A DNA stretch of 56,623 bases, from IMG/VR virus record IMGVR_UViG_3300009320_000019, positions 1-56,623 of that record; one strand, written 5' to 3'. This stretch comes from a virus (lineage: Duplodnaviria; Caudoviricetes). Each line of letters opens with the position of its first letter. Position 1 is the first letter of the stretch. This document shows, piece by piece, positions 1 through 56,623 of this stretch. The notes under the pieces are model-generated. The model was not told the origin of the DNA. It searched no databases and saw only the letters and a program-made list of their open reading frames with translations. The position numbers were made by a program, and so were the translations under genes.

Positions 1-105
1 GACAATTCCGTCTTCCATGCCCATTTGTTCAGCAATAGAAATTAACTCCCCATCACTTAAATCCTCTAACTTAGTATTCTCATCATATACCTCATCAGTT
101 TTCAT
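1..105 (-). CDS. 5' part of 77-aa hypothetical protein spanning the circular junction
   Basis: GGAGG SD, ATG at 105; 35 codons (MKTDEVYD...EDGIV) continue in frame at 56623. Confidence 0.75.
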   Translation of the reverse strand, partial: MKTDEVYDENTKLEDLSDGELISIAEQMGMEDGIV

Positions 106-183
106 TTCTAAACCTCCTTAATATGTTTCAAATTGTTTCCTTTACAATTAGGACAAATAGTTATCCATTTAGAATTCATCTTT

Positions 184-765
184 TTAGCCCCCCCTATTAC
201 CGAAGTATTTACCTTCATCATCTGTAATAACTTCACCTTTTTCACAAATATAGATACCATTAAACTGACATCCTTGTTCAAAGTATGTTAATCTGAAGTT
301 CAATTTAGGAAACTTCTTACTCATAGCCTTGATTACAGGAATACAGGGTCCCCAAGCGCATCTAAAAGTATACATAATTTCTCTCTGATAACTTTCAACT
401 AATTCGGCTTCATAAATCCCCCATTTAGTTCCCCAGTTATTGATACACCATTCATATCCACCAGCGTTATATCCATCTTTCATTTTCCAAGTAGGATTAG
501 GATTTGCTTCATCCCATTTTTTCTTTTCTGCTTTAGACATTTTGTCGTAGTTTGATTCTTTCAGTTTCTTTTGAAACCTTTTAGAAGCTCTTTCAACTTT
601 TTTGTCTAAATCTTTATACTTCTTAGGGTAAGGAATAAACTTATCAGCGTCTAAAACTGCTGTTTCCTCTCCTTTTTTATATCTAGACCTAGCAAAACTC
701 ATAAACCTTTTTAATTCAGTTCTAGAACCTTGTATTTCTAAATCACATTCACAATGATTTGGCAT
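184..765 (-). CDS. DUF1281/Api92-like (YubB ferredoxin-like) protein
   Basis: MPNHC N-terminus, WCINNWGTKW, F-x-CAWGP, KFPKLNF..YFEQG motifs. Confidence 0.75.
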   Translation of the reverse strand: MPNHCECDLEIQGSRTELKRFMSFARSRYKKGEETAVLDADKFIPYPKKYKDLDKKVERASKRFQKKLKESNYDKMSKAEKKKWDEANPNPTWKMKDGYNAGGYEWCINNWGTKWGIYEAELVESYQREIMYTFRCAWGPCIPVIKAMSKKFPKLNFRLTYFEQGCQFNGIYICEKGEVITDDEGKYFGNRGG

Positions 766-766
766 T

Positions 767-934
767 TTATTTACCTCCTATTTTCTTATCATTAAAACAT
801 TTAACAGAGAACATTTCATCTCCTTTTTCATCAAATATTTCAATTGTTTTTGTATAAAACACTCTCCCACTATCGAGAGTATGTTTTTCATTAGTCACTT
901 TAATCTTGTTTACATCGTGTATAGTTAATCTATT
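767..934 (-). CDS. hypothetical early protein (likely start MNRLTIH at 934)
   Basis: GGAGGT SD before 934; tight packing. Confidence 0.6.
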   Translation of the reverse strand, partial: NRLTIHDVNKIKVTNEKHTLDSGRVFYTKTIEIFDEKGDEMFSVKCFNDKKIGGK

Positions 935-1284
935 CATTCTAATACCTCCGGGAAATTCCAACTAACAATTTCCTTAATTATATATGCTTCATTACCAGTT
1001 ACTTTGGTTGAAGCACCATCATACCAATCTAAATACCAAAACTCTACATCTCCATTTTCGTAAATTCTGAATTCCTCACTTGGACCACCATAACTTAATT
1101 GGTATCTCCAATATGAAGCCTTTTGATCCCTAAAGGTATCAGCCTCTACAAAGTCCATACATAGCCCATATTCGTTCAAATAACCTAAATCCTCTACATA
1201 GTTATCCTTTGCTTCAAACAGGGTTTTAATGTCCTTTATTCTGCTTCTAAAAGCATTTTCCACTTTTTCACTACATTTACTCAT
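934..1284 (-). CDS. hypothetical viral protein with LSYGGPSEEF motif
   Basis: ORF, GGAGG SD before 1284. Confidence 0.65.
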   Translation of the reverse strand: MSKCSEKVENAFRSRIKDIKTLFEAKDNYVEDLGYLNEYGLCMDFVEADTFRDQKASYWRYQLSYGGPSEEFRIYENGDVEFWYLDWYDGASTKVTGNEAYIIKEIVSWNFPEVLE

Positions 1285-1285
1285 T

Positions 1286-1885
1286 TTAAACCTCCATACC
1301 ATTTAATAGGTATAATCCTGAATCACAGATATTTCTATATCTTATCCATAATCTAATTGATTCAATATCTGTCAATTGTATTGTAAATATCTTATTAATT
1401 TTTTCCTCATTATTATTAGAAATTATTTCATAATAATCTGGTTTATCTACTTCCTCAAATCCTTTCTCTTTTTGAAGTCGTTTTATTGACTTTTGAGTAT
1501 ATTTATCTAATTTTTCAAATCTGTTTTTGAAATCTGATATTTTAATATACCCTTCTTTTACTCCAAACTCTTTAAAGAAATTACTTATTGGTTCAGCTTC
1601 TTTAATAGTTCCTCTCCAACTTTTTAAGTAATTTTCTGGTGTTGTGCTTCTACCATTTGGTTGTAGTCCACCACCTTCACAATATCCAGCCCATTTACAT
1701 ACTCGTTGAATAATAGAATATTCCCACCCATAAGCATAAAACTGCCATTCTCTTGCTCTTTTATTGCTACAAGTGTCATATACATTATTACTTCCGATTA
1801 AATGCACTGCTAAGAGATTTGGTGTATATCCATCTTTTTCTTCAATTACATATACTTTTCTTTTGTATTCTATATCATAACTCAT
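1286..1885 (-). CDS. hypothetical protein
   Basis: 199-aa ORF, ATGA-coupled to upstream gene. Confidence 0.7.
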   Translation of the reverse strand: MSYDIEYKRKVYVIEEKDGYTPNLLAVHLIGSNNVYDTCSNKRAREWQFYAYGWEYSIIQRVCKWAGYCEGGGLQPNGRSTTPENYLKSWRGTIKEAEPISNFFKEFGVKEGYIKISDFKNRFEKLDKYTQKSIKRLQKEKGFEEVDKPDYYEIISNNNEEKINKIFTIQLTDIESIRLWIRYRNICDSGLYLLNGMEV

Positions 1886-2067
1886 TCTTTTTCACCTATT
1901 GTTTCAATATACTTTAAACTATACCATTCCTGGCTTGTTTGTTTGCATTCATTACAATACAAATCATAACTCCCATCATTATCACAAAACTCAAAACTTC
2001 CATACTCAACATCCTCACTTCCACAATAAGGACATTTACCTGCTTCGTGTCCAATTATTTCAACCAT
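1882..2067 (-). CDS. small Zn-ribbon protein
   Basis: CPYCGS...CNEC; GGAGG SD. Confidence 0.7.
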   Translation of the reverse strand: MVEIIGHEAGKCPYCGSEDVEYGSFEFCDNDGSYDLYCNECKQTSQEWYSLKYIETIGEKE

Positions 2068-2077
2068 TTTTTCCTCC

Positions 2078-2503
2078 CTAAATTATTCCCATTTGACTTA
2101 ATGGGCTATCTGGATGGTCTGGTTCAACTCTCCGACCATCTGGTAGTGTGATTACTGAATCCATACACATATGTTTAAGTTCTTTATTAGAAATTATTTC
2201 ATTTCCTTTTAAATCTCTTAATGTGTATCCTTCATCACTTACAAACTTAGTGTCGACTTCAACTTTTAAATCAGAGAAAAATCCCCACTTATCAAATTCT
2301 GCTTGTAATTCTTTTGCAGTTTCTTTATCTACATATTTTTCTACGAATTGAATTACTTCCTCGAATTCATCAAAGGTAGAACCCCAAATTCCATCACCAT
2401 CTCTGTAACTATACACTTCAAATTTAGGATCCATATACCTTAATTCAAAAGGTGTAAACCATTCATCGCAGGTTTTATCTTTTAATTCGCATTTAATTTT
2501 CAT
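2078..2503 (-). CDS. hypothetical protein
   Basis: 141-aa ORF with SD; C-terminal DGRRVEPD motif. Confidence 0.7.
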   Translation of the reverse strand: MKIKCELKDKTCDEWFTPFELRYMDPKFEVYSYRDGDGIWGSTFDEFEEVIQFVEKYVDKETAKELQAEFDKWGFFSDLKVEVDTKFVSDEGYTLRDLKGNEIISNKELKHMCMDSVITLPDGRRVEPDHPDSPLSQMGII

Positions 2504-2972
2504 CTTTTATCTCCATATCACATACAAATCCTTTTTGTGCTAGAAAGTTTTTAATGTCTCCTCCAATTGAATTAACTTCTTGATAACTAGCACCAAACCT
2601 TACAACTTCTTTTTCATAAAAACTTACTCGCTCTAAATTTCTTATTTCTATTGTATTCATTTTAATTCCTCCAATCTTTACAACATCTTTGACTAATATA
2701 GTAATAATTATACCTATCGCATAAACGATATTCTTTAAGCATCTCTTTAGTTTCTTTATATGTTGTGAACTCGTCTACTGTTTCAGTTTCCCCTTGAGGT
2801 GTTTTCATGTTTATAAATTTCATTTTATCAACCTCAATTTGAGAGCGTGGTTTAATCTCTCTAGTAATTTAACTGCTTTTAGAATTTCATACTCTTCTAA
2901 GTGGTTTCCGTCAATTAATTGTTCTAATACATAAAAATCTTCCTTATTCATTTTATACCTCTCATAATAAAT

Positions 2973-3122
2973 TCATTCTGCCACCAATTTATTTTCACTT
3001 AGATAATAACTCAAATCCTCTAAGTGACTTCTAACACAGTCTTTATCTTTCATTGCTACACCTTCAATAATCATAGAACACAAATGTTCTACTGCTATTA
3101 TGTTTTTATTTGTTTTAGTCAT
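2973..3122 (-). CDS. hypothetical protein (start MTKTNK)
   Basis: ORF with GGGGAG SD. Confidence 0.55.
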   Translation of the reverse strand: MTKTNKNIIAVEHLCSMIIEGVAMKDKDCVRSHLEDLSYYLSENKLVAE

Positions 3123-3123
3123 T

Positions 3124-3489
3124 TTAATACTCCCCTTTGAGCAAGAATGTATGCCCACCGGTTTCATTTCTGGCTATATAGAAACTAAATTCCTTAATAG
3201 GAAAATCTGTATAGCCATACTTTTTAGTATGTAATACATTTTCGTTTCCATCGGTTAACTCTACATTTGCTGATTTGTCGTCATTTACCTTTATCTTTAA
3301 CACAATAAAGTCCTCTTTCTTTAACTTATCTGTCATTGAGATTTCAATCGCATAATCACTGATTAACCAGTGGCAATTTGCTTTCTCAATCAAATACATA
3401 ATTCCTTCGGTTGCTATACAATTACTTAGACTTATTCTAGTAAATGTAGCACTTCCATAGAATTGTTTTAATTCTTGTTCTAAATCCAT
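3124..3489 (-). CDS. DUF6876-like protein
   Basis: LKQFYGS...TEGIMYL..ANCHWL...YTDFP...LLKGEY pattern. Confidence 0.7.
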   Translation of the reverse strand: MDLEQELKQFYGSATFTRISLSNCIATEGIMYLIEKANCHWLISDYAIEISMTDKLKKEDFIVLKIKVNDDKSANVELTDGNENVLHTKKYGYTDFPIKEFSFYIARNETGGHTFLLKGEY

Positions 3490-3766
3490 TTTAAACCTCC
3501 AAGTCTAATTTTAAACCTTCAATAAAGTTACTAAATTCTTTCTTAGAATTGAAAGTTTTTAGCTCTCCTTTACTATCTAACTTGTTGTCGTCACCAACAC
3601 ACAAGAAAAACTCGCCTATATTCTTTTGTTTACTCATTTTGTATACCTCACATTATCTGTTCTTTCGTCTAACTCTACACCAATCACTGTATGTTCGTTG
3701 TCTTTCACACTCACAATTCCGTTAACTAATCTAACAGAACAAGTTCCACACATTCCAATTAACACT

Positions 3767-3961
3767 TTATTTACCTCGCTCTTTAATACCAGCTTGAATT
3801 GCCAGTTGTTCTTTACTTTGCTTTATACACTTCGCCATTGCTTTTGCTCTTTCTACCTCTACATCATCGCTGGGTTCTATTTCAAGTTTAATTCCACTTG
3901 TAATAGTGTTATAACACGCAGAGAGTTTAGCCTCTACATATATTTCTTTTACTTTACTCAT
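3767..3961 (-). CDS. hypothetical protein
   Basis: ORF with GAGG SD. Confidence 0.55.
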   Translation of the reverse strand: MSKVKEIYVEAKLSACYNTITSGIKLEIEPSDDVEVERAKAMAKCIKQSKEQLAIQAGIKERGK

Positions 3962-4315
3962 CTTGTTCCTCATCTCTTAATGTTATTGAACAAGGATAAT
4001 TTCCATCCTCATAATAACAAGTTTCACAAAACTTTCCTTTACATCTCAAACTCATAGTGTTACCTCCATAGGTTTAACATTACCACTCGCAGTCACTTCA
4101 ACTTCATAAAAGGAGACATATTTATCTCCTAGTTCATATTTGCTATACAAATACTTAGAAACCATATTGTTCCACCTCGCCATAATACTCTAATATGTCT
4201 TTATCCCTTTGACTTAGGTTCAGACCGATAAACTTCGCATCTCTAATCTCGTCTAACTCAGCTTTGGTTATATTCCACATAGGATTTTCATCCTTCATTT
4301 GTCTCTTAAAAGAAA

Positions 4316-4508
4316 CCATTTTGCCACCTCTGTAGCCTTAATATCTTTCAACTCTACGCCAAATCCCATTTTAATCTTTAATGGGATTATTAAATTTACA
4401 TCTAGATCGTCTAAGATGTTTTCCTAAATTGTTCCCTATATAAGAACACTTTGGGCATTTATCCATTTTGCCACCTCCGTAGCCTTAATATCTTTCAACT
4501 CTACGCCA
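4316..4508. repeat. 46-bp direct repeat, 2 copies (4316-4361, 4463-4508), 1 mismatch
   Basis: CCATTTTGCCACCTCYGTAGCCTTAATATCTTTCAACTCTACGCCA read twice. Confidence 0.95.
4371..4466 (-). CDS. 31-aa putative Zn-finger microprotein (C2HC)
   Basis: MDKCPKCSYIGNNLGKHLRRSRCKFNNPIKD; GGAGGTG SD. Confidence 0.55.
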   Translation of the reverse strand: MDKCPKCSYIGNNLGKHLRRSRCKFNNPIKD

Positions 4509-4518
4509 CACTTCATCG

Positions 4519-4605
4519 TCATTTGTCTAGATGAAAACAATTTTGGCAATAAAAACCTTTACCAAAACTAGGATCCCCACATTCGGGGCATTTAAATTCA
4601 GTCAT
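4519..4605 (-). CDS. 28-aa CPxCG Zn-finger microprotein
   Basis: MTEFKCPECGDPSFGKGFYCQNCFHLDK; GGAGGTG SD. Confidence 0.6.
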   Translation of the reverse strand: MTEFKCPECGDPSFGKGFYCQNCFHLDK

Positions 4606-4795
4606 TTTGCACCTCCATGCAATTAGTCTGTGATAGAATCCGTCTATCTCGTCAGTACAATCGCTGTTTAAATTCAGCGAAAGATTCTGGGGCAGAGTCT
4701 ATGCCCTGAAGTTCAATATGCCTTTCGACATATATTGAATATTGATCCAGAATAAAATCGTTGGTATATTCCATTTTTACCTCCATATATTATAT

Positions 4796-4987
4796 TTACC
4801 ATATTTTCACCACTTTATCTTTAAAAGGGATATTAATAGAATTTTCTCCATACATTTTATCAATCCATCTGTGAAATCTATAATCTTTAAATCCACCTTT
4901 ACTCCAATAAAAGTCCTGAGAATTAAGATATTCATTTAATAAAGTTCCATCATCATTCTCAATTAACCAATTAACTATATCCATCAT
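4796..4987 (-). CDS. hypothetical protein
   Basis: 63-aa ORF, GGAGGTG SD. Confidence 0.6.
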   Translation of the reverse strand: MMDIVNWLIENDDGTLLNEYLNSQDFYWSKGGFKDYRFHRWIDKMYGENSINIPFKDKVVKIW

Positions 4988-5239
4988 TTTGGCACCTCCA
5001 ATTTGCCCTTAATCATTTTTTTGAGCCCCCTACTTTTCAGTGTGGGTTTTCGTATACTAGTTTCCATAGTTCCATTTTCTAATGATTTGGTCGGTTTCAT
5101 CATCATAATAGTATTTATGGGTTTTTGTATTTCCAATAAATTCCATCATTTTTTTTGACCTCCTTTTCCTTTGGGTATTTAAACCCATTAAGGAACATAA
5201 AAGGAAAGGTTGTAGATAATCATACAACCCCCAAAAAGA

Positions 5240-5770
5240 AAAAATAACCAGTCAGTAAGGGCGAACCTTATACTTCTGATTAGTTTGTATATGCCGATGT
5301 TCTGGCATAGGCGAGACAACTCGCTAAAGTTACTAATGGCTTTGGCTTTCACCCAATAGGGCTTATACCAGCCGTCTTTTAGTTATCCCCTCACAACTTC
5401 TTGAAGACTTTCATCCGAATGATTTGGTCGGTTTATCCCCCCGATTTTATATGTATTTTATTGCCTTCCTTCGATAAACTGAAGTTCGATAAACTGAAGT
5501 AATCACTATGGTTTAAAACCATCCCCTACCCACTCCGTATGCTGTGGGAGTTCCGGTCAAAAACACTGCGGGTAAACTTGATGACAATAACCATCAATAT
5601 CCGTCGGGGTTTTTTGAGCCCTCGTTGTTCGGTTTGTTTTCTTAACTTCTTAACCAATTTCGATGCTAAAAAGTTCATCTGGAATTCTTACCGATTTTCT
5701 GGATTTCATCCCTTGTCCGATGTTTTTCTGGTTTTCTCATAACTTACTCGCATAGTGTCGCAGAGGTTAA
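5240..5770 (-). ncRNA. Putative large structured non-coding RNA or leader
   Basis: GC-elevated, no credible ORF, serial hairpins, GAAA and UUCG loops on the minus strand, followed by a U-rich tract. Confidence 0.55.
5470..5499. repeat. Perfect 15-bp tandem duplication (TTCGATAAACTGAAG)x2
   Basis: Read directly. Confidence 0.95.
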
Positions 5771-6256
5771 TCATCGAAAACTCTTATTTATATTGTATCC
5801 TTTTTTTGAAAGTTTTTTTAATTGTGATTTTTTTAAACTTGGTGTAGATAATTTTTCTACTTGGTTTTTATAATATGTAGCATTTTTAGGTTCTTTTCTT
5901 TGTTGCCTTGTTGGTATTTCTTGCCTTTTTTGTGCTGTTTTTATACTATATTGTGTTTCTTGGGTTAATCTGTTGTCGTTATAAAAATATTCTAATCTTT
6001 GACAATTTTTTAATAATTTGGAATATTGTCGCCTGACATCTTTTTCTTTTTTAAAGGGGATTTTATATATACCTCTCTTGTTTAAAGTTCTGTATTTTTT
6101 AGGTTTTAAAAATATAGTTCCACTTTTTAAACTTATATTTTTACTTTTATTTAATGCTTTATTCATTTTTAAAAGTTTTATTTTTCTGGCATTCCATCGT
6201 ATAGGGTTTTCGCCTTTTAAAACTTTTTCATTCTTACTATTATTGTTTTTTTCCAT
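5771..6256 (-). CDS. Highly basic Lys/Arg-rich protein, probably leaderless
   Basis: 161-aa ORF starting about 22 nt downstream of a TATA box; roughly a quarter K+R. Confidence 0.55.
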   Translation of the reverse strand: MEKNNNSKNEKVLKGENPIRWNARKIKLLKMNKALNKSKNISLKSGTIFLKPKKYRTLNKRGIYKIPFKKEKDVRRQYSKLLKNCQRLEYFYNDNRLTQETQYSIKTAQKRQEIPTRQQRKEPKNATYYKNQVEKLSTPSLKKSQLKKLSKKGYNINKSFR

Positions 6257-6276
6257 ATAATTAGAAAGCAAACAAT

Positions 6277-6295
6277 CTTTATAAATGTTTCTATT
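6277..6295 (-). promoter_or_regulatory. Archaeal BRE-TATA promoter heading the early arm
   Basis: AATAGAAACATTTATAAAG on the minus strand. Confidence 0.7.
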
Positions 6296-6404
6296 CTCAC
6301 TATTTAGGTTTCTCGACGAGGATTTAACTAATAGTCATGTAGAAAAATTATTTGGTCAATTTTTTAAAATCGGGTTTTTGAAAAAAAAAATTTAAAAAAA
6401 ATTT

Positions 6405-7199
6405 TCAATTTCCTTTTTTTATAAAAGAAGTTGAATCAATAGAATTAGGTGTTATTTTGAATTCGTTGCTTGTTATGGCTTTGTGATATTTTCCCCACGC
6501 CATTTTGTCAATTTTAACAACTAGTTGAATCTCTTTACGAATATCAGAATTAATAGTTTTAGAAGTAAGATGATTAAGCACCTTACTTACTTCCAGGCTT
6601 TTAGAATCATAACTTATTCGATATTTTTTGAATTCCAGTTGATCTGCCCATTTAGAAATCCAAGTATCTCCATACCATACTCGTAAATCTGAAGGAATTA
6701 AAGGAACTTCATCAAGTACAGGCTTAGTCATTGCAAAAAAACAACCAATCATTGATTCACATTCTTCATGTTTAAATCCTAAATTTCTAAATTTTTGAGT
6801 AAGTTTTTTAACTCGTTTATAATCCGTACTTAGTATCATTTTTTGGTTTGTATAGATTTCTTTAATATAATCAATTAACTCTGGAGGAAATGTAATATCA
6901 TTATTTGCAATAATTAAAATATCTACATCTTCTTTCCTTGCTCGTTTTATAAATTCGTTCCAAACAGGATTAACATATTCATTTTCCTCAGATCTGGTTA
7001 TATCTATCTTTTTATGTGAAGAATGTATAGGTGGATTAGAACCATTATCATGAATCCATACTTCATCAATAGATTTAGCATTAATACAGCTCTTAAGAAA
7101 CTCTTTAGTAACTTTATGTTGGTTGTATACAGGACATGCTAGTACCAATTTTTTGGCGCGTTTGGTTTCTCCGAAACCATCAAATATCATATTTATCAC
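6405..7199 (-). CDS. GT2-family (GT-A) glycosyltransferase
   Basis: PVYNQ, HDNGS, NNDI acidic motif, GCFF, WYGD. Confidence 0.8.
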   Translation of the reverse strand: MINMIFDGFGETKRAKKLVLACPVYNQHKVTKEFLKSCINAKSIDEVWIHDNGSNPPIHSSHKKIDITRSEENEYVNPVWNEFIKRARKEDVDILIIANNDITFPPELIDYIKEIYTNQKMILSTDYKRVKKLTQKFRNLGFKHEECESMIGCFFAMTKPVLDEVPLIPSDLRVWYGDTWISKWADQLEFKKYRISYDSKSLEVSKVLNHLTSKTINSDIRKEIQLVVKIDKMAWGKYHKAITSNEFKITPNSIDSTSFIKKGN

Positions 7200-7902
7200 T
7201 CCATTCGTGTTTTAAGTTTGGTCTACTAAATATACAGTTTGGTATACTTACAAATCTTTCTAAAATCGCTTGATGTTTTAATCCTTCTGCGACAGAATAA
7301 GGAAAACTTTGGTTTCCTATAAATAATTTTGATCCTTTGATTACTTGTGCTAGTTCTAAGAAATTAGATACTGGATAAAAAGGAACATTTCCATTATCTT
7401 GTTTAAATCGTTCCCACTCTCCTTCTAATCCAACAAAAGAAATATTCCCAATGTATTTTATTAAAATATCCCCCCAAGGAAATTTATAATCATTATATCT
7501 AGGACTACGATGGATTACAACATCTGCAATATATTTTGGTTTAATATTACTTAACCACGCTTTGTTTTTTTCTTTTTCTTTTAATCCGAAAGTCCAAAGG
7601 TGTACATCTGCTAAATTATTTTTACCTACTTTTCTTTCATATTTTACCCTAAATTGATCTAAGTCATAATCTACGGGTAGTTTATTATCCCATACTTTAA
7701 CTTCTTTTATATAATCTTGTGCTTCAAGTAAGGGTTTTAACATTTTTATTGTTTCTAAATTTAATCTCGTTGGTATTCCAGGTATTCTTTTTTCTAATGG
7801 ATTCCCTGGATTTAAATAAAGAATCCCTCCACCTAATTTTCTAACAGTAGGTAAAGAATACATAATATCTCCCAAATCTCCCGAGTGTTTAAATGTTTTC
7901 AT
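7180..7902 (-). CDS. GT-B, GT9 (heptosyltransferase)-like glycosyltransferase
   Basis: HSGDLGDIMYSLP; LELAQVIKGSKLFIGNQS. Confidence 0.7.
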   Translation of the reverse strand: MKTFKHSGDLGDIMYSLPTVRKLGGGILYLNPGNPLEKRIPGIPTRLNLETIKMLKPLLEAQDYIKEVKVWDNKLPVDYDLDQFRVKYERKVGKNNLADVHLWTFGLKEKEKNKAWLSNIKPKYIADVVIHRSPRYNDYKFPWGDILIKYIGNISFVGLEGEWERFKQDNGNVPFYPVSNFLELAQVIKGSKLFIGNQSFPYSVAEGLKHQAILERFVSIPNCIFSRPNLKHEWSDKYDI

Positions 7903-8618
7903 TTTAATTTTTTTACTTTCATTAAATTAGGCCTATCAAAAATACAATTTGGTACTTTTGGATAAACTTCTAATATTGCTTTTTTCTTAAGTCCTTCTGC
8001 TATTGCATAAGGGGAACTTTGATTACCAACAAAAAGTTCAGCACCTTCTATTACTCTTGCTAATTCTAGAAAATCTTTTACTTTATAATACTTTACTTTT
8101 CCAACTTTTTTTTGAAACTTTTCCCACTCACTAGGCAACCCAACGAATACTGCATCTTTATGATATTTTTTCCAAATAGTTTTCCAATTAAAATCTTTAT
8201 TATGGTTTCTGGAACTCCTAGAAAAAATTACTTTTGCTACTTTCTTTGGTTTTACAGATAACCATTTTTTTGTTTCGTCATATTTTGGTAAATTAAAACA
8301 TCTCATGTGATTTTCTACTAAATTTCTAATACCTCTTATTACATTATATCTAATTGTAAAATCATAATCTACTTCTTCCCCATCCCAAATTTTAACTTCT
8401 TTAATGTAGTCTTGTGAATCAAGCAAAGGTTTTAATAATTTAATCTGAGGTTCTCTTAATTTAGATAACATACACATTTTCATAAAAAATCCACCATCAC
8501 ATCTTTCAATAAGCCCTTTATCTAAATACAGAATCCCACCACCAAGTTTTTTGATTGCAGGGAGCGAATAAATTACATCCCCCATATCCCCAGAGTGTTT
8601 AAAGGTTTTAATCGACAT
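7899..8618 (-). CDS. GT9-like glycosyltransferase, tandem paralog of 7180-7902
   Basis: HSGDMGDVIYSLP; LELARVIEGAELFVGNQS. Confidence 0.7.
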   Translation of the reverse strand: MSIKTFKHSGDMGDVIYSLPAIKKLGGGILYLDKGLIERCDGGFFMKMCMLSKLREPQIKLLKPLLDSQDYIKEVKIWDGEEVDYDFTIRYNVIRGIRNLVENHMRCFNLPKYDETKKWLSVKPKKVAKVIFSRSSRNHNKDFNWKTIWKKYHKDAVFVGLPSEWEKFQKKVGKVKYYKVKDFLELARVIEGAELFVGNQSSPYAIAEGLKKKAILEVYPKVPNCIFDRPNLMKVKKLK

Positions 8619-9249
8619 CGTAATCCCAATGATCTCCTGCTATTCTATGCTTACATTGAATATCAGTATCACAATAAACCTCTTTTGATTGATTACAAAA
8701 ATAAATATCTTCTCCAAGTGTTACTCTACCTTTTTCATTTCTAATTACTTTAAATTCTTTATTAAATAATTTTTTTGAAATTAATGTACATCCCATACCA
8801 ACTCTTTCTACTTTAACTAATCCAGTTTCAATTTTATCTACAGGCATAGATTTACCATCTTCCATCCAAGCATTTGGAATTGGAAAATCAGTATTAGAAT
8901 CTAATACCCAAACGATTGCAGAAACAATATCTTTTTTATGAACTAATAATTTTTGAATTATATCTGGAGGAACTAACACATCAGCATCAATAAATAAAAT
9001 ATAATCATAGTTTTTTTCAATAGCATATTTTAATGCTAAATTTCTTGCTTTAGTAATTCTATCGAATGCTCGTTCTAAATAAAAATTAGTATAATTAAAT
9101 TCAGTAGTAATATAAATTCCATTTTTAGAATTATCTAAAACTAAAATTTCTTTATTTTTATAAGAAATATTATTTAAAGATTCTGTAACTTCTTCCCAAC
9201 AATGCTCTTTCTTTTCATTAATAGGCACAGCGATTAAAACAGATTCCAT
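8608..9249 (-). CDS. GT2-family glycosyltransferase
   Basis: ARN, FIDADV DxD motif, GMGCTLI, GEDIYF. Confidence 0.85.
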   Translation of the reverse strand: MESVLIAVPINEKKEHCWEEVTESLNNISYKNKEILVLDNSKNGIYITTEFNYTNFYLERAFDRITKARNLALKYAIEKNYDYILFIDADVLVPPDIIQKLLVHKKDIVSAIVWVLDSNTDFPIPNAWMEDGKSMPVDKIETGLVKVERVGMGCTLISKKLFNKEFKVIRNEKGRVTLGEDIYFCNQSKEVYCDTDIQCKHRIAGDHWDYDVD

Positions 9250-9269
9250 GAGTATTTTATAGAGTGGTA

Positions 9270-9321
9270 ATATTTAAATGTTTCTATTGATAATCTATAT
9301 ATAATAGAAAGATTTATATAA
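9270..9321. promoter_or_regulatory. Divergent BRE-TATA promoter pair (GT operon leftward, packaging arm rightward)
   Basis: minus AATAGAAACATTTAAATA; plus AATAGAAAGATTTATATA. Confidence 0.7.
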
Positions 9322-9343
9322 CATCTTCATATTATAATATGTT

Positions 9344-9493
9344 ATGGTAATAAAAAATATATTAATTTACAAAGAAGAAATAGATTTTGGAATGGATATA
9401 GATTATTTATATGATCCCAATACAGATAAATATGAATTAGTTTATGTCGATTACATAAAAGGAGAAGATTTAATAGGGGTTGAGTTTAAATGA
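9344..9493 (+). CDS. 49-aa hypothetical protein
   Basis: Leaderless position after TATA; ATGA overlap with next gene. Confidence 0.5.
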   Translation: MVIKNILIYKEEIDFGMDIDYLYDPNTDKYELVYVDYIKGEDLIGVEFK

Positions 9494-10194
9494 TACAAAA
9501 GAAAATAACTAAAAATTTAAATGATAAAGTAAACGATTGGGTAGACAATGCAATCTATCAGGAAGATAGAAAAAGGGTTCAAGAAAGATTTTATTGTAGT
9601 GCTATGGGAATGTGTCCTAGAAAGTTATATTTTATGCAATTAAATCCTAAACCTATTACTAAAGAACTAAGAAGAATATTTGAATTAGGAAATATTATTC
9701 ATGAATTTATTGAAAGAGTGTTTAAGGATGCTGAAGGGGTTACTTTATTAGATTCTGAAAGAAGTCTTATAATTGCTAAACCTGGAAGCCCAGTTGTATT
9801 GGCTGGTAGACTTGACAATTTTATCTTAGTTCAAGATACAGATGAAGAAATAATTGTTGAAGTAAAAAGTATAAAATCTTTTAAATATTTAACAAAACCA
9901 AAACCAGAACACATTATGCAATTAATGCCTTATTTAAAAGCAATGAATTTAAAGAAAGGTGCTTTAGTTTATGTTAATAAAATGGATCTGGCTGTGAAGG
10001 TATTTGAAATTGATTATGATGAAGATTTAGTGATTAAAGCATTTGATAAGGCAGAAATGATTTATAATGCAATAGTTAATAAAACACCACCAGAAAAAAT
10101 AAAACTTGCAGAAAGATGGCAATGTTCTTACTGTGATTATGAACTTGAATGTGGAGAGGTAGAAGAAACTCATGAAAAAAGTAATACCATATAA
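9490..10194 (+). CDS. Stand-alone Cas4-like PD-(D/E)xK exonuclease
   Basis: CPR, GNIIHE, GRLD, EVKS, QLMPY, CSYCDYELEC (1+3 Cys Fe-S pattern). Confidence 0.85.
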   Translation: MIQKKITKNLNDKVNDWVDNAIYQEDRKRVQERFYCSAMGMCPRKLYFMQLNPKPITKELRRIFELGNIIHEFIERVFKDAEGVTLLDSERSLIIAKPGSPVVLAGRLDNFILVQDTDEEIIVEVKSIKSFKYLTKPKPEHIMQLMPYLKAMNLKKGALVYVNKMDLAVKVFEIDYDEDLVIKAFDKAEMIYNAIVNKTPPEKIKLAERWQCSYCDYELECGEVEETHEKSNTI

Positions 10195-10393
10195 TTATGT
10201 GGAAGACGAAAAGATAGAAGATTTTAGTAAAGCCTTTAAAACATTATTTGGGGATTCTGTAGATATTTTAGTAAAAAATGTTAGAGTTGGTGGTGACTCT
10301 AGCATAGTTTATGTTCCTAAAAAATATGCAGATAAAGTAGTTACTATTATCGTTTGGAAAGACAAAGAAAAATATTACGAGATGGAGGATTAA
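10172..10393 (+). CDS. DUF2080-like (AbrB-fold) small protein
   Basis: VRVGGDSSIVYVPKKYADKVVTIIV. Confidence 0.65.
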   Translation: MKKVIPYNYVEDEKIEDFSKAFKTLFGDSVDILVKNVRVGGDSSIVYVPKKYADKVVTIIVWKDKEKYYEMED

Positions 10394-10558
10394 ATTGGAA
10401 GAAACATATAGTTCTATGAAAGAACACAACTATAAATTGAAAGTTAAGAAAAGTGTTAAGGGTACCATAAGTTGGTCTTATACAGTTTCTGCAGATACTA
10501 TTGACACACTTAAAGCTAGAAATGAAGCGGTAAAAACTTATATTCAAGAATCTGTAGA

Positions 10559-11947
10559 ATGAGGGCTCTTTCAGAGATTTTGGAAGGAGAAGAATATGAT
10601 GTTTTTATAATGAAGGGGGCCATTAGCCCAATTTATTGGATTTCTCATGTTTTCGGGTATAAATTAAAACCTTTTCATAAGGACTGGTTAAACTTAATTA
10701 GCAAAAATAGATTTCTAAACATTACGTCGTTCCGAGGTAGTGGTAAAACTGCACTTTTAGCAATTGCTTATCCACTTTGGTTAGCTTGGTATAAACATAA
10801 TCAAGATTTTTTAATAGTTTCTAGTTCTTATAAACACTCTTTAAGAATAATGAGTTTGATTAAAGAAGAAATTAGAGAAAACGAATTGTTAAATCAATTA
10901 AGGCCAGATGATAGAAAGACTTGGAAGGCAGATGAAATAATTACTAATACTAAATCTAAAATTTATTGTAGGGCATATAATGAAAATATCGCGGGGGTTA
11001 GAACAGATTATGTTCTTTGTGATGAAGCTAGTAAATTTGTGGACAATAATATTTTTCATAGAATTATTGAACCAACTGCAGACCTTAGAAAAGGAACTAT
11101 AGTAACTATTGGAACTCCTGAAAGTAATGTGGACCTTTTAAGTGAACTTTCTACAAATTCTTCTTATACTTCACAAACAATTAAAATTATAGAAGATGGA
11201 AAAAGTACATGGCCAGAAAAATATTCTGTAAAAGAAATTAAAAACATTAGGCAAAGAATTGGTGAACACGCTTTTCAATCTGAGTATCTATGTAATCCAC
11301 AAGCACAGGCAGAGAATGCATTATATCCAGCAGATGTTCTTTCAGAATGTTTTGATATTAAAAGAAAATTTACTTCACAGAAATTAACAAGTGAGGGTAG
11401 TTTTAGAGTTTTAGCAGCAGACTTCGCAATAGCACAAGGTCCAAGAGCAGATTTTGATGCTTACACAGTAGTTGAAAAAGTAAAAGGAAAAATACATATT
11501 AAGCATGGAGAAAGACATAAAGGTTTTCCTAAAACTGCAAAAGTTAGAAGATTAAAAGAATTGTTTGAACAATTTGATTGTGATACTATTATAGTAGATC
11601 CGACAGGAATTGGTGCGTCTGTTAAGGAAGATTTAAAGAATCAATTTTTTCCAGTACAAGAACAAGCATTCCATTCTATTGCTAGGTCTCAATTATTAAT
11701 GACATTAAGAGTTGCAATGGATGATGGACTTTTAATCATCCCAAGAGATCCGAACGATGCATTAACCCTTACTTATACAAATACATTAGTTACAGAACTT
11801 TTAGGCTTTAAAGAATCTACTTCAGAAAGGACAGGGAATAGATCTTATCTTTCAACTGCGCCACATGATGATACTGCAATTTCTTTAGCGATGGCTGTTA
11901 AAGCTTGTTCAGAAAAGAGAACTTTTATAGATTTTGTGGCAATATGA
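10559..11947 (+). CDS. terL: Terminase large subunit
   Basis: Walker A FRGSGKT, Walker B VLCDEA, GTP coupling motif, RNase H-like ADFA...D...HDD. Confidence 0.95.
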   Translation: MRALSEILEGEEYDVFIMKGAISPIYWISHVFGYKLKPFHKDWLNLISKNRFLNITSFRGSGKTALLAIAYPLWLAWYKHNQDFLIVSSSYKHSLRIMSLIKEEIRENELLNQLRPDDRKTWKADEIITNTKSKIYCRAYNENIAGVRTDYVLCDEASKFVDNNIFHRIIEPTADLRKGTIVTIGTPESNVDLLSELSTNSSYTSQTIKIIEDGKSTWPEKYSVKEIKNIRQRIGEHAFQSEYLCNPQAQAENALYPADVLSECFDIKRKFTSQKLTSEGSFRVLAADFAIAQGPRADFDAYTVVEKVKGKIHIKHGERHKGFPKTAKVRRLKELFEQFDCDTIIVDPTGIGASVKEDLKNQFFPVQEQAFHSIARSQLLMTLRVAMDDGLLIIPRDPNDALTLTYTNTLVTELLGFKESTSERTGNRSYLSTAPHDDTAISLAMAVKACSEKRTFIDFVAI

Positions 11948-11963
11948 TAGAAAGATTTATATA
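11947..11963 (+). promoter_or_regulatory. BRE-TATA promoter
   Basis: ATAGAAAGATTTATATA, identical to the copy near 9304. Confidence 0.65.
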
Positions 11964-12004
11964 GTTTTGAGGTTTATAAATAAATATATTGCTGGGCTCC
12001 TAAT

Positions 12005-12247
12005 ATGAATATTAAAAATATATCTAATTTTATAAAGAAAGAAAACATTCTTGATTACATTTCTTTTATTAGGCAATTTATAATAACTATTTTAATATAT
12101 GGAATTTTAGTTTCATTTGTTTTAAAATATTTGATAGAAATCCCCATAACTTTTGGGGGTATATTTAGTTATGGATTTTTAATTTATTTTTTAAAATATG
12201 AAGTTCCAATAATTATAAAAGCGAGTATTCCAGATAAAAGGAGGTAG
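12005..12247 (+). CDS. small membrane protein (2 TM)
   Basis: Two hydrophobic stretches. Confidence 0.6.
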   Translation: MNIKNISNFIKKENILDYISFIRQFIITILIYGILVSFVLKYLIEIPITFGGIFSYGFLIYFLKYEVPIIIKASIPDKRR

Positions 12248-12252
12248 AAATA

Positions 12253-13566
12253 ATGCAAACAATTACACAGGCTCTTTTTGGTGGTAAAATTTCAAAAATA
12301 CTATCCAAACCCGTAAATGGTGAAACAGGTGAGCCAGAATCTATCAAAAGTACACCAACAGTAAAAAGAATTAATAAATATGAACTTGAATTAACATATA
12401 TGAAAAATCCTTTAATTTTTAATTCTATAAATAAAATAGTTCAAACAATTATGTCGGCTAGTTATCATTTAGTTTGTAAAGACGAAAAAGTAAAAGAATA
12501 CTTTGAAAATTTTATAGAAGAACTAGGAAAATCTGGCACAGATATTACTTGGGAGGAATTACTTTCTCAAATATTTAAAGATCAATGTATCTATGGAGAT
12601 GCATGGATAGAAAATGTTTATAATAAAAAGGGAAACAAAATAGTAGATTGGGATATAATAAATGCCAATACTATGGACTATGCTAAAGATGGGGAAGGAA
12701 ATATTTTATTAGATGATATGGGGAGAGTGCTTGGATATACTCAAACTTTACCAGCAAATGTAAGAATTTCTGAAAATATTCTTAAAAGGAGCATAGCAAA
12801 AAAACCTAAATTATGTGTATTACCAGATAATGCTATTTTTATTGAAAAAGACAGAGTGGCCCAATTAAAATTATATTGTATTGGAGATGGATTTTATCCA
12901 GTAGGACTTATAGCACCCATTTATCAAACTTCATTAAGAAAGATGAATATGGAATATGCCCTTTCTAATGCTATTTACAAACACGGATTTCCAATAGTTC
13001 ATGCTAGTTTAGGAGATTTAAACCACGAACCAACACCTCAACAAATACAAAGTATGCTTGAAAAGTTAAAAAATATTAATTTTAAGCAAGAAATAGCTAC
13101 GCCATATTATTATGATCTAAAAATATTGGAAAGTAGTAGAACGACATCATTAAGAGAAAATTTAGAATACTTCAAAGAAGCAGAAATAACTGGATTGGGA
13201 ATACCAGAAACTTATGCTACTGGCGTTGGGGGCGACACCAATAGGGCAGTATTAGATTCCCAGGCAGCATTATTTCAATTAACCCTTAGAGATATTATAG
13301 AAAAAACAACTTCTGCAATAAGGAGATATATGTTTGCACCAATTTGTAAATTAGAAGGCTTTGATGAAGTTCCAAAATTAGATTGGGATATTATAGGCAT
13401 TGATGAAGTTGAGAAAAAAGCAGGTAGGATAGTTAGTTATGTTAAAGAAGGAATATTGGCTCCAGATGAAAAATTAAAAAAATTAATTACAGAGATAGAA
13501 CATTTGGGTCCAGATTTTGATTTACCCCCAATAGAAAAAGGTGACACAGAAAAAGAAGAAAAATAA
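12253..13566 (+). CDS. Portal protein
   Basis: Position after TerL, 437 aa, IYGDAWIE, YPVGLI, GLGIP patterns. Confidence 0.85.
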   Translation: MQTITQALFGGKISKILSKPVNGETGEPESIKSTPTVKRINKYELELTYMKNPLIFNSINKIVQTIMSASYHLVCKDEKVKEYFENFIEELGKSGTDITWEELLSQIFKDQCIYGDAWIENVYNKKGNKIVDWDIINANTMDYAKDGEGNILLDDMGRVLGYTQTLPANVRISENILKRSIAKKPKLCVLPDNAIFIEKDRVAQLKLYCIGDGFYPVGLIAPIYQTSLRKMNMEYALSNAIYKHGFPIVHASLGDLNHEPTPQQIQSMLEKLKNINFKQEIATPYYYDLKILESSRTTSLRENLEYFKEAEITGLGIPETYATGVGGDTNRAVLDSQAALFQLTLRDIIEKTTSAIRRYMFAPICKLEGFDEVPKLDWDIIGIDEVEKKAGRIVSYVKEGILAPDEKLKKLITEIEHLGPDFDLPPIEKGDTEKEEK

Positions 13567-13576
13567 AGAGGTAGAT

Positions 13577-15250
13577 ATGGAAGAAATAATTTTAGGCCCG
13601 AAGGTTAATAAGAAAGTCACAGAGACTCTTAATTTGGATAAGAAGACACAACTTTTAAAAGAAAATTTAGATATTTTGATGTTAGATCACTCTAGGGCAA
13701 AGAAGTTCTGGGATGGTGAGTTAAAGATTTATTTATCAGATAGGATAGATAAAAGAATCTTAAATAAATTATTATATATTGTTTCTGACGATTTATGTTA
13801 TGGAGTTGCTAAATTAGTTTATCCATGTAAAATAAATAAATTTTATGCTAAAGAAAATAATTTAGTTGATGAAGAATTGTTTAATAAATGGTGGCCACAT
13901 AAGGAAGTTCTTTATACTTATAAAATAAAATCAATTAAAAGATTTGCTAAACCTTTTGAAGTAACTGTAAGCGATGATAAGATTACTCATACAGCAGAAG
14001 GAGTTTCTTTTGAATTAAGAGAAGATGTAAAGGAAGAAGAAGTAACTTTTCCAGAATCTTTTACACCCATGAAGTATTCCCAAAAATTTAAAGATACTTC
14101 AAAATTATTAGACCATTTATTTGAAAAAACAGAGAAATATGTAATAGAAAAAATGCATGGGGGAATAAGAGTTATCCTTATGAAATTTGGGGAAAAAGTT
14201 AAAATATTAATGGGCGAACAAGATATAACTTCAAATTTTCCAAAAATTATTGAGAATTCTAAAACATTAAGTAGCGGGGATTTTATATTAGATGGAAATA
14301 TTATAAATAATATTTTGTATTGTTATGACTGTTTATATCTAAATGAATCTATAGAAGAATTATCTTGGGGAGAAAGGAAATCAAAATTACATAGTTTCCA
14401 ATTCACTAAAAACATAAAAGAAGTAAATAGCACAATTATAGAAAATAAAAAAGATGCTGAAATTGAAATTAAGTTAAGAAACCTAACTGATGGTGGAATA
14501 ATAATTAAAAGATACAATAGTAAATATTCTAAAAATGAAAAAAGTGTAGATTGGATCACAGTAGAACAAGAAGAAGGTGGGCCAACTACTTCCGGAACTA
14601 CAGGAATTGATAAAGTTGTTGGAAAAAAGATTAAGTATAAACCTAAAAAGAAAAAGAAGAAAGAAATGAGCGCAAACAATCAAAGATATTTTTCTAAATG
14701 GAGCCCAACAATGGCATATTATACAGGATTTATAACTGCGGATAGTCATATTGGTATAAAAGAAAATGTTATTGATATTATTGTATCTACAGAAGATAGG
14801 TCTGTAATAGAGGGTTTAGCAAAACAATTAGGTGGTGTTGATATTAAATCTAAAAAAGGTGGTTTATTACAACTTAGATGGTATTCTGAGGAAACTATGA
14901 AGGATTTAAAAAGATTAGGAATTGCAGGAGATAAAGAAAAAAGAAAAATAAGTGTTCCATCTCAGTATACTTGGGATTTTATTAGGGGATATTTTGATGG
15001 TGATGGAAATGTTAGTAAATCCGAACAAAAATTACAATTAGATAATGGTATTGCTAGTATTCAAAAGTGGGTATTTCAAAAATTTAAAGGAATTGCAGGA
15101 AAAGATGCCCATTTATACAAATATACTAAACATTGGAAAGTGCCACAATATAAAATTGTAGTATTAAATGATGGTGCTAAGAAAGTACATAGAAAAATCT
15201 ATTCTAGACAACCATATTTAAAAAGAAAAACTGCGAAGTGGTTAAAATGA
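13577..15250 (+). CDS. Fusion: ASCH/PUA-like + degenerate ATP-dependent DNA ligase domain + LAGLIDADG endonuclease domain
   Basis: Ligase-like EKMHGGIR, FILDGN, YDCLYLN, GIIIK; AYYTGFITADS and FIRGYFDGDG; GAGGT SD before 13577. Confidence 0.7.
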   Translation: MEEIILGPKVNKKVTETLNLDKKTQLLKENLDILMLDHSRAKKFWDGELKIYLSDRIDKRILNKLLYIVSDDLCYGVAKLVYPCKINKFYAKENNLVDEELFNKWWPHKEVLYTYKIKSIKRFAKPFEVTVSDDKITHTAEGVSFELREDVKEEEVTFPESFTPMKYSQKFKDTSKLLDHLFEKTEKYVIEKMHGGIRVILMKFGEKVKILMGEQDITSNFPKIIENSKTLSSGDFILDGNIINNILYCYDCLYLNESIEELSWGERKSKLHSFQFTKNIKEVNSTIIENKKDAEIEIKLRNLTDGGIIIKRYNSKYSKNEKSVDWITVEQEEGGPTTSGTTGIDKVVGKKIKYKPKKKKKKEMSANNQRYFSKWSPTMAYYTGFITADSHIGIKENVIDIIVSTEDRSVIEGLAKQLGGVDIKSKKGGLLQLRWYSEETMKDLKRLGIAGDKEKRKISVPSQYTWDFIRGYFDGDGNVSKSEQKLQLDNGIASIQKWVFQKFKGIAGKDAHLYKYTKHWKVPQYKIVVLNDGAKKVHRKIYSRQPYLKRKTAKWLK

Positions 15251-15411
15251 CTAAGGGAAGAAAGATTGGACAGACAGATGTAACCATGTCAGATGTACAG
15301 CAAATCATTGAATTAACTAAAAAAGGTTGTTTTAGATCAGAAATAGCACACTTAACAAAACGATCCAAAGATACAGTTTATAGGTATCAAAAGAAATATA
15401 AAATAATCTAA
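15247..15411 (+). CDS. 54-aa HTH DNA-binding protein
   Basis: GCFRSEIAHLTKRSKDTVYRY; ATGA overlap. Confidence 0.65.
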   Translation: MTKGRKIGQTDVTMSDVQQIIELTKKGCFRSEIAHLTKRSKDTVYRYQKKYKII

Positions 15412-15425
15412 TTCTCCACAAGACA

Positions 15426-15439
15426 TATAAATACGAAAA
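15426..15439 (+). promoter_or_regulatory. Putative late promoter motif TATAAATACGAAAA
   Basis: Exact copies also at 20762, 28370, 42461. Confidence 0.7.
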
Positions 15440-15489
15440 TATAAAATTAGATTTAAATAGCTATGTATTTATTTTTAGGAGGTCTTACC

Positions 15490-16734
15490 ATGGAAGACAT
15501 AAATGAAATTAAACTACCTTATACCATCAAAGATAAAATTTTAATGAGCCCTGGAGTATGGAATGATTTTTACTATTCTGAAGAAGAAATTCAAAAAGCA
15601 TTTAAAAGTACAGATTGGAATGCAAAAGAAAATAGATCCTTATTCTTAGATCATTTAGATGGTTCTGGGCAAGAAAAGTTTGGAGCATTATCATGGGTAG
15701 GGGAAATAACCAACCCAAAAATTAAAAATGGTGTTTTAACAGGTGATTTAGTAATAATAGATAAAAATTTAGCACAAAAATTAGAATATGGTGCTAAAAT
15801 GGGTATTTCTCCAAAAGTAACTGGAGAAACAGACGAAGCAGAATCTGTTATGCAAAATTTTCTATTTGATAATTTTAGTGTAGTCATCAATCCAGCAGTA
15901 AAAACAGCATATATTAATTTAAGTGAGATGGCAAAGATTACAGATTTTGAAACAAAAAGGAAAAGTATGGGGTGGTCAGTTAGTGAATTTTATGCTATAC
16001 CTAAAGATCCACCAAGTTCAAGCAAACTACCTATATTTGATGTAGCTCATGTAAGAAATGCTCTTGCAAGGTTTAATCAAGTAAAGGACATAACTAAAGA
16101 AGAAAAAGCAACCGCTTGGAAAAAGATTTTAAAAGCAGCCAAGAAATTTGGAATTAAAGTAACAAAAACACAGGAGGAAATTACAATGGCAGAAGAAGAA
16201 GCAGTAGTCGAAGAACCTAAAGAAGAAGTTAAGGAAGAAGTGACTGAAGAAGTTAAAGAAGAACCTAAGGAAGAAGCAACTGAAACTGAAGAAGAAGTTG
16301 AAGCTGAAGAAGTTGAAGCTGAAGAAGAAGTTAAAGAAGAAGAACCTAAGGAAGAAGTTGAAGAAGAAGTAACTGAACTTAAGGAAACTGAAACTATTGA
16401 AAAAGCTGAGGAAACTCTTTCTCAAAACCTTATTGATCAAATTCGAAAATTAGTTAATGAAATATTAGCTGAAAAAGAAAAAGATAAGGAAGAAGTTAAA
16501 GAGAAACCAAAAGAAAAAGACAAAGAAGACGAAGAAGAAGAAAAACCAAAAGTAGAAGAAAAGAAAAAAATGAATGATAATACTGAAGAAGTTGAAAGAC
16601 TTAAAAAAGAATTATCTGAAGTTAAGAAAAAATTAAACGAACCTGACAAAGTAACTACAAAAGGAGTAACTGCAGAGTTAGGTACAAAAGAGGATGTGGA
16701 TGTAGCATTCTTAAAACTATTAGGAGGGATATGA
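15490..16734 (+). CDS. Prohead protease + DUF6582-like domain + acidic scaffold
   Basis: LDH, GISP, SVVINPA protease-like motifs; LPIFDVAHVRNALARFNQ; Glu-rich coil; precedes MCP. Confidence 0.75.
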   Translation: MEDINEIKLPYTIKDKILMSPGVWNDFYYSEEEIQKAFKSTDWNAKENRSLFLDHLDGSGQEKFGALSWVGEITNPKIKNGVLTGDLVIIDKNLAQKLEYGAKMGISPKVTGETDEAESVMQNFLFDNFSVVINPAVKTAYINLSEMAKITDFETKRKSMGWSVSEFYAIPKDPPSSSKLPIFDVAHVRNALARFNQVKDITKEEKATAWKKILKAAKKFGIKVTKTQEEITMAEEEAVVEEPKEEVKEEVTEEVKEEPKEEATETEEEVEAEEVEAEEEVKEEEPKEEVEEEVTELKETETIEKAEETLSQNLIDQIRKLVNEILAEKEKDKEEVKEKPKEKDKEDEEEEKPKVEEKKKMNDNTEEVERLKKELSEVKKKLNEPDKVTTKGVTAELGTKEDVDVAFLKLLGGI

Positions 16735-17675
16735 AAATGAAACGATCAGTTCAAGAATTAGCAGACGAAGTAACAATACAAACTGCAACTGGTATCTCTA
16801 CTGTTCAGGGTAAAAGATGGCTTCAAGAAATATTAAAAGCTGCAAAGCAAAAGATGTTTTTCGAACAATTCGCTTATGTATCTGACGCAGGCAAAGGCAT
16901 CAAAGATGTAGAAGTACCAATAGCAACTAGTAACATAGATTTTACAGACAGTAAAACAGAAGGTCAAGAAAGAACTTTAAGTTATATTGATAACTTAAGC
17001 ACAGTTACTTTCACACCTACCAGCCATAACTTTGGCGCAGCAGTATCAGCAGAAGTTGTAAGAACTTCACAAGTTGATGTTGTTAGATTCGCAAGAGACC
17101 AAATGGCTTATGATATGGCTTTAACCATTGACACAGCATTTGCAACTGAATTAGCAACTGCAACACCAGCAGCAACACTATACGGTGGAGATGCAACAAA
17201 TACAGCAACTTTAGCAGCAGGCGATGTAATGACACCAGAAATAGTTGCTTCCGCAATTAGAGCTTTAAAAGTTAATGGATGGGTAGGAGAACCAGGAAAA
17301 CCATTGGTAGCATTTATTTCACCATACCAAGAAGAAGCATTGATGAAAGATTCTCAATTTGTGAATGCATCAGAATATGGTGGAAATGAAATTGTTATGA
17401 ATGGAGAAATTGGAAGATATTTGGGAGTAAAAATAATCTCTACAAACCAAGTACCAAGTTCATCAACTTGGGGTGCAGGCAGTAATTTAGATGGAAATAC
17501 ATGTTTTGTTCTAAAAGCAAAAGTTTCCTATGGAATTATATATGCACAAAGACCAAAATTAGACTTTGAATACAAGAAAGACGAAGCAGCTCACTATGTA
17601 TATTTAGATACCGCTTATGATATCGAAAATTTACAAGAAGGTGCAATCGTACACATAAAGGTACTACAAGTATAA
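16731..17675 (+). CDS. Major capsid protein (HK97 fold)
   Basis: Position, 314 aa, NGEIGRYLGVKIISTNQVP. Confidence 0.9.
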   Translation: MKMKRSVQELADEVTIQTATGISTVQGKRWLQEILKAAKQKMFFEQFAYVSDAGKGIKDVEVPIATSNIDFTDSKTEGQERTLSYIDNLSTVTFTPTSHNFGAAVSAEVVRTSQVDVVRFARDQMAYDMALTIDTAFATELATATPAATLYGGDATNTATLAAGDVMTPEIVASAIRALKVNGWVGEPGKPLVAFISPYQEEALMKDSQFVNASEYGGNEIVMNGEIGRYLGVKIISTNQVPSSSTWGAGSNLDGNTCFVLKAKVSYGIIYAQRPKLDFEYKKDEAAHYVYLDTAYDIENLQEGAIVHIKVLQV

Positions 17676-17723
17676 ATCTTTTAATATTTTTTAAAATATT
17701 AAAGGATACAAGGAGATGAGAGA

Positions 17724-18239
17724 ATGACAGCAGATTTTTGTTGGGTTGAATATACTTCACCTACTCAAAGTGCCGAACCTAATCATCTTAATCTTGGAAG
17801 TACTAACGCAGTAAATATGACTGCTTATGATTGGCCTATCACTACTGGTACATATTCATATAGTAAATATGTGGCTGGATATTGGTATGGAACATTTAGT
17901 TATATTCAAAATTTAAAATTTTGGGTATCCAATTCTTGCGGAGGTTATGTGACTGGAGAAGATTTGAAATGGAGCGGCACAACAACTAGTTATGCCGGTA
18001 CAGATGCATCTTCTGTAGTAACGCCAACAAACAGTGCAGACGCTTTAGCAAATCAAGACATGGTATGGTCTGAACCAGCAACTAATAATTTAGGTTTCGC
18101 AGGCAATAATGCCTCAAATTCATGTTTAGATGCAAGCGGAAAAAGCGATTGGCTTGTTTTACAGGCAAGCATAACTTTATCAGCAACAGAAGCAGTAACC
18201 AACACAAAAACATTTACTCTTCAGTATGAAGAAGTTTAA
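17724..18239 (+). CDS. Putative minor virion protein
   Basis: S/T-rich beta protein after MCP; C-terminal FTLQYEE. Confidence 0.55.
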   Translation: MTADFCWVEYTSPTQSAEPNHLNLGSTNAVNMTAYDWPITTGTYSYSKYVAGYWYGTFSYIQNLKFWVSNSCGGYVTGEDLKWSGTTTSYAGTDASSVVTPTNSADALANQDMVWSEPATNNLGFAGNNASNSCLDASGKSDWLVLQASITLSATEAVTNTKTFTLQYEEV

Positions 18240-18249
18240 GTAATATATA

Positions 18250-18274
18250 TTTTTTTTATTTTTTTTATTTTTTT
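18250..18274 (+). terminator. Oligo-T terminator
   Basis: Long T tracts directly after the stop codon. Confidence 0.65.
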
Positions 18275-18298
18275 GAATAGATTAGGGGGATTGAACAG

Positions 18299-20092
18299 AT
18301 GGAAGAATCAAAAAAAGGTATTGGAATAGGTATTATTTCTGGAGACGGTTTAGTCTCTTTAAAATGGATGAAACATTATTCTGCCATTAGGATTACTCCT
18401 ATCGGTGCAGGATGGCAATATATAACTGTAGAAGGCCTTAGTTATGGTCCAGCTAGAAATGAAGTAGTTAGAAAAGCAAAAGAACGTGGATGTAAATGGC
18501 TTTTTTTCTTAGATGATGATGTTTTCTTACCTAACAATGCACTTAGTAAATTATTAAAACAAGATAAAGATATAATTACTGGAATTTATTGGACTAAAAC
18601 AAAAGAATCAAATCCAGTATTATTTAAAAAACTCGGAGAAGGCCCATATTATGATTTTCCATTAGATTCTGTAGTTGAAGTAGAAGGCGCAGGGATGGGT
18701 TGTTGTTTAATAAATATGAGAGTATTTGATGCTTTTGATAAAGCGGGGATTAATTATTTTGTTGAACAAGGAATTCATGTAGATAAAAATGGAAAAGTAC
18801 ATAACTTAAAAGCACCAGGAGAGGATCATTGGTTCTTTTTAAAAGCAAAAGAATTAGGATTTAAAGTATTTGCAGATACTAGTTTGCTTTGTGATCATTA
18901 TGACCATAAAACTAAAAAAATGTATCCCCAACCTGATGTAGTTCAAGAGATATGCAAAAAAAGATTAATCCAAGAAGGTAGATCTGATATTATAGAAGAT
19001 TATGATAAAAGGAAAGGATTAGACCCCGATAAGAAAACTATTGTTTTTTACAATGACGGTCCATTTTTTGCAGGGGATGAAATTTATCGTAGGGCCATAG
19101 GAGGCTCAGAAAGTGGATTAATAGATGTTGCTAAATTATTAGCTACAGATTATAATGTACATGTATGTTGTAGAAATGATAGGCCAGGCGTTTATGATAA
19201 TGTATACTATCATCCAATAGAACAATTAGATAATGTATTAAAACAAACTAAGCCAGAATATTTTATTTCTTCAAGATGCCCAGATGTATTTAAAAGAGAT
19301 TTAAAGAAAATGTTTGGAGTTAAATTTAACATTCTCTGGGGTTCAGATAAATCTGATAGTGTTGCTTGGAAAGATTTAGAAGAAGTTTATGATAACATTG
19401 ATAGGATAGTACTTTTATCTAATTGGCATAAAAATGATATACGGAAGAAATTTAAATTTGTAAAAGCTAAAAAAGTTAAAAATATCTCTTATTCTGTAGA
19501 TCCAAAATTATATGAATGTGGTGTACAGAAGAATAAATTTAAGTTAATCTATTGTTCTACACCATTTAGGGGATTAGATGTTGCTTTAAAGATGTTTCCT
19601 AAGATTAAAAAAGAAATACCTGAAGCAGAGTTACATATATTTAGTAGTATAAAGATTTATGGAGATAATTTTATGGATAATAAATTTGAAGACCTTTATA
19701 CAATTGCTAGAAGAACTAATGGAGTTTATTATAGAGGTATATTAAAAAGGCCTGAATTAGCATTTGAACAAAAAAGTTCTGGACTTTTATTCTATCCAAA
19801 TACTTTTGAAGAAACTTTTTGTAAAGTAGTTGCAGAATGTCAAGTTGCAGGAACTCCAACTATTACTTCAGACAATGGTGCTCTTTCAGAAACACTTAGA
19901 GAAGGATGTGGTATTCTAGTTAAAGGCAATCCATATTCAAAAGAATACCAAAAAACATTTATATCAGAAACGATTAAGCTATTAAAAAGCAAACAAAAAT
20001 GGAATAGGATGTCTAAGAAATGCTTAACTGTAGATTTTAGTGAAGAAAAAATTAGAAAAGATTGGAAAAAATTATTAAGAGGTTTAAAATGA
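18299..20092 (+). CDS. Bifunctional glycosyltransferase GT2 + GT4
   Basis: ARN, FLDDDV, GMGCCLI, GEDHWF; GGSE, PFRGL, FEETFC...ECQVAGTP. Confidence 0.9.
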   Translation: MEESKKGIGIGIISGDGLVSLKWMKHYSAIRITPIGAGWQYITVEGLSYGPARNEVVRKAKERGCKWLFFLDDDVFLPNNALSKLLKQDKDIITGIYWTKTKESNPVLFKKLGEGPYYDFPLDSVVEVEGAGMGCCLINMRVFDAFDKAGINYFVEQGIHVDKNGKVHNLKAPGEDHWFFLKAKELGFKVFADTSLLCDHYDHKTKKMYPQPDVVQEICKKRLIQEGRSDIIEDYDKRKGLDPDKKTIVFYNDGPFFAGDEIYRRAIGGSESGLIDVAKLLATDYNVHVCCRNDRPGVYDNVYYHPIEQLDNVLKQTKPEYFISSRCPDVFKRDLKKMFGVKFNILWGSDKSDSVAWKDLEEVYDNIDRIVLLSNWHKNDIRKKFKFVKAKKVKNISYSVDPKLYECGVQKNKFKLIYCSTPFRGLDVALKMFPKIKKEIPEAELHIFSSIKIYGDNFMDNKFEDLYTIARRTNGVYYRGILKRPELAFEQKSSGLLFYPNTFEETFCKVVAECQVAGTPTITSDNGALSETLREGCGILVKGNPYSKEYQKTFISETIKLLKSKQKWNRMSKKCLTVDFSEEKIRKDWKKLLRGLK

Positions 20093-20481
20093 CAGAATAT
20101 TATTGGAAAATTACAGATAAAGATGGAAAAGTAACTGAACAATTTGTTGATGGAAAAGAAACTAAATTCAATGTAGATTGGGAAAAACCAGGGGCAGTAT
20201 TTAAGTTTGAATTAATAGGTGATAGGACACATACTATTGATTTAACAACTGGGGAATTTAATTTAAATGGGGATATTTATAATCCTGCACCAGAAGGTTC
20301 AAAGAATTTTAGATTAAAATATAGAAAAAGACATAGAAGGTCTTTTAATATGGCAGGCGCAGAACAAGGTCACGAAATTAGTTATATTTTATCTTATATA
20401 GTTGGAGATAAAGAATATACTGCATTGGTGTCACCACCAACTAAGGGTAGAAAGATTGAAATAATTACTCCACCTAAATAA
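20089..20481 (+). CDS. hypothetical protein
   Basis: GAGG SD, ATGA overlap. Confidence 0.7.
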   Translation: MTEYYWKITDKDGKVTEQFVDGKETKFNVDWEKPGAVFKFELIGDRTHTIDLTTGEFNLNGDIYNPAPEGSKNFRLKYRKRHRRSFNMAGAEQGHEISYILSYIVGDKEYTALVSPPTKGRKIEIITPPK

Positions 20482-20828
20482 TGTGGCTCGCTAAATATTT
20501 AAATGGGGAAATACTCAGCAATGAAGATTCTTCATTTGTTGATTTAGATGAAAGTAAATTAATTGAATTTAGGATTATAGTAAATAATAAAGAATATACT
20601 TGTAATTGTCGTGAAGGTTTTTTTAAATTAGATACTCAAAAAGTGTATTTTAAAAACTTAAAAGATTCTAGAATAATTTATTTTAAAAAAATAAGGCAAA
20701 ATATTGGAACTGCTGGGAAAAGTTCTACTGAAACAGAGTATTGTATCGGTCTGAGAAAACTTATAAATACGAAAAATTATCAAATTATATTAAGTGTAAG
20801 CGATAAACTTATATTTTTTGATAAATAG
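20481..20828 (+). CDS. hypothetical protein, probable distant paralog of the preceding gene
   Basis: Similar W-x4-(D/N)G...F...G-x-F-x-L...Y(R/F)K pattern. Confidence 0.65.
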   Translation: MWLAKYLNGEILSNEDSSFVDLDESKLIEFRIIVNNKEYTCNCREGFFKLDTQKVYFKNLKDSRIIYFKKIRQNIGTAGKSSTETEYCIGLRKLINTKNYQIILSVSDKLIFFDK

Positions 20829-20837
20829 TTCAATACA

Positions 20838-21023
20838 ATGAACACCCCCAATACAATGGAATATAAAGTAAAGATAAATATTAGTCCACAGGCTAAACTA
20901 CTTCTAAAAGAAATGCCATCTATTGATGAAAAAGATTTAATAAAATGGTTTATTAATCATAGAAAGATATGGGTAGGCGGCGGGGATGTTATTGATTTTC
21001 TAAAAGGAGGGAAAAATGACTGA
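20838..21023 (+). CDS. hypothetical protein
   Basis: 61-aa ORF overlapping next SD. Confidence 0.5.
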   Translation: MNTPNTMEYKVKINISPQAKLLLKEMPSIDEKDLIKWFINHRKIWVGGGDVIDFLKGGKND

Positions 21024-23157
21024 TTTAGTAGATGTATACCCAGGAGATATAATAACTTCTGCAAGAGCAAATGAAATAACTGATAGATTACAACAAGGAA
21101 CAGGTTGTATTACTACTTGTAATATGGCATTTTGTAGTACAGAGCCTATTTGGTTTTGTGAATCAAATGTGTATTTTACAGCTTCATCAGCGGGTGGAGA
21201 TGCAAATATATGTTTTCGTAATACAGGCCTAGGCGATATGAATTTATGTGTTGGTGGCGAAGTAATTGCTACAACATCATGTTTAGGAGATATTGAAGTA
21301 TCTGAAAGGGAATCTATTTTATTTACAGATAATAAACCCAGACTTTATGTTAATTCTGAAACGGCAGATTGCCTTAATTTATTAAATAGTGGAACTGGTG
21401 ATTTTTCTTTATGTGTTTGTGGGGATATTTCTACTACTGGATGTTTTAAGGGAGATACTTGGACAACTTCTGGAGGTGAATGTTTAGTTCAAGCAGGGAA
21501 TGGTATTTTAATTGATTGTGAAAATGATTATTTTTACGTTTGTGATTGTTTCTGGGATAGGTCTAGTTCGCCACCTTATCAAATTTATCCACAAAGTGGA
21601 TATTGTATGTGTGCTTCAAAGATATATGGAACTAATTGTTTGGATTCCCCAACTATTTGTGCTTCTGGGGCAAGTGGATTAGTTTGTGCAGGTTTAGATA
21701 TATGTGCAGCACATTGTGTAGTTGGAGATGAAATTCATGGAACTACATCTTATACTTTGGCAGGGGATACTATTACTTCTTGGACAGATGTAGAAGGATG
21801 TTGGGAAAGTGGTCTAGAAGGATGGGTTTGCCCATGTAGTAATTGTAATGCTTGTAGTGATAAATTTGTTGGAGGTTCTTGTGTATATGGCCCTCTTGTT
21901 TGCGCACAAAGAGCTTTTGTAGGAAATAATAATGCTAATGACCAACTAAGATTATATTATGATTCTAGTAATTATAGTTGTTTATTTACTAATGCCGGGG
22001 GGAGTTTGTTTATTATGCCAAGTTCTGGACAAATTTGTATGTGTGGTTCAAGTTTAAATCACGGAATTAAAATTGAAGATGATAGTGCAACAAATTCAAG
22101 AACATTAATTAAAGGAGATTGTATAACATTTACTTTAGATGGGGCCACTAATGCTTGTATTTTAAATAGTGGATTAACTAAAGGAACAGTTGTTTGTGGA
22201 ACTACTTGTGTTCGGGCCCCGATTACTTGTGGAACTACTTGTGTACGTGGGGGGGTTGTTTGTGGCAACACTTGTGTAGATTCTCCTTCAATTACATTAA
22301 ATACAGTAAATCGTACTTCTTGGCCAGAAGGATTATGGACAAATGATGTAGACCCTTGGATAACTCCATGTAGTTCTTGTTCACCGAGATCAACTTATAG
22401 TTGTGCCACTACTTGTGTGCAAAGTCCAATTGTTTGTGGAACTACCTGCGTAAATACTGCTTGTGTAAAAAGCCCCTCTATTTGTGGAACAATTGTAAGG
22501 GCAGATGCATTCTCTTATGGAAGTTATGATTCTGGTTGTGTAAAAAAATCAGCTTGTGGTATATGCTCTTGTTGGGCAGCAGGAGGGGATGCGTATGCTT
22601 GGCATAATGGTTTATGTTTAATAGAAGGAAGTAATATAACTTTAACAGTTGATTCAAATAATGTAACAATTGCTGGAAGTGCAGCAGGAAATTGGGAGGA
22701 TACCACAGACCCTTATATTTGTCCATGTAATTCATGTAGTCTTTGTGGAACTTGTCATGTGGTTGATTGTCCTAGTGGAACTCCCGCAGGAGATGGTATG
22801 TTCATCAAATTATGTAATGATGATCCGCTTAATGCTGGATGTGTGATGAGATATAATTCTAATAATTTAGAATATGCTTCCAATTCAAATGAAACAAATG
22901 CAAAGGGATTTTTAGTATTGGGTACAGTTAATATAGGTAGTTCCAATCAATGTTGTGCATATTTAACTAATGGAATTTTTAGATGCACAGGGTGGAATTG
23001 GGCAGGGGGAGGATTATTATATTTATCTTCTGGAAATGGACAAATGACACAAACTCGTCCAAGTGGTTCTGGATGTATTGTAAGAATTTTAGGATATGCA
23101 TTAAATGGAGATTCTATTTATTTTGACCCAGATAAAACTTATATAGAGGTAAATTAA
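21016..23157 (+). CDS. Extremely Cys-rich fibre-like virion protein
   Basis: About 65 Cys in 713 aa by manual count; CGTTCV repeats; W..DP(Y/W)IxP joints; C-terminal LYLS..GQMTQTRPSGSG.IVRILGYA domain. Confidence 0.7.
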   Translation: MTDLVDVYPGDIITSARANEITDRLQQGTGCITTCNMAFCSTEPIWFCESNVYFTASSAGGDANICFRNTGLGDMNLCVGGEVIATTSCLGDIEVSERESILFTDNKPRLYVNSETADCLNLLNSGTGDFSLCVCGDISTTGCFKGDTWTTSGGECLVQAGNGILIDCENDYFYVCDCFWDRSSSPPYQIYPQSGYCMCASKIYGTNCLDSPTICASGASGLVCAGLDICAAHCVVGDEIHGTTSYTLAGDTITSWTDVEGCWESGLEGWVCPCSNCNACSDKFVGGSCVYGPLVCAQRAFVGNNNANDQLRLYYDSSNYSCLFTNAGGSLFIMPSSGQICMCGSSLNHGIKIEDDSATNSRTLIKGDCITFTLDGATNACILNSGLTKGTVVCGTTCVRAPITCGTTCVRGGVVCGNTCVDSPSITLNTVNRTSWPEGLWTNDVDPWITPCSSCSPRSTYSCATTCVQSPIVCGTTCVNTACVKSPSICGTIVRADAFSYGSYDSGCVKKSACGICSCWAAGGDAYAWHNGLCLIEGSNITLTVDSNNVTIAGSAAGNWEDTTDPYICPCNSCSLCGTCHVVDCPSGTPAGDGMFIKLCNDDPLNAGCVMRYNSNNLEYASNSNETNAKGFLVLGTVNIGSSNQCCAYLTNGIFRCTGWNWAGGGLLYLSSGNGQMTQTRPSGSGCIVRILGYALNGDSIYFDPDKTYIEVN

Positions 23158-24977
23158 TGGCAGAACCTAAATGGTGCATTAATAGTATGGATGATTCTAC
23201 GTCTAGGGTTCAAGGAATTTTTTGTGATAGTATTGATAAAATAAATAGTCAATCTTCTGCCGAAATTTTTGCGGATACTTGTGCCGTTTCCGATGTCACT
23301 TATAATTCTGCAACTGTGGGAGTTAGAAATATTTCTGGAACCATAGATCAGAAAGGAGTACTTTTTGCTAATTATCCTGATGCCCCTGGATTGGGAAGTT
23401 GTATTTGTCATTGTTATAGTGATACTTCAAATATTTCTGACCAATCGTGGAATGTAGAGGGATTAATTTCTTCCCATCATTATAATGTAAGGGCGTATGC
23501 TTGTAGAAATGCGGAAGATATAGATTATGGAAACACTTTAGGTTTTATTACTTCGTATCAATCTTTATCTGTGAATACATGTGAACCAACAAATAAATGT
23601 TATACGTGTTTTAGTAGTGGGGGTCATAGCATATCAGGAGTAATAGATCAAAAAGGGTTTTGTATAGCTCTATATCCAAATGATCCCAATGTAAATCCCA
23701 TGGCATCAGTTTATATAAACACTTCTAGTACAGCTTCTTTCACATTGGGAATTGATGGCCTTGTACCAGATAATTGTTATAATATTAGGGCATACGTTTG
23801 TAAATCCGGTGTGGAGAAGGCGTTTGGAGAATTAAAATATGTGGACCTTCCATGTATAACTGCAGAAACTTATACTCCTTCTGGGATTACAGCTACAGAT
23901 GCTACTATCGGTGTAGAAGATATAACCACTGAAGGTGGAACAATAGATAAAAAAGGTGTACTTATTGCTAATTATCCTACAACCCCTGAGATAGGAAATT
24001 GTATAGTACATTGTTATGAAGATACCGCAGCGACTGTCGACAAAACTTGGTGTGCAACTAGTTTAACTCCTAATGTTCATTATAATGTAAGGGCGTATGC
24101 TTGTGATTCTGGGCAAGATTTTGATTATGGGAGTACTTTAGATTTTACTACCTTGTCTACAGGATCCGGTACTTGGAGTGCGGGGGGGACATTACATGCT
24201 AGTAGGTCAGGATTAGGGGGGGCAGGAACAACTCCCTTATCCTTTGGAGGGGAGAATGGCAATCCCCTTTCTTCAACTGAATGTTATAGATGGACTACAC
24301 ATGCTTGGGGTACAAGAGGTAATTTAAATGTTGCAAGATATATGATGGGGGGTTCTGGAGTTACTTCAGAATATTTATCTTTTGGGGGATATAATGGGAG
24401 TAGTAATTTTGCTACAACAGAAAAAACATCAAATGCAGGAACTACATGGAGTACTAGAGATAATTTAAATACTGCAAGACGTTTATTAGGTGGGGCAGGG
24501 AATACTTCTAGTACCCTTGCTGTTGGAGGATATAATGGATCATATTTATCTTCAACAGAAGAGTTTCATGGAAGTAGTTGGAGTACTGGCGGTAGTCTAA
24601 ATATAGCAAAATTAGGTTTAGAAGTGATGGGCAATGCAGGGGCAGCTATTGCTACTGGGGGCAGATATACTTCTAGTTATTCAAATACCACAGAAAAGTA
24701 TAATGGATCTAATTGGAGTTCGGTGGCAAATTTAAATACTGCAAGAGCATATCTTGCTGGGCATAGTTTAGGAAGTAATTGTTATTTAGTTTTTGGAGGA
24801 TATAATGGAAGTGTTCTTGCCAATACTGAAGAATATAATTGTGTATCTGATGTATGGGGAACACAAGGAGGTTTATTAACCGTAAGGCAGAAAGTAGGGG
24901 GTGCAAAATGTTTAGCTTTTGGGGGGAGCGGCTCCACTGGATTACCTTTAAGTAGCACCGAAGAATATATTCCTTAG
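23157..24977 (+). CDS. Virion protein: three FN3-like Cys-substituted repeats + Kelch beta-propeller
   Basis: IDQKG...YNVRAYAC...YG repeats; GG-Y...STEEY...W..GxLNxAR Kelch repeats. Confidence 0.8.
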   Translation: MAEPKWCINSMDDSTSRVQGIFCDSIDKINSQSSAEIFADTCAVSDVTYNSATVGVRNISGTIDQKGVLFANYPDAPGLGSCICHCYSDTSNISDQSWNVEGLISSHHYNVRAYACRNAEDIDYGNTLGFITSYQSLSVNTCEPTNKCYTCFSSGGHSISGVIDQKGFCIALYPNDPNVNPMASVYINTSSTASFTLGIDGLVPDNCYNIRAYVCKSGVEKAFGELKYVDLPCITAETYTPSGITATDATIGVEDITTEGGTIDKKGVLIANYPTTPEIGNCIVHCYEDTAATVDKTWCATSLTPNVHYNVRAYACDSGQDFDYGSTLDFTTLSTGSGTWSAGGTLHASRSGLGGAGTTPLSFGGENGNPLSSTECYRWTTHAWGTRGNLNVARYMMGGSGVTSEYLSFGGYNGSSNFATTEKTSNAGTTWSTRDNLNTARRLLGGAGNTSSTLAVGGYNGSYLSSTEEFHGSSWSTGGSLNIAKLGLEVMGNAGAAIATGGRYTSSYSNTTEKYNGSNWSSVANLNTARAYLAGHSLGSNCYLVFGGYNGSVLANTEEYNCVSDVWGTQGGLLTVRQKVGGAKCLAFGGSGSTGLPLSSTEEYIP

Positions 24978-24986
24978 GAGGAAAAA

Positions 24987-25691
24987 ATGAAAAAGTATCA
25001 AAAAGAATTAAAAAAATATAATGAAAAATTAACTAAAGATTTGGAAAAGATTCAAATAGTTTCTGATAAAGATTTAAAATTATTAGACAGAAATATGAGT
25101 GTAATTAAACATAGTATGAGGTATGCTCAAATATTTAGGACTGATACTGAGGCGAGAGTAAGTATACTTAATGATAGTAGGCACCCTACTCCAGATTCTA
25201 AATATTGGCAAAGTATAAGAGAAATGAAGGTTCATGCAGACCAATTGTTTTATCTTAATTTTGATTATAAAGAAAAAATTATAGATCTGGATGAATTAAT
25301 GAGTAAACTTAAAAAAAATAAATATAACAATAAATTTGATAAACTTCGTGACGAAAATAAACTTGAACGAATAAATTATGAATTAATTCAGATGTCTTTG
25401 ACTGCAAAAGATAGAATAAGAGAGATTGATATGTGGTCAACAATTATAAAAGAACTTAAACCAAATATGGAATATAGTAATCAAGATGTGAATGAACATC
25501 AATTGTTTAGTTATTTACAAAAATTTAGTAAATTATTAGTACATGCTACAGATGAAGAAAGAAAGGACTTGGGGGGGTTATTATATACTACTTTAAAAAC
25601 TATAGAAGAAAGAGGATTAAAAAATAAATTTTTAAAGGGATTAGATAAAAAAACTTTAAGTTTTTTAGAACAGAATAAATTATTAAAATAA
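24987..25691 (+). CDS. Helical protein, possible fibre assembly partner
   Basis: Follows Kelch gene; FRTDTE..S.LND..HPTPDSKYWQ; function inferred from position. Confidence 0.55.
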   Translation: MKKYQKELKKYNEKLTKDLEKIQIVSDKDLKLLDRNMSVIKHSMRYAQIFRTDTEARVSILNDSRHPTPDSKYWQSIREMKVHADQLFYLNFDYKEKIIDLDELMSKLKKNKYNNKFDKLRDENKLERINYELIQMSLTAKDRIREIDMWSTIIKELKPNMEYSNQDVNEHQLFSYLQKFSKLLVHATDEERKDLGGLLYTTLKTIEERGLKNKFLKGLDKKTLSFLEQNKLLK

Positions 25692-25741
25692 AAATTCATA
25701 CTTGCCTGTCTGTTTGAAAGTATGAACTAAGGTAGATTACA

Positions 25742-27109
25742 ATGGGAAGATACGATACTGACAGGTATGACTATGGAAAGTATGATCACTATAATCAGCA
25801 GTATTTAGATTCTATTAGCTATCTTAAAAAAATAGTACAAAAAACCATTACTTCTTTCTCTAGTTTAATAGACGAATATCAAAGAGGGATAAGATCTTTT
25901 TCTTATCTTAAAAGTATAGAACAAAATACATTAACTTCTATTAGTTACCTTAAAAAAGTAGAACAAGAAACAATAACTTCATTTAGTTCCATATTAGAAG
26001 CAGAACAACAAACAATAACAAGCATAAGTTATCTTAAAAAAGAAGTTTCTCCTATTTTGACTTCATATTCTAGAATTGTTAAAAGAGAACAAATAACAAG
26101 TAATGAATATATTCTAAAAACCCACGACCCAGATATACAGGGATCACATGCAGCAATTATTAAAGAAGAAACCAAAACAAATACTTCTTTTTCAGTATTA
26201 TGGAAAGAACATTCAAATGATTTAACATCTATTAGTTACCTTAAGAAAATAAAAGTAGATTTAAAATTAACATCTAGGTCTCATCTTGGGATAAGAAAAA
26301 CTATATATGGGCATGCTTATCTTAAGAAAATAGATTTACAAAAGACAATAAATTCTATTAATTACATCCAAGAATCAGAAACAAACACAATTGCTAGTTT
26401 ATCTTATTTAAAAAGAATTTTCCAAGAATCTTTAACTACTAAAGAATATCTTAAAAAGATAGACTTACAAAAAACTATAACTTCTATAAGTTATACAAAA
26501 GAGGCAGAATCCAATACTATTACAAGTATCTCTTATTTAAAGAAAGTTCAAGATACAACAATAGATACAATTGCTTATTTAAAAGAAGAAGAAGAAAAAT
26601 TATTAACTAGTATTTCTTATTTCAAAAAAGTAGTAGAGATGGATTATCCAACTTCTATTGATTATCTTAAAAAAGTAGAACAAGAAACAATAACTTCTTT
26701 AAATTATTTAACAAATGAATGGAAAAGAAGAATTAGGGCATTTTCTTATATTAGAAGAATAGGATCCCCTACACTTAATTCCATTGAATATATTTTAAAA
26801 TCATACACTCAAACTATTGGGTCAATTTCTTATATAAAGGAAGAGGAAGAAGATACAATAAAATCTATTTATTATCTGAAGAAGGTAGAAACAAGTAATA
26901 TAAATACGATAAATTATATTAGAGAAGAAGAGACAGATACTATCACAACAGTATCTTATCTAACTGAGCCTGCAGAAGGTTCAGCCGCACCAACATGGTC
27001 AAATGCTGATGTGATTAGACCTACTTCAATAGATTTAAAAAATATTGTGCCTATACTTTCAAAATCAAAAGAAGTTGCACCAAAATTCACAAGAGGGAGG
27101 TTAACATAG
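25742..27109 (+). CDS. Repeat protein (about 28 x 14-aa TITSISYLKK units)
   Basis: Periodicity visible in translation. Confidence 0.75.
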   Translation: MGRYDTDRYDYGKYDHYNQQYLDSISYLKKIVQKTITSFSSLIDEYQRGIRSFSYLKSIEQNTLTSISYLKKVEQETITSFSSILEAEQQTITSISYLKKEVSPILTSYSRIVKREQITSNEYILKTHDPDIQGSHAAIIKEETKTNTSFSVLWKEHSNDLTSISYLKKIKVDLKLTSRSHLGIRKTIYGHAYLKKIDLQKTINSINYIQESETNTIASLSYLKRIFQESLTTKEYLKKIDLQKTITSISYTKEAESNTITSISYLKKVQDTTIDTIAYLKEEEEKLLTSISYFKKVVEMDYPTSIDYLKKVEQETITSLNYLTNEWKRRIRAFSYIRRIGSPTLNSIEYILKSYTQTIGSISYIKEEEEDTIKSIYYLKKVETSNINTINYIREEETDTITTVSYLTEPAEGSAAPTWSNADVIRPTSIDLKNIVPILSKSKEVAPKFTRGRLT

Positions 27110-27112
27110 AAA

Positions 27113-27991
27113 ATGGGAATTTTATTAGAATGGCAAGCGATTAGTACAAGCGAATCTGATTATGATCAAGTAGCAGTTTATAGAGCAACAAGTGAGGATG
27201 GAACTTATGTTCATTTAGTTACTCAAGATATTAGTGATACTACTTATTATGATGCAGATGGAACTAGTTCTAGTTGGTATAAATTAAAATGGTATGATTC
27301 AACCGAAGCAGTATTAAGTGAATTTTCTGAAGCTTTAAAAGGCGGCGAATTTTATGGATATTGTTCTGTTGAAGATGTTAGAGATATTAGTAGTATCTCG
27401 AGTAGTCAACTAAACGACACAGAAGTTGCTAAATTAATTATATTTGCAAGCAATCAAATGAATGCTGAAATGCAGATATATCACGAAGACGAAGCAATAG
27501 GGTATATTGATTCAACTAAAGAAAATACAATAGATGGTTCAAATACAACTTTTTATACAAAACATTATCCAATTGGAGATTTAAACAATGATTATAACAT
27601 AGATGAAAATGATATAGAAGTTTATCAAATCGATTCGGATTCTGTAAGAACGCAATTAACTGTTAGTTCAGTTACTGCAAGTACTGGTAAATTTGTATTA
27701 AGTTCAGCGCCAAATAATGTAGAACTTGAAATTACTTATAAAAAAGCACAATTAAATTTAGATAGGCCATCTTTACATCCATTAGTAAAAACAGCATGTG
27801 CTTTATTAGCAAGTGCGTGGGGATTTGGAAAATTAAATATTGGAAAAGCACCTAGATTTAAGATGGGGAATCAAACTATTTATAGGGATACTCAGGCACA
27901 TAGAGAAATGCTTAAAAGATATAATGAAATCTTAATGGGTATAAATGATAGACAATCTACAGATATGGTAGAAAATTTGGGGAGTTTTTAG
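27113..27991 (+). CDS. Head-tail adaptor with N-terminal FN3-like domain
   Basis: VYRATSEDGTY...YYD..G....WYK; YCSVEDVR; VKTACALLA. Confidence 0.7.
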   Translation: MGILLEWQAISTSESDYDQVAVYRATSEDGTYVHLVTQDISDTTYYDADGTSSSWYKLKWYDSTEAVLSEFSEALKGGEFYGYCSVEDVRDISSISSSQLNDTEVAKLIIFASNQMNAEMQIYHEDEAIGYIDSTKENTIDGSNTTFYTKHYPIGDLNNDYNIDENDIEVYQIDSDSVRTQLTVSSVTASTGKFVLSSAPNNVELEITYKKAQLNLDRPSLHPLVKTACALLASAWGFGKLNIGKAPRFKMGNQTIYRDTQAHREMLKRYNEILMGINDRQSTDMVENLGSF

Positions 27992-28363
27992 ATGTCAAAT
28001 ACAATAGTAGACGCACCAGAAATGCAGGATGAAATAATTGACGAATTTGGTTACTCAATTACTTTAAGAACAGTATCTAAAGCTTTTAGTGCTGATGATG
28101 AGTATGGCGAAGCAACTGAAACCTTAACAGATTATTCCACTACTGCGATGGTTCAAACTTTGACTGAAGAAGATGATGAAGTAAAAGAAGGAATATTTGA
28201 AAAAGGAACTACAGTATTCTTTTTTAAATCATCAGACTCAGCAAAAATTGTTCGTGGTTCAAGGATTAATTATCTAAATGAATGGTATGAAATTTCAAGT
28301 GTTACTAAAAGTACTGTATCTGGCGCAGAGCATAGATTAAGTGCGTATGTCAAAAAGATATGA
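27992..28363 (+). CDS. Head closure (stopper) protein
   Basis: Position and size; DEYGE, beta-barrel pattern. Confidence 0.7.
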   Translation: MSNTIVDAPEMQDEIIDEFGYSITLRTVSKAFSADDEYGEATETLTDYSTTAMVQTLTEEDDEVKEGIFEKGTTVFFFKSSDSAKIVRGSRINYLNEWYEISSVTKSTVSGAEHRLSAYVKKI

Positions 28364-28459
28364 TAATCTTATAAATACGAAAAAATAAAATAAACATATA
28401 GGCTGGTAGTCTATAAATACAATTGGAGTCGTCTCCAAGAAACGTTCCTTGTAGGAAAA

Positions 28460-28921
28460 ATGGCACAACCAACAACAATCAATAAAGCTACAGCTACAAC
28501 TGATGCATTTAAATATTTCTATTGGGTAGTTTCTGCTATAGAAGACCCTTATTCTGGTACTAGAACCAAATGGTGGTATTCTACTTGGCCAGAAGAAAAA
28601 CTTGATTCAAAAAGTGATTATCCTATTGGGATAATAAGTTCACCATCATTAATTTGGGAAAAATCTACTTTTAGGAAAAAGAAATTAAAAGGAACAATTT
28701 CTTTTGAAATTTATTCAACTAAATCAAGCGAAGCAGACGATCTTACTCAAAAGATAAAAAATGCAATGGCAGACAATAGAAGTTCTGCTTATGCGGTTAA
28801 CATAAGAAATATAAAATTAGACAGCACAAATGTTGATATGGCAGTTCAACATGGAAAAATAAGGTTACATCCAAGGTCGGTAGACTTTAGTTTTGAAATA
28901 GTAGTAACAGGTGATTTATAA
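28460..28921 (+). CDS. Tail terminator-like protein
   Basis: YPIGII...FEIYS; position. Confidence 0.6.
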   Translation: MAQPTTINKATATTDAFKYFYWVVSAIEDPYSGTRTKWWYSTWPEEKLDSKSDYPIGIISSPSLIWEKSTFRKKKLKGTISFEIYSTKSSEADDLTQKIKNAMADNRSSAYAVNIRNIKLDSTNVDMAVQHGKIRLHPRSVDFSFEIVVTGDL

Positions 28922-29406
28922 TGGCAGAATATATATATGTATATGGGCTTAGAGATTTAAAAAGAATAGTTATAAAATTACCAGAAGGATTGAAGTTAGC
29001 ATGTACCAAAGATAGATTAAGATTTTGTGAGAAAGTTAAAAAGGGTGCAATTCATAGATTAAATTCCCAAGGGCATGTTTTTACAACAAATTTAAAAAAT
29101 AGTATATTTATTGAAAGAGTAAGTATGATTTCCCATAAAATTATGATGGGTGCGCCTTGGGCTCCTTTTATTGAGGGGAAAAAAGTAAAACCTCATTTAG
29201 TTTTTCCAGATTATAGTGTAGGTGGGGAATTAGGTGCAGATACAGGACTTAAATTTAGAGATTGGTTAAGTAACAAAGGGTTAGATCCAACCAGGCCTGT
29301 AAGAGTAGGGACAAAAACATATCCTGGATTTTTCTTTCCTGCTTATAAAAAAGAATATAAAAAATTCAAACCCCTTGAAAAATTTAACTTTATAAATATA
29401 AGATAA
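28921..29406 (+). CDS. Tail completion protein (HK97 gp10-like)
   Basis: TTNLKNSI, APWAPFIEG, GTKTYPGFFFPA. Confidence 0.65.
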   Translation: MAEYIYVYGLRDLKRIVIKLPEGLKLACTKDRLRFCEKVKKGAIHRLNSQGHVFTTNLKNSIFIERVSMISHKIMMGAPWAPFIEGKKVKPHLVFPDYSVGGELGADTGLKFRDWLSNKGLDPTRPVRVGTKTYPGFFFPAYKKEYKKFKPLEKFNFINIR

Positions 29407-29423
29407 ATTAGGAGGTATAAAAA

Positions 29424-30035
29424 ATGACTGATTTACCAGAAGAATGGACAGAAGTTGCGTTAGTAGGAATTACTAGACGAGCAGCATCTGCCGAAGACGA
29501 AGTACAATTCGCCTCATTAACAGATTCAATAGAAATCGATTGGGGCGCAAAAGAAATAGAACAGACAGCATTGATAAATGGTGGAAGAGTAACAACTTAT
29601 AAACCAGAGGAACCTTCAGAAATTAAATTAACACTTATTCCAGTAGGAACAATTTCTGAGGATGCATCTAGTAGCCCAACAGGACTTTATGATTGGTTCA
29701 TGGGGGGAACAACTGTTAGTGCAGATACCACTTCTACAATAAATAGTAGAACAAGACATAATTTTAGAGTTACAGTATTATGGTGTACAACTTTACCAAG
29801 TACAGCAAGCGGAGCAACAGCAGATGCTACTAGCGCATTAAGATTGTCTTTTTGGGATTGTAAGTTAACTAAAGTAACTGCAAATTTTTCAGATGATTTA
29901 CTAAAATGTGAAGCAACATTTAAATGTGTGCCTTACAATAAAAGTGCATCTGGATTGATAAAAGCAGACGAAGCAAATAATTCAGCTTTAGCAGCTTTAG
30001 GAGATTATACAGATAGTAGTAACACACCATCTTAA
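29424..30035 (+). CDS. Major tail tube protein
   Basis: Strong SD, 203 aa, S/T-rich beta, precedes chaperones/TMP. Confidence 0.7.
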   Translation: MTDLPEEWTEVALVGITRRAASAEDEVQFASLTDSIEIDWGAKEIEQTALINGGRVTTYKPEEPSEIKLTLIPVGTISEDASSSPTGLYDWFMGGTTVSADTTSTINSRTRHNFRVTVLWCTTLPSTASGATADATSALRLSFWDCKLTKVTANFSDDLLKCEATFKCVPYNKSASGLIKADEANNSALAALGDYTDSSNTPS

Positions 30036-30045
30036 AGAGGTTAAA

Positions 30046-30351
30046 ATGGAAGGAATAGAAAAAATCAAAGAGAAAGTATACAAGCATCCAGAATCGTCAA
30101 CTGTTCACATAGCGCGAGTTCCAAATAAAACTAAAGATGTTTTTATTAAATTCGCAAATGAAGAATACGTGGGCGATTATGGTATGGCTTTAAAATATTT
30201 AGTAGATAATGTTTTAATAATTCCAGATAAATTTGAAGGAATATTAAAAGTTATGTATGAATTAGAACAAAGAGTTGAAAAATTAGAAAATAAAAAAACC
30301 AAATCTAATAAAAGAAAAAGATTAGATGGTTCAGGAGGAAAAGAAAAATGA
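30046..30351 (+). CDS. hypothetical protein, RHH-like with coiled coil
   Basis: beta-helix-helix-like N-terminus, heptads. Confidence 0.6.
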   Translation: MEGIEKIKEKVYKHPESSTVHIARVPNKTKDVFIKFANEEYVGDYGMALKYLVDNVLIIPDKFEGILKVMYELEQRVEKLENKKTKSNKRKRLDGSGGKEK

Positions 30352-30740
30352 AAGCAGAATTAGAAAAATTTAAAAGACATATTAGAAAGGCAATCCCATT
30401 CAAGTTTAAAAATGAAAAAGGAGAAGAAGATACTTTTTATTTTAAACCATTAACAATGGAACAGTTAATGACATTTACTTTATTGTCTGAAAAAGTAGAT
30501 CCAAATACGCAAATGCCAAACTGGGATAAAGAAGATTTAAAAGAACTTGCAAATGTTTTAGTTGGGGTAGTTAAAGAATCTTATCCAGATTTAGAAGATG
30601 ATATTGCAAATGATTTTGTAGCAAATCATTTTACAGAAATGATGGAAATGATACAAAAACTTATGCCTAAAAATGCAGAGATTGATACAAATAAATTAAA
30701 AGAATTTAAACAAAAGTATCAAAATGAGAATAAAGGATAA
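30348..30740 (+). CDS. Tail assembly chaperone
   Basis: FKPLT motif; between tube and TMP. Confidence 0.65.
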   Translation: MKAELEKFKRHIRKAIPFKFKNEKGEEDTFYFKPLTMEQLMTFTLLSEKVDPNTQMPNWDKEDLKELANVLVGVVKESYPDLEDDIANDFVANHFTEMMEMIQKLMPKNAEIDTNKLKEFKQKYQNENKG

Positions 30741-30942
30741 AATATTCTCTAAGATAGAAAAAAAGTGGCCCAAGGGGTTAGAGATAGCATTAATACATCA
30801 TATTTTGATGTTAAAGTATGGATGGATACCTTTAGAGGAATTCTTAAAATTGCCCTCTGGGTTTGTATTTAATATGTTAAAATTGATAGAAGAGGACTCT
30901 AAGAAAGAGGAAAAAGAATATAAAAAAATTAAACGAAGATAA
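30724..30942 (+). CDS. Second tail chaperone-like protein
   Basis: YGWIPLEEFLKLP; directly before TMP. Confidence 0.6.
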   Translation: MRIKDKIFSKIEKKWPKGLEIALIHHILMLKYGWIPLEEFLKLPSGFVFNMLKLIEEDSKKEEKEYKKIKRR

Positions 30943-32249
30943 TGGATATTAAAAAACTTATTGTAATTATAGAAACTAAATTGAAGCAACGAGGTAAACT
31001 TAAACGGTTTGGTGTGGATGTTGATAAGGTGCGTGGTGCCTTGAAGGGAGCAGGATTAAATGCAAAAACATTTTTTACTGCCGCAGGTAAGCGTACACAA
31101 TTAGGAAAGGCAGCACAAGAGGCAGGATATAATTTAACTACTTTATCTCATAAACTGGGGGAGTTGGGTGCTAAATCTATTAAAGTAACCACTAGAGGGA
31201 TGGGCGAAATGGGCGATGTGGTTACTAAAGGTGGCCATAAGTTTAATATATTTAAAAATATAATAACTAATACAGGTGAGTCATTAGAACTTTATTCAAA
31301 AAAATTTGGGGGGGCAATGTCTAAGTTAGAGGCTTTAAGTGATGGGGATGATAGTCTTCAAGAAGTGCAAAAAAATACTAAAAGTTATGGGGAGGCTGCT
31401 ATAAAGGGTGGAAAAAAGACTAGATGGTTTAGGGGTGAAATGCTTGGTTTAATGTTTATGACTAGAGCATTATCTATGAGATTTGGTGGTTTAGTAAAAG
31501 CCCAGATGAAACTTTTCGGGGTTACAGGTATGTTATCTGCAATGTGGACCTCTGTTTTTGCACCATTAATGGCATATTTAGTTCCAATAATTGCAGATTT
31601 AATTTCATCGTTTATTGATTTACCGGGCCCTATTAAAGGAATAATTTCAGTTTTTATTGTTTTAGCGTGGGCATTTTTAAGTCTTCTTGTTATTATAACT
31701 ATGTTTAAAATAAGTGGATTAGCAGCGATAAAAGCTGCATTTCTGGAATCAATGTTACCTGCACTTGCTTGGTTGGGAGTAATTTTATTAGCAGTTGGGG
31801 CAGTATGGTTATTTTATAAAGCATTCAAGGCATTCCAAGATGGAGATATTATAAGGAGTATTATTTATGGATTAATGGGTATAGCCGCTGCATTTTTAGT
31901 AGTGGCCGCTGCCGTAGCTTTAGCAACTGGTGGTGCAAATATTATTGGTGGATTAACAGCGATAGGAATAGCTGGAGGGGCACTTTTGGTAGGGGCAGGA
32001 GTGCTAGGGGCAATGAAGATGGGGGGGAAAAAAGATGATTTTATTTGGCGAAGCGGTCAAGGTGCAGTAAGTATTAGTCCAGATGATGATATAATTGGAA
32101 CTAAAGAAGGACTTGGTGGAGCAGGTGGAACTATTAATTTAAATGTAGATCTCCATGGTGGTGCTTTTATGGATGAAAGTAGTATAGATTTATTAGCAGA
32201 AAAAATCAAAGGTCATTTAATTGGTGATCTAAGGAGGTTAGGATTATGA
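30942..32249 (+). CDS. Tape measure protein (short, TM-rich)
   Basis: Ala/Gly helical, hydrophobic segments, DFIWR...SPDD.IIGTK C-terminus. Confidence 0.75.
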   Translation: MDIKKLIVIIETKLKQRGKLKRFGVDVDKVRGALKGAGLNAKTFFTAAGKRTQLGKAAQEAGYNLTTLSHKLGELGAKSIKVTTRGMGEMGDVVTKGGHKFNIFKNIITNTGESLELYSKKFGGAMSKLEALSDGDDSLQEVQKNTKSYGEAAIKGGKKTRWFRGEMLGLMFMTRALSMRFGGLVKAQMKLFGVTGMLSAMWTSVFAPLMAYLVPIIADLISSFIDLPGPIKGIISVFIVLAWAFLSLLVIITMFKISGLAAIKAAFLESMLPALAWLGVILLAVGAVWLFYKAFKAFQDGDIIRSIIYGLMGIAAAFLVVAAAVALATGGANIIGGLTAIGIAGGALLVGAGVLGAMKMGGKKDDFIWRSGQGAVSISPDDDIIGTKEGLGGAGGTINLNVDLHGGAFMDESSIDLLAEKIKGHLIGDLRRLGL

Positions 32250-32713
32250 CAATAGTAGTTTTAAATAATGATTATTATTATGTAAGAGTTTGGACAAAAG
32301 ATGTAAAAGAAATATTAAAAAATAGTGTTCCAACTAAGTATGATAATCCAATAGTGTCTGGTGGTGGAGCTGAAGACCCTACAGAGCCAGATAAAAAAAT
32401 TATGGATATGAAATCTTTTACTTGGACCTATACAATAATCGGCAAAATAGATATAGATTCAAAATGGGTAAATAATACAACTTCTGGAAGTTCACTTTCT
32501 GATGCAAAAGAAGTAAAGGATAATTTAAAAAAAATAGCTTACACAGGTGGGGTAGTAAATCTTTATTATGAGATGACTGAAGTTACAGGAATAATAACTG
32601 ATTTACAAATAGCCGAAATATCTAGAGATAGTTCTGGCCCAGCATTGAATGATTACCCAACAGAATATGATGTTAAAATAGTATTTATGAAAGCAAGTAA
32701 TATGAATGATTAG
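32246..32713 (+). CDS. Distal tail-like protein
   Basis: Position after TMP, 155 aa. Confidence 0.55.
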   Translation: MTIVVLNNDYYYVRVWTKDVKEILKNSVPTKYDNPIVSGGGAEDPTEPDKKIMDMKSFTWTYTIIGKIDIDSKWVNNTTSGSSLSDAKEVKDNLKKIAYTGGVVNLYYEMTEVTGIITDLQIAEISRDSSGPALNDYPTEYDVKIVFMKASNMND

Positions 32714-32718
32714 AAAAA

Positions 32719-35511
32719 ATGACATTAGGAACAGATGGGAAATATAAATTTTATATTGTAAAGAGAGATGATGAGCCTGCAGAAGATGAAAATGTCTTTG
32801 AGGATTATACTACTCATGTTCTTAGTTGGAATTTCGATATTGGTTTAAATAAATTAACTAATTTTTCTTCTATTTTTATAGATATAGATTATGGGGATGA
32901 ATATTTAAGTGAAGGTAATTTTATTTATGGATTTTCTGGAACTAATTTAATTGAAAAAATAGAAATAACTTCTGTAGATTTTCATACTTATAGAAGATAT
33001 AAAGTAACTGGAGTTAGGTCTACTGGTGTAATAGAAAGTAACAAAATGGACTTACAAAGTTCAATTACTCCATCTAGAACTTATAAAAATGAAAATCCCT
33101 CAACTATTTTTGAAAATTCTAGTTGTGGTATTTTATATAGTGATGCTGGGAATAAGATAATTGAGGGGGATTTATCTGATTTGTCAAATTTAGACCATAA
33201 TATAAAAATAGATAAAGATATAAGAATTCGAGCAATAACTCACGCAACACAAGTAATGGGGGCAGAATGGACTCTTTCTCAATATAGTACAGGCGGGGAT
33301 ATTTGTGTAGATTGTATTTGTATAGCAGATAGAATTGGAAGTTCTTCTTCACAACACACTTTTTATTTCGCAGGGGATAATATGAATATTTATCCTTCAA
33401 CTTCTAAAAAAGATTCTACTTTAATGGGAAATCATGTTATGATAAGTGGGTCAGGACTTGGAGGAAACGAAATAAAATCAGAAATGCATAATTCTTCTTG
33501 TGATATTACATACACTGATGGGTGTTTTGATACTTGGTTAGACGAAGATATAACTGCAGAATTATATAAAATAAGTATAAATGCTTCTGTAGGTACGTGG
33601 GAGGCAGGAGATACTCTTTATGGTTCAACTACTAAACTAAAAGCAACTATAGCTAAGGTATATGATGGATCTACTTTTGGTATAGCATCTCCTTGTTCAC
33701 AAACATATACGGCAACTAAAATTTTTGGACCAGAATATGTTTATAATTTAACAAAAGATAGTAGTACTTATTATACTATAACTGGGTTTGCAGCGCCTTG
33801 TTTTAAAACAAAGGGGGGCAATTCTGAAATTGCCAGACCTTATACATGTATTAAATTAGGTACTGAATGTATAATTGGTTGTTTTGATGGAGATTGTTTT
33901 GTTCCTCAAGTAAATTGTGGGTTTAATGGAACAGTTACTTCTGGTGCTACAAATATTTTGTGTGATCAATTAGGTAATTTTATTACTAATAAAGGGATAA
34001 AGGTATATGAAGCAGGAGTTACCACAGCATTAGTTACTAATATGGATACATCTGCAACTGCCCATATTTTGGATGTAATTTGTGAATCTAAATTGACATT
34101 AGATGCAAATATTTTTCCATCTGCTGGAGATGAATATTGTATTTGGCAAGAATTTTTAGGAAGGCCTGCAAATGAGGCCACAACTCATAAAAAAGGGGAA
34201 GATATTTCTTATATTGAAGATGTTTGGTATGAAATGGCTAATTGGTCTGGAAATCATGATGGTTCTACTTATTCTGGCCCACAATATCTTTGTATTAATA
34301 CTGATTCTACTTCTGGATTTGGTGAGGGAGATACCAATGAAAAATATTCTATTTATGTGGGTTCAGAAGAAATAGGTTATTGTGATAGATTAAGTAGTGG
34401 ATTTGTGATATGTAATAGAAATTTTGATGAAGCTTATGCACATGGAGATTGTATTAGAATTTCTCAAGCGAATTGTAATTCAACTTCTGCTTTTAGACCT
34501 GCTAATCCACAACCAGGGTCTTGTATTGCTACTTATGGAGTTAAAGCAGTTTCAGTTAGTGATAATTTTGCACAAAATAGAGATTCTTTAGATAAAAAAG
34601 CCCAAGCATTGATAGGTGCAAGAGGTGGAGATTATTTTAAAGTTAGTGAAGTTAAAGTTGATTGCCCTTTTGATTTTTGGGATGATGTTAATTTAGGGGA
34701 TGCTGTTTGTGTATGCTGTGGCGCGAGTTTACAAACTCCTGAAGAATGTTATAGGGTAACTGGATTTAAATATTCTTTTGATACTAGAAGCCCGCCATAT
34801 TTAAAAGTTTATTTAAATGATAAAGATACCAGAACTTGGCCTGCAGGCTCTAATGATTTTGTTGATGACTATACTGAACAAACAAGCAAAGAAAGAAACC
34901 AGCCATTAAAAAATGTGGAAGACGAAAGAGTTTTAGATTCTTTAAAAGAATTTTCGGTGGGTGGAAAAGAAATAACGGGAGTTAAAGATCCAGTAAGTCC
35001 AGATTCTGCAGTTACTAAACAATGGGTAGAATCAAATTTTACCTCTAGTGGGGGGGGTTCTGGAACAAATCTATGGGGAAATGGTGATGATCCTTATATT
35101 TATCCTTTAAATTCATGTGCAATTTGTATAAGTAATTGCATTGTTCCTGCAGTAGATGGGAGTTATAGCCTTGGTGGTACTGGCCTTTGGTGGGGTTCTA
35201 TTTCTGGACAAAAAATGGAATCCAATTATAGTTGGGTAGGAACAACTGGGGGAACAGAAACAGGAACAATTTATGCTCAAAAATATTGTGTAAATAGTCA
35301 ATATGCATTACCCAATACAGATGGCACAGAAGGACAAATAATGTGTACAGATGGGGCTGGAAATGTAACTTGGGTAAGTGAAGCAGGGGGATTATGGGAA
35401 AGCCCAGGGGGGAGTGTAATTTGTCCTATTGGAAGCGAAATTTATGTGTGTGCATATTCAGTAGAAATATCTGATTGTTTTAAATTACCAGTAGGAAATG
35501 ATATGTATTAG
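32719..35511 (+). CDS. Tail tip/hub protein with Cys-rich insertions
   Basis: Hub-like N-terminus, LGDAV OB-like part, ITGVKDPVSPDSAVTKQWV fibre motif; about 35 Cys. Confidence 0.7.
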   Translation: MTLGTDGKYKFYIVKRDDEPAEDENVFEDYTTHVLSWNFDIGLNKLTNFSSIFIDIDYGDEYLSEGNFIYGFSGTNLIEKIEITSVDFHTYRRYKVTGVRSTGVIESNKMDLQSSITPSRTYKNENPSTIFENSSCGILYSDAGNKIIEGDLSDLSNLDHNIKIDKDIRIRAITHATQVMGAEWTLSQYSTGGDICVDCICIADRIGSSSSQHTFYFAGDNMNIYPSTSKKDSTLMGNHVMISGSGLGGNEIKSEMHNSSCDITYTDGCFDTWLDEDITAELYKISINASVGTWEAGDTLYGSTTKLKATIAKVYDGSTFGIASPCSQTYTATKIFGPEYVYNLTKDSSTYYTITGFAAPCFKTKGGNSEIARPYTCIKLGTECIIGCFDGDCFVPQVNCGFNGTVTSGATNILCDQLGNFITNKGIKVYEAGVTTALVTNMDTSATAHILDVICESKLTLDANIFPSAGDEYCIWQEFLGRPANEATTHKKGEDISYIEDVWYEMANWSGNHDGSTYSGPQYLCINTDSTSGFGEGDTNEKYSIYVGSEEIGYCDRLSSGFVICNRNFDEAYAHGDCIRISQANCNSTSAFRPANPQPGSCIATYGVKAVSVSDNFAQNRDSLDKKAQALIGARGGDYFKVSEVKVDCPFDFWDDVNLGDAVCVCCGASLQTPEECYRVTGFKYSFDTRSPPYLKVYLNDKDTRTWPAGSNDFVDDYTEQTSKERNQPLKNVEDERVLDSLKEFSVGGKEITGVKDPVSPDSAVTKQWVESNFTSSGGGSGTNLWGNGDDPYIYPLNSCAICISNCIVPAVDGSYSLGGTGLWWGSISGQKMESNYSWVGTTGGTETGTIYAQKYCVNSQYALPNTDGTEGQIMCTDGAGNVTWVSEAGGLWESPGGSVICPIGSEIYVCAYSVEISDCFKLPVGNDMY

Positions 35512-35525
35512 AGGAATAGAAAAAA

Positions 35526-38500
35526 ATGCCGACACAAAGTAGAACTTCGGAAAATACTCAATCAGATCAATCCCCTACAATAAACGGATGGTCCTGGTCA
35601 TCTAATTCTAATTATTTTCTAGCATCTCAAAGTTGGGATGGTGATACTTCTTATGTAGAAAGTGGATATGTAAGAATTTGGGATTGGGGATTTAATATCC
35701 CGGAGGGGGTAAGGATAGATGATATTTTTATAAATAATAATGTAATGGGACATTGTAGCCCTTTTGATCCTTTGAATCCTTATGGAGATACTGAACTTTG
35801 TGATTATAGGATAAGATTATATTTTAAAGGTGATGGTTGTTCTAGTTATACTTATATTGGGGGTACTTATATAGAATATCCTTCAAACACAAATAGAACT
35901 TGGATGAGAAATTGGGGGGATTATTGTACCATTGATGAAATAAATTGTGAATGTTGGGGAATAGCAATTAGTGTTGAAGGAAAATTGACTGATTCTTCAC
36001 ATGCTAATCATGTTTATTTTTGTAGATCATCAAAGTTAAAAGTGAATGTAGTTTATACGGAAACTGGCGTAGAAACTTGGGATTTACATGATTTTAATTC
36101 TAATGGACACAGTATTTGTAGTGGAGTTTGTGAAATTATTGCAGATGATATAGATGCTAAAGGAATTGTTTGGTGTGAATATCCAGACGTTCCTTATCGT
36201 AGTTCTTATATGGGCAGAGATTGTGATACAACTGGAAATCAAGGTAATCAAGAATATGGGGCCACAAATTTGTCTTGTGATAATGATTTTTATGGGGAAT
36301 TGGATGTCACAAAATGTTACAGAATCAGGGCATTTATATGTGATTCTGGAAATGATACTTGGTATGGTACTCTTAGGGATGCGTGGACTTGTGGTCCAAG
36401 GGCAGATACTGTAGATTTATATGCCCCTACAACAAGTTCTTTATGGTCAGGTGTTTGTAATGTTGATGAAGGGTCCCCTAGCACAATAGATAAAAGGGGA
36501 GTAGTATTATGTAGAAATGATGGTTCTGATCCCCCTACACCAAATTGTTACGAATGGAAAGTTGAAGAAAGTACCACATCTACTTCTGATTGGGAGACAG
36601 AAATTACTGGACTGCCTGCAGGTACCGAATTTCAAGTAAGGGGGTATGTATGTAGGAGTGGATATCAGTATGGCTTTGGGGATGTTCAAATTGGTTCAAC
36701 TACTTCTACTGCAATAAGTATTACTACTTGTGAACCTGATCAAGCATATTATACTTATTTTAGGGGTGGTGGAAAAGATATTACTGGAACAATCACAAGG
36801 AAAGGATTTTATGTTGCAGATTATGATAAGGATCCAATAAATTATCCAATTGGGTGTGTATACGTGGATACTAGTGACATTAGTAATTTTCATTATTATT
36901 TTACACAAGTACATGGAAATATAGTTCCGGGTGGCCATTATAATGTCCGGGCATTTGCTTGTAATTATGGTATTTCTGTAGGTTGGGGGGCAATAGAGGA
37001 TGTTACCCTTTCTGAAATAACTGCAGAAACCTGTGATGCTACAAATATTGGGGAGACAACAGTAACTGTGGGAGTTAGAGATATTACAACAGCTTGTGGG
37101 GCAATAGATAAAAAAGGAGTAGTATTTTGTTTGTATCCTTTTACCCCATCGTTAACTAACAATATTAAACATGAATATGAAGATACTTCAAGTACTGCAA
37201 ATAAATCTTGGAATTCAACAGGATTAGGATTTGCAACTCAATATAATATTAGGGCGTATGCTTGTATGTCTGGTGGAGATCATGATATAGATTATGGAGA
37301 TACTTGTACTTTTACAACTAATCCTCTGCCTTTTGAGGTTACAACTAGAATTCCAGATCAAAGATGGTTTACTAGTATAAGGGGGGGTGGGATTGATATT
37401 AGTGGAGGAGGTTCTTCTACTTTAGATGAAAAAGGAGTTTTATTTAAAGAAGGAGAAACAACTCCTACATATACAGATTATGATTTTAGGAATTGTATAG
37501 AAGATGGAGATTTAACAGATTATCATATTACTACTGCATTTCTAAGCCCAGAAACTGTGTATTCTATTAGGGCATATATTTGTGACAATAGTATAGTAGC
37601 ATATGGGAATACAGGATTATATATTTCAGGAGGGATCTGTGCAGATACTGTTGATCCTTTTTCTGTTGAAATGACTAAAGCATGTGCAGGTGTTGAAAAT
37701 ATTGGAACAAATGTATATCTTCCTGATAGTGCTATTAGTGATAAAGGAGTTTTATTGTGTTTAAATGACGGTTCGAATGCGCCAACTTTAGAACCTGGTG
37801 GATATGCAGATATAGAACATCATGCTACAAATAATAGGGATGATGAATGTTGGCAATTTACAGGTTTAACTCCAGAAACTTCATATCAAGTTAGATCTTA
37901 TGTTTGTAAAGATGGTATAATGATAGATTATGGAGATACTTGTACTTTTACAACTCTTGCAGCTACATTTACTATATATACTGGATGGGGAATGTGTAGA
38001 AATGTAGGGGGTAATTTTGAAAAATATCAGGTATGTGGACATGGTTCTTATCCACCCCTTTGTAATGCTTCAAATAATTGGGGACAATATACTGGTGCGG
38101 ATACAGATTATGGAATTTATATTTCAGATGATGCTTTTACTTTGACTTCTGCATTTCAGGCAGGGCACGAAGCTGTAATGACAATGATTCATTATGAGGG
38201 GTGGGAAGGCTGGCATGCAAATATTCAATGGTGCAACCCAGACGGAGATTTAATTCAAGAAAAAACAATAGAAACTATATCTGATGATACTTGGGAATTT
38301 GATTATTTAGGTATTTATCCAGGCAAAATTGATATGAACGGAACATATACTATAAACGCATTTGCAATACAAGCAGGATGTACCCCATCTATGGGGACTA
38401 AGACTTTTACTGTTTCAAATGTTCCTACTATTACTCAGTTGACTTCTGATAAACGAGGGTATATATGGGTTACTGGAGATTATTTAGCTTTTGTGGATGC

Positions 38501-38834
38501 AAATTGTGTAGTCCATTGTATTTGTGGGGGTAATCAAGGAGGTTATATAGACACATCTAAAGCAGGGACTATTTGGGTAGAAGAATCTGAGGGTTATTTA
38601 AGTTGTTCATTACAATATATTACTGAATCTGGGTATCATTATAAAACATTAAATGGAGATTGTAATGGGTGGGAAGGATGGAATAACATGCCAGAATGGA
38701 CATATTCTGATTGTAAGGGATTTACATGGGTTGAAACAGAATGTAATAAACATAATTTATTTTTTATAAATAGTCAAGGTAAAAAATTTAGATTATCAAA
38801 TGGTGCGGGGCCATTAGGTTCAGATGAATATTAA
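35526..38834 (+). CDS. Large Cys-rich FN3-repeat tail/adhesin protein
   Basis: Six (D/R)KG...Y-x-(I/V)R-x-(Y/F)-x-C...(Y/W/F)G repeats; about 47 Cys in 1102 aa. Confidence 0.75.
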   Translation: MPTQSRTSENTQSDQSPTINGWSWSSNSNYFLASQSWDGDTSYVESGYVRIWDWGFNIPEGVRIDDIFINNNVMGHCSPFDPLNPYGDTELCDYRIRLYFKGDGCSSYTYIGGTYIEYPSNTNRTWMRNWGDYCTIDEINCECWGIAISVEGKLTDSSHANHVYFCRSSKLKVNVVYTETGVETWDLHDFNSNGHSICSGVCEIIADDIDAKGIVWCEYPDVPYRSSYMGRDCDTTGNQGNQEYGATNLSCDNDFYGELDVTKCYRIRAFICDSGNDTWYGTLRDAWTCGPRADTVDLYAPTTSSLWSGVCNVDEGSPSTIDKRGVVLCRNDGSDPPTPNCYEWKVEESTTSTSDWETEITGLPAGTEFQVRGYVCRSGYQYGFGDVQIGSTTSTAISITTCEPDQAYYTYFRGGGKDITGTITRKGFYVADYDKDPINYPIGCVYVDTSDISNFHYYFTQVHGNIVPGGHYNVRAFACNYGISVGWGAIEDVTLSEITAETCDATNIGETTVTVGVRDITTACGAIDKKGVVFCLYPFTPSLTNNIKHEYEDTSSTANKSWNSTGLGFATQYNIRAYACMSGGDHDIDYGDTCTFTTNPLPFEVTTRIPDQRWFTSIRGGGIDISGGGSSTLDEKGVLFKEGETTPTYTDYDFRNCIEDGDLTDYHITTAFLSPETVYSIRAYICDNSIVAYGNTGLYISGGICADTVDPFSVEMTKACAGVENIGTNVYLPDSAISDKGVLLCLNDGSNAPTLEPGGYADIEHHATNNRDDECWQFTGLTPETSYQVRSYVCKDGIMIDYGDTCTFTTLAATFTIYTGWGMCRNVGGNFEKYQVCGHGSYPPLCNASNNWGQYTGADTDYGIYISDDAFTLTSAFQAGHEAVMTMIHYEGWEGWHANIQWCNPDGDLIQEKTIETISDDTWEFDYLGIYPGKIDMNGTYTINAFAIQAGCTPSMGTKTFTVSNVPTITQLTSDKRGYIWVTGDYLAFVDANCVVHCICGGNQGGYIDTSKAGTIWVEESEGYLSCSLQYITESGYHYKTLNGDCNGWEGWNNMPEWTYSDCKGFTWVETECNKHNLFFINSQGKKFRLSNGAGPLGSDEY

Positions 38835-39201
38835 AATAAATTCGGTTATTTATATCCGAAATCCGGAAATTGAAAGAATAAAGGCTATAGAAAGACATTT
38901 ATATGTTTTAAGGAAAGAGGCTAAGGAATTTTATAAAAATGGGAATCAAGAAACTGCTTTAAAATTTTTAAAATATATTTATAAAAATGTTAAGGAAAGT
39001 ATAATAGATAATGCTTTTAAAAATGATGTGTTAAGAAATCAAATGTTTGAAGGAACTGATAATTTTCCTAGAATTCCAGTTAAAAAAGATAATTCTATAA
39101 AATCTAAAATTTATTTAAAAGATTATTATGAGGAATTCGAATTTAAATTTCCTGATGGGAGAATCGAAAAAATGAAGAGGGCATATATAGCAGATGAATA
39201 G
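38824..39201 (+). CDS. hypothetical protein
   Basis: 125-aa ORF overlapping previous stop. Confidence 0.6.
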   Translation: MNIKINSVIYIRNPEIERIKAIERHLYVLRKEAKEFYKNGNQETALKFLKYIYKNVKESIIDNAFKNDVLRNQMFEGTDNFPRIPVKKDNSIKSKIYLKDYYEEFEFKFPDGRIEKMKRAYIADE

Positions 39202-39242
39202 AAAAGTTTAATAACTATCCTAACTTATAAATATTAAAACAG

Positions 39243-40286
39243 GTGAAACCTAATATGGAAAAGAAACAACAAGAAATAAAACAAAAAGAACCTAAAAAAT
39301 ATGCTTTGATTATCAACGGAGGCATAGGAAAAGAATTAGCTGCCACTAGTTTAGTAAGGTGGTTAAAAGAAAAAGAGCCAGATAGTACAATTTATACTAT
39401 TTCTGGATACCCAGATGTATTTCTAAATAATCCTTCAGTTAAAAGGAATTTACATTTTAATACACCCTATCTTGAAGATGATTATATTAATGATGCAGAT
39501 ATTAGATCTGGAGAACCTTATCAGTTTGAAGAATATAGATTAAATGAAAAACATTTAAATGAATTATGGCCACAATCATATAGATTTTCTTTAACTGAAT
39601 ATAATAAAAATATTTATCCAGAAATTTGTGTTACAAAAAGAGAAGAAAGAAATGTAGAAAATGCAATTAATGCAATAAAAACAGGACCTAATATTCCTAA
39701 AGACTTAAATTTTGATAATATAATAATGGTACAATTTGAAGGTGGTCCAATTATGGATCCTAGAACCCATCAACCAATTAAACATGAATCTCAAAGGAAT
39801 TTAAAAAAAGAAGTAGCTGAAGTGATTATTAGAGAAATAAATAAAGCAGGGTATATTCCATTTTTATATAAACAAGGACAACAATATAGCACCCAAAAAA
39901 CAATCACTCCACAATGGCCATTAAGACTTTGGATGGTATTTGCTAAAAGAGTTAAAGCATATATTGGGATTGATAGTTCTGGAATGCATATAGCAGCATC
40001 TTGGAAAAAGCCAGGGTTAGTATTTTGGCAACAAACTCATTATAAAAATTTAGGATATCCTTGTATGAAACATTTATGGCTAGAAGGCGAATTACCTATG
40101 TCTAACAGACCAAGAGTTGGATATATGGATTCAGTTCCAGGAGGAGTATGGGAAGATCCTCACGACGATGAATGTAGAAATTGGGATGTAGATGATATAA
40201 TGAAAACTGTTAGAGAATTTTTAAAAGACCTAAAAGCAGGAAATCCTCCAACTGGCCCAGAGAAACATAAACAAAAAAGTAACTAA
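39243..40286 (+). CDS. GT9-like (GT-B) glycosyltransferase
   Basis: GGIGKELAAT, YPDVFLNNP, IGIDSSGMHIAA, LGY. Confidence 0.8.
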   Translation: MKPNMEKKQQEIKQKEPKKYALIINGGIGKELAATSLVRWLKEKEPDSTIYTISGYPDVFLNNPSVKRNLHFNTPYLEDDYINDADIRSGEPYQFEEYRLNEKHLNELWPQSYRFSLTEYNKNIYPEICVTKREERNVENAINAIKTGPNIPKDLNFDNIIMVQFEGGPIMDPRTHQPIKHESQRNLKKEVAEVIIREINKAGYIPFLYKQGQQYSTQKTITPQWPLRLWMVFAKRVKAYIGIDSSGMHIAASWKKPGLVFWQQTHYKNLGYPCMKHLWLEGELPMSNRPRVGYMDSVPGGVWEDPHDDECRNWDVDDIMKTVREFLKDLKAGNPPTGPEKHKQKSN

Positions 40287-40326
40287 ATGCTTATAAATTT
40301 GAAAAATTATAAGAGGTATAAAGAAA

Positions 40327-40551
40327 ATGGTAATTAAATCTAAAAAAAGAACAGTACATCTAGGGGGTGTTGATTTAGAACATTCCTATGATTATATAGA
40401 ACAGCAAAAGACTTATGAGTTAAAAGCTGGGGAAGTGATTGTATTAAATGTTAAGGGAGAAAATGATACCCTTATGCAATACACAGTTCCAGAAGGAAAA
40501 ACTGCTAAACTAAGAGTTCAAATTTTAGGCGCAGAAGAAGACACAAAATAG
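40327..40551 (+). CDS. hypothetical small beta protein
   Basis: GAGGT SD; YTVPEGKTA. Confidence 0.65.
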   Translation: MVIKSKKRTVHLGGVDLEHSYDYIEQQKTYELKAGEVIVLNVKGENDTLMQYTVPEGKTAKLRVQILGAEEDTK

Positions 40552-40816
40552 GAGGAATAAAATGACAAAATTTACAGATTTAGTTAAAAAGTATTTTTAT
40601 GTAACTTATAAACTAGATGAAGACAAACCAACCATTAGAATAGTTTTATGGAAATTTGGAATTAGTATTAACCTATTTGTAGTTTAATTAGAGGCGACTC
40701 CAAATGCCTTTAGCACAAAGACAAGTAATAGTAGAAGTATACAATGTAGATGATGGTATATTAAAATCTTGGATTAAAAGAGTTATTCGTAAAATTAAGT
40801 TATTGATTAAAAGAAT

Positions 40817-41017
40817 ATGGTAAATGATAAATTTAAAAAAAATGCTAAAAAAATTGAAAGATGCCTATCTTATAACAGAATTAGTTTAGCTAAAATTTAT
40901 CTCAACGAACTTTTTAATACCATTTCATCTAAGGAAGATTTTCAAAGTTGTATAGGGGACTATCTTAATTTAAAAGAAAGGTGTACTGTAGCTATGAAAA
41001 AATTAAAGTGGAAATGA
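40817..41017 (+). CDS. hypothetical protein
   Basis: 66-aa ORF. Confidence 0.5.
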   Translation: MVNDKFKKNAKKIERCLSYNRISLAKIYLNELFNTISSKEDFQSCIGDYLNLKERCTVAMKKLKWK

Positions 41018-41127
41018 GATGCAAAGCCATAACTAAAGCAGGTTATAGATGCACACGAAATGCTACTTTTAAAGAGTATTGTTTAAATCACTATTGGCAT
41101 TTCTATGGAAAGAAGAAAAAAGAATAA
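41014..41127 (+). CDS. 37-aa C3H Zn-finger microprotein
   Basis: MRCKAITKAGYRCTRNATFKEYCLNH; ATGA overlap. Confidence 0.6.
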   Translation: MRCKAITKAGYRCTRNATFKEYCLNHYWHFYGKKKKE

Positions 41128-41150
41128 GTTTATAAATTTGAAAATATATA

Positions 41151-41927
41151 ATGAAAACATTAGAAAACATAATTCAAGATAGTATGAAAATACATTGTAT
41201 AAATGAAAAATCTGATAAGATACAATTGATACCATTTGGGGATATCCATTATGGTGCTAAAGAGTGTAATCTAAAACGAGCAAAAGAAACAATAGATTGG
41301 GTGGCAAAACATGATAATGCTCGTGTAATTCTAATGGGTGATTTACTTAATTCAGCAACTAAAAGTTCTGTAGGCGCAGCAGTTTTTGATGAAAATATTT
41401 CTGGACAATCACAGTATGATGATGTAGTAGAACTTCTCACACCAATTAAAGATAAAATCTATGGTAGTTATATTGGGAATCACGAACAAAGGATATTTAA
41501 CTTAACGGGCTATAATATTACTAAAATGATGGCTAAAGAATTAGATTATAAATATTATGGTTTTGGTTGTTTTCAAAAGATTAAAGTAGGCAATAATAAT
41601 TATGTGATTTACGGAACACATGGATCCTCTGGCGCAATATTACCTTATACAAAAATTAGAAAGCTTTTAGATATGAGTGCTTACATAGATGCGGATTTGT
41701 ATTTAATGGGGCATGTCCATAGTCTTCAAGTCCATACACAAGAAGTTAAAAGAGTCAATTTAAGAAATAAACAAGTAGAAAGAAAAAAGAAATATTATGT
41801 TCTTACTGGACATTATTTAGATTATGAAGATTCTTATGCAGAAATGAAGAATATGCGTCCAGAAAAACAAGGTTCTCCAACTATTACTCTCACTGGGGGT
41901 GAAAGACACATAAGGGTGATAGTATGA
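41151..41927 (+). CDS. Calcineurin-like metallophosphoesterase
   Basis: GDIH, GDLLN, GNHE, THG, GHVH. Confidence 0.9.
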   Translation: MKTLENIIQDSMKIHCINEKSDKIQLIPFGDIHYGAKECNLKRAKETIDWVAKHDNARVILMGDLLNSATKSSVGAAVFDENISGQSQYDDVVELLTPIKDKIYGSYIGNHEQRIFNLTGYNITKMMAKELDYKYYGFGCFQKIKVGNNNYVIYGTHGSSGAILPYTKIRKLLDMSAYIDADLYLMGHVHSLQVHTQEVKRVNLRNKQVERKKKYYVLTGHYLDYEDSYAEMKNMRPEKQGSPTITLTGGERHIRVIV

Positions 41928-42036
41928 TTACTTTTAATAGATTATCCATTTTTGGTTAACATTAACCATAATTGAATATTTAGATTACTAATAGGATATT
42001 ATTATCACACAAAAACAAAATACAGGAGGTATTACA

Positions 42037-42357
42037 ATGAGTGAATTAGAAAATAAAATAATCCATAAAACAGAAGCAGAAAGTATGCAAATAGATAAAT
42101 TAATTAAAATAATATATGAAACCTTAGATGAAGTTGAGGAAGATTTAGAACTTCAAATGTATCCACAGGCACATAGTATGATGGCTTATTATTGTGAATT
42201 AATGAATGGTGCAGAAGGAAGAATTTATTTATATCGAAATGGACATTTTAATAACATCAAACAGAAATATACCACTTTATCAGAAGAATTAAAGGGAGTT
42301 ACTTTAGATTTATTTGAAAGAAAAGATTATAATAATATCTATAATGAATATAAATGA
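42037..42357 (+). CDS. hypothetical protein
   Basis: GGAGGT SD, 106 aa. Confidence 0.65.
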   Translation: MSELENKIIHKTEAESMQIDKLIKIIYETLDEVEEDLELQMYPQAHSMMAYYCELMNGAEGRIYLYRNGHFNNIKQKYTTLSEELKGVTLDLFERKDYNNIYNEYK

Positions 42358-42529
42358 AAAGCGCACTTTGTCCTTATTGTTATGATGGTAAGATAGTCAA
42401 ATGTAGAGTAGGCTGTTTGTTTTGTAATGAATGTTTTAAAGAGATAATCATAAGAGATTTTATAAATACGAAAAAATAAATTTTAAATATAGCGGTGTCC
42501 CTCAACCATACCGTTTTTAAATAGAGGAG

Positions 42530-43177
42530 TTGATATTAATGGTAAGAAAAACAGATCCAATTTCTAGTTATTCCATCACTGCACGAAAAGTAATGTTACT
42601 TGGTGAAGATGGCGCAACTATGGCTAGTTCAGCCAATCCAATTCCAACTAATGCCACTATTTCTGGAGATGTAAACGTAGATACAAATTCAGTAAGTACA
42701 AATGGATTAGTAGGAAAATCAAGTGGTGGTGATTTCACAACTGCTTATGCAAGTGGCACAACTGTGACAATAGGCACAATGCCTGTATATCATTCATCTT
42801 TAATAGCAGATGATATTGCAACAATAGTTCAAGTTAATAGTTCTGGAGTGGTTCAGAATACTTACACTCGTGACGATAAAGGAATGAGTATGTCAGGTTC
42901 TACTTTAACAGTAGCTGGCGCAAGTTTTAGTGCTGGAGATACTTTTATAATTTATACAAACATAAATAGAGAAAATACTGGAAGTCCTTTTATTATGAAA
43001 ATGGAAGACGCAGGAACTTACACTTATGTTGGATACGCAATGCCAGGCACAGCAACAAGCGCTGAAACTTGGCAATTATACAGAATAACAGATGCTTCTG
43101 GAGATAAACTTTACGCAGATGGAGATACTGCGTTTGATAATGAATGGGATGAAAGAGCAAGTTGTTCATATAGTTAA
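42530..43177 (+). CDS. Putative virion protein
   Basis: After late motif; YVGYAMPG...WQLYRI...YADGD..FDNEWDERA. Confidence 0.65.
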   Translation: MILMVRKTDPISSYSITARKVMLLGEDGATMASSANPIPTNATISGDVNVDTNSVSTNGLVGKSSGGDFTTAYASGTTVTIGTMPVYHSSLIADDIATIVQVNSSGVVQNTYTRDDKGMSMSGSTLTVAGASFSAGDTFIIYTNINRENTGSPFIMKMEDAGTYTYVGYAMPGTATSAETWQLYRITDASGDKLYADGDTAFDNEWDERASCSYS

Positions 43178-43182
43178 TTAAA

Positions 43183-45684
43183 ATGGTAAATACAATAACT
43201 TGGACTGGGCCTTTGCTTGCACCTACAATTACTTCTCTAACAAAAGTAGACCATGGTGGAAGTATTCCTTCTGGAACTTACTATGTTCAGATGATTGCTA
43301 TGGATAAAGATGGTTGGAATTTGACCAACGAAACAACAATACGAACTTCTCCTAAAAGTTCTTCTTGGTTTAGTTCAACAGTAGATTGTGATGGGGCCGA
43401 TGATTCTATACAAGTAAGTTTTAGTCAAGTTCATGGTGCTTTTTATTATATATTTTTCTATAGAAAAGAAGTTTCTGATGGAACTGCAACTATGACAAAA
43501 GCAAATAAATTAGTAGATAGTAATGCTTCTTTTGAAACAGATGGTGTAGCAGTTAATGATTATATTTCTAATGATACTGATGCTACAAATACCACAGTAG
43601 TTTCAGTAGATTCTGAAACTCAACTTACAATAGCAAGTGATATTTTTACAAATGGAGAAGATTATACAATTATTGAAACTTGGAAAGATGCACAAAGAGC
43701 AGCTTCAAGTACTCCAACTGCTGCTGATGAGAGATGTGATGGAACAGCTACTTCACAAATCACAGATAAATTAGTAGATAGTAATGCTGATTTTATAACT
43801 GATGGCGTAATAGCAGATGATATAGTTTATAATTCAACTGATGGCACTTGGGCAAATGTAGTTTCAGTAGATGATTTACGTACACTTACTTTAGATGCAG
43901 ATATTTTTGACACAGGAAATGAGGCTTATGTGATTTATAAAAAATCTAGTACTTATGATATTACAGTTTCGCCAACTAATAGGGCATCTGTTTATACTTC
44001 GCCAGTAACCATTTGGTGTAATCCCGGAGAAGATGTACCCTCTAATCTTTGTTCACAATGTGGCACAGGATATGTTTCAATAACTGGAAGTGGAGAAGTG
44101 GATAGTGGAACTGCAACAAGTACACAAACTGATAAGTTAATAGATTCAGGACAAAATTTTGAAACAACTGTAGAAGTAGGAGATATTGTAGAGGATACAA
44201 GTGGTGATACTCCAGTTCCTTTTGCAACAGTAGAAAGAGTAAATAGTGACACTATGCTTACTTTGGATACTGATATTATTACAAGTGGAGATACTTATTC
44301 AATTATAAGACCAATAACACTTGAAGAAATAGAAACAGAAGTAGGTGATGATACATTGTGTTTCTTAAAAGGGCAACAATTTGCTTTAATGGGAGCTATA
44401 GATGCTACAGGAGTGACCGGTCCAAGTAGACTTTCTTTTGATAATGGAAGTATTTGGGTATTTGGAAATTATTTAGGAGATGATGATATGCACATAACTA
44501 TTGGACAAGCAGATGGATGTTATGGTGCGAGTATTTTTACCGGAGCTTATGGTGCTCTTTGGAAAACTTATGAAAATGATAATTATTATTATTGTTCTTT
44601 TTTCTCGTCTACTAGAAGTTTTGGAGTAGCTAATAATGGTTCGGAACAAATGATAGAAATGCGTGGTTCTAATTTTGTAGGATGTTTAATTTCTGTTCCA
44701 AATTGTGATTTATATGAAGGAACAACTAAAGACCCAGAAATAGAATATTGTACATTTATGGGAGGATATAAAATAATCCAACCAAAGAGTGATATAACTT
44801 TAGAAGTTGTTAAACTTTTAGATGAAGGAGGAATACAAGTTTATAATCAAGATGTTATTTTAAAGAAATTTGAATTCTTAGGAGAATATGAAAATTATGA
44901 TTTAAGAATTGTTACTCTATCTAATTCAGATACTAAAACTGTTACTTTTGTTAATGGATACAATGAAAGAACAGATAGAGAAAACAATATTCCTTTAGTT
45001 AAATGGTTTAACGCAGTAAATCCTGTAAGATCTGGAACTGCTGATTCTGGAACAACCGGAACTACCTTAATAGATTTTGAAGCTTTTGGAAGTGTAAATG
45101 TTGGAGATACTGTTTATAATGTTACAGATACTCCCGCAGGAACAAACCCTACAAAAGTAGCAACAAAAGTAGATAATTCTGAAATTACTTTAGAAGAAGA
45201 TATTGATTTAGATAACGGAGATAGTTATGAAATTTATACAGACCATGAAAGAACAGTTTATAACAAATATACAATGGATGTTCATATAATAGATGTGGAT
45301 GAAAATGATTTAGAATCAGCAACAGTTACACTTACAGATACAAATGATAATGAAATATTCTCAGTAAGCACAGACGCAAACGGAGTGATAACTCAACAAA
45401 CAGTTCTTTCAAGTACTCAAGTTAATAGTTACGTAGCAAGAGATAATAAGTATAATGTATCCACAACTACAACAGAAAAAAATCCTTTTACTTTAGTTAT
45501 TTCAAAAACAGGCTATGAAACTTATAGTACTAAACTTGATTTGTATAATGTATTTAACCAAACGATTACAATAAAGCAACAAACAAAAGGTGGAACTGTA
45601 TTAGATCTTAGTACAGGAAAAACACTTAGAAAAATAAATCCTACCAACTATGGAAATACACGTTGGTTCGTGGAGAGTAAATAA
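43183..45684 (+). CDS. Large acidic virion/adhesin protein with four inserted ~65-aa repeats, beta-helix-like region and Ig-like C-terminus
   Basis: GTA(T/D)...L(V/I)D...Y.I x4; TDANG, ISKTGYETY. Confidence 0.7.
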   Translation: MVNTITWTGPLLAPTITSLTKVDHGGSIPSGTYYVQMIAMDKDGWNLTNETTIRTSPKSSSWFSSTVDCDGADDSIQVSFSQVHGAFYYIFFYRKEVSDGTATMTKANKLVDSNASFETDGVAVNDYISNDTDATNTTVVSVDSETQLTIASDIFTNGEDYTIIETWKDAQRAASSTPTAADERCDGTATSQITDKLVDSNADFITDGVIADDIVYNSTDGTWANVVSVDDLRTLTLDADIFDTGNEAYVIYKKSSTYDITVSPTNRASVYTSPVTIWCNPGEDVPSNLCSQCGTGYVSITGSGEVDSGTATSTQTDKLIDSGQNFETTVEVGDIVEDTSGDTPVPFATVERVNSDTMLTLDTDIITSGDTYSIIRPITLEEIETEVGDDTLCFLKGQQFALMGAIDATGVTGPSRLSFDNGSIWVFGNYLGDDDMHITIGQADGCYGASIFTGAYGALWKTYENDNYYYCSFFSSTRSFGVANNGSEQMIEMRGSNFVGCLISVPNCDLYEGTTKDPEIEYCTFMGGYKIIQPKSDITLEVVKLLDEGGIQVYNQDVILKKFEFLGEYENYDLRIVTLSNSDTKTVTFVNGYNERTDRENNIPLVKWFNAVNPVRSGTADSGTTGTTLIDFEAFGSVNVGDTVYNVTDTPAGTNPTKVATKVDNSEITLEEDIDLDNGDSYEIYTDHERTVYNKYTMDVHIIDVDENDLESATVTLTDTNDNEIFSVSTDANGVITQQTVLSSTQVNSYVARDNKYNVSTTTTEKNPFTLVISKTGYETYSTKLDLYNVFNQTITIKQQTKGGTVLDLSTGKTLRKINPTNYGNTRWFVESK

Positions 45685-45686
45685 AT

Positions 45687-45845
45687 ATGGCACCAGCAAC
45701 AAGAAGCAATTATGGAAGCTATACTACATTAACCGGAACTTTGTCAGCAGTAGCAACTGCTTTAAATAATGTTGGAACATCAAAACTTATTAATGTATTT
45801 TATGATGCGGATAATTCGATCTATGTAGCAGTTTACCATAAATAA
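45687..45845 (+). CDS. 52-aa hypothetical protein
   Basis: MAPATRSNYGSYTTLTGTLSAVATAL..., manual translation. Confidence 0.55.
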   Translation: MAPATRSNYGSYTTLTGTLSAVATALNNVGTSKLINVFYDADNSIYVAVYHK

Positions 45846-45875
45846 AAAATGAAAAATAACTTAGAGGTAAAATAA

Positions 45876-46163
45876 ATGCCTAATGGACATGATTTTGAAA
45901 ATTGGAAAGCAAGAAAAGATGAATTTCAGGGATTTGTAAAAGCAAAATTACAAGACCAAGATAAAGTCCTTACTGAAATAAAAGAACTAGTAAGTGGACA
46001 TAATGTAAAAACTGACGAGAGATTTATTGAAACAGATAAAAGAGTAGATAAAGTAGAGCAAGATTTAGCACATATAAAAGGCAAAGTAGCAATAATAGTG
46101 GCAGGAATATCTGCTTTTATGTCCTTTGCTTGTACGTGGGTGGTTAAACTTTTTAAAAATTGA
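45876..46163 (+). CDS. Coiled-coil + C-terminal TM protein (holin-like candidate)
   Basis: Heptads followed by hydrophobic helix; end of late arm. Confidence 0.5.
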   Translation: MPNGHDFENWKARKDEFQGFVKAKLQDQDKVLTEIKELVSGHNVKTDERFIETDKRVDKVEQDLAHIKGKVAIIVAGISAFMSFACTWVVKLFKN

Positions 46164-46188
46164 TTTCTCGTCGATAAAAGACATTTCA

Positions 46189-46206
46189 CCAAAACATTTA
46201 TAAATC
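46189..46206 (+). promoter_or_regulatory. BRE-TATA promoter of S-layer-like gene
   Basis: CCAAAACATTTATAAAT. Confidence 0.55.
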
Positions 46207-46297
46207 TCAATATATTTAGGGTAAATTATGGAAAAATCCGATGATGATACGGATAATTGTACGAAATTTCTAAATAAATTTTCATGGAGGTACTGAT

Positions 46298-47758
46298 ATG
46301 AAAAAAAATACGAACTATTGGGCAATAGTCTTAGCAATCGTTTCTGTCGTTTTATTGACAGTTTGTGGAATCTTATATTCTACAATAGACGATATGGCAG
46401 ACCTTGACCAAATAAAAAGTGATGAAATTTCAGTCCTTGTTTCTCAGTTAGAAGATCTTGAATCTGAGATATTAGCGACAGAAATGGAATTAGAAACTGC
46501 TTTAGAAGATGATGTAGTAGATGACGAGTTAATAGCTTCTTTAGAAGAAGAATTAGCAGGACTTGAAGCAGAAGCAGAAGAAGTAGAAGACGAAATAATA
46601 GGGTATATCGAAGACGAACTTGCCTTAGGAAGTGATTTTTCAACATCTGTTTCAGACAAAAGACTAGATACTTTATTTGATGGAGAAGTTGACTTTGATG
46701 GAGATGATTATGACGCAGAAGAAACTTTTGTTTTATCTGGATTAGTAGATATAAACGGAAATGACTACGCAGAAAATGTTTATGTAGTCTTAGAAGAAGG
46801 AGATATTGTATACACATATACTTTTGAAGATAGCTTAAATACTAGCTTGATTACTTCAGAAGAAACCTTAGAATTTAATCTATTAGGTCAAGCTGTTACA
46901 ATCTCTGAATGGGATGATGATGAAATTACATTCACCACTGGTGATGAATACATAATCAACCAAGGCGAAAATATAACTATTGACGAGCAAATAATCTTAT
47001 TAAAGATTGTAGGCGAAGATTATGTTTATATTGAAGTTGACGGAGAATTTGAAAAGATAGATGAAGAAACCACAGAAGAAGTAGGTGAATTAGAAATCTA
47101 TGTTGACTTTGTAGCTGAAGGAGAATTAGCTTCTTTAACAATCGCAAGTGATGTAGAAGAAACAATAAACGATGGCGATGATTATGAAGATGATTCAATT
47201 TGGGTATGGAGCATATCAAATACTGCAATTTCATTAGTTTTGAATGAAGACTTTGATACTATTGACGATGATGAAGATTACAAATCTTTAAATATTGGCG
47301 ATGGAATTTGCTTACCAAATGATTATGTATGTGTAAACTTTGATGGTTTATCAGAAGAAGATACAGAAGATTATCAATTTGAAATCGATGGAGATTTTGT
47401 TGAAATTAAAGGACTATTTATGTATGGCTTAAACGATTATGAAGAAGTTTATGCAAATGCAAGTGGTTTCTATGATGAAGACGAAGTATTAATCGTAGAT
47501 AATACTGGTGTACTTGTTTTAGAAGATACTGATTTAGAATTAAGTATTTCTGGAACAGATTTGATCCTTGATGATATAACTATAGCTTTGGCCTTAGACG
47601 CAATTTCAGTTGATGGCGACTCAATAGCATCTGAAGAAGACAATTATAGAACCGTTTACGGTATTGTAGTTGAAAACCCAGAAGATAATATTGATGACAA
47701 CGAAGTAAGTTTAATCATACCAGAAGAAGCATTAGAAGCTAGTGTAACTATTTATTAA
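46298..47758 (+). CDS. Membrane-anchored acidic S-layer-like surface protein
   Basis: N-terminal TM, coiled coil, D/E-rich beta body with LFDGEVDFDGDDYDAEE, LEFNLLG..VTI, YRTVYGIVVENPE. Confidence 0.6.
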   Translation: MKKNTNYWAIVLAIVSVVLLTVCGILYSTIDDMADLDQIKSDEISVLVSQLEDLESEILATEMELETALEDDVVDDELIASLEEELAGLEAEAEEVEDEIIGYIEDELALGSDFSTSVSDKRLDTLFDGEVDFDGDDYDAEETFVLSGLVDINGNDYAENVYVVLEEGDIVYTYTFEDSLNTSLITSEETLEFNLLGQAVTISEWDDDEITFTTGDEYIINQGENITIDEQIILLKIVGEDYVYIEVDGEFEKIDEETTEEVGELEIYVDFVAEGELASLTIASDVEETINDGDDYEDDSIWVWSISNTAISLVLNEDFDTIDDDEDYKSLNIGDGICLPNDYVCVNFDGLSEEDTEDYQFEIDGDFVEIKGLFMYGLNDYEEVYANASGFYDEDEVLIVDNTGVLVLEDTDLELSISGTDLILDDITIALALDAISVDGDSIASEEDNYRTVYGIVVENPEDNIDDNEVSLIIPEEALEASVTIY

Positions 47759-47789
47759 GGGGAGAAATCCTCTTTTTTTTATTTTTTTT
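47759..47789 (+). terminator. Hairpin plus oligo-T terminator at the convergence of the arms
   Basis: GGGGAGAAATCCTCTTTTTTTATTTTTTTT. Confidence 0.65.
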
Positions 47790-47832
47790 AAATATGAGAA
47801 AAATAGATGTTTTATCAATAATTTATTGGACT

Positions 47833-48216
47833 TTAGGAATTCTTATTGTTTTGGCAACATTGTTTAGTGCATTTAGGTAAGTCATCTAATTCTATTCTTA
47901 AATTTCTATAGTGTATATGAAATGTACCATTCTGCTGTTCTTCTATTTGTAATCTATCATTAAATTCTGTAAACTCAGATAAATGTGCTTTAATAAGAGT
48001 TAGAAAGTTTTCTTTTTTATAATCAAACTGATCTATTATCCCAATATCTAATTGTTTTAAAAGATGAAGTAACATTAAGAATTCAAACTTAGGAAACTCT
48101 AATCTTAAATTTCTATAATGAATGTGTACATTTTCACATAACTCTACAGTAAATCTATTATTAAAAGGGGGAGTATTTACTTTATCCTGATGTAATATTT
48201 TTTTAATATCCCCCAT
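47833..48216 (-). CDS. hypothetical protein with duplicated HIHYRNLR(L/I)E motif
   Basis: Internal repeat in translation. Confidence 0.7.
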   Translation of the reverse strand: MGDIKKILHQDKVNTPPFNNRFTVELCENVHIHYRNLRLEFPKFEFLMLLHLLKQLDIGIIDQFDYKKENFLTLIKAHLSEFTEFNDRLQIEEQQNGTFHIHYRNLRIELDDLPKCTKQCCQNNKNS

Positions 48217-48217
48217 T

Positions 48218-48670
48218 TTAATCTAAATATAGAGTAATTTCGTTTTTTCCTTTTTCTAATTTATTTACACCTACTTTTTTTAATTCTTCTTTCAAAGCAG
48301 TCATTTTTTTATCTTCAATTAATCTTAGTAAATAAACTAAAAGATCTTCTTTTTCACTTAAAGATTCACTATGAATTCTTAAGCTATGCAATTTGCTTCT
48401 AAGTAAGACAGTTGCCCAAGACATTCCTGAATTTTTAAGTTTTTCTATGGCATTTCTCTTTATTTCATTTATATTTGCATTTATTTTTGATTGTTCCTCT
48501 TTTACGTACTCAATTAGCTCAGAAAGCTCTATAATACCCATAGATTCGTATTTCTTTGCATCATCGGGTAAGTAACCTGTTTGTTCTAATATGCACTCTA
48601 CATCGCTCTTACAAGCGCATAGCTTCATATTGCATAATTCGGCTAATTCTTTTAATAATTCTTTTAACAT
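48218..48670 (-). CDS. hypothetical helical protein
   Basis: GGAGG SD, 150 aa. Confidence 0.65.
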   Translation of the reverse strand: MLKELLKELAELCNMKLCACKSDVECILEQTGYLPDDAKKYESMGIIELSELIEYVKEEQSKINANINEIKRNAIEKLKNSGMSWATVLLRSKLHSLRIHSESLSEKEDLLVYLLRLIEDKKMTALKEELKKVGVNKLEKGKNEITLYLD

Positions 48671-48683
48671 TTTTTATTTCCTC

Positions 48684-49022
48684 CTAACATTTTATAGTAG
48701 TTATCACAAAAGGATAGTTGTCCTTTTTTAATAAAATACTTTTTTCTGATTCACTTGCTACTATTTCTTCAATAAATACTTCATTTTCAGTTACTATTAT
48801 TAAATCTGGTCTTAAACCACTTTTTAATATTACTTCTGTGAAAACATCTGCTTTTTGTTTTCTCCAGTATTTGAATCTTTCAAATTTTTTATCTATATGT
48901 TTATCTGTTTCGTGAGTAGAATACCTGAAACAATTTTTGTGATTACTACTCCAGCAATACGAACTTGCTTCAGGCCTTAATACTCGATAGATTAAAAAAT
49001 CTTTTTTATTCATCTTTATCAA
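48684..49022 (-). CDS. PD-(D/E)xK-like nuclease
   Basis: FTEV..KSGLRPDLI...EEIVASE. Confidence 0.6.
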   Translation of the reverse strand: MIKMNKKDFLIYRVLRPEASSYCWSSNHKNCFRYSTHETDKHIDKKFERFKYWRKQKADVFTEVILKSGLRPDLIIVTENEVFIEEIVASESEKSILLKKDNYPFVITTIKC

Positions 49023-49169
49023 TTAAGTCACTAATTTGTTTTTTAAGTTGTAGTCTTCCCCATTTTTTAAATAATCCCTTAGGAAACATTAAATTAACGA
49101 ACTTATCTAAAGTATATTGTTCGTTTTTCTTAATCCTTCCTTTTTTTCTTTCAACGAGTTGTACATATT

Positions 49170-49523
49170 TCATATTTTTACCCCTTTATCAACTAATTTT
49201 TTACCATTATTATAGTTGAATATTTTAAATCCTTTTCTATCTATCCAAACATATTGAGCTATTATTAAGTGCTTTGATCCAAATCGTTCTGCAAAATCCA
49301 CAAAATTCTTATGAGTATGTGGAACATTTGAAGTAACTTGAACGAACATTATTTTCGTGTCGTCACCAACTCTCTTTAAACAAACCAGATCAAAAATCCC
49401 AAAAAGGTCTTTAACTTTAATAAATCTGCCTGTCTTTTCTACTTTGTCTACATAATATCCTTCAGCACTAAGCAATTTTACACATTTGTTAACATTCCTA
49501 TTGCCCTTGACTCTTGTCTTCAT
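49170..49523 (-). CDS. hjc: Holliday junction resolvase, Hjc-like
   Basis: KG.R.....L..EGY.V, DLFGIFDLV, FVQVTS. Confidence 0.65.
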   Translation of the reverse strand: MKTRVKGNRNVNKCVKLLSAEGYYVDKVEKTGRFIKVKDLFGIFDLVCLKRVGDDTKIMFVQVTSNVPHTHKNFVDFAERFGSKHLIIAQYVWIDRKGFKIFNYNNGKKLVDKGVKI

Positions 49524-49900
49524 CAGTATGTTGATGCGCTAGAGTCTTTTTTGTTTGAATATTCTTCTAAGTCTTTTAATTCTTTTTTAACTATTCCAAT
49601 TTGTTTAGTTAATTGTTCTTCGTCTTTTGCAGCTTTTTCTGCTTCTTTTAGATATTCTATTTTTTCCAATTTGACTTTTAGTTCTTCAAGTTCTTTAATT
49701 TCTTCTTCAGTTGCTTCAGGTTTTAATTTTGTTCTTAACTTAACAGAATTAAGTTGCCTTTCCATATTGTCTAATTGGGTTTTCTTTCTCTCAACAAAAT
49801 CTTTAAATTCTTCTTCAGTCATAGTTTCGTTTACATCAGATTTTATTGTGATCATTTTGTTCTTTTTTTCTACTTTTCTATTTATATCAAATTCTACCAT
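49523..49900 (-). CDS. coiled-coil protein
   Basis: K/E heptads. Confidence 0.65.
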   Translation of the reverse strand: MVEFDINRKVEKKNKMITIKSDVNETMTEEEFKDFVERKKTQLDNMERQLNSVKLRTKLKPEATEEEIKELEELKVKLEKIEYLKEAEKAAKDEEQLTKQIGIVKKELKDLEEYSNKKDSSASTY

Positions 49901-49901
49901 T

Positions 49902-50420
49902 TTATTCCTCCTTAAGTGTTTCTAAATCTATTACCTTTCCAGGTCTATTTAATACTTTAATAAACCCATCTCTTTCTAACTGTTCTAAATTATTCACTAC
50001 AATTTTAGTCACTTCAATTTTATTTAGAGTTTGTGTATCAAAAGATTGTGTTAATTTATTTAATATTTGTTCCTGGAATCGTAAATGATTAAGTATTTCT
50101 TTAGCCGCAGCTAATTTATTTTCACTCTTTTCTGTTGTATCAATTATATCCCAAACTATATCGTTTAGTTTAGTTAGTTGATTTTTAGTGTTTAGTATAG
50201 ATTCTCTAATCTCTCCTTTTAATTCTTCATCCCCTGCAATAATTTCTGTCCTTCTAGTTGAATAAACTTTATATGCACTTCGAACAGTAGTTTTAGAAGG
50301 TTCTGGATCTAAATTAAATTTAGTGGCTAAATGCTCTGCTATCCCTTTAAAACCCATTCCTGCGCTTCTAAGTTTACCTATTTCTTTTAAAATTTCCGGT
50401 TTTCTTAAATCGTCTCTCAT
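49902..50420 (-). CDS. HTH + helical protein, candidate terminase small subunit
   Basis: GMGFKGIAEHL...SKTTVR HTH then helical domain; function inferred. Confidence 0.4.
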   Translation of the reverse strand: MRDDLRKPEILKEIGKLRSAGMGFKGIAEHLATKFNLDPEPSKTTVRSAYKVYSTRRTEIIAGDEELKGEIRESILNTKNQLTKLNDIVWDIIDTTEKSENKLAAAKEILNHLRFQEQILNKLTQSFDTQTLNKIEVTKIVVNNLEQLERDGFIKVLNRPGKVIDLETLKEE

Positions 50421-50626
50421 TTTATAAAGTATAATACAGTTGGTGGCAACTCTACTTTTTTAATCTTTCCTTTTTTATGTAGGTTTTTTAATGCTCTCTT
50501 TAATACATTTTTACTTTTTTGGTTTAAAATTAAGGAGGCATTTGTTCCTTCAGGATGTCTTTTTAAATATTTGTAAACCATTTCTTCTACTTCTTCATTA
50601 CAGTATCTGCCGAAAGAAAATTTCAT
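50417..50626 (-). CDS. small winged-HTH protein
   Basis: RALKNLHKKGKI...LYFI. Confidence 0.6.
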   Translation of the reverse strand: MKFSFGRYCNEEVEEMVYKYLKRHPEGTNASLILNQKSKNVLKRALKNLHKKGKIKKVELPPTVLYFIK

Positions 50627-50850
50627 TTTGATGAATAGATATATACCCCTCCTATAGTCCTCTTTGTTATTTTATTTTGTTTAACTAATTCTATTACATG
50701 ATTTTCTACAGTTTTAAAATGTAAATCTAATGCTTCTGCAATCATCCTTAAAGTCAGAACATTTTCTTCTGCCCTTTGTAATACTAATCTAATTGCTTTA
50801 TCTGGTTCAAATACCGCCATAATTTTTAAATTTTTACTATCATTTTGCAT
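50623..50850 (-). CDS. small winged-HTH protein
   Basis: TLRMIAEALDLHFKTVENHVIEL. Confidence 0.7.
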   Translation of the reverse strand: MQNDSKNLKIMAVFEPDKAIRLVLQRAEENVLTLRMIAEALDLHFKTVENHVIELVKQNKITKRTIGGVYIYSSK

Positions 50851-51451
50851 TTTGAAATACTTCTTCTAAATAAGCTACTACAAATTTTAATTCATTTAAT
50901 CTAAATTTAGTAATAATCGCTATGGCTTTTCTTCTTAGTAATTTATATTCTTTTTTTTCTTCTTCAGTTGTTAGTTCTATTTCGTCTCTTGCTATTCTTA
51001 TTTCTTGTTTTAAATCTCTATAACTCCAATGTTCCCTTTTTCCTTTTTGTTCTAAAATAGTTCTAACTCCATCATTTAAGTTATATTTGTAAAGTTCAAA
51101 ATAAAATTCCCAGAATATGTTTCCATCTTTTTTAATATAAGGCAATTCATGTTCAGCGGCTTCATCTTTATATTCGTCATTTTCCATATACTCAATAAGG
51201 TCTGGTCTTTTGTTGATTAATCTAAGTCCTTGCCAAATTCTATGGATACTAATTGTCTTTTTAATATCTGGGTGTTTATTTACTTTTTTTAATATTCCCT
51301 TAACTGATTCATCTGGATAATTTTTAAGAATTTTAGAGATTTTTTTACAGAAAGCAATAGTGCTGTTTTCAAAATGAGTAACTATATCGTTCCATTCAAT
51401 TACTATTTTATCTACAGCTTCTTGTTCTGTGGGAACAACCTCAACCTTCAT
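50840..51451 (-). CDS. hypothetical protein resembling DUF1016 N-terminal HTH region
   Basis: WEFYFEL...WSYRDLKQEI. Confidence 0.5.
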   Translation of the reverse strand: MKVEVVPTEQEAVDKIVIEWNDIVTHFENSTIAFCKKISKILKNYPDESVKGILKKVNKHPDIKKTISIHRIWQGLRLINKRPDLIEYMENDEYKDEAAEHELPYIKKDGNIFWEFYFELYKYNLNDGVRTILEQKGKREHWSYRDLKQEIRIARDEIELTTEEEKKEYKLLRRKAIAIITKFRLNELKFVVAYLEEVFQNAK

Positions 51452-51962
51452 TTGTTATATCCTCTTTTTTTATGGTTGGTATATCTCCTTTTTCTACATA
51501 GTTCCTAAACAATTCTGCTAATTCAAATACTTCTTCTTGTTTAATTTCAGTAATTTGTTTAGCTTCTAATTGTGCAGTTAGAACTTGTATAGCATCTCTT
51601 AAACAACCTAATTTAGTCATCCTTTCAGATTTAGTTTTTTCAAAATCTCCCCTATAATTTACTTGTTTAGGTGGGGTATCTTTAACATCTATCATTTCTA
51701 CACTATCTACTAAGTGTATATTAGATAAATTTCTATAAGTTATTTGTTTTCCATTCCACTCTGAATCTTTAGTGGTATAGAAAAATCCTACTTTATCATC
51801 TACATTTATTCCATTTGCTAAATTTTCATCAAATAGATTATATGTTTTACCATTTATTACAAATTTATAATAAATAGCACCTGCCTTTGTTTTTGCTTGT
51901 TCTTTTTTCCCTATTATTCCTTTTCCTTCAAATACTTCAGACATTTTATTACCCCCTTTCAT
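51441..51962 (-). CDS. OB-fold ssDNA-binding-like protein
   Basis: YYKFVINGKTYNLF...VDDKV...YRNL. Confidence 0.45.
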   Translation of the reverse strand: MKGGNKMSEVFEGKGIIGKKEQAKTKAGAIYYKFVINGKTYNLFDENLANGINVDDKVGFFYTTKDSEWNGKQITYRNLSNIHLVDSVEMIDVKDTPPKQVNYRGDFEKTKSERMTKLGCLRDAIQVLTAQLEAKQITEIKQEEVFELAELFRNYVEKGDIPTIKKEDITNEG

Positions 51963-52243
51963 CCAAAATAAGATTGTTTTTGTTTTTCATTTTGTTTTTC
52001 TATTTCAAATTTATATTTAAACTTCTTTTTTTCTTTTACGCAGAACATACCTGCAAAAAAGAATACCCTACACATTTCAACTAAAAACTTCTTTTTTTCT
52101 TTATCACTAGAAGTTAGCATTCCAAATAAATATCCAAATTCTGCTTCATCGTAATCTGCTTCTTTACAATATTCCATCACTGTATCTATCATTGGTTTTT
52201 TCAATTCTATATTTAATTTTTTTATTTCTTTTTGTTTTTTCAT
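51959..52243 (-). CDS. hypothetical protein
   Basis: ORF downstream of GATTTATATA box near 52266-52275. Confidence 0.6.
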   Translation of the reverse strand: MKKQKEIKKLNIELKKPMIDTVMEYCKEADYDEAEFGYLFGMLTSSDKEKKKFLVEMCRVFFFAGMFCVKEKKKFKYKFEIEKQNEKQKQSYFG

Positions 52244-52291
52244 TTTTATTATTAAGCCCTCAAAGTATATAAATCTTACTTTTTATATTGA

Positions 52292-52325
52292 GGTAAGTAG
52301 GAAAAAAGGGTTAACCTACTTACTT
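52292..52325. other. Intergenic inverted repeat
   Basis: GGTAAGTAGG...CCTACTTACT. Confidence 0.6.
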
Positions 52326-52367
52326 TCTCATTTAGATAAGGGATTGTGTAAAACAACTCCAATGCTT

Positions 52368-52691
52368 TTATCCCCTATTTTCTAAAGCCCACCATGAAAT
52401 TCCTTCCACGATTGTAATTATTTCTTTACATGCTTTGGATAATTTTTCTCCTTTCTCTGTTAGCATATAATGGTTTCTCCTGCCTTTTTTTGTTTTAATT
52501 AATAGTTTTTCGTTTTCAAACATTTTACTTAATTTATATGCGTGACTATAAGTCACATTTATTTTTCTCGCTACCATTTCTAAGCAAATTTCATTCCCTA
52601 TAAATGGAAGTAATTTTATCCAAATGGGAACAGACAGATCGTTATCCATCTCACTTATTCTTAGCATTAGTGCTCTTTGTTTATGATTCAT
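52368..52691 (-). CDS. MarR-like winged-HTH regulator
   Basis: VARKINVTYSHAYKL...KKGRRNHYMLTEKGEKL. Confidence 0.8.
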   Translation of the reverse strand: MNHKQRALMLRISEMDNDLSVPIWIKLLPFIGNEICLEMVARKINVTYSHAYKLSKMFENEKLLIKTKKGRRNHYMLTEKGEKLSKACKEIITIVEGISWWALENRG

Positions 52692-52702
52692 TTCTTTTCC
52701 TC

Positions 52703-54649
52703 CTACAATAATTTAAATCTACCTCTTGTTGGTTCGAATATTTCTCCATTTCTTAAATGTCGTAAAAATTCTTCCAATTCAAATTCATTAATTTTTAAAT
52801 CTACTGCTTTATTTGTTATTTTTTCTATGGGCGCTCCCCTGCCTTCGTGTTCTTTATCTAAATCTTTTATTATCTCTTTGATTATGTGTATCTTTTCTCT
52901 TTTATTCTTTGGTAAAATATTCTCAAAACTAACTACATCCAAAGAGCCATCTTTAATTACTTGTTGGCTAATTAAAGCAGTTTTCATTAACTCTAAAGAT
53001 ATCTCTGCATCTTTTAAAGTTATTTCTTTTCTTAAATGTGCTTTTGCAGAAGCAGTTGCCAATCTAATTAAATTAATTAAAAGCCTACTTGAAAAGTATG
53101 CCCCTTCTGCCTCACTTCCCGGGCTAACTAATTTAAGGAATTCTTTTTTAAGATAGCTTTTAGATTCTTTAGTTAATATAGGGGCTATTTGTTTTACATA
53201 AGAAACATATTTTTTAACTGTTTCAGTATCATAAAAAGGTTTAGTTTGTTCTCCTTTTTCTATTTTACTAAAGATTGTATCTATTACATTTCCTTGTGTT
53301 TTTATATCTTTAATTGCTTCAACTGCAAAGATCAAATCAAATCTATCTAAAAAATCTTTAGGCAAATTTATTTGTTTGTAAATTGATTCAAATTTATCAA
53401 ATACTTTATCTTTCGGATTTGCCGCAGCTAATATTGTTGTTTTTGTTTTAAGAACTGTGTGAATAGTTGCCTTATCAAAAGGAACTTCTAATTTATCTAT
53501 TGCAATATTTAAATATGCTATATCTGATTTACTAATTTTATCTATTTCATCTATAATAGCCATACCACCATTACACATAGGGATTACTCCAGATTCTAAA
53601 CTCCAATCTCCTATTTCCTCGTCTTTCATTACAGTTGCTACTAATCCTGCGCCTGAAACTGTACTACTTCCTGTATATCTAGCTTTATCTATAAATTTAG
53701 TTAATCCTCTTATTAAAGCAGTTTTTGCTGTTCCTGGACTTCCCACTAAAAGGATATTAATCGTGCCTCTTTCTGATAACATATTTCCCTCATAAATATG
53801 TGTAGCTCCTATAAGTTGTAGAAATAATGCTTTCTTTATTGAAGGATAACCATAAATTGTGGGGGATATTGATTGCCCCATTTTATTAAGAACATCATCT
53901 TTAGATATTTCTTTTATTCTTTCTATATCTTTTTTAGATAATTTTATTTCTTTTTCTTTTAAAAATTCTACATTGTTTGCTTGGATAAAGGTAGTATACT
54001 CCTCGATTCGTGGACTTCTTTTTCTTTCTCCTACAAGGCCAGTTACTTTTACTTTAACGCTTGGTTGTAATTCTTTAGTTATTCCTGGGTTTGCTAAACA
54101 TTTAATCATTTCCACAAGTTTTCTTTCTGGCTTTTGTTCAAAATCTAAAATCATAGGATCTTCTTCTACCATTATTTTTTGTATATCGTATGCTTTGCTA
54201 TCTTTAAGATAAAATTTCTTATTCCCACAATGACATTGTTCTGGCTTATTTGGGGCAGGAATTTGTGGTAAGTTAATTTCATTTCCACAATTAATACATT
54301 CAAAAGTTTTATTAGAAATAATATGTTTAATTCCACCCACTTTTTTTACAAATCCTACAATAGAAACAAGTTCCCCAACATGTTTATTTCTTATCTTCCA
54401 AATTTCAGTATAAATAGATTCTGTAAGATTTTTAAATCTTATTTCTAAATTTACATCATAATGATCGTGAATTACATTTTGAAATAAAGATTTAATATTT
54501 AAGAAATCCTCTAATACCATTTGAGAAATCTCAAAAGAAAATTGAGATAATTTTTGCCAATCTATCTCTATGGAGCCCTTAGCCACCAATAAATTTTCTT
54601 TCTCGTGTGTTTCTAAATAGGTATGTATCTGTTCTATTATCTCTTCCAT
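52703..54649 (-). CDS. mcm: MCM replicative helicase
   Basis: Zn finger CxxC...CxC, GSPGTAKT, IDEIDK, AAANP, DRFDL, sensor-2 SSR; likely start MEEIIEQ. Confidence 0.95.
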   Translation of the reverse strand: MEEIIEQIHTYLETHEKENLLVAKGSIEIDWQKLSQFSFEISQMVLEDFLNIKSLFQNVIHDHYDVNLEIRFKNLTESIYTEIWKIRNKHVGELVSIVGFVKKVGGIKHIISNKTFECINCGNEINLPQIPAPNKPEQCHCGNKKFYLKDSKAYDIQKIMVEEDPMILDFEQKPERKLVEMIKCLANPGITKELQPSVKVKVTGLVGERKRSPRIEEYTTFIQANNVEFLKEKEIKLSKKDIERIKEISKDDVLNKMGQSISPTIYGYPSIKKALFLQLIGATHIYEGNMLSERGTINILLVGSPGTAKTALIRGLTKFIDKARYTGSSTVSGAGLVATVMKDEEIGDWSLESGVIPMCNGGMAIIDEIDKISKSDIAYLNIAIDKLEVPFDKATIHTVLKTKTTILAAANPKDKVFDKFESIYKQINLPKDFLDRFDLIFAVEAIKDIKTQGNVIDTIFSKIEKGEQTKPFYDTETVKKYVSYVKQIAPILTKESKSYLKKEFLKLVSPGSEAEGAYFSSRLLINLIRLATASAKAHLRKEITLKDAEISLELMKTALISQQVIKDGSLDVVSFENILPKNKREKIHIIKEIIKDLDKEHEGRGAPIEKITNKAVDLKINEFELEEFLRHLRNGEIFEPTRGRFKLL

Positions 54650-54674
54650 AATAATATTTTCCCCCTTTTTAAAA

Positions 54675-54872
54675 TTATTCTTCTTTCTTTTCAACTGGTT
54701 CTTTTGGTTTTTCAACCTTAGGTTTAGCATTTAAATCAATTATATCCACTTCATTAGATTCTTCAAATTTGATTGAAGATTCCCAAGATTCTCCTGGCTT
54801 CAAATGAATATGTGTTCCATCTACTTTAAACACTCTTACTTTTTTGTTTGTTTTGTTTGTTGCTTTCCACAT
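54675..54872 (-). CDS. hypothetical protein
   Basis: GGAGG SD, 65 aa. Confidence 0.65.
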   Translation of the reverse strand: MWKATNKTNKKVRVFKVDGTHIHLKPGESWESSIKFEESNEVDIIDLNAKPKVEKPKEPVEKKEE

Positions 54873-55009
54873 TTTTTAAAATCCTCCTTATTATGAACTG
54901 CAGAAGGAATAAGGGATGCCCCGTACCCTTAAATTATTATTTTTCCAGAGGTGACAAACGAGTTTAGAACTAATCTGTTGTTGGGTTGAAAAAATATCCT
55001 TTATCTGCT

Positions 55010-55576
55010 TCATTTTATTCCTTCAAAAGTTATTTTAAAATCTAACTTTTCTTTTTTAGGTTTAAATACTTCTATAAATCTCTCACTTCCTTTTCTCTTT
55101 ACTTCCCCTATACAATAAGAGATATATTTTAATATGTCACCATTAACCAAAACTTCTCTTTGTGTTTTGAAGTTTGTGTATATATCTGAAATTAAAACAA
55201 AGGGAATATTTAAATCTTTTGCTAGGGTGTTTATTTTATCTATTGTTTTACTAAATTGTTTTTGTGTTCCAAGCAATCTATAAAGATCTGTAATTGGGTC
55301 TATAACTACAATACTGATATCTTTCATGCTTTTTATAACATTCAAATATTTATCTATCTCCTTTTCATTTCCTATTCTGCCAATTAAAATATTGCTCAAA
55401 TTATGGGGTTGAACTTGCAATAGCCGATTAATATTAAATCCTATAGGTGTTAAATATACTGCTTTCTTTTTTAAAAAAGAATAAGCAAGGGTTGTTCTTC
55501 CCATACCTTCTTTTCCATAAAGAGTGGTAATCTTACCTGGAAAAAGAATTTTTTTTTGTAATCGACTATAAGACAT
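55010..55576 (-). CDS. radB: RadB-like RecA-fold ATPase
   Basis: GKITTLYGKEGMGRT, VVIDPITDLYR, no RadA N-terminal domain. Confidence 0.7.
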   Translation of the reverse strand: MSYSRLQKKILFPGKITTLYGKEGMGRTTLAYSFLKKKAVYLTPIGFNINRLLQVQPHNLSNILIGRIGNEKEIDKYLNVIKSMKDISIVVIDPITDLYRLLGTQKQFSKTIDKINTLAKDLNIPFVLISDIYTNFKTQREVLVNGDILKYISYCIGEVKRKGSERFIEVFKPKKEKLDFKITFEGIK

Positions 55577-55577
55577 T

Positions 55578-55877
55578 TTATTTAAAATGTTCGGATGTAG
55601 TTATTCTCCTTTCCCCTGGCTTTAGATTATATTCTTTCTTTTTGGTAGTAGTTACATTTTCCCTAAATGGTGGTGAAACAGGTTCTTTAAATTTAGTTTC
55701 TACTTCTTTCCAATTTTTTTCTTTTCTCTTTTGTTTTCGTTTTTCATAATTATATTTTGTGTTACACTTTTTAGAACAAGTGTTATACTTTTTCCTATTC
55801 TTTGCCCATTCTTCCTTTGCTAATCCACACATAGGACAAAGCTTTTTTTTTAATCTTTTTTGAATTAATTTCCACAT
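55578..55877 (-). CDS. Basic Zn-finger protein
   Basis: CPMCG...CSKKC. Confidence 0.65.
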   Translation of the reverse strand: MWKLIQKRLKKKLCPMCGLAKEEWAKNRKKYNTCSKKCNTKYNYEKRKQKRKEKNWKEVETKFKEPVSPPFRENVTTTKKKEYNLKPGERRITTSEHFK

Positions 55878-55878
55878 T

Positions 55879-56112
55879 TTATTTTTCCTCCTCCATATAC
55901 TCCATCACTTCTTTCAAAGCAGGCATAACTAATTTTAATTCACCATATCTGATTCTCCCTAACGATTTAAATTTACTATCTTGTTTTCTAATTATACCAA
56001 TCTTAGGAACTGCTTCTCCATATTTATAAACTCCAATTACTATGAAGTTTCCTACGCCAATCTCTACTTCTTTTTCCCATATTGTTTTATCTAATTCTTT
56101 GTCGTATACCAT
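55879..56112 (-). CDS. PC4/YdbC-like ssDNA-binding protein
   Basis: YDKELD...GVYKYGEAVPKIGI.R...LGR. Confidence 0.55.
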   Translation of the reverse strand: MVYDKELDKTIWEKEVEIGVGNFIVIGVYKYGEAVPKIGIIRKQDSKFKSLGRIRYGELKLVMPALKEVMEYMEEEK

Positions 56113-56113
56113 T

Positions 56114-56230
56114 TTAATAAAAGAGCATTCCTTGAATAAATCCTACAATAAAACTAATTACAGCTACCCATCCTCCAATTATTGCTACTTGTACCCATCC
56201 ATCTAGGTCACTAAATTTTATTTTTTTCAT
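56114..56230 (-). CDS. 38-aa single-TM microprotein
   Basis: MKKIKFSDLDGWVQVAIIGGWVAVISFIVGFIQGMLFY; GGAGG SD. Confidence 0.55.
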   Translation of the reverse strand: MKKIKFSDLDGWVQVAIIGGWVAVISFIVGFIQGMLFY

Positions 56231-56498
56231 TTTTTTCCTCCCAATATTTTTCTACATCTATTCTAAATTTATCCATGTATAAAGAAACTTGATCTCTTTC
56301 TTCTGGACAACATCCTGTTTCTAACATAAGCACCATTAGACAGCCCATTTTATTTTTTGAGATATGTTCATAAGTAAATTTTGTTTCTTCTTTTCCTACA
56401 TAATTTATTATTAAAATTTCATCGTCTATTTTTTTTACATCTTTAGATAACCAATAAACATACCAATTACTATCTTTTCCAAATCTTGAATAACTCAT
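56211..56498 (-). CDS. hypothetical protein
   Basis: MSYSRF..SNWYVY; AGGTG SD. Confidence 0.65.
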   Translation of the reverse strand: MSYSRFGKDSNWYVYWLSKDVKKIDDEILIINYVGKEETKFTYEHISKNKMGCLMVLMLETGCCPEERDQVSLYMDKFRIDVEKYWEEKNEKNKI

Positions 56499-56623
56499 AT
56501 TTTCACCTTTCTAAATACTATAAAATCTACTTCATATTTATTTTGTGTATTAGTATTAAATATTACATACTTTTTATCATCTATTGGGTAAATAAACTTA
56601 CCATTCACATTAACAATACATTC
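56495..56623 (-). CDS. 3' part of the junction-spanning 77-aa protein
   Basis: 43 codons in frame with 1-105; TGA overlaps the next ATG. Confidence 0.75.
   Translation of the reverse strand, partial: ECIVNVNGKFIYPIDDKKYVIFNTNTQNKYEVDFIVFRKVKI

Follow-up and report, generated by a model that had tools for sequence, protein, structure and literature searches.

A G+C-rich, non-coding stretch with little folding signal between two groups of minus-strand genes in a probable virus of DPANN archaea

The locus and its neighbours

The DNA analysed here, which we call the window, is an entire linear virus record of the IMG/VR database, 56,623 bases long, with a G+C content of 30.8% and a rating of 45% complete. 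From 9.5 kb onward, its plus strand encodes the large terminase subunit (TerL), the portal protein, and a Cas4-like nuclease. A complete MCM helicase gene, with the OB, P-loop, lid, and archaeal winged-helix domains, is found at 52703-54730 on the minus strand. Among the 120 MCM relatives listed (31-54% identity), 15 are named: 10 belong to the Nanoarchaeota, Woesearchaeota, or Nanobdellota, two are labelled “archaeon”, one is assigned to the Altiarchaeota, and two come from bacterial-labelled bins. The nearest relatives of TerL in genome bins are found in the Methanosarcinales, Nanoarchaeia, Aenigmatarchaeota, and CPR. The best non-self match of the terminase among 5.8 billion proteins is 55% identical, and the nearest cultured phages are only 25% identical. 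Most likely, the window thus comes from a tailed virus that infects DPANN archaea of the Nanoarchaeota type. Because the winged-helix domain of the MCM protein, its named relatives, and the bins of the TerL relatives point in this direction, the signals described below are read as archaeal, and this host assignment changes how promoters and terminators are to be understood. In three related loci with a 51%-identical terminase (L047, L049, and L050), arrays of 5, 20, and 20 tRNA genes are located just after the terminase gene; such arrays are absent from the window.

The left part of the window is occupied by a block of minus-strand genes that runs from 9249 to the left end, with three glycosyltransferase-like genes first and small genes thereafter. 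Within this block, a 264-aa glycosyltransferase gene ends at 6405 and is followed by a U8/U10 run at 6401-6381 on the transcript. Next comes a lysine-rich ORF of 166 aa at 5771-6271 (161 aa if translation starts with the ATG at 6256); on the minus strand, a TTTATAAA box precedes its ATG by about 30 nt. It lies in 187 stop-free codons, a length reached by none of 2000 shuffles, its codon-usage log-odds is +0.31, and its segment (5771-6271) has a G+C content of 23.8%. We found no family, no relative, and no usable Atlas match for the encoded protein, and its predicted structure is poor (pLDDT 0.48). In other words, the ORF is probably real but orphan. Farther upstream, a 240-aa protein (7180-7902) and a 239-aa protein (7899-8618), both on the minus strand, have N-termini common to both. 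Over these 31 common residues, identity to part of an IMG/VR contig reaches 84%; the contig shows no further relationship, and we rejected it as a relative.

Between the 166-aa ORF and the downstream genes lies an ORF-free stretch (5233-5770) that we treat as a putative untranslated transcript or spacer, assigned to the minus strand from the flanking genes and signals. Downstream of it, about ten tightly packed small genes follow on the minus strand with ribosome sites of the GGAGGUG type; the first of them (5057-5149, 30 aa, log-odds +0.31) has its ATG after AAGGAGG. Several of these small genes, at 4371-4626 on the minus strand (for example, 4371-4466), encode peptides that by eye resemble zinc ribbons of the CxxC type. 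In the same area, a 46-nt direct repeat (4316-4361 and 4463-4508, 98% alike) covers the ribosome site and start of small minus-strand genes, and the zone of these repeats folds well beyond shuffles.

Base composition and coding content of the stretch

The initial annotation drew attention to a raised G+C content at 5240-5770, and this claim held up well. The value is 40.5% in comparison with 30.8% for the window, which is extreme for a spacer in this genome and corresponds to the 99.3rd percentile of all 531-nt windows, and eight other spacers or flanks have values of only 20-33%. On the minus strand, the stretch contains 184 A, 119 G, 132 T, and 96 C, so that the purine excess is weaker but kept. 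The step in G+C is sharp at both borders. Such a step, together with the presence of the stretch in no relative, would be expected if a foreign fragment had been joined into the contig during assembly. We regard this artefact as extremely improbable: it requires two chimeric joints, and three DNA runs from a single study, with the label marine metagenome, contain small contigs that match 5627-5779, 5770-5937, and 5819-5983 without a difference. One of these contigs crosses the upper border, but only by 9 nt, and this point is weak because the runs, in which small shares (0.07-0.17) are represented by a few short identical contigs, may include the source sample. No RNA run was listed among the sequencing runs that contain the sequence.

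The stretch is non-coding by five measures, in agreement with the initial statement that it holds no credible ORF. First, each of the six frames of the gene-free stretch (5228-5770) contains 6-13 stops, all three stop codons are present in every minus-strand frame, and reassignment of any single stop codon opens none of the frames; the longest ORFs inside are 67 aa (plus strand), 54 aa, and 50 aa (both minus strand). Second, stop-free runs reach 79 codons at most, and 2000 shuffles give 76.6 ± 18.5. Third, the codon-usage log-odds per codon of four ORFs tested inside the stretch are -0.53 to -0.67, as opposed to -0.003 to +0.51 for ten flanking small genes. Fourth, the period-3 signal is 0.3-2.1, whereas the genome median is 3.0. 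Fifth, none of the six read-through frames matched a Pfam family. A tblastx search likewise detected no translated similarity of the stretch to other parts of the window or to the related loci, and the idea of a decayed paralogue was rejected on this ground.

A rival view is that a gene might have been missed, either as small ORFs or as a gene that uses another code or contains frameshifts. Many G+C-rich spacers in the GC-IGR survey are unannotated ORFs, uORFs, or sORFs (PMC6429828), and minus-strand ORFs of 50 aa and 29 aa do exist here. However, the log-odds of these two ORFs are -0.53 and -0.67, in comparison with about 0 to +0.5 in real small genes, and the minus-strand ORFs lack the GGAGGUG-type ribosome site found before the neighbouring genes. 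With three stop codons in every minus-strand frame and no Pfam, tblastx, or period-3 signal, missed coding is very unlikely.

The same survey gives a useful standard of comparison. The 47 long G+C-rich spacers of strain HIMB5 include 13 coding regions, 4 known RNAs, 11 uORFs, at least 3 sORFs, 5 protein-binding regions, and 4 riboswitch candidates (PMC6429828). In this one AT-rich genome, most such spacers are not structured RNAs, which tempers the prior for an RNA here. The stretch resembles the GC-IGR candidates (Stav et al. 2019, PMC6429828) in being a spacer of about 540 nt with a G+C content far above that of the other spacers of its genome. It differs from them in that candidates of the survey are named only after homologues give a consensus structure, whereas the stretch has neither a homologue nor a folding signal; it would thus fall into the survey class “unnamed: insufficient evidence”.

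Folding, RNA families, and DNA-level signals

The initial annotation described a large structured RNA with serial stems, including GNRA and UNCG tetraloops. The sequences of these stems are present, but the series is no more than chance would give. When the 566-nt fold was compared with dinucleotide shuffles, the minus strand had a z-score of -0.67 (21 of 100 shuffles were as good) and the plus strand a z-score of -1.71 (5 of 100). There are three tetraloop hairpins of the GNRA/UNCG type with stems of at least 3 bp on the minus strand and none on the plus strand of the stretch; 1000 shuffles give 1.60 ± 1.28, and 22% of them reach three. The body of the stretch (5401-5765) has no folding signal on either strand (z +0.45 minus, -0.87 plus), and 150-nt windows across 5400-5770 score from -1.5 to +0.8. 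A large structured RNA is therefore unsupported, whether one takes the stretch in full or only the two thirds at its 5' end, and in our preferred reading the body at 5400-5770 is not a folded RNA domain.

Only the 3' part behaves differently. The fold of 5233-5400 has z-scores of -2.29 on the minus strand and -2.14 on the plus strand, and hairpins somewhat beyond chance are restricted to 5286-5400, where we see, on the minus strand, 5393-5324 (multi-branch, with GGU-GAAA-GCC inside), 5323-5310, and 5309-5289. Among 150-nt sliding windows, scores below -2 are found in 5100-5400 alone, and there on both strands; for comparison, the nearby coding zone 4250-4800 has z-scores as low as -3 to -4. 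Because the fold signal stays within 5100-5400 and is of the same size on the two strands, it suggests terminator palindromes rather than the fold of an RNA from one strand. It had also been proposed that G-U pairs favour the minus strand. This argument fails, since the minus strand simply contains more G and U, and shuffled versions of it fold almost as stably; judged against its own shuffles, the plus strand folds no worse, and the helix at 5325-5342 has G-U pairs on the plus strand only.

No known RNA family was recognized at first sight, and the covariance search bears this out: none of the 4227 models of Rfam release 15 reached its gathering score anywhere in the window. At E-values up to 10, nine sub-threshold matches were obtained in 4900-6100 (E 0.69-9.6), which we regard as noise; the best scores there are 13.8-20.1 bits, in comparison with thresholds of 39-100. 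GOLLD, ROOL, and the group I and group II introns, which we take to be among the Rfam models, are similar to the stretch in their size range (0.4-0.8 kb), in being virus-borne, and in having some GNRA hairpins. The stretch is unlike them in that it has no Rfam match at E up to 10, interrupts no gene, and folds no better than shuffles.

Several specific RNA types were also considered. ARAGORN found no tRNA or tmRNA gene in the window, even at the relaxed threshold ps80, and the Rfam tRNA model gave no row at E up to 10 in 4900-6100. In the related loci, 45 tRNA matches occur in 3 of 11, and they do not align with the stretch; a decayed tRNA array was therefore rejected. For archaeal C/D-box RNAs, we looked for a C box (RUGAUGA) that is followed within 35-75 nt by a D box (CUGA). 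RUGAUGA is absent from both strands, and the one UGAUGA, at 5579 on the plus strand, has no CUGA in range. No CRISPR array (at least three regular direct repeats of 24-40 nt) was seen in 4900-6100. A sponge for a GGA-binding protein was dismissed, as about 10 GGA motifs counted by eye compare with about 8.5 expected by our own estimate, and an integration site was dismissed because the 30 proteins scanned include no integrase and there is no tRNA-like piece. Guide or antisense segments were suggested by two matches: 5396-5416 is the reverse complement of 31346-31366 at 20 of 21 nt, and the adjacent 5418-5434 is identical to 5081-5097 at 17 of 17 nt. We rejected this idea, since 75 of 100 equal-sized windows of the genome have such hits (blastn-short, E up to 0.05).

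One inverted match elsewhere in the window, between 47-74 and 31321-31348 (28 nt, 96% identity, E 1e-7), is well above this background of short matches. The inverted partners of 47-74 and of 5396-5416 (21 nt, 95%) lie side by side in a 435-aa gene (30942-32249).

Homologues of the stretch were sought in several collections. A blastn search against 50,697 phage records found none, and none was seen in five virus records searched whole. In 143 related loci (30 around relatives of the 240-aa protein, and 50 viral and 63 genome loci around TerL relatives), nhmmer and blastn gave only chance hits of 13-33 nt. Across 401 genomes of the phylum to which the Nanoarchaeia bin belongs, three short hits to different parts of the query were obtained, which we read as chance. 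Exact words of 20-22 nt occurred in three metagenome stretches, with similarity not extending beyond 20-23 nt, and in none of the sequences of two viral scans and one genome scan; because exact-word scans miss diverged relatives, these empty scans do not show absence. A covariance model of 5240-5400 matched nothing but the window itself (81 loci; 82 sources, 1.03 Mb). Scans of IMG/VR for close relatives with the 166-aa, TerL, 264-aa, 63-aa, and 240-aa proteins yielded no close kin (the best IMG/VR match of the 240-aa protein is 46% identical), and a TerL scan of metagenome contigs produced 153 pattern hits, none of them a relative.

Taken together, these results bear on the possibility that the stretch encodes a functional non-coding RNA of a new family, either an RNA of about 0.53 kb from the minus strand or a smaller RNA, perhaps several. 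Searches for structured RNAs in AT-rich genomes rely on precisely such long, G+C-rich spacers (PMC6429828), and the stretch stands at the 99.3rd percentile for G+C content. Moreover, it is bounded on the minus strand by a TATA-like box and a U-tract, its last 168 nt at the 3' end have a z-score of about -2.3, a plus-strand hairpin followed by U6 reaches -2.5, and the stretch has been kept in a compact genome. On the other side stand the z-scores of the whole stretch (-0.67 and -1.71) and of its body (+0.45 and -0.87), the chance-level number of tetraloop hairpins, the lack of an Rfam family, a tRNA, or a C/D-box pair, the covariance model that found only itself, and the lack of a homologue in any collection searched. 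We consider a functional RNA distinctly less probable than our preferred reading, which is set out below, and a large folded RNA, as one part of this possibility, is quite doubtful. It should be mentioned that z-scores from minimum free energies can miss real RNA structure. The structured-RNA reading is weakened, short of being refuted.

Some variants of this possibility can be named. The RNA could have little structure, it could work with the 166-aa lysine-rich protein, or it could be a plus-strand RNA that ends at 5566-5615. The most specific version, an RNA of about 0.5 kb from an undescribed family of DPANN viruses, with its own TATA box, an oligo-U end, and a fold unseen by energy models, is likewise a doubtful one; such an RNA might work in concert with the lysine-rich orphan protein encoded next to it. 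We know of no virus-encoded non-coding RNA described for DPANN archaea, and a discrete RNA from this stretch would be the first for their viruses. The stretch also provides a clean test case in which G+C content and hairpins seen by eye are insufficient for calling a structured RNA.

A third possibility is that the stretch acts as DNA, either as an origin of replication or as a group of sites bound by proteins, adjoining the AT-rich segment 5771-6404. At 5470-5499, an exact 15-nt tandem duplication (TTCGATAAACTGAAG twice) is present, with an inverted partial copy (GATAAACCGA) at 5428-5437. Exact GATAAACYGA sites number three in the whole window, and all of them fall within these 70 nt (5428-5497), two in the tandem and one inverted. 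In addition, GGGGAT occurs three times on one strand (5526, 5440, and 5390), the flank at 5771-6271 has a G+C content of 23.8%, and the hairpin signal is the same on both strands. However, GATAAACYGA with one mismatch allowed is found 7 times genome-wide in comparison with 8.5 expected, GGGGAT occurs 45 times in the window, and the open frame in the AT-rich flank far exceeds the length expected by chance. Archaeal origins carry two or more long repeated boxes, in inverted pairs around an AT-rich unwinding zone, next to an initiator gene; at the stretch, only the 15-nt tandem and the 10-nt inverted partial copy were seen. The replication genes (MCM and an ATPase) are about 47 kb away in the window, and no initiator gene of the Orc1/Cdc6 type is seen among the 30 proteins scanned from this 45% complete record. 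A DNA control region is unlikely, though better placed than missed coding, and none of these features gives positive proof of an origin.

Putative boundary signals and the preferred reading

Transcription units of bacteria end at terminators composed of a hairpin and a U-tract, and those of archaea at oligo-U terminators; an archaeal TATA box is located about 26 nt before the start of transcription. At the 3' end of the stretch, a U6CU5 tract (5244-5233) is present on the minus transcript, as had been noted from the letters. Directly before it lies a hairpin at 5282-5245 (-10.2 kcal/mol, z -1.9; 7 of 200 shuffles fold as stably), and after it a second terminator-like hairpin (GGGGGUUGUA...UACAACCUUU) at 5232-5205, followed by CCUUUU (-10.1 kcal/mol, z -2.4). 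A terminator scan picked up one of the two hairpins that flank U6CU5. On the minus strand, a hairpin and a U-tract close the stretch; at least five U follow a stem-loop at the putative end of the unit, and termination is predicted there from the sequence. Among the 23 U-runs of at least five in the 9.5-kb minus block, U6CU5 and the U8/U10 run at 6401-6381 are the two strongest. The latter directly follows the glycosyltransferase gene, which suggests that strong U-runs mark the ends of units.

The stretch had also been described as heading the early operon. It does lie upstream of the run of small genes, but a hairpin and a U-tract intervene, and it is therefore not simply their leader. Beyond these signals, a further minus-strand hairpin at 5204-5150 pairs the CCUUUU region with the AAAGGAAAAGG ribosome-binding zone of the 30-aa gene (fold of 5140-5234: -26.9 kcal/mol, z -2.6) and contains a TTTAAATA box at 5183-5176. 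By masking the AAAGGAAAAGG zone, this hairpin may serve as a translational or transcriptional control point.

At the other end of the stretch, a TATA-like box, TATAAATA, is found at 5792-5785 on the minus strand, inside the last codons of the 166-aa ORF. It would be a candidate archaeal TATA box with a putative start near 5762. Boxes of this type number two on the minus strand in 1-9489, where about two would be expected by chance according to our own estimate, and a promoter scan gave 9 sites, in comparison with 9.4 in shuffles, and hence no excess.

From these observations, the reading that we prefer, with somewhat less than even confidence, is that the stretch is an untranslated and mostly unstructured spacer or transcript, the working parts of which are stop signals. 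It would probably be transcribed on the minus strand, a view supported by the genes from 1 to 9249, all of which are on this strand, and by the purine excess that the stretch keeps there in weaker form. The transcript could belong to the 166-aa gene as its 3' untranslated region, or form a separate unit that would start about 23 nt after TATAAATA. It would stop at the hairpin and U6CU5 (5282-5233), with the second hairpin at 5232-5205 as a possible back-up. In its simplest form, this reading has the stretch transcribed along with the 166-aa gene or directly after it, with a stop at 5244-5233, and its working parts would then be boundary signals; these stop signals, together with the promoter-like boxes on both sides, would separate the upstream unit from the small-gene operon. 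Two runs of U5 inside the stretch, at 5672-5668 and 5563-5559, could stop an archaeal polymerase early, which would speak against this preferred reading.

The stretch resembles ordinary boundaries of transcription units in its two hairpins and U6CU5 at the 3' end, and a strong U-run also ends the glycosyltransferase unit. It is unlike them in length, as about 80 nt suffices for such a boundary and the stretch has 540 nt, so that a G+C-rich body is left over. A G+C content as extreme as 40.5% means that the stop signals alone are insufficient as an explanation. Viruses usually shed useless DNA, and the retention of 0.5 kb thus hints at a function. Our guess for the G+C-rich body (5400-5770) is that a relic, or foreign DNA kept by the virus, is the likelier origin. 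As for a donor, the Pfam and tblastx searches revealed no protein-like remnant, the 401 genomes of the Nanoarchaeota phylum offered no DNA match beyond the three chance-level hits, and none was found in the five genomes that hold the loci L096-L099 and L124, which were searched whole. If the preferred reading is true, the locus is an ordinary transcription-unit boundary that carries a G+C-rich filler, still to be explained, and little can be learned from it.

On the plus strand, a hairpin followed by U6 is present at 5566-5615 (-16.8 kcal/mol, z -2.5) and is a possible candidate for the end of a plus-strand RNA.

A separate observation concerns the structural-gene region of the window, where the plus strand carries five copies of a motif, (T)TATAAATACGA(A/T)AA (15426, 20762, 26899, 28370, and 42461). 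Three of the five copies are located in gaps between long ORFs, and the motif looks like a candidate virus-specific late promoter or TATA box.

Follow-up and report, generated by a model that had tools for sequence, protein, structure and literature searches.

Cysteine-loaded virion proteins and an adjoining GT9-like glycosyltransferase gene in a virus with a probable archaeal host

Phage Milano holds its virion together by a disulfide network that extends through the whole particle, with just 2.4% Cys in its structural proteins, a content described as exceptional (PMC10491603). In phage Pam3 the fibres are disulfide-linked to the baseplate and are released by DTT (PMC9942802). A gene arrangement of another kind is known from TibC and AAH, which hyperglycosylate in the cytoplasm the surface protein encoded next to them (PMC4358343). 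The virus genome described here has Cys-rich virion proteins as well as an adjacent glycosyltransferase (GT) gene.

Distribution of cysteine in the virus genome

The window (the whole stretch of DNA analysed, 56,623 nucleotides) is a complete 56.6-kb virus genome with an archaeal-type MCM. This helicase suggests an archaeal host; the virus is tailed and probably archaeal, and the nearest relative by its capsid infects a groundwater archaeon. A scan of cellular genomes with the MCM for a host gave no match. Seven small contigs identical to the window, spanning ten of its 30 bins, all come from one DNA run labelled ‘marine metagenome’, which may be the source sample; seawater, from this label, is the sole hint of habitat. 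The expression look-up listed no RNA dataset containing the window. The genes that matter for what follows are these.

16731–17675, plus strand: major capsid protein (MCP), HK97-type, 1 Cys
21016–23157, plus strand: P0001, candidate head fibre, 713 aa, 65 Cys (9.1%)
23157–24977, plus strand: P0002, FN3-like repeats followed by a Kelch-type half, 606 aa, 22 Cys
32719–35511, plus strand: P0003, candidate Tal-like tail-tip/baseplate hub, 930 aa, 35 Cys (3.8%)
35526–38834, plus strand: P0004, FN3-rich fibre, 1102 aa, 47 Cys (4.3%)
38824–39201, plus strand: ORF of 125 aa between P0004 and the GT, 0 Cys, no family match
39243–40286, plus strand: P0005, GT9-like GT-B glycosyltransferase by AF2 and Foldseek, 347 aa, 3 Cys
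52703–54730, minus strand: MCM helicase, given for context

The Cys content of the outward-facing proteins is far above that of any phage so far called Cys-rich. Pooled, P0001–P0004 contain 169 Cys in 3351 residues (5.04%), compared with 161 in 14,078 (1.14%) for the rest of the genome, represented by the other 75 of its 79 non-overlapping ORFs of at least 50 aa. The enrichment is restricted to these four virion proteins and spares the capsid shell. All of the manual counts of the sequence-only reading were reproduced, including the 18 Cys in the first 330 residues of P0002, the single one in the MCP and the absence of any in ORF 25742–27109. Its label of ‘tail proteins’ suits P0003 and P0004, but not P0001 and P0002, whose place in the module is head-proximal. 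By hand count, the number of Cys is odd in four of the nine FN3-like repeats and in three of the four proteins, so that some thiols must remain free or pair across chains. No fixed zinc-finger or haem motif was noticed by eye in the printed sequences and the spacing table, and scanning the non-overlapping ORFs for CxxC motifs revealed no thioredoxin-like or Erv-like thiol oxidase; the Pfam screen of the window covered all but about 27 small ORFs. Codon reassignment as the source of apparent Cys was rejected: the window lacks tRNA genes, its other genes seldom use TGT, and Cys-rich neighbours of related GTs are found on contigs of very different base composition (30–57% GC).

Architecture of the cysteine-rich proteins

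In P0001 the 11-residue repeat TCVxSPIxCGT forms two short arrays, and the motif W..DP(Y/W)I.PC.SC occurs three times; the spacing of the Cys in this protein shows a periodicity at lag 11 (z 3.4). Relatives of the repeat are found in P0006, P0008 and L094, and the 11-mer type is present also in L094 and L158. The Cys form seven CxC, seven CxxC and seven CxxxC spacings together with CPCxxC clusters, and a conserved motif, (W/Y)ICPC(S)xC, is common to P0001, L085 and L086. The C-terminal 225 or so residues resemble phage cement/decoration proteins, with Atlas structure matches (TM 0.85–0.87, depending on the row; a lead only) to clusters that partly carry PF09956. The AF2 model of this C-terminus is unusable (pLDDT 31), so that the likeness comes from the Atlas lead. 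On this lead, P0001 is probably a head fibre.

The frequent CxC, CxxC and CPCxxC clusters, the motif recurring in L085 and L086, the odd Cys counts, the unpaired invariant Cys described below and the groundwater host of the nearest capsid relative would all suit Cys that stay reduced, forming a thiol surface that binds metal ions or sulfide minerals, or that becomes covalently linked to surface proteins of the host by thiol–disulfide exchange. We regard this as improbable. The Cys have neither a fixed ligand geometry nor the pattern of a known metal-site motif, their positions drift among homologues, free thiols at such density would oxidise in oxygenated seawater, and the conserved GT would be left without a role.

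The first 330 aa of P0002 contain 18 Cys and consist of three FN3-like repeats; a Kelch-type β-propeller half follows (four Cys in 276 aa). The protein matches Kelch_1 (E 2e-6) and phrog_27227 (E 2e-28). The Atlas structure rows of P0003 lead to PF06605 Prophage_tail clusters (TM 0.6–0.78, depending on the row), and on this lead it is probably a Tal-like tail tip. Its homologues in L085, L086, L089, L091 and L092 contain 3.5–9.1% Cys. At an overall identity of 23–27%, Cys is conserved at seven of 26, 11 of 27 and two of 21 aligned positions, and none of the 66 invariant columns of the homologue alignment is a Cys. Such fluid positions agree with folding that would not depend on Cys. P0004 consists of an N-terminal domain, six FN3-like repeats and a C-terminal domain common to the proteins directly upstream of the GT in L086 and L089–L092. 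Fibre N-termini were too diverse to serve as a reverse-search probe; a C-terminal probe worked. Compared with Pfam fn3, P0004 stays under the cutoff (E 0.0029) and three members of its family pass it; by profile search and consensus, the strand pattern of the FN3 clan ending in Y-x-V-R-A-Y-A is found in the window repeats.

The sequence-only reading had pointed to motifs such as RAYAC and RAYVC in these repeats, where it gave the family consensus as RAYAT. RAY[AIV]C is found in all nine repeats, and that consensus was right: it reads YYVRAYATN, in a family of 11,728 proteins that has the same FN3-clan domain as the window, in long tandem arrays in both. In 1747 domains, taken from the 148 other proteins with the best scores, the column of this Cys holds Thr in 995, Ile in 277, Val in 159 and Cys in just four, all four in shifted alignments, a comparison that supports a Thr-to-Cys substitution. 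The family domains contain 0–2 Cys in 1648 of 1747 cases, with a buried Cys in GVCWS (71%), whereas the window repeats lack the GVCWS Cys and carry 2–8 others, including the invariant Thr-to-Cys change. This is their single invariant Cys; it has no invariant partner and no Cys pair is conserved. A surface placement of most Cys is likewise supported: of the 42 Cys in match columns, 39 are at surface-type rather than core positions (polar or intermediate columns of the family). The predominance of family-polar columns agrees with Cys having been added onto a pre-existing fold. The fraction of window Cys at Ser/Thr columns of the family is 0.46, compared with 0.31 by chance; the permutation test gives p 0.03, which becomes 0.06 when column 81 is left out.

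Searches of IMG/VR for relatives were largely fruitless. None was confirmed for P0001, TerL, P0005 alone, P0004 or the P0003 alignment, a word-based search with P0003 found nothing, and P0001 had only three weak relatives; neither RAY.C nor the 11-mer motif was found in 80 IMG/VR GT loci.

The glycosyltransferase gene and its neighbourhood

The gene at 39243 had been read as a GT9-like enzyme placed after one short ORF; the ORF is the one of 125 aa listed above, and the assignment is borne out by the AF2 model, Foldseek and PF01075 matches among the relatives. The model (pLDDT 86.2) shows a GT-B fold with two Rossmann-type lobes and comes nearest to GT9 enzymes of solved structure, the best Foldseek matches in the PDB being the GT9 entry 3tov (E 3e-10), WaaF (1psw), WaaC (2h1h) and TibC (4rb4), at TM 0.5–0.6. 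P0005 itself has no Pfam match at E ≤ 0.01, but 12 of its 25 aligned relatives match PF01075 (best E 4.4e-8), and a profile of A1 matches 1psw (E 0.0025 over 62 positions). In the P0005 family, G26, G27, G29 and K30 are invariant (at least 90%) with no conserved acidic residue beside them. GT9 enzymes use a Gly-Asp catalytic base, and in WaaC the catalytic Asp lies in the first N-lobe loop; G-G-x-G-K may stand where this GT9 base lies. In TibC the catalytic residue is Asp-110 (PMC4358343). No gene for ADP-heptose synthesis was seen among the scanned ORFs, a subset of those in the window. The genome encodes at least four GTs, the others being located as follows.

18299–20092, plus strand: 597-aa two-domain GT, GT2-like in its N-half and GT1/GT4-like in its C-half; it separates the head genes from P0001
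6405–9249, minus strand: four-gene block whose first (6405–7199) and last (8608–9249) genes are GT2-type

In distant phage loci, the GT9-like gene has relatives of the C-half of the first 2–3 kb upstream. The block matches PF00535 (E 8e-7 and 1e-9) and Anp1 (E 2e-11); its match to procollagen galactosyltransferase is weak (E 6e-4).

The order P0003-like, P0004-C-like, small ORF, GT is kept in relatives at 25–30% protein identity, and the GT keeps its place beside P0003/P0004-like genes at 25–44%; in every relative that was found, the GT9-like gene closes the module at its 3′ end. A small ORF of 105–136 aa occupies the same slot in L085, L086, L092 and L158, and the GT often overlaps the upstream gene (L094, L097–99, HTVC111P). 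We may wonder whether the enzyme has anything to do with the fibres. Cargo genes are commonly placed after phage fibre genes, and the GT could be a moron at such a site that modifies the host envelope, for example in superinfection exclusion, independently of the Cys. The Pelagibacter phage HTVC111P has its GT between fibre and lysis genes, the best PDB matches of the family include LPS heptosyltransferases, and Cys-poor fibre neighbours are common in distant clades. We nevertheless consider a moron unlikely, if well worth keeping in mind: the gene has its fixed place beside P0003/P0004-like genes despite their divergence, an archaeal host has no LPS, and cellular genomes contain almost no member of the close clade (one weak locus, in a Bacteroidota MAG, among 185,579 species genomes searched with the patterns used). 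Moreover, the excess of Cys-rich neighbours is upstream of the GT (seven of 18 clusters) and not downstream (two of 19).

Co-occurrence of GT homologues with Cys-rich proteins, which the sequence-only reading had proposed as a check of its idea, is seen in the nearest clade; in more distant clades the GT is also found behind fibres poor in Cys. Of the seven GT clusters closest to P0005 whose upstream ORF has 200 aa or more, six have a protein of at least 3% Cys upstream on the GT strand, no more than 4 kb away, and five reach 5%, figures that are inflated, being maxima over the members of a cluster. These upstream proteins contain 3.5–13% Cys and fall into at least five groups without BLAST similarity to each other. 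Over all GT clusters, eight of 16 remain below 3% and the more distant ones have 0–2%; L019 and L020 have a 540-aa protein with 0 Cys before the GT, and gp52 of HTVC111P has 1.5%. In one fibre family the median Cys content is 3.9% with a GT in the locus (n = 15) and about 3% without (n = 14), a difference with a one-sided p of 0.03 by a statistic that ignores relatedness; fibres of 3–5% Cys also occur in loci without a GT. In the L053 fibre, Ser and Cys alternate over 59 repeats (21 Cys and 19 Ser at position 4; 43 Ser and 15 Cys at position 8).

The Ser/Cys alternation, the enrichment at Ser/Thr columns, the higher Cys content of fibres with a GT in the locus, the recurrence in unrelated groups across 30–57% GC, the nearest-cluster count and the G-G-x-G-K site would all fit Cys as acceptor sites, the view of the sequence-only reading. 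Acting in the reducing cytoplasm, the GT9-like enzyme, possibly together with the GT2 enzymes, would S-glycosylate thiols and yield a dense S-linked coat that is glycosidase-proof and caps the thiols against oxidation. More generally, the G-G-x-G-K clade of viruses would glycosylate fibre Cys, and unrelated aquatic or archaeal fibre families would have converged on 5–13% Cys. In both its specific and its general form we hold this to be rather unlikely. Known S-glycosyltransferases (SunS-type) are GT2/GT-A and not GT9, P0005 is GT-B, and we know of no GT9 enzyme that glycosylates Cys. Against it stand also the distant GTs behind Cys-poor fibres and the Cys-rich fibres without a GT. Ser and Thr are plentiful in all of these proteins, so that O-linkage is the simpler guess for the acceptor atom. 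TibC acts on Ser only (PMC4358343).

Disulfide hardening and comparison with known systems

The reading that we favour, tentatively and at somewhat under an even chance, joins disulfide hardening after release with a GT acting on the same proteins. The four proteins would project outwards from the particle: P0001 as a head fibre or decoration protein, P0002 with its FN3 and Kelch parts, P0003 as a Tal-like tail tip and P0004 as a fibre rich in FN3 repeats. At surface positions of β-rich modules, where relatives have Thr, Ser, Val or Ile, this lineage has Cys on a large scale. They would fold in the reducing cytoplasm, where Cys would be dispensable for folding, and the GT9-like enzyme and other GTs of the virus would modify them there, much as TibC and AAH act on β-helical adhesins. 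After lysis, in oxygenated water, adjacent thiols would oxidise to disulfides, both inside a chain and from one chain to another, hardening the fibres as they do in Milano and Pam3. In favour of this reading are these precedents, the marine label, the restriction of the enrichment to four virion proteins, the family-polar and fluid Cys positions, the GT9 fold, the kept gene order and the number of GT genes. Against it are the lack of a conserved Cys pair, the odd Cys counts and the absence of a thiol oxidase from the motif scan. Disulfides alone leave unexplained the GT9-like gene that follows unrelated Cys-rich proteins in several lineages. Between cross-links and sugars on the virion Cys, we lean towards disulfides, with the same reserve and jointly with the GT, and give S-linked sugars only a small chance.

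The Cys-rich proteins of the window and of related contigs reach 4–13% Cys, compared with the exceptional 2.4% of Milano. If disulfides form, this would be the most extreme redox hardening of a virus particle, despite folding in a reducing cytoplasm. If sugars are carried on Cys, it would be a new kind of protein glycosylation; as an S-linked coat, such hyper-S-glycosylation would be without precedent both for a structural protein and for a virus. The GT9-like G-G-x-G-K clade adjoining a fibre gene is a genomic marker for such viruses, and one FN3 repeat with one GT makes a simple testable pair under either reading. A literature search, outside which supplementary files lay, found no paper on Cys-rich fibres tied to a phage GT9.

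The known systems resemble the window in different respects. SunS and ThuS place a sugar from a nucleotide sugar on a Cys thiol in the cytoplasm, but they belong to GT2/GT-A and modify one or two Cys in a small glycocin peptide, whereas P0005 is GT-B; the GT2 proteins of the window gave no sequence match to SunS-type entries in the PDB. The Tenebrio antifreeze protein is a secreted, disulfide-braced β-helix. Its repeat, of the T-C-T-x-S-x-x-C type with two Cys per turn, resembles the T-C-V-x-S-P-I-x-C of P0001, which differs in its period (11 instead of 12) and Cys spacing and has no detectable homology to it.

TibC/AAH with AIDA-I/TibA share with the window a GT9-like GT-B gene adjoining a repetitive, β-rich surface protein; TibC modifies Ser, not Cys (PMC4358343), and the putative substrate of P0005 is a virion protein. 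Homologues of P0005 are in general encoded beside fibre genes. Seven of nine close P0005 homologues have a four-Cys motif in the C-lobe, similar to the TibC iron finger by analogy only. P0005 itself, unlike BAHT enzymes, keeps one of the four iron-finger Cys (in a stretch with pLDDT 57–63) and has no N-terminal β-barrel, its model opening with a helix (residues 2–15) and a Rossmann strand (19–24).

Agrobacterium phage Milano is likewise a tailed phage with Cys-enriched structural proteins, its disulfides giving mechanical and thermal robustness; its 2.4% Cys compares with 3.6–9.1% in the four proteins of the window and 10–13% in relatives. The Milano network includes the MCP, sheath and collar, and close relatives of that phage share its Cys, whereas here the shell is spared, the Cys positions drift (among relatives that are far more distant) and a GT is linked. 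The cyanophage Pam3 is an aquatic phage whose fibres are held covalently by redox-sensitive disulfides, a likeness to the reading favoured here; yet it uses a few defined Cys at one interface, where the window has mass substitution along whole fibres.

Cysteine content and type of the genome

The four Cys-rich proteins of the window together contain 169 cysteines in 3351 residues (5.04%), compared with 161 in 14,078 residues (1.14%) for the 75 others among its 79 non-overlapping ORFs of at least 50 residues. The counts of the sequence-only reading were all exact on recount. For comparison, phage Milano, with cysteine at 1.4% of the proteome and 2.4% in structural proteins, is reported as exceptional (PMC10491603).

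Cysteine-rich and reference proteins of the window
21016-23157 (+): P0001, 65 Cys in 713 residues
23157-24977 (+): P0002, 22 Cys in 606 residues, 18 of them in the first 330
32719-35511 (+): P0003, 35 Cys in 930 residues
35526-38834 (+): P0004, 47 Cys in 1102 residues
39243-40286 (+): P0005, GT9-like glycosyltransferase, 347 residues
Major capsid protein: 1 Cys
ORF 25742: no Cys

The enrichment in P0002 is confined to a domain, with 18 cysteines in the 330 residues of its FN3-like half and four in the 276 residues of its Kelch half.

The record is complete (56,623 bases, about 30% G+C), contains no tRNA genes over this length. Its genes include those for the large terminase, the portal, an HK97-type major capsid protein, a Cas4-like nuclease and an MCM helicase of full length (Pfam MCM, E 7e-57; NCBIfam MCM, E 1e-110). 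Against the phage collection, the capsid protein scores best with an Altiarchaeum virus (26% identity, E 3e-21), and the MCM helicase has 19 matches, every one from an archaeal virus, with Methanocaldococcus fervens tailed virus 1 at the top (30%). We therefore take the window to be a tailed virus of archaeal type. Seven small contigs from a single DNA run, labelled 'marine metagenome', match 32719-40286 identically; the run, possibly the source sample, gives a weak hint of the habitat. Two other genes deserve mention. The ORF at 13541-15250 (+), between the portal and scaffold-like genes, combines an ATP-dependent DNA ligase domain (PF01068, E 6e-8) with LAGLIDADG_3, also matches the endonuclease phrog_4645 and may be an intein or homing-endonuclease insertion. 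At the left genome end, the 193-residue product of 184-765 (-) contains a ferredoxin-like domain of the Api92-like type (PF18406, E 6e-9) and weakly matches OrfB_IS605.

Placement of the cysteines

P0002 and P0004 contain three and six FN3-like repeats, respectively, which align with each other at 26-53% identity and share only six invariant columns, one of which is the cysteine following RAY[AIV]. A profile built from these nine repeats retrieved 11,728 proteins at E <= 0.001 out of 1.84 billion representatives. Cysteine makes up a median of 1.22% (maximum 2.82%) of the 148 best-scoring other proteins with such repeats, and three of these family members pass the Pfam fn3 cutoff. The 1747 domain instances from the 148 proteins give the consensus YYVRAYATN, which bears out the family RAYAT of the sequence-only reading. 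At the column of the invariant cysteine the family has T (995), I (277), V (159), a gap (122), K (46) or S (45), and C in just four of the 1747 domains, all from shifted alignments. Conversely, the window repeats lack the common cysteine of the family (GVCWS, 71%); each contains two to eight other cysteines, compared with zero to two cysteines in 1648 of the 1747 family domains.

Of the 42 cysteines that the nine repeats have in match columns, three occupy columns where the family is hydrophobic, 17 intermediate columns and 22 polar ones, and the family Ser+Thr frequency at these cells is 0.46 against an average of 0.31 (permutation p 0.03, or 0.06 without the invariant column). By this indirect measure, from family column statistics, the repeat cysteines are mostly surface substitutions, often replacing hydroxyl residues. 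S-glycosylation of the cysteines, as suggested by the sequence-only reading, would explain this Ser/Thr-like placement as well as the link to a glycosyltransferase described below, but no GT9 enzyme is known to glycosylate cysteine, and we consider it distinctly unlikely.

In P0001 an 11-residue unit, T-C-V-x-S-P-I-x-C-G-T, is repeated in two short arrays, and Cys shows a periodicity at lag 11 (z 3.4); the unit is common to the compared proteins P0006 and P0008 and to a protein of locus L094. P0001 also contains three copies of a W..DP(Y/W)I.PC.SC motif, which aligns to ..DEYYHLTSAQ.. in the Cys-poor relative P0007. At 22700-22790 (residues ~560-580), DPYICPCNSC stands in place of DEYYHLTSAQ, so that His, Thr and Gln are replaced by Cys. 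Judged from this alignment, cysteines appear to have been written over a pre-existing motif, as in the FN3-like repeats. Copies resembling DPYICPCNSC are seen at residues ~262-280 and ~441-455 of P0001 and near residue 790 of P0003. The final ~225 residues of P0001 match Atlas clusters that in part carry a phage cement protein annotation (TM 0.85-0.87 by row, a lead only); this likeness and the position beside the head genes make P0001 a candidate head fibre.

For P0003, the Atlas shows a likeness to tail-tip proteins of the Tal-like Prophage_tail type (TM 0.6-0.78 by row, again a lead only). Its homologues in the metagenome contigs L085, L086 and L089 (25-27% identity) each contain 3.5-6.6% cysteine, yet none of the 66 invariant columns of the four-way alignment is a cysteine. 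Cysteines of P0003 stand opposite a cysteine at 7/26, 11/27 and 2/21 aligned positions of the three homologues, for an overall identity of 23-27%, and across all pairs the conservation of Cys (0.37) is below that of W (0.52) and G (0.49). On these alignments, the positions of the cysteines drift in the P0003 family while a high content persists.

The glycosyltransferase and its neighbours

P0005 itself has no Pfam match. Besides its own record it has 33 relatives at E <= 0.001, eight of them with PF01075, a family matched on rescan by 12 of 25 aligned members; the family profile matches WaaF (1psw, E 0.0025). The AF2 model (pLDDT 86.2) has GT9 enzymes as its best structural matches, 3tov (E 3e-10) followed by 1psw, 2h1h and TibC (4rb4), which upholds the earlier GT9-like assignment; its viral structural look-alikes are uncharacterised proteins. 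G-G-x-G-K is invariant in the first loop of the family, which we take to be the place where GT9 enzymes carry the catalytic Gly-Asp. At least three further glycosyltransferase genes are present in the window, at 18299 (GT2 + GT1/GT4), 6405-7199 and 8608-9249 (both GT2). The last two lie at either end of four overlapping genes (6405-9249, -), of which the middle two have no family match, and the 8608-9249 product is weakly similar to procollagen galactosyltransferase (E 6e-4), a protein-modifying enzyme. In distant phage loci (L134-L156), relatives of the GT1/GT4-like C-half of 18299 (33-40% identity) precede the GT9-like gene by ~2-3 kb, which suggests a conserved multi-glycosyltransferase set.

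Loci were picked by alignment of close P0005 homologues (80 of 140 confirmed in IMG/VR and 80 of 244 in metagenomes), and the ORF and cluster counts come from these enzyme-selected loci. An ORF of at least 250 residues with at least 3% Cys is present in 25 of the 80 IMG/VR loci. In this set, 3% Cys is reached by 17% of the 105 ORFs that lie on the strand of the enzyme gene and end no more than 1.5 kb upstream of it, compared with 4.4% of 518 other ORFs. With the enzymes clustered at 70% identity, such an ORF lies upstream in 7/18 clusters and downstream in 2/19. Clusters at 60% were then ranked by similarity to P0005, each represented by the highest value among its members and among ORFs within 4 kb, a choice that inflates the figures, most of all for large clusters: among the nearest seven that have an ORF of 200 residues or more upstream, 3% Cys is reached in six, the exception being a truncated 216-residue piece (L082), and 5% in five; the next 16 reach 3% in eight cases and the last two in none.

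The nearest loci are genuinely related to the window, and L085 keeps the gene order: a 436-residue Cys-free protein, a P0003-like protein (1011 residues, 6.0% Cys), a 342-residue protein (5.8%), a small ORF and the glycosyltransferase. Further upstream partners have no BLAST similarity to window-like proteins or to each other.

Further proteins encoded upstream of GT9-like genes
L001, 2-796: 13.3% Cys, directly upstream; contig 57% GC; no detectable relatives
L097, 663-2543 (L097-99): 626 residues, 10.1% Cys, directly upstream; contig 42% GC; no detectable relatives
L094: 9.8% Cys, P0001-type repeat
L158/L137/L035: a further partner group
L053, 6182-9940; L078, 8144-9931; L162 (HTVC111P), 6551-8986: fibres of a large YadA-like family of 15-residue repeats, with variable positions filled by Cys

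The YadA-like repeat, G-G-x-x-N-T-A-S-x-x-x-S-T-V-G, is found in aquatic phage fibres encoded immediately before the GT9-like gene. In the L053 fibre, Cys occupies variable positions, where 4 and 8 alternate between Cys and Ser, and Cys spacing is strongly periodic at lag 30 (z 9.2).

A reverse search by the fibre C-terminus confirmed 36 loci, 34 with a fibre ORF. After removal of duplicates, median fibre Cys is 3.9% with the enzyme in the locus (n=15) and ~3% without it (n=14, range 1.5-5.0; one-sided Mann-Whitney p 0.03, uncorrected for relatedness), some of the loci without it being on contigs that carry it elsewhere. The proposed co-occurrence holds for the nearest clusters; distant ones follow Cys-poor or Cys-free fibres (540 residues without Cys in L019/L020; 2034 residues with 0.3% in L007). 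The enzyme of the cultured Pelagibacter phage HTVC111P (gp53) comes directly after a repeat fibre containing 1.5% Cys. Together, these results link the enzyme family to fibre genes as such, and its nearest clade to Cys-rich ones. That the enzyme is instead unrelated to the fibres and modifies the host, which is compatible with any reading of the cysteines, seems unlikely to us.

Proposed disulfide hardening and known systems

Our first-ranked, still tentative, reading is that the fibres harden by disulfides after release. Cysteines would have been added at the surface of folds that do not need them, and the proteins bearing them would project into oxygenated water, where disulfides could form. 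Several observations run against this: there are no conserved Cys pairs, the invariant cysteine of the FN3-like repeats has no partner, Cys numbers are odd in four of the nine repeats and three of the four Cys-rich proteins (hand count), no thiol oxidase was seen in a CxxC motif scan of the window's non-overlapping ORFs, and the link to the glycosyltransferase is left unexplained. A free-thiol or metal coat is, in our view, quite improbable.

By analogy, the glycosyltransferase would most simply be a fibre-modifying enzyme working like TibC/AAH. Seven of nine close homologues carry a four-Cys C-lobe motif, C-P-x-P-M-C ... C-P-x4-C (columns ~310-345 of their alignment; P0005 residues ~281-312), reminiscent of the TibC iron finger. 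The motif is lost in P0005, which retains one of the four cysteines, and in the compared protein P0017, and the AF2 model of P0005 has no N-terminal beta-barrel. P0005 differs in both respects from the BAHT features given in PMC4358343, and is therefore not a BAHT in the strict sense. As for the cysteines, surface additions of this kind in exposed proteins would fit the experimental findings on Milano and Pam3 (PMC10491603, PMC9942802).
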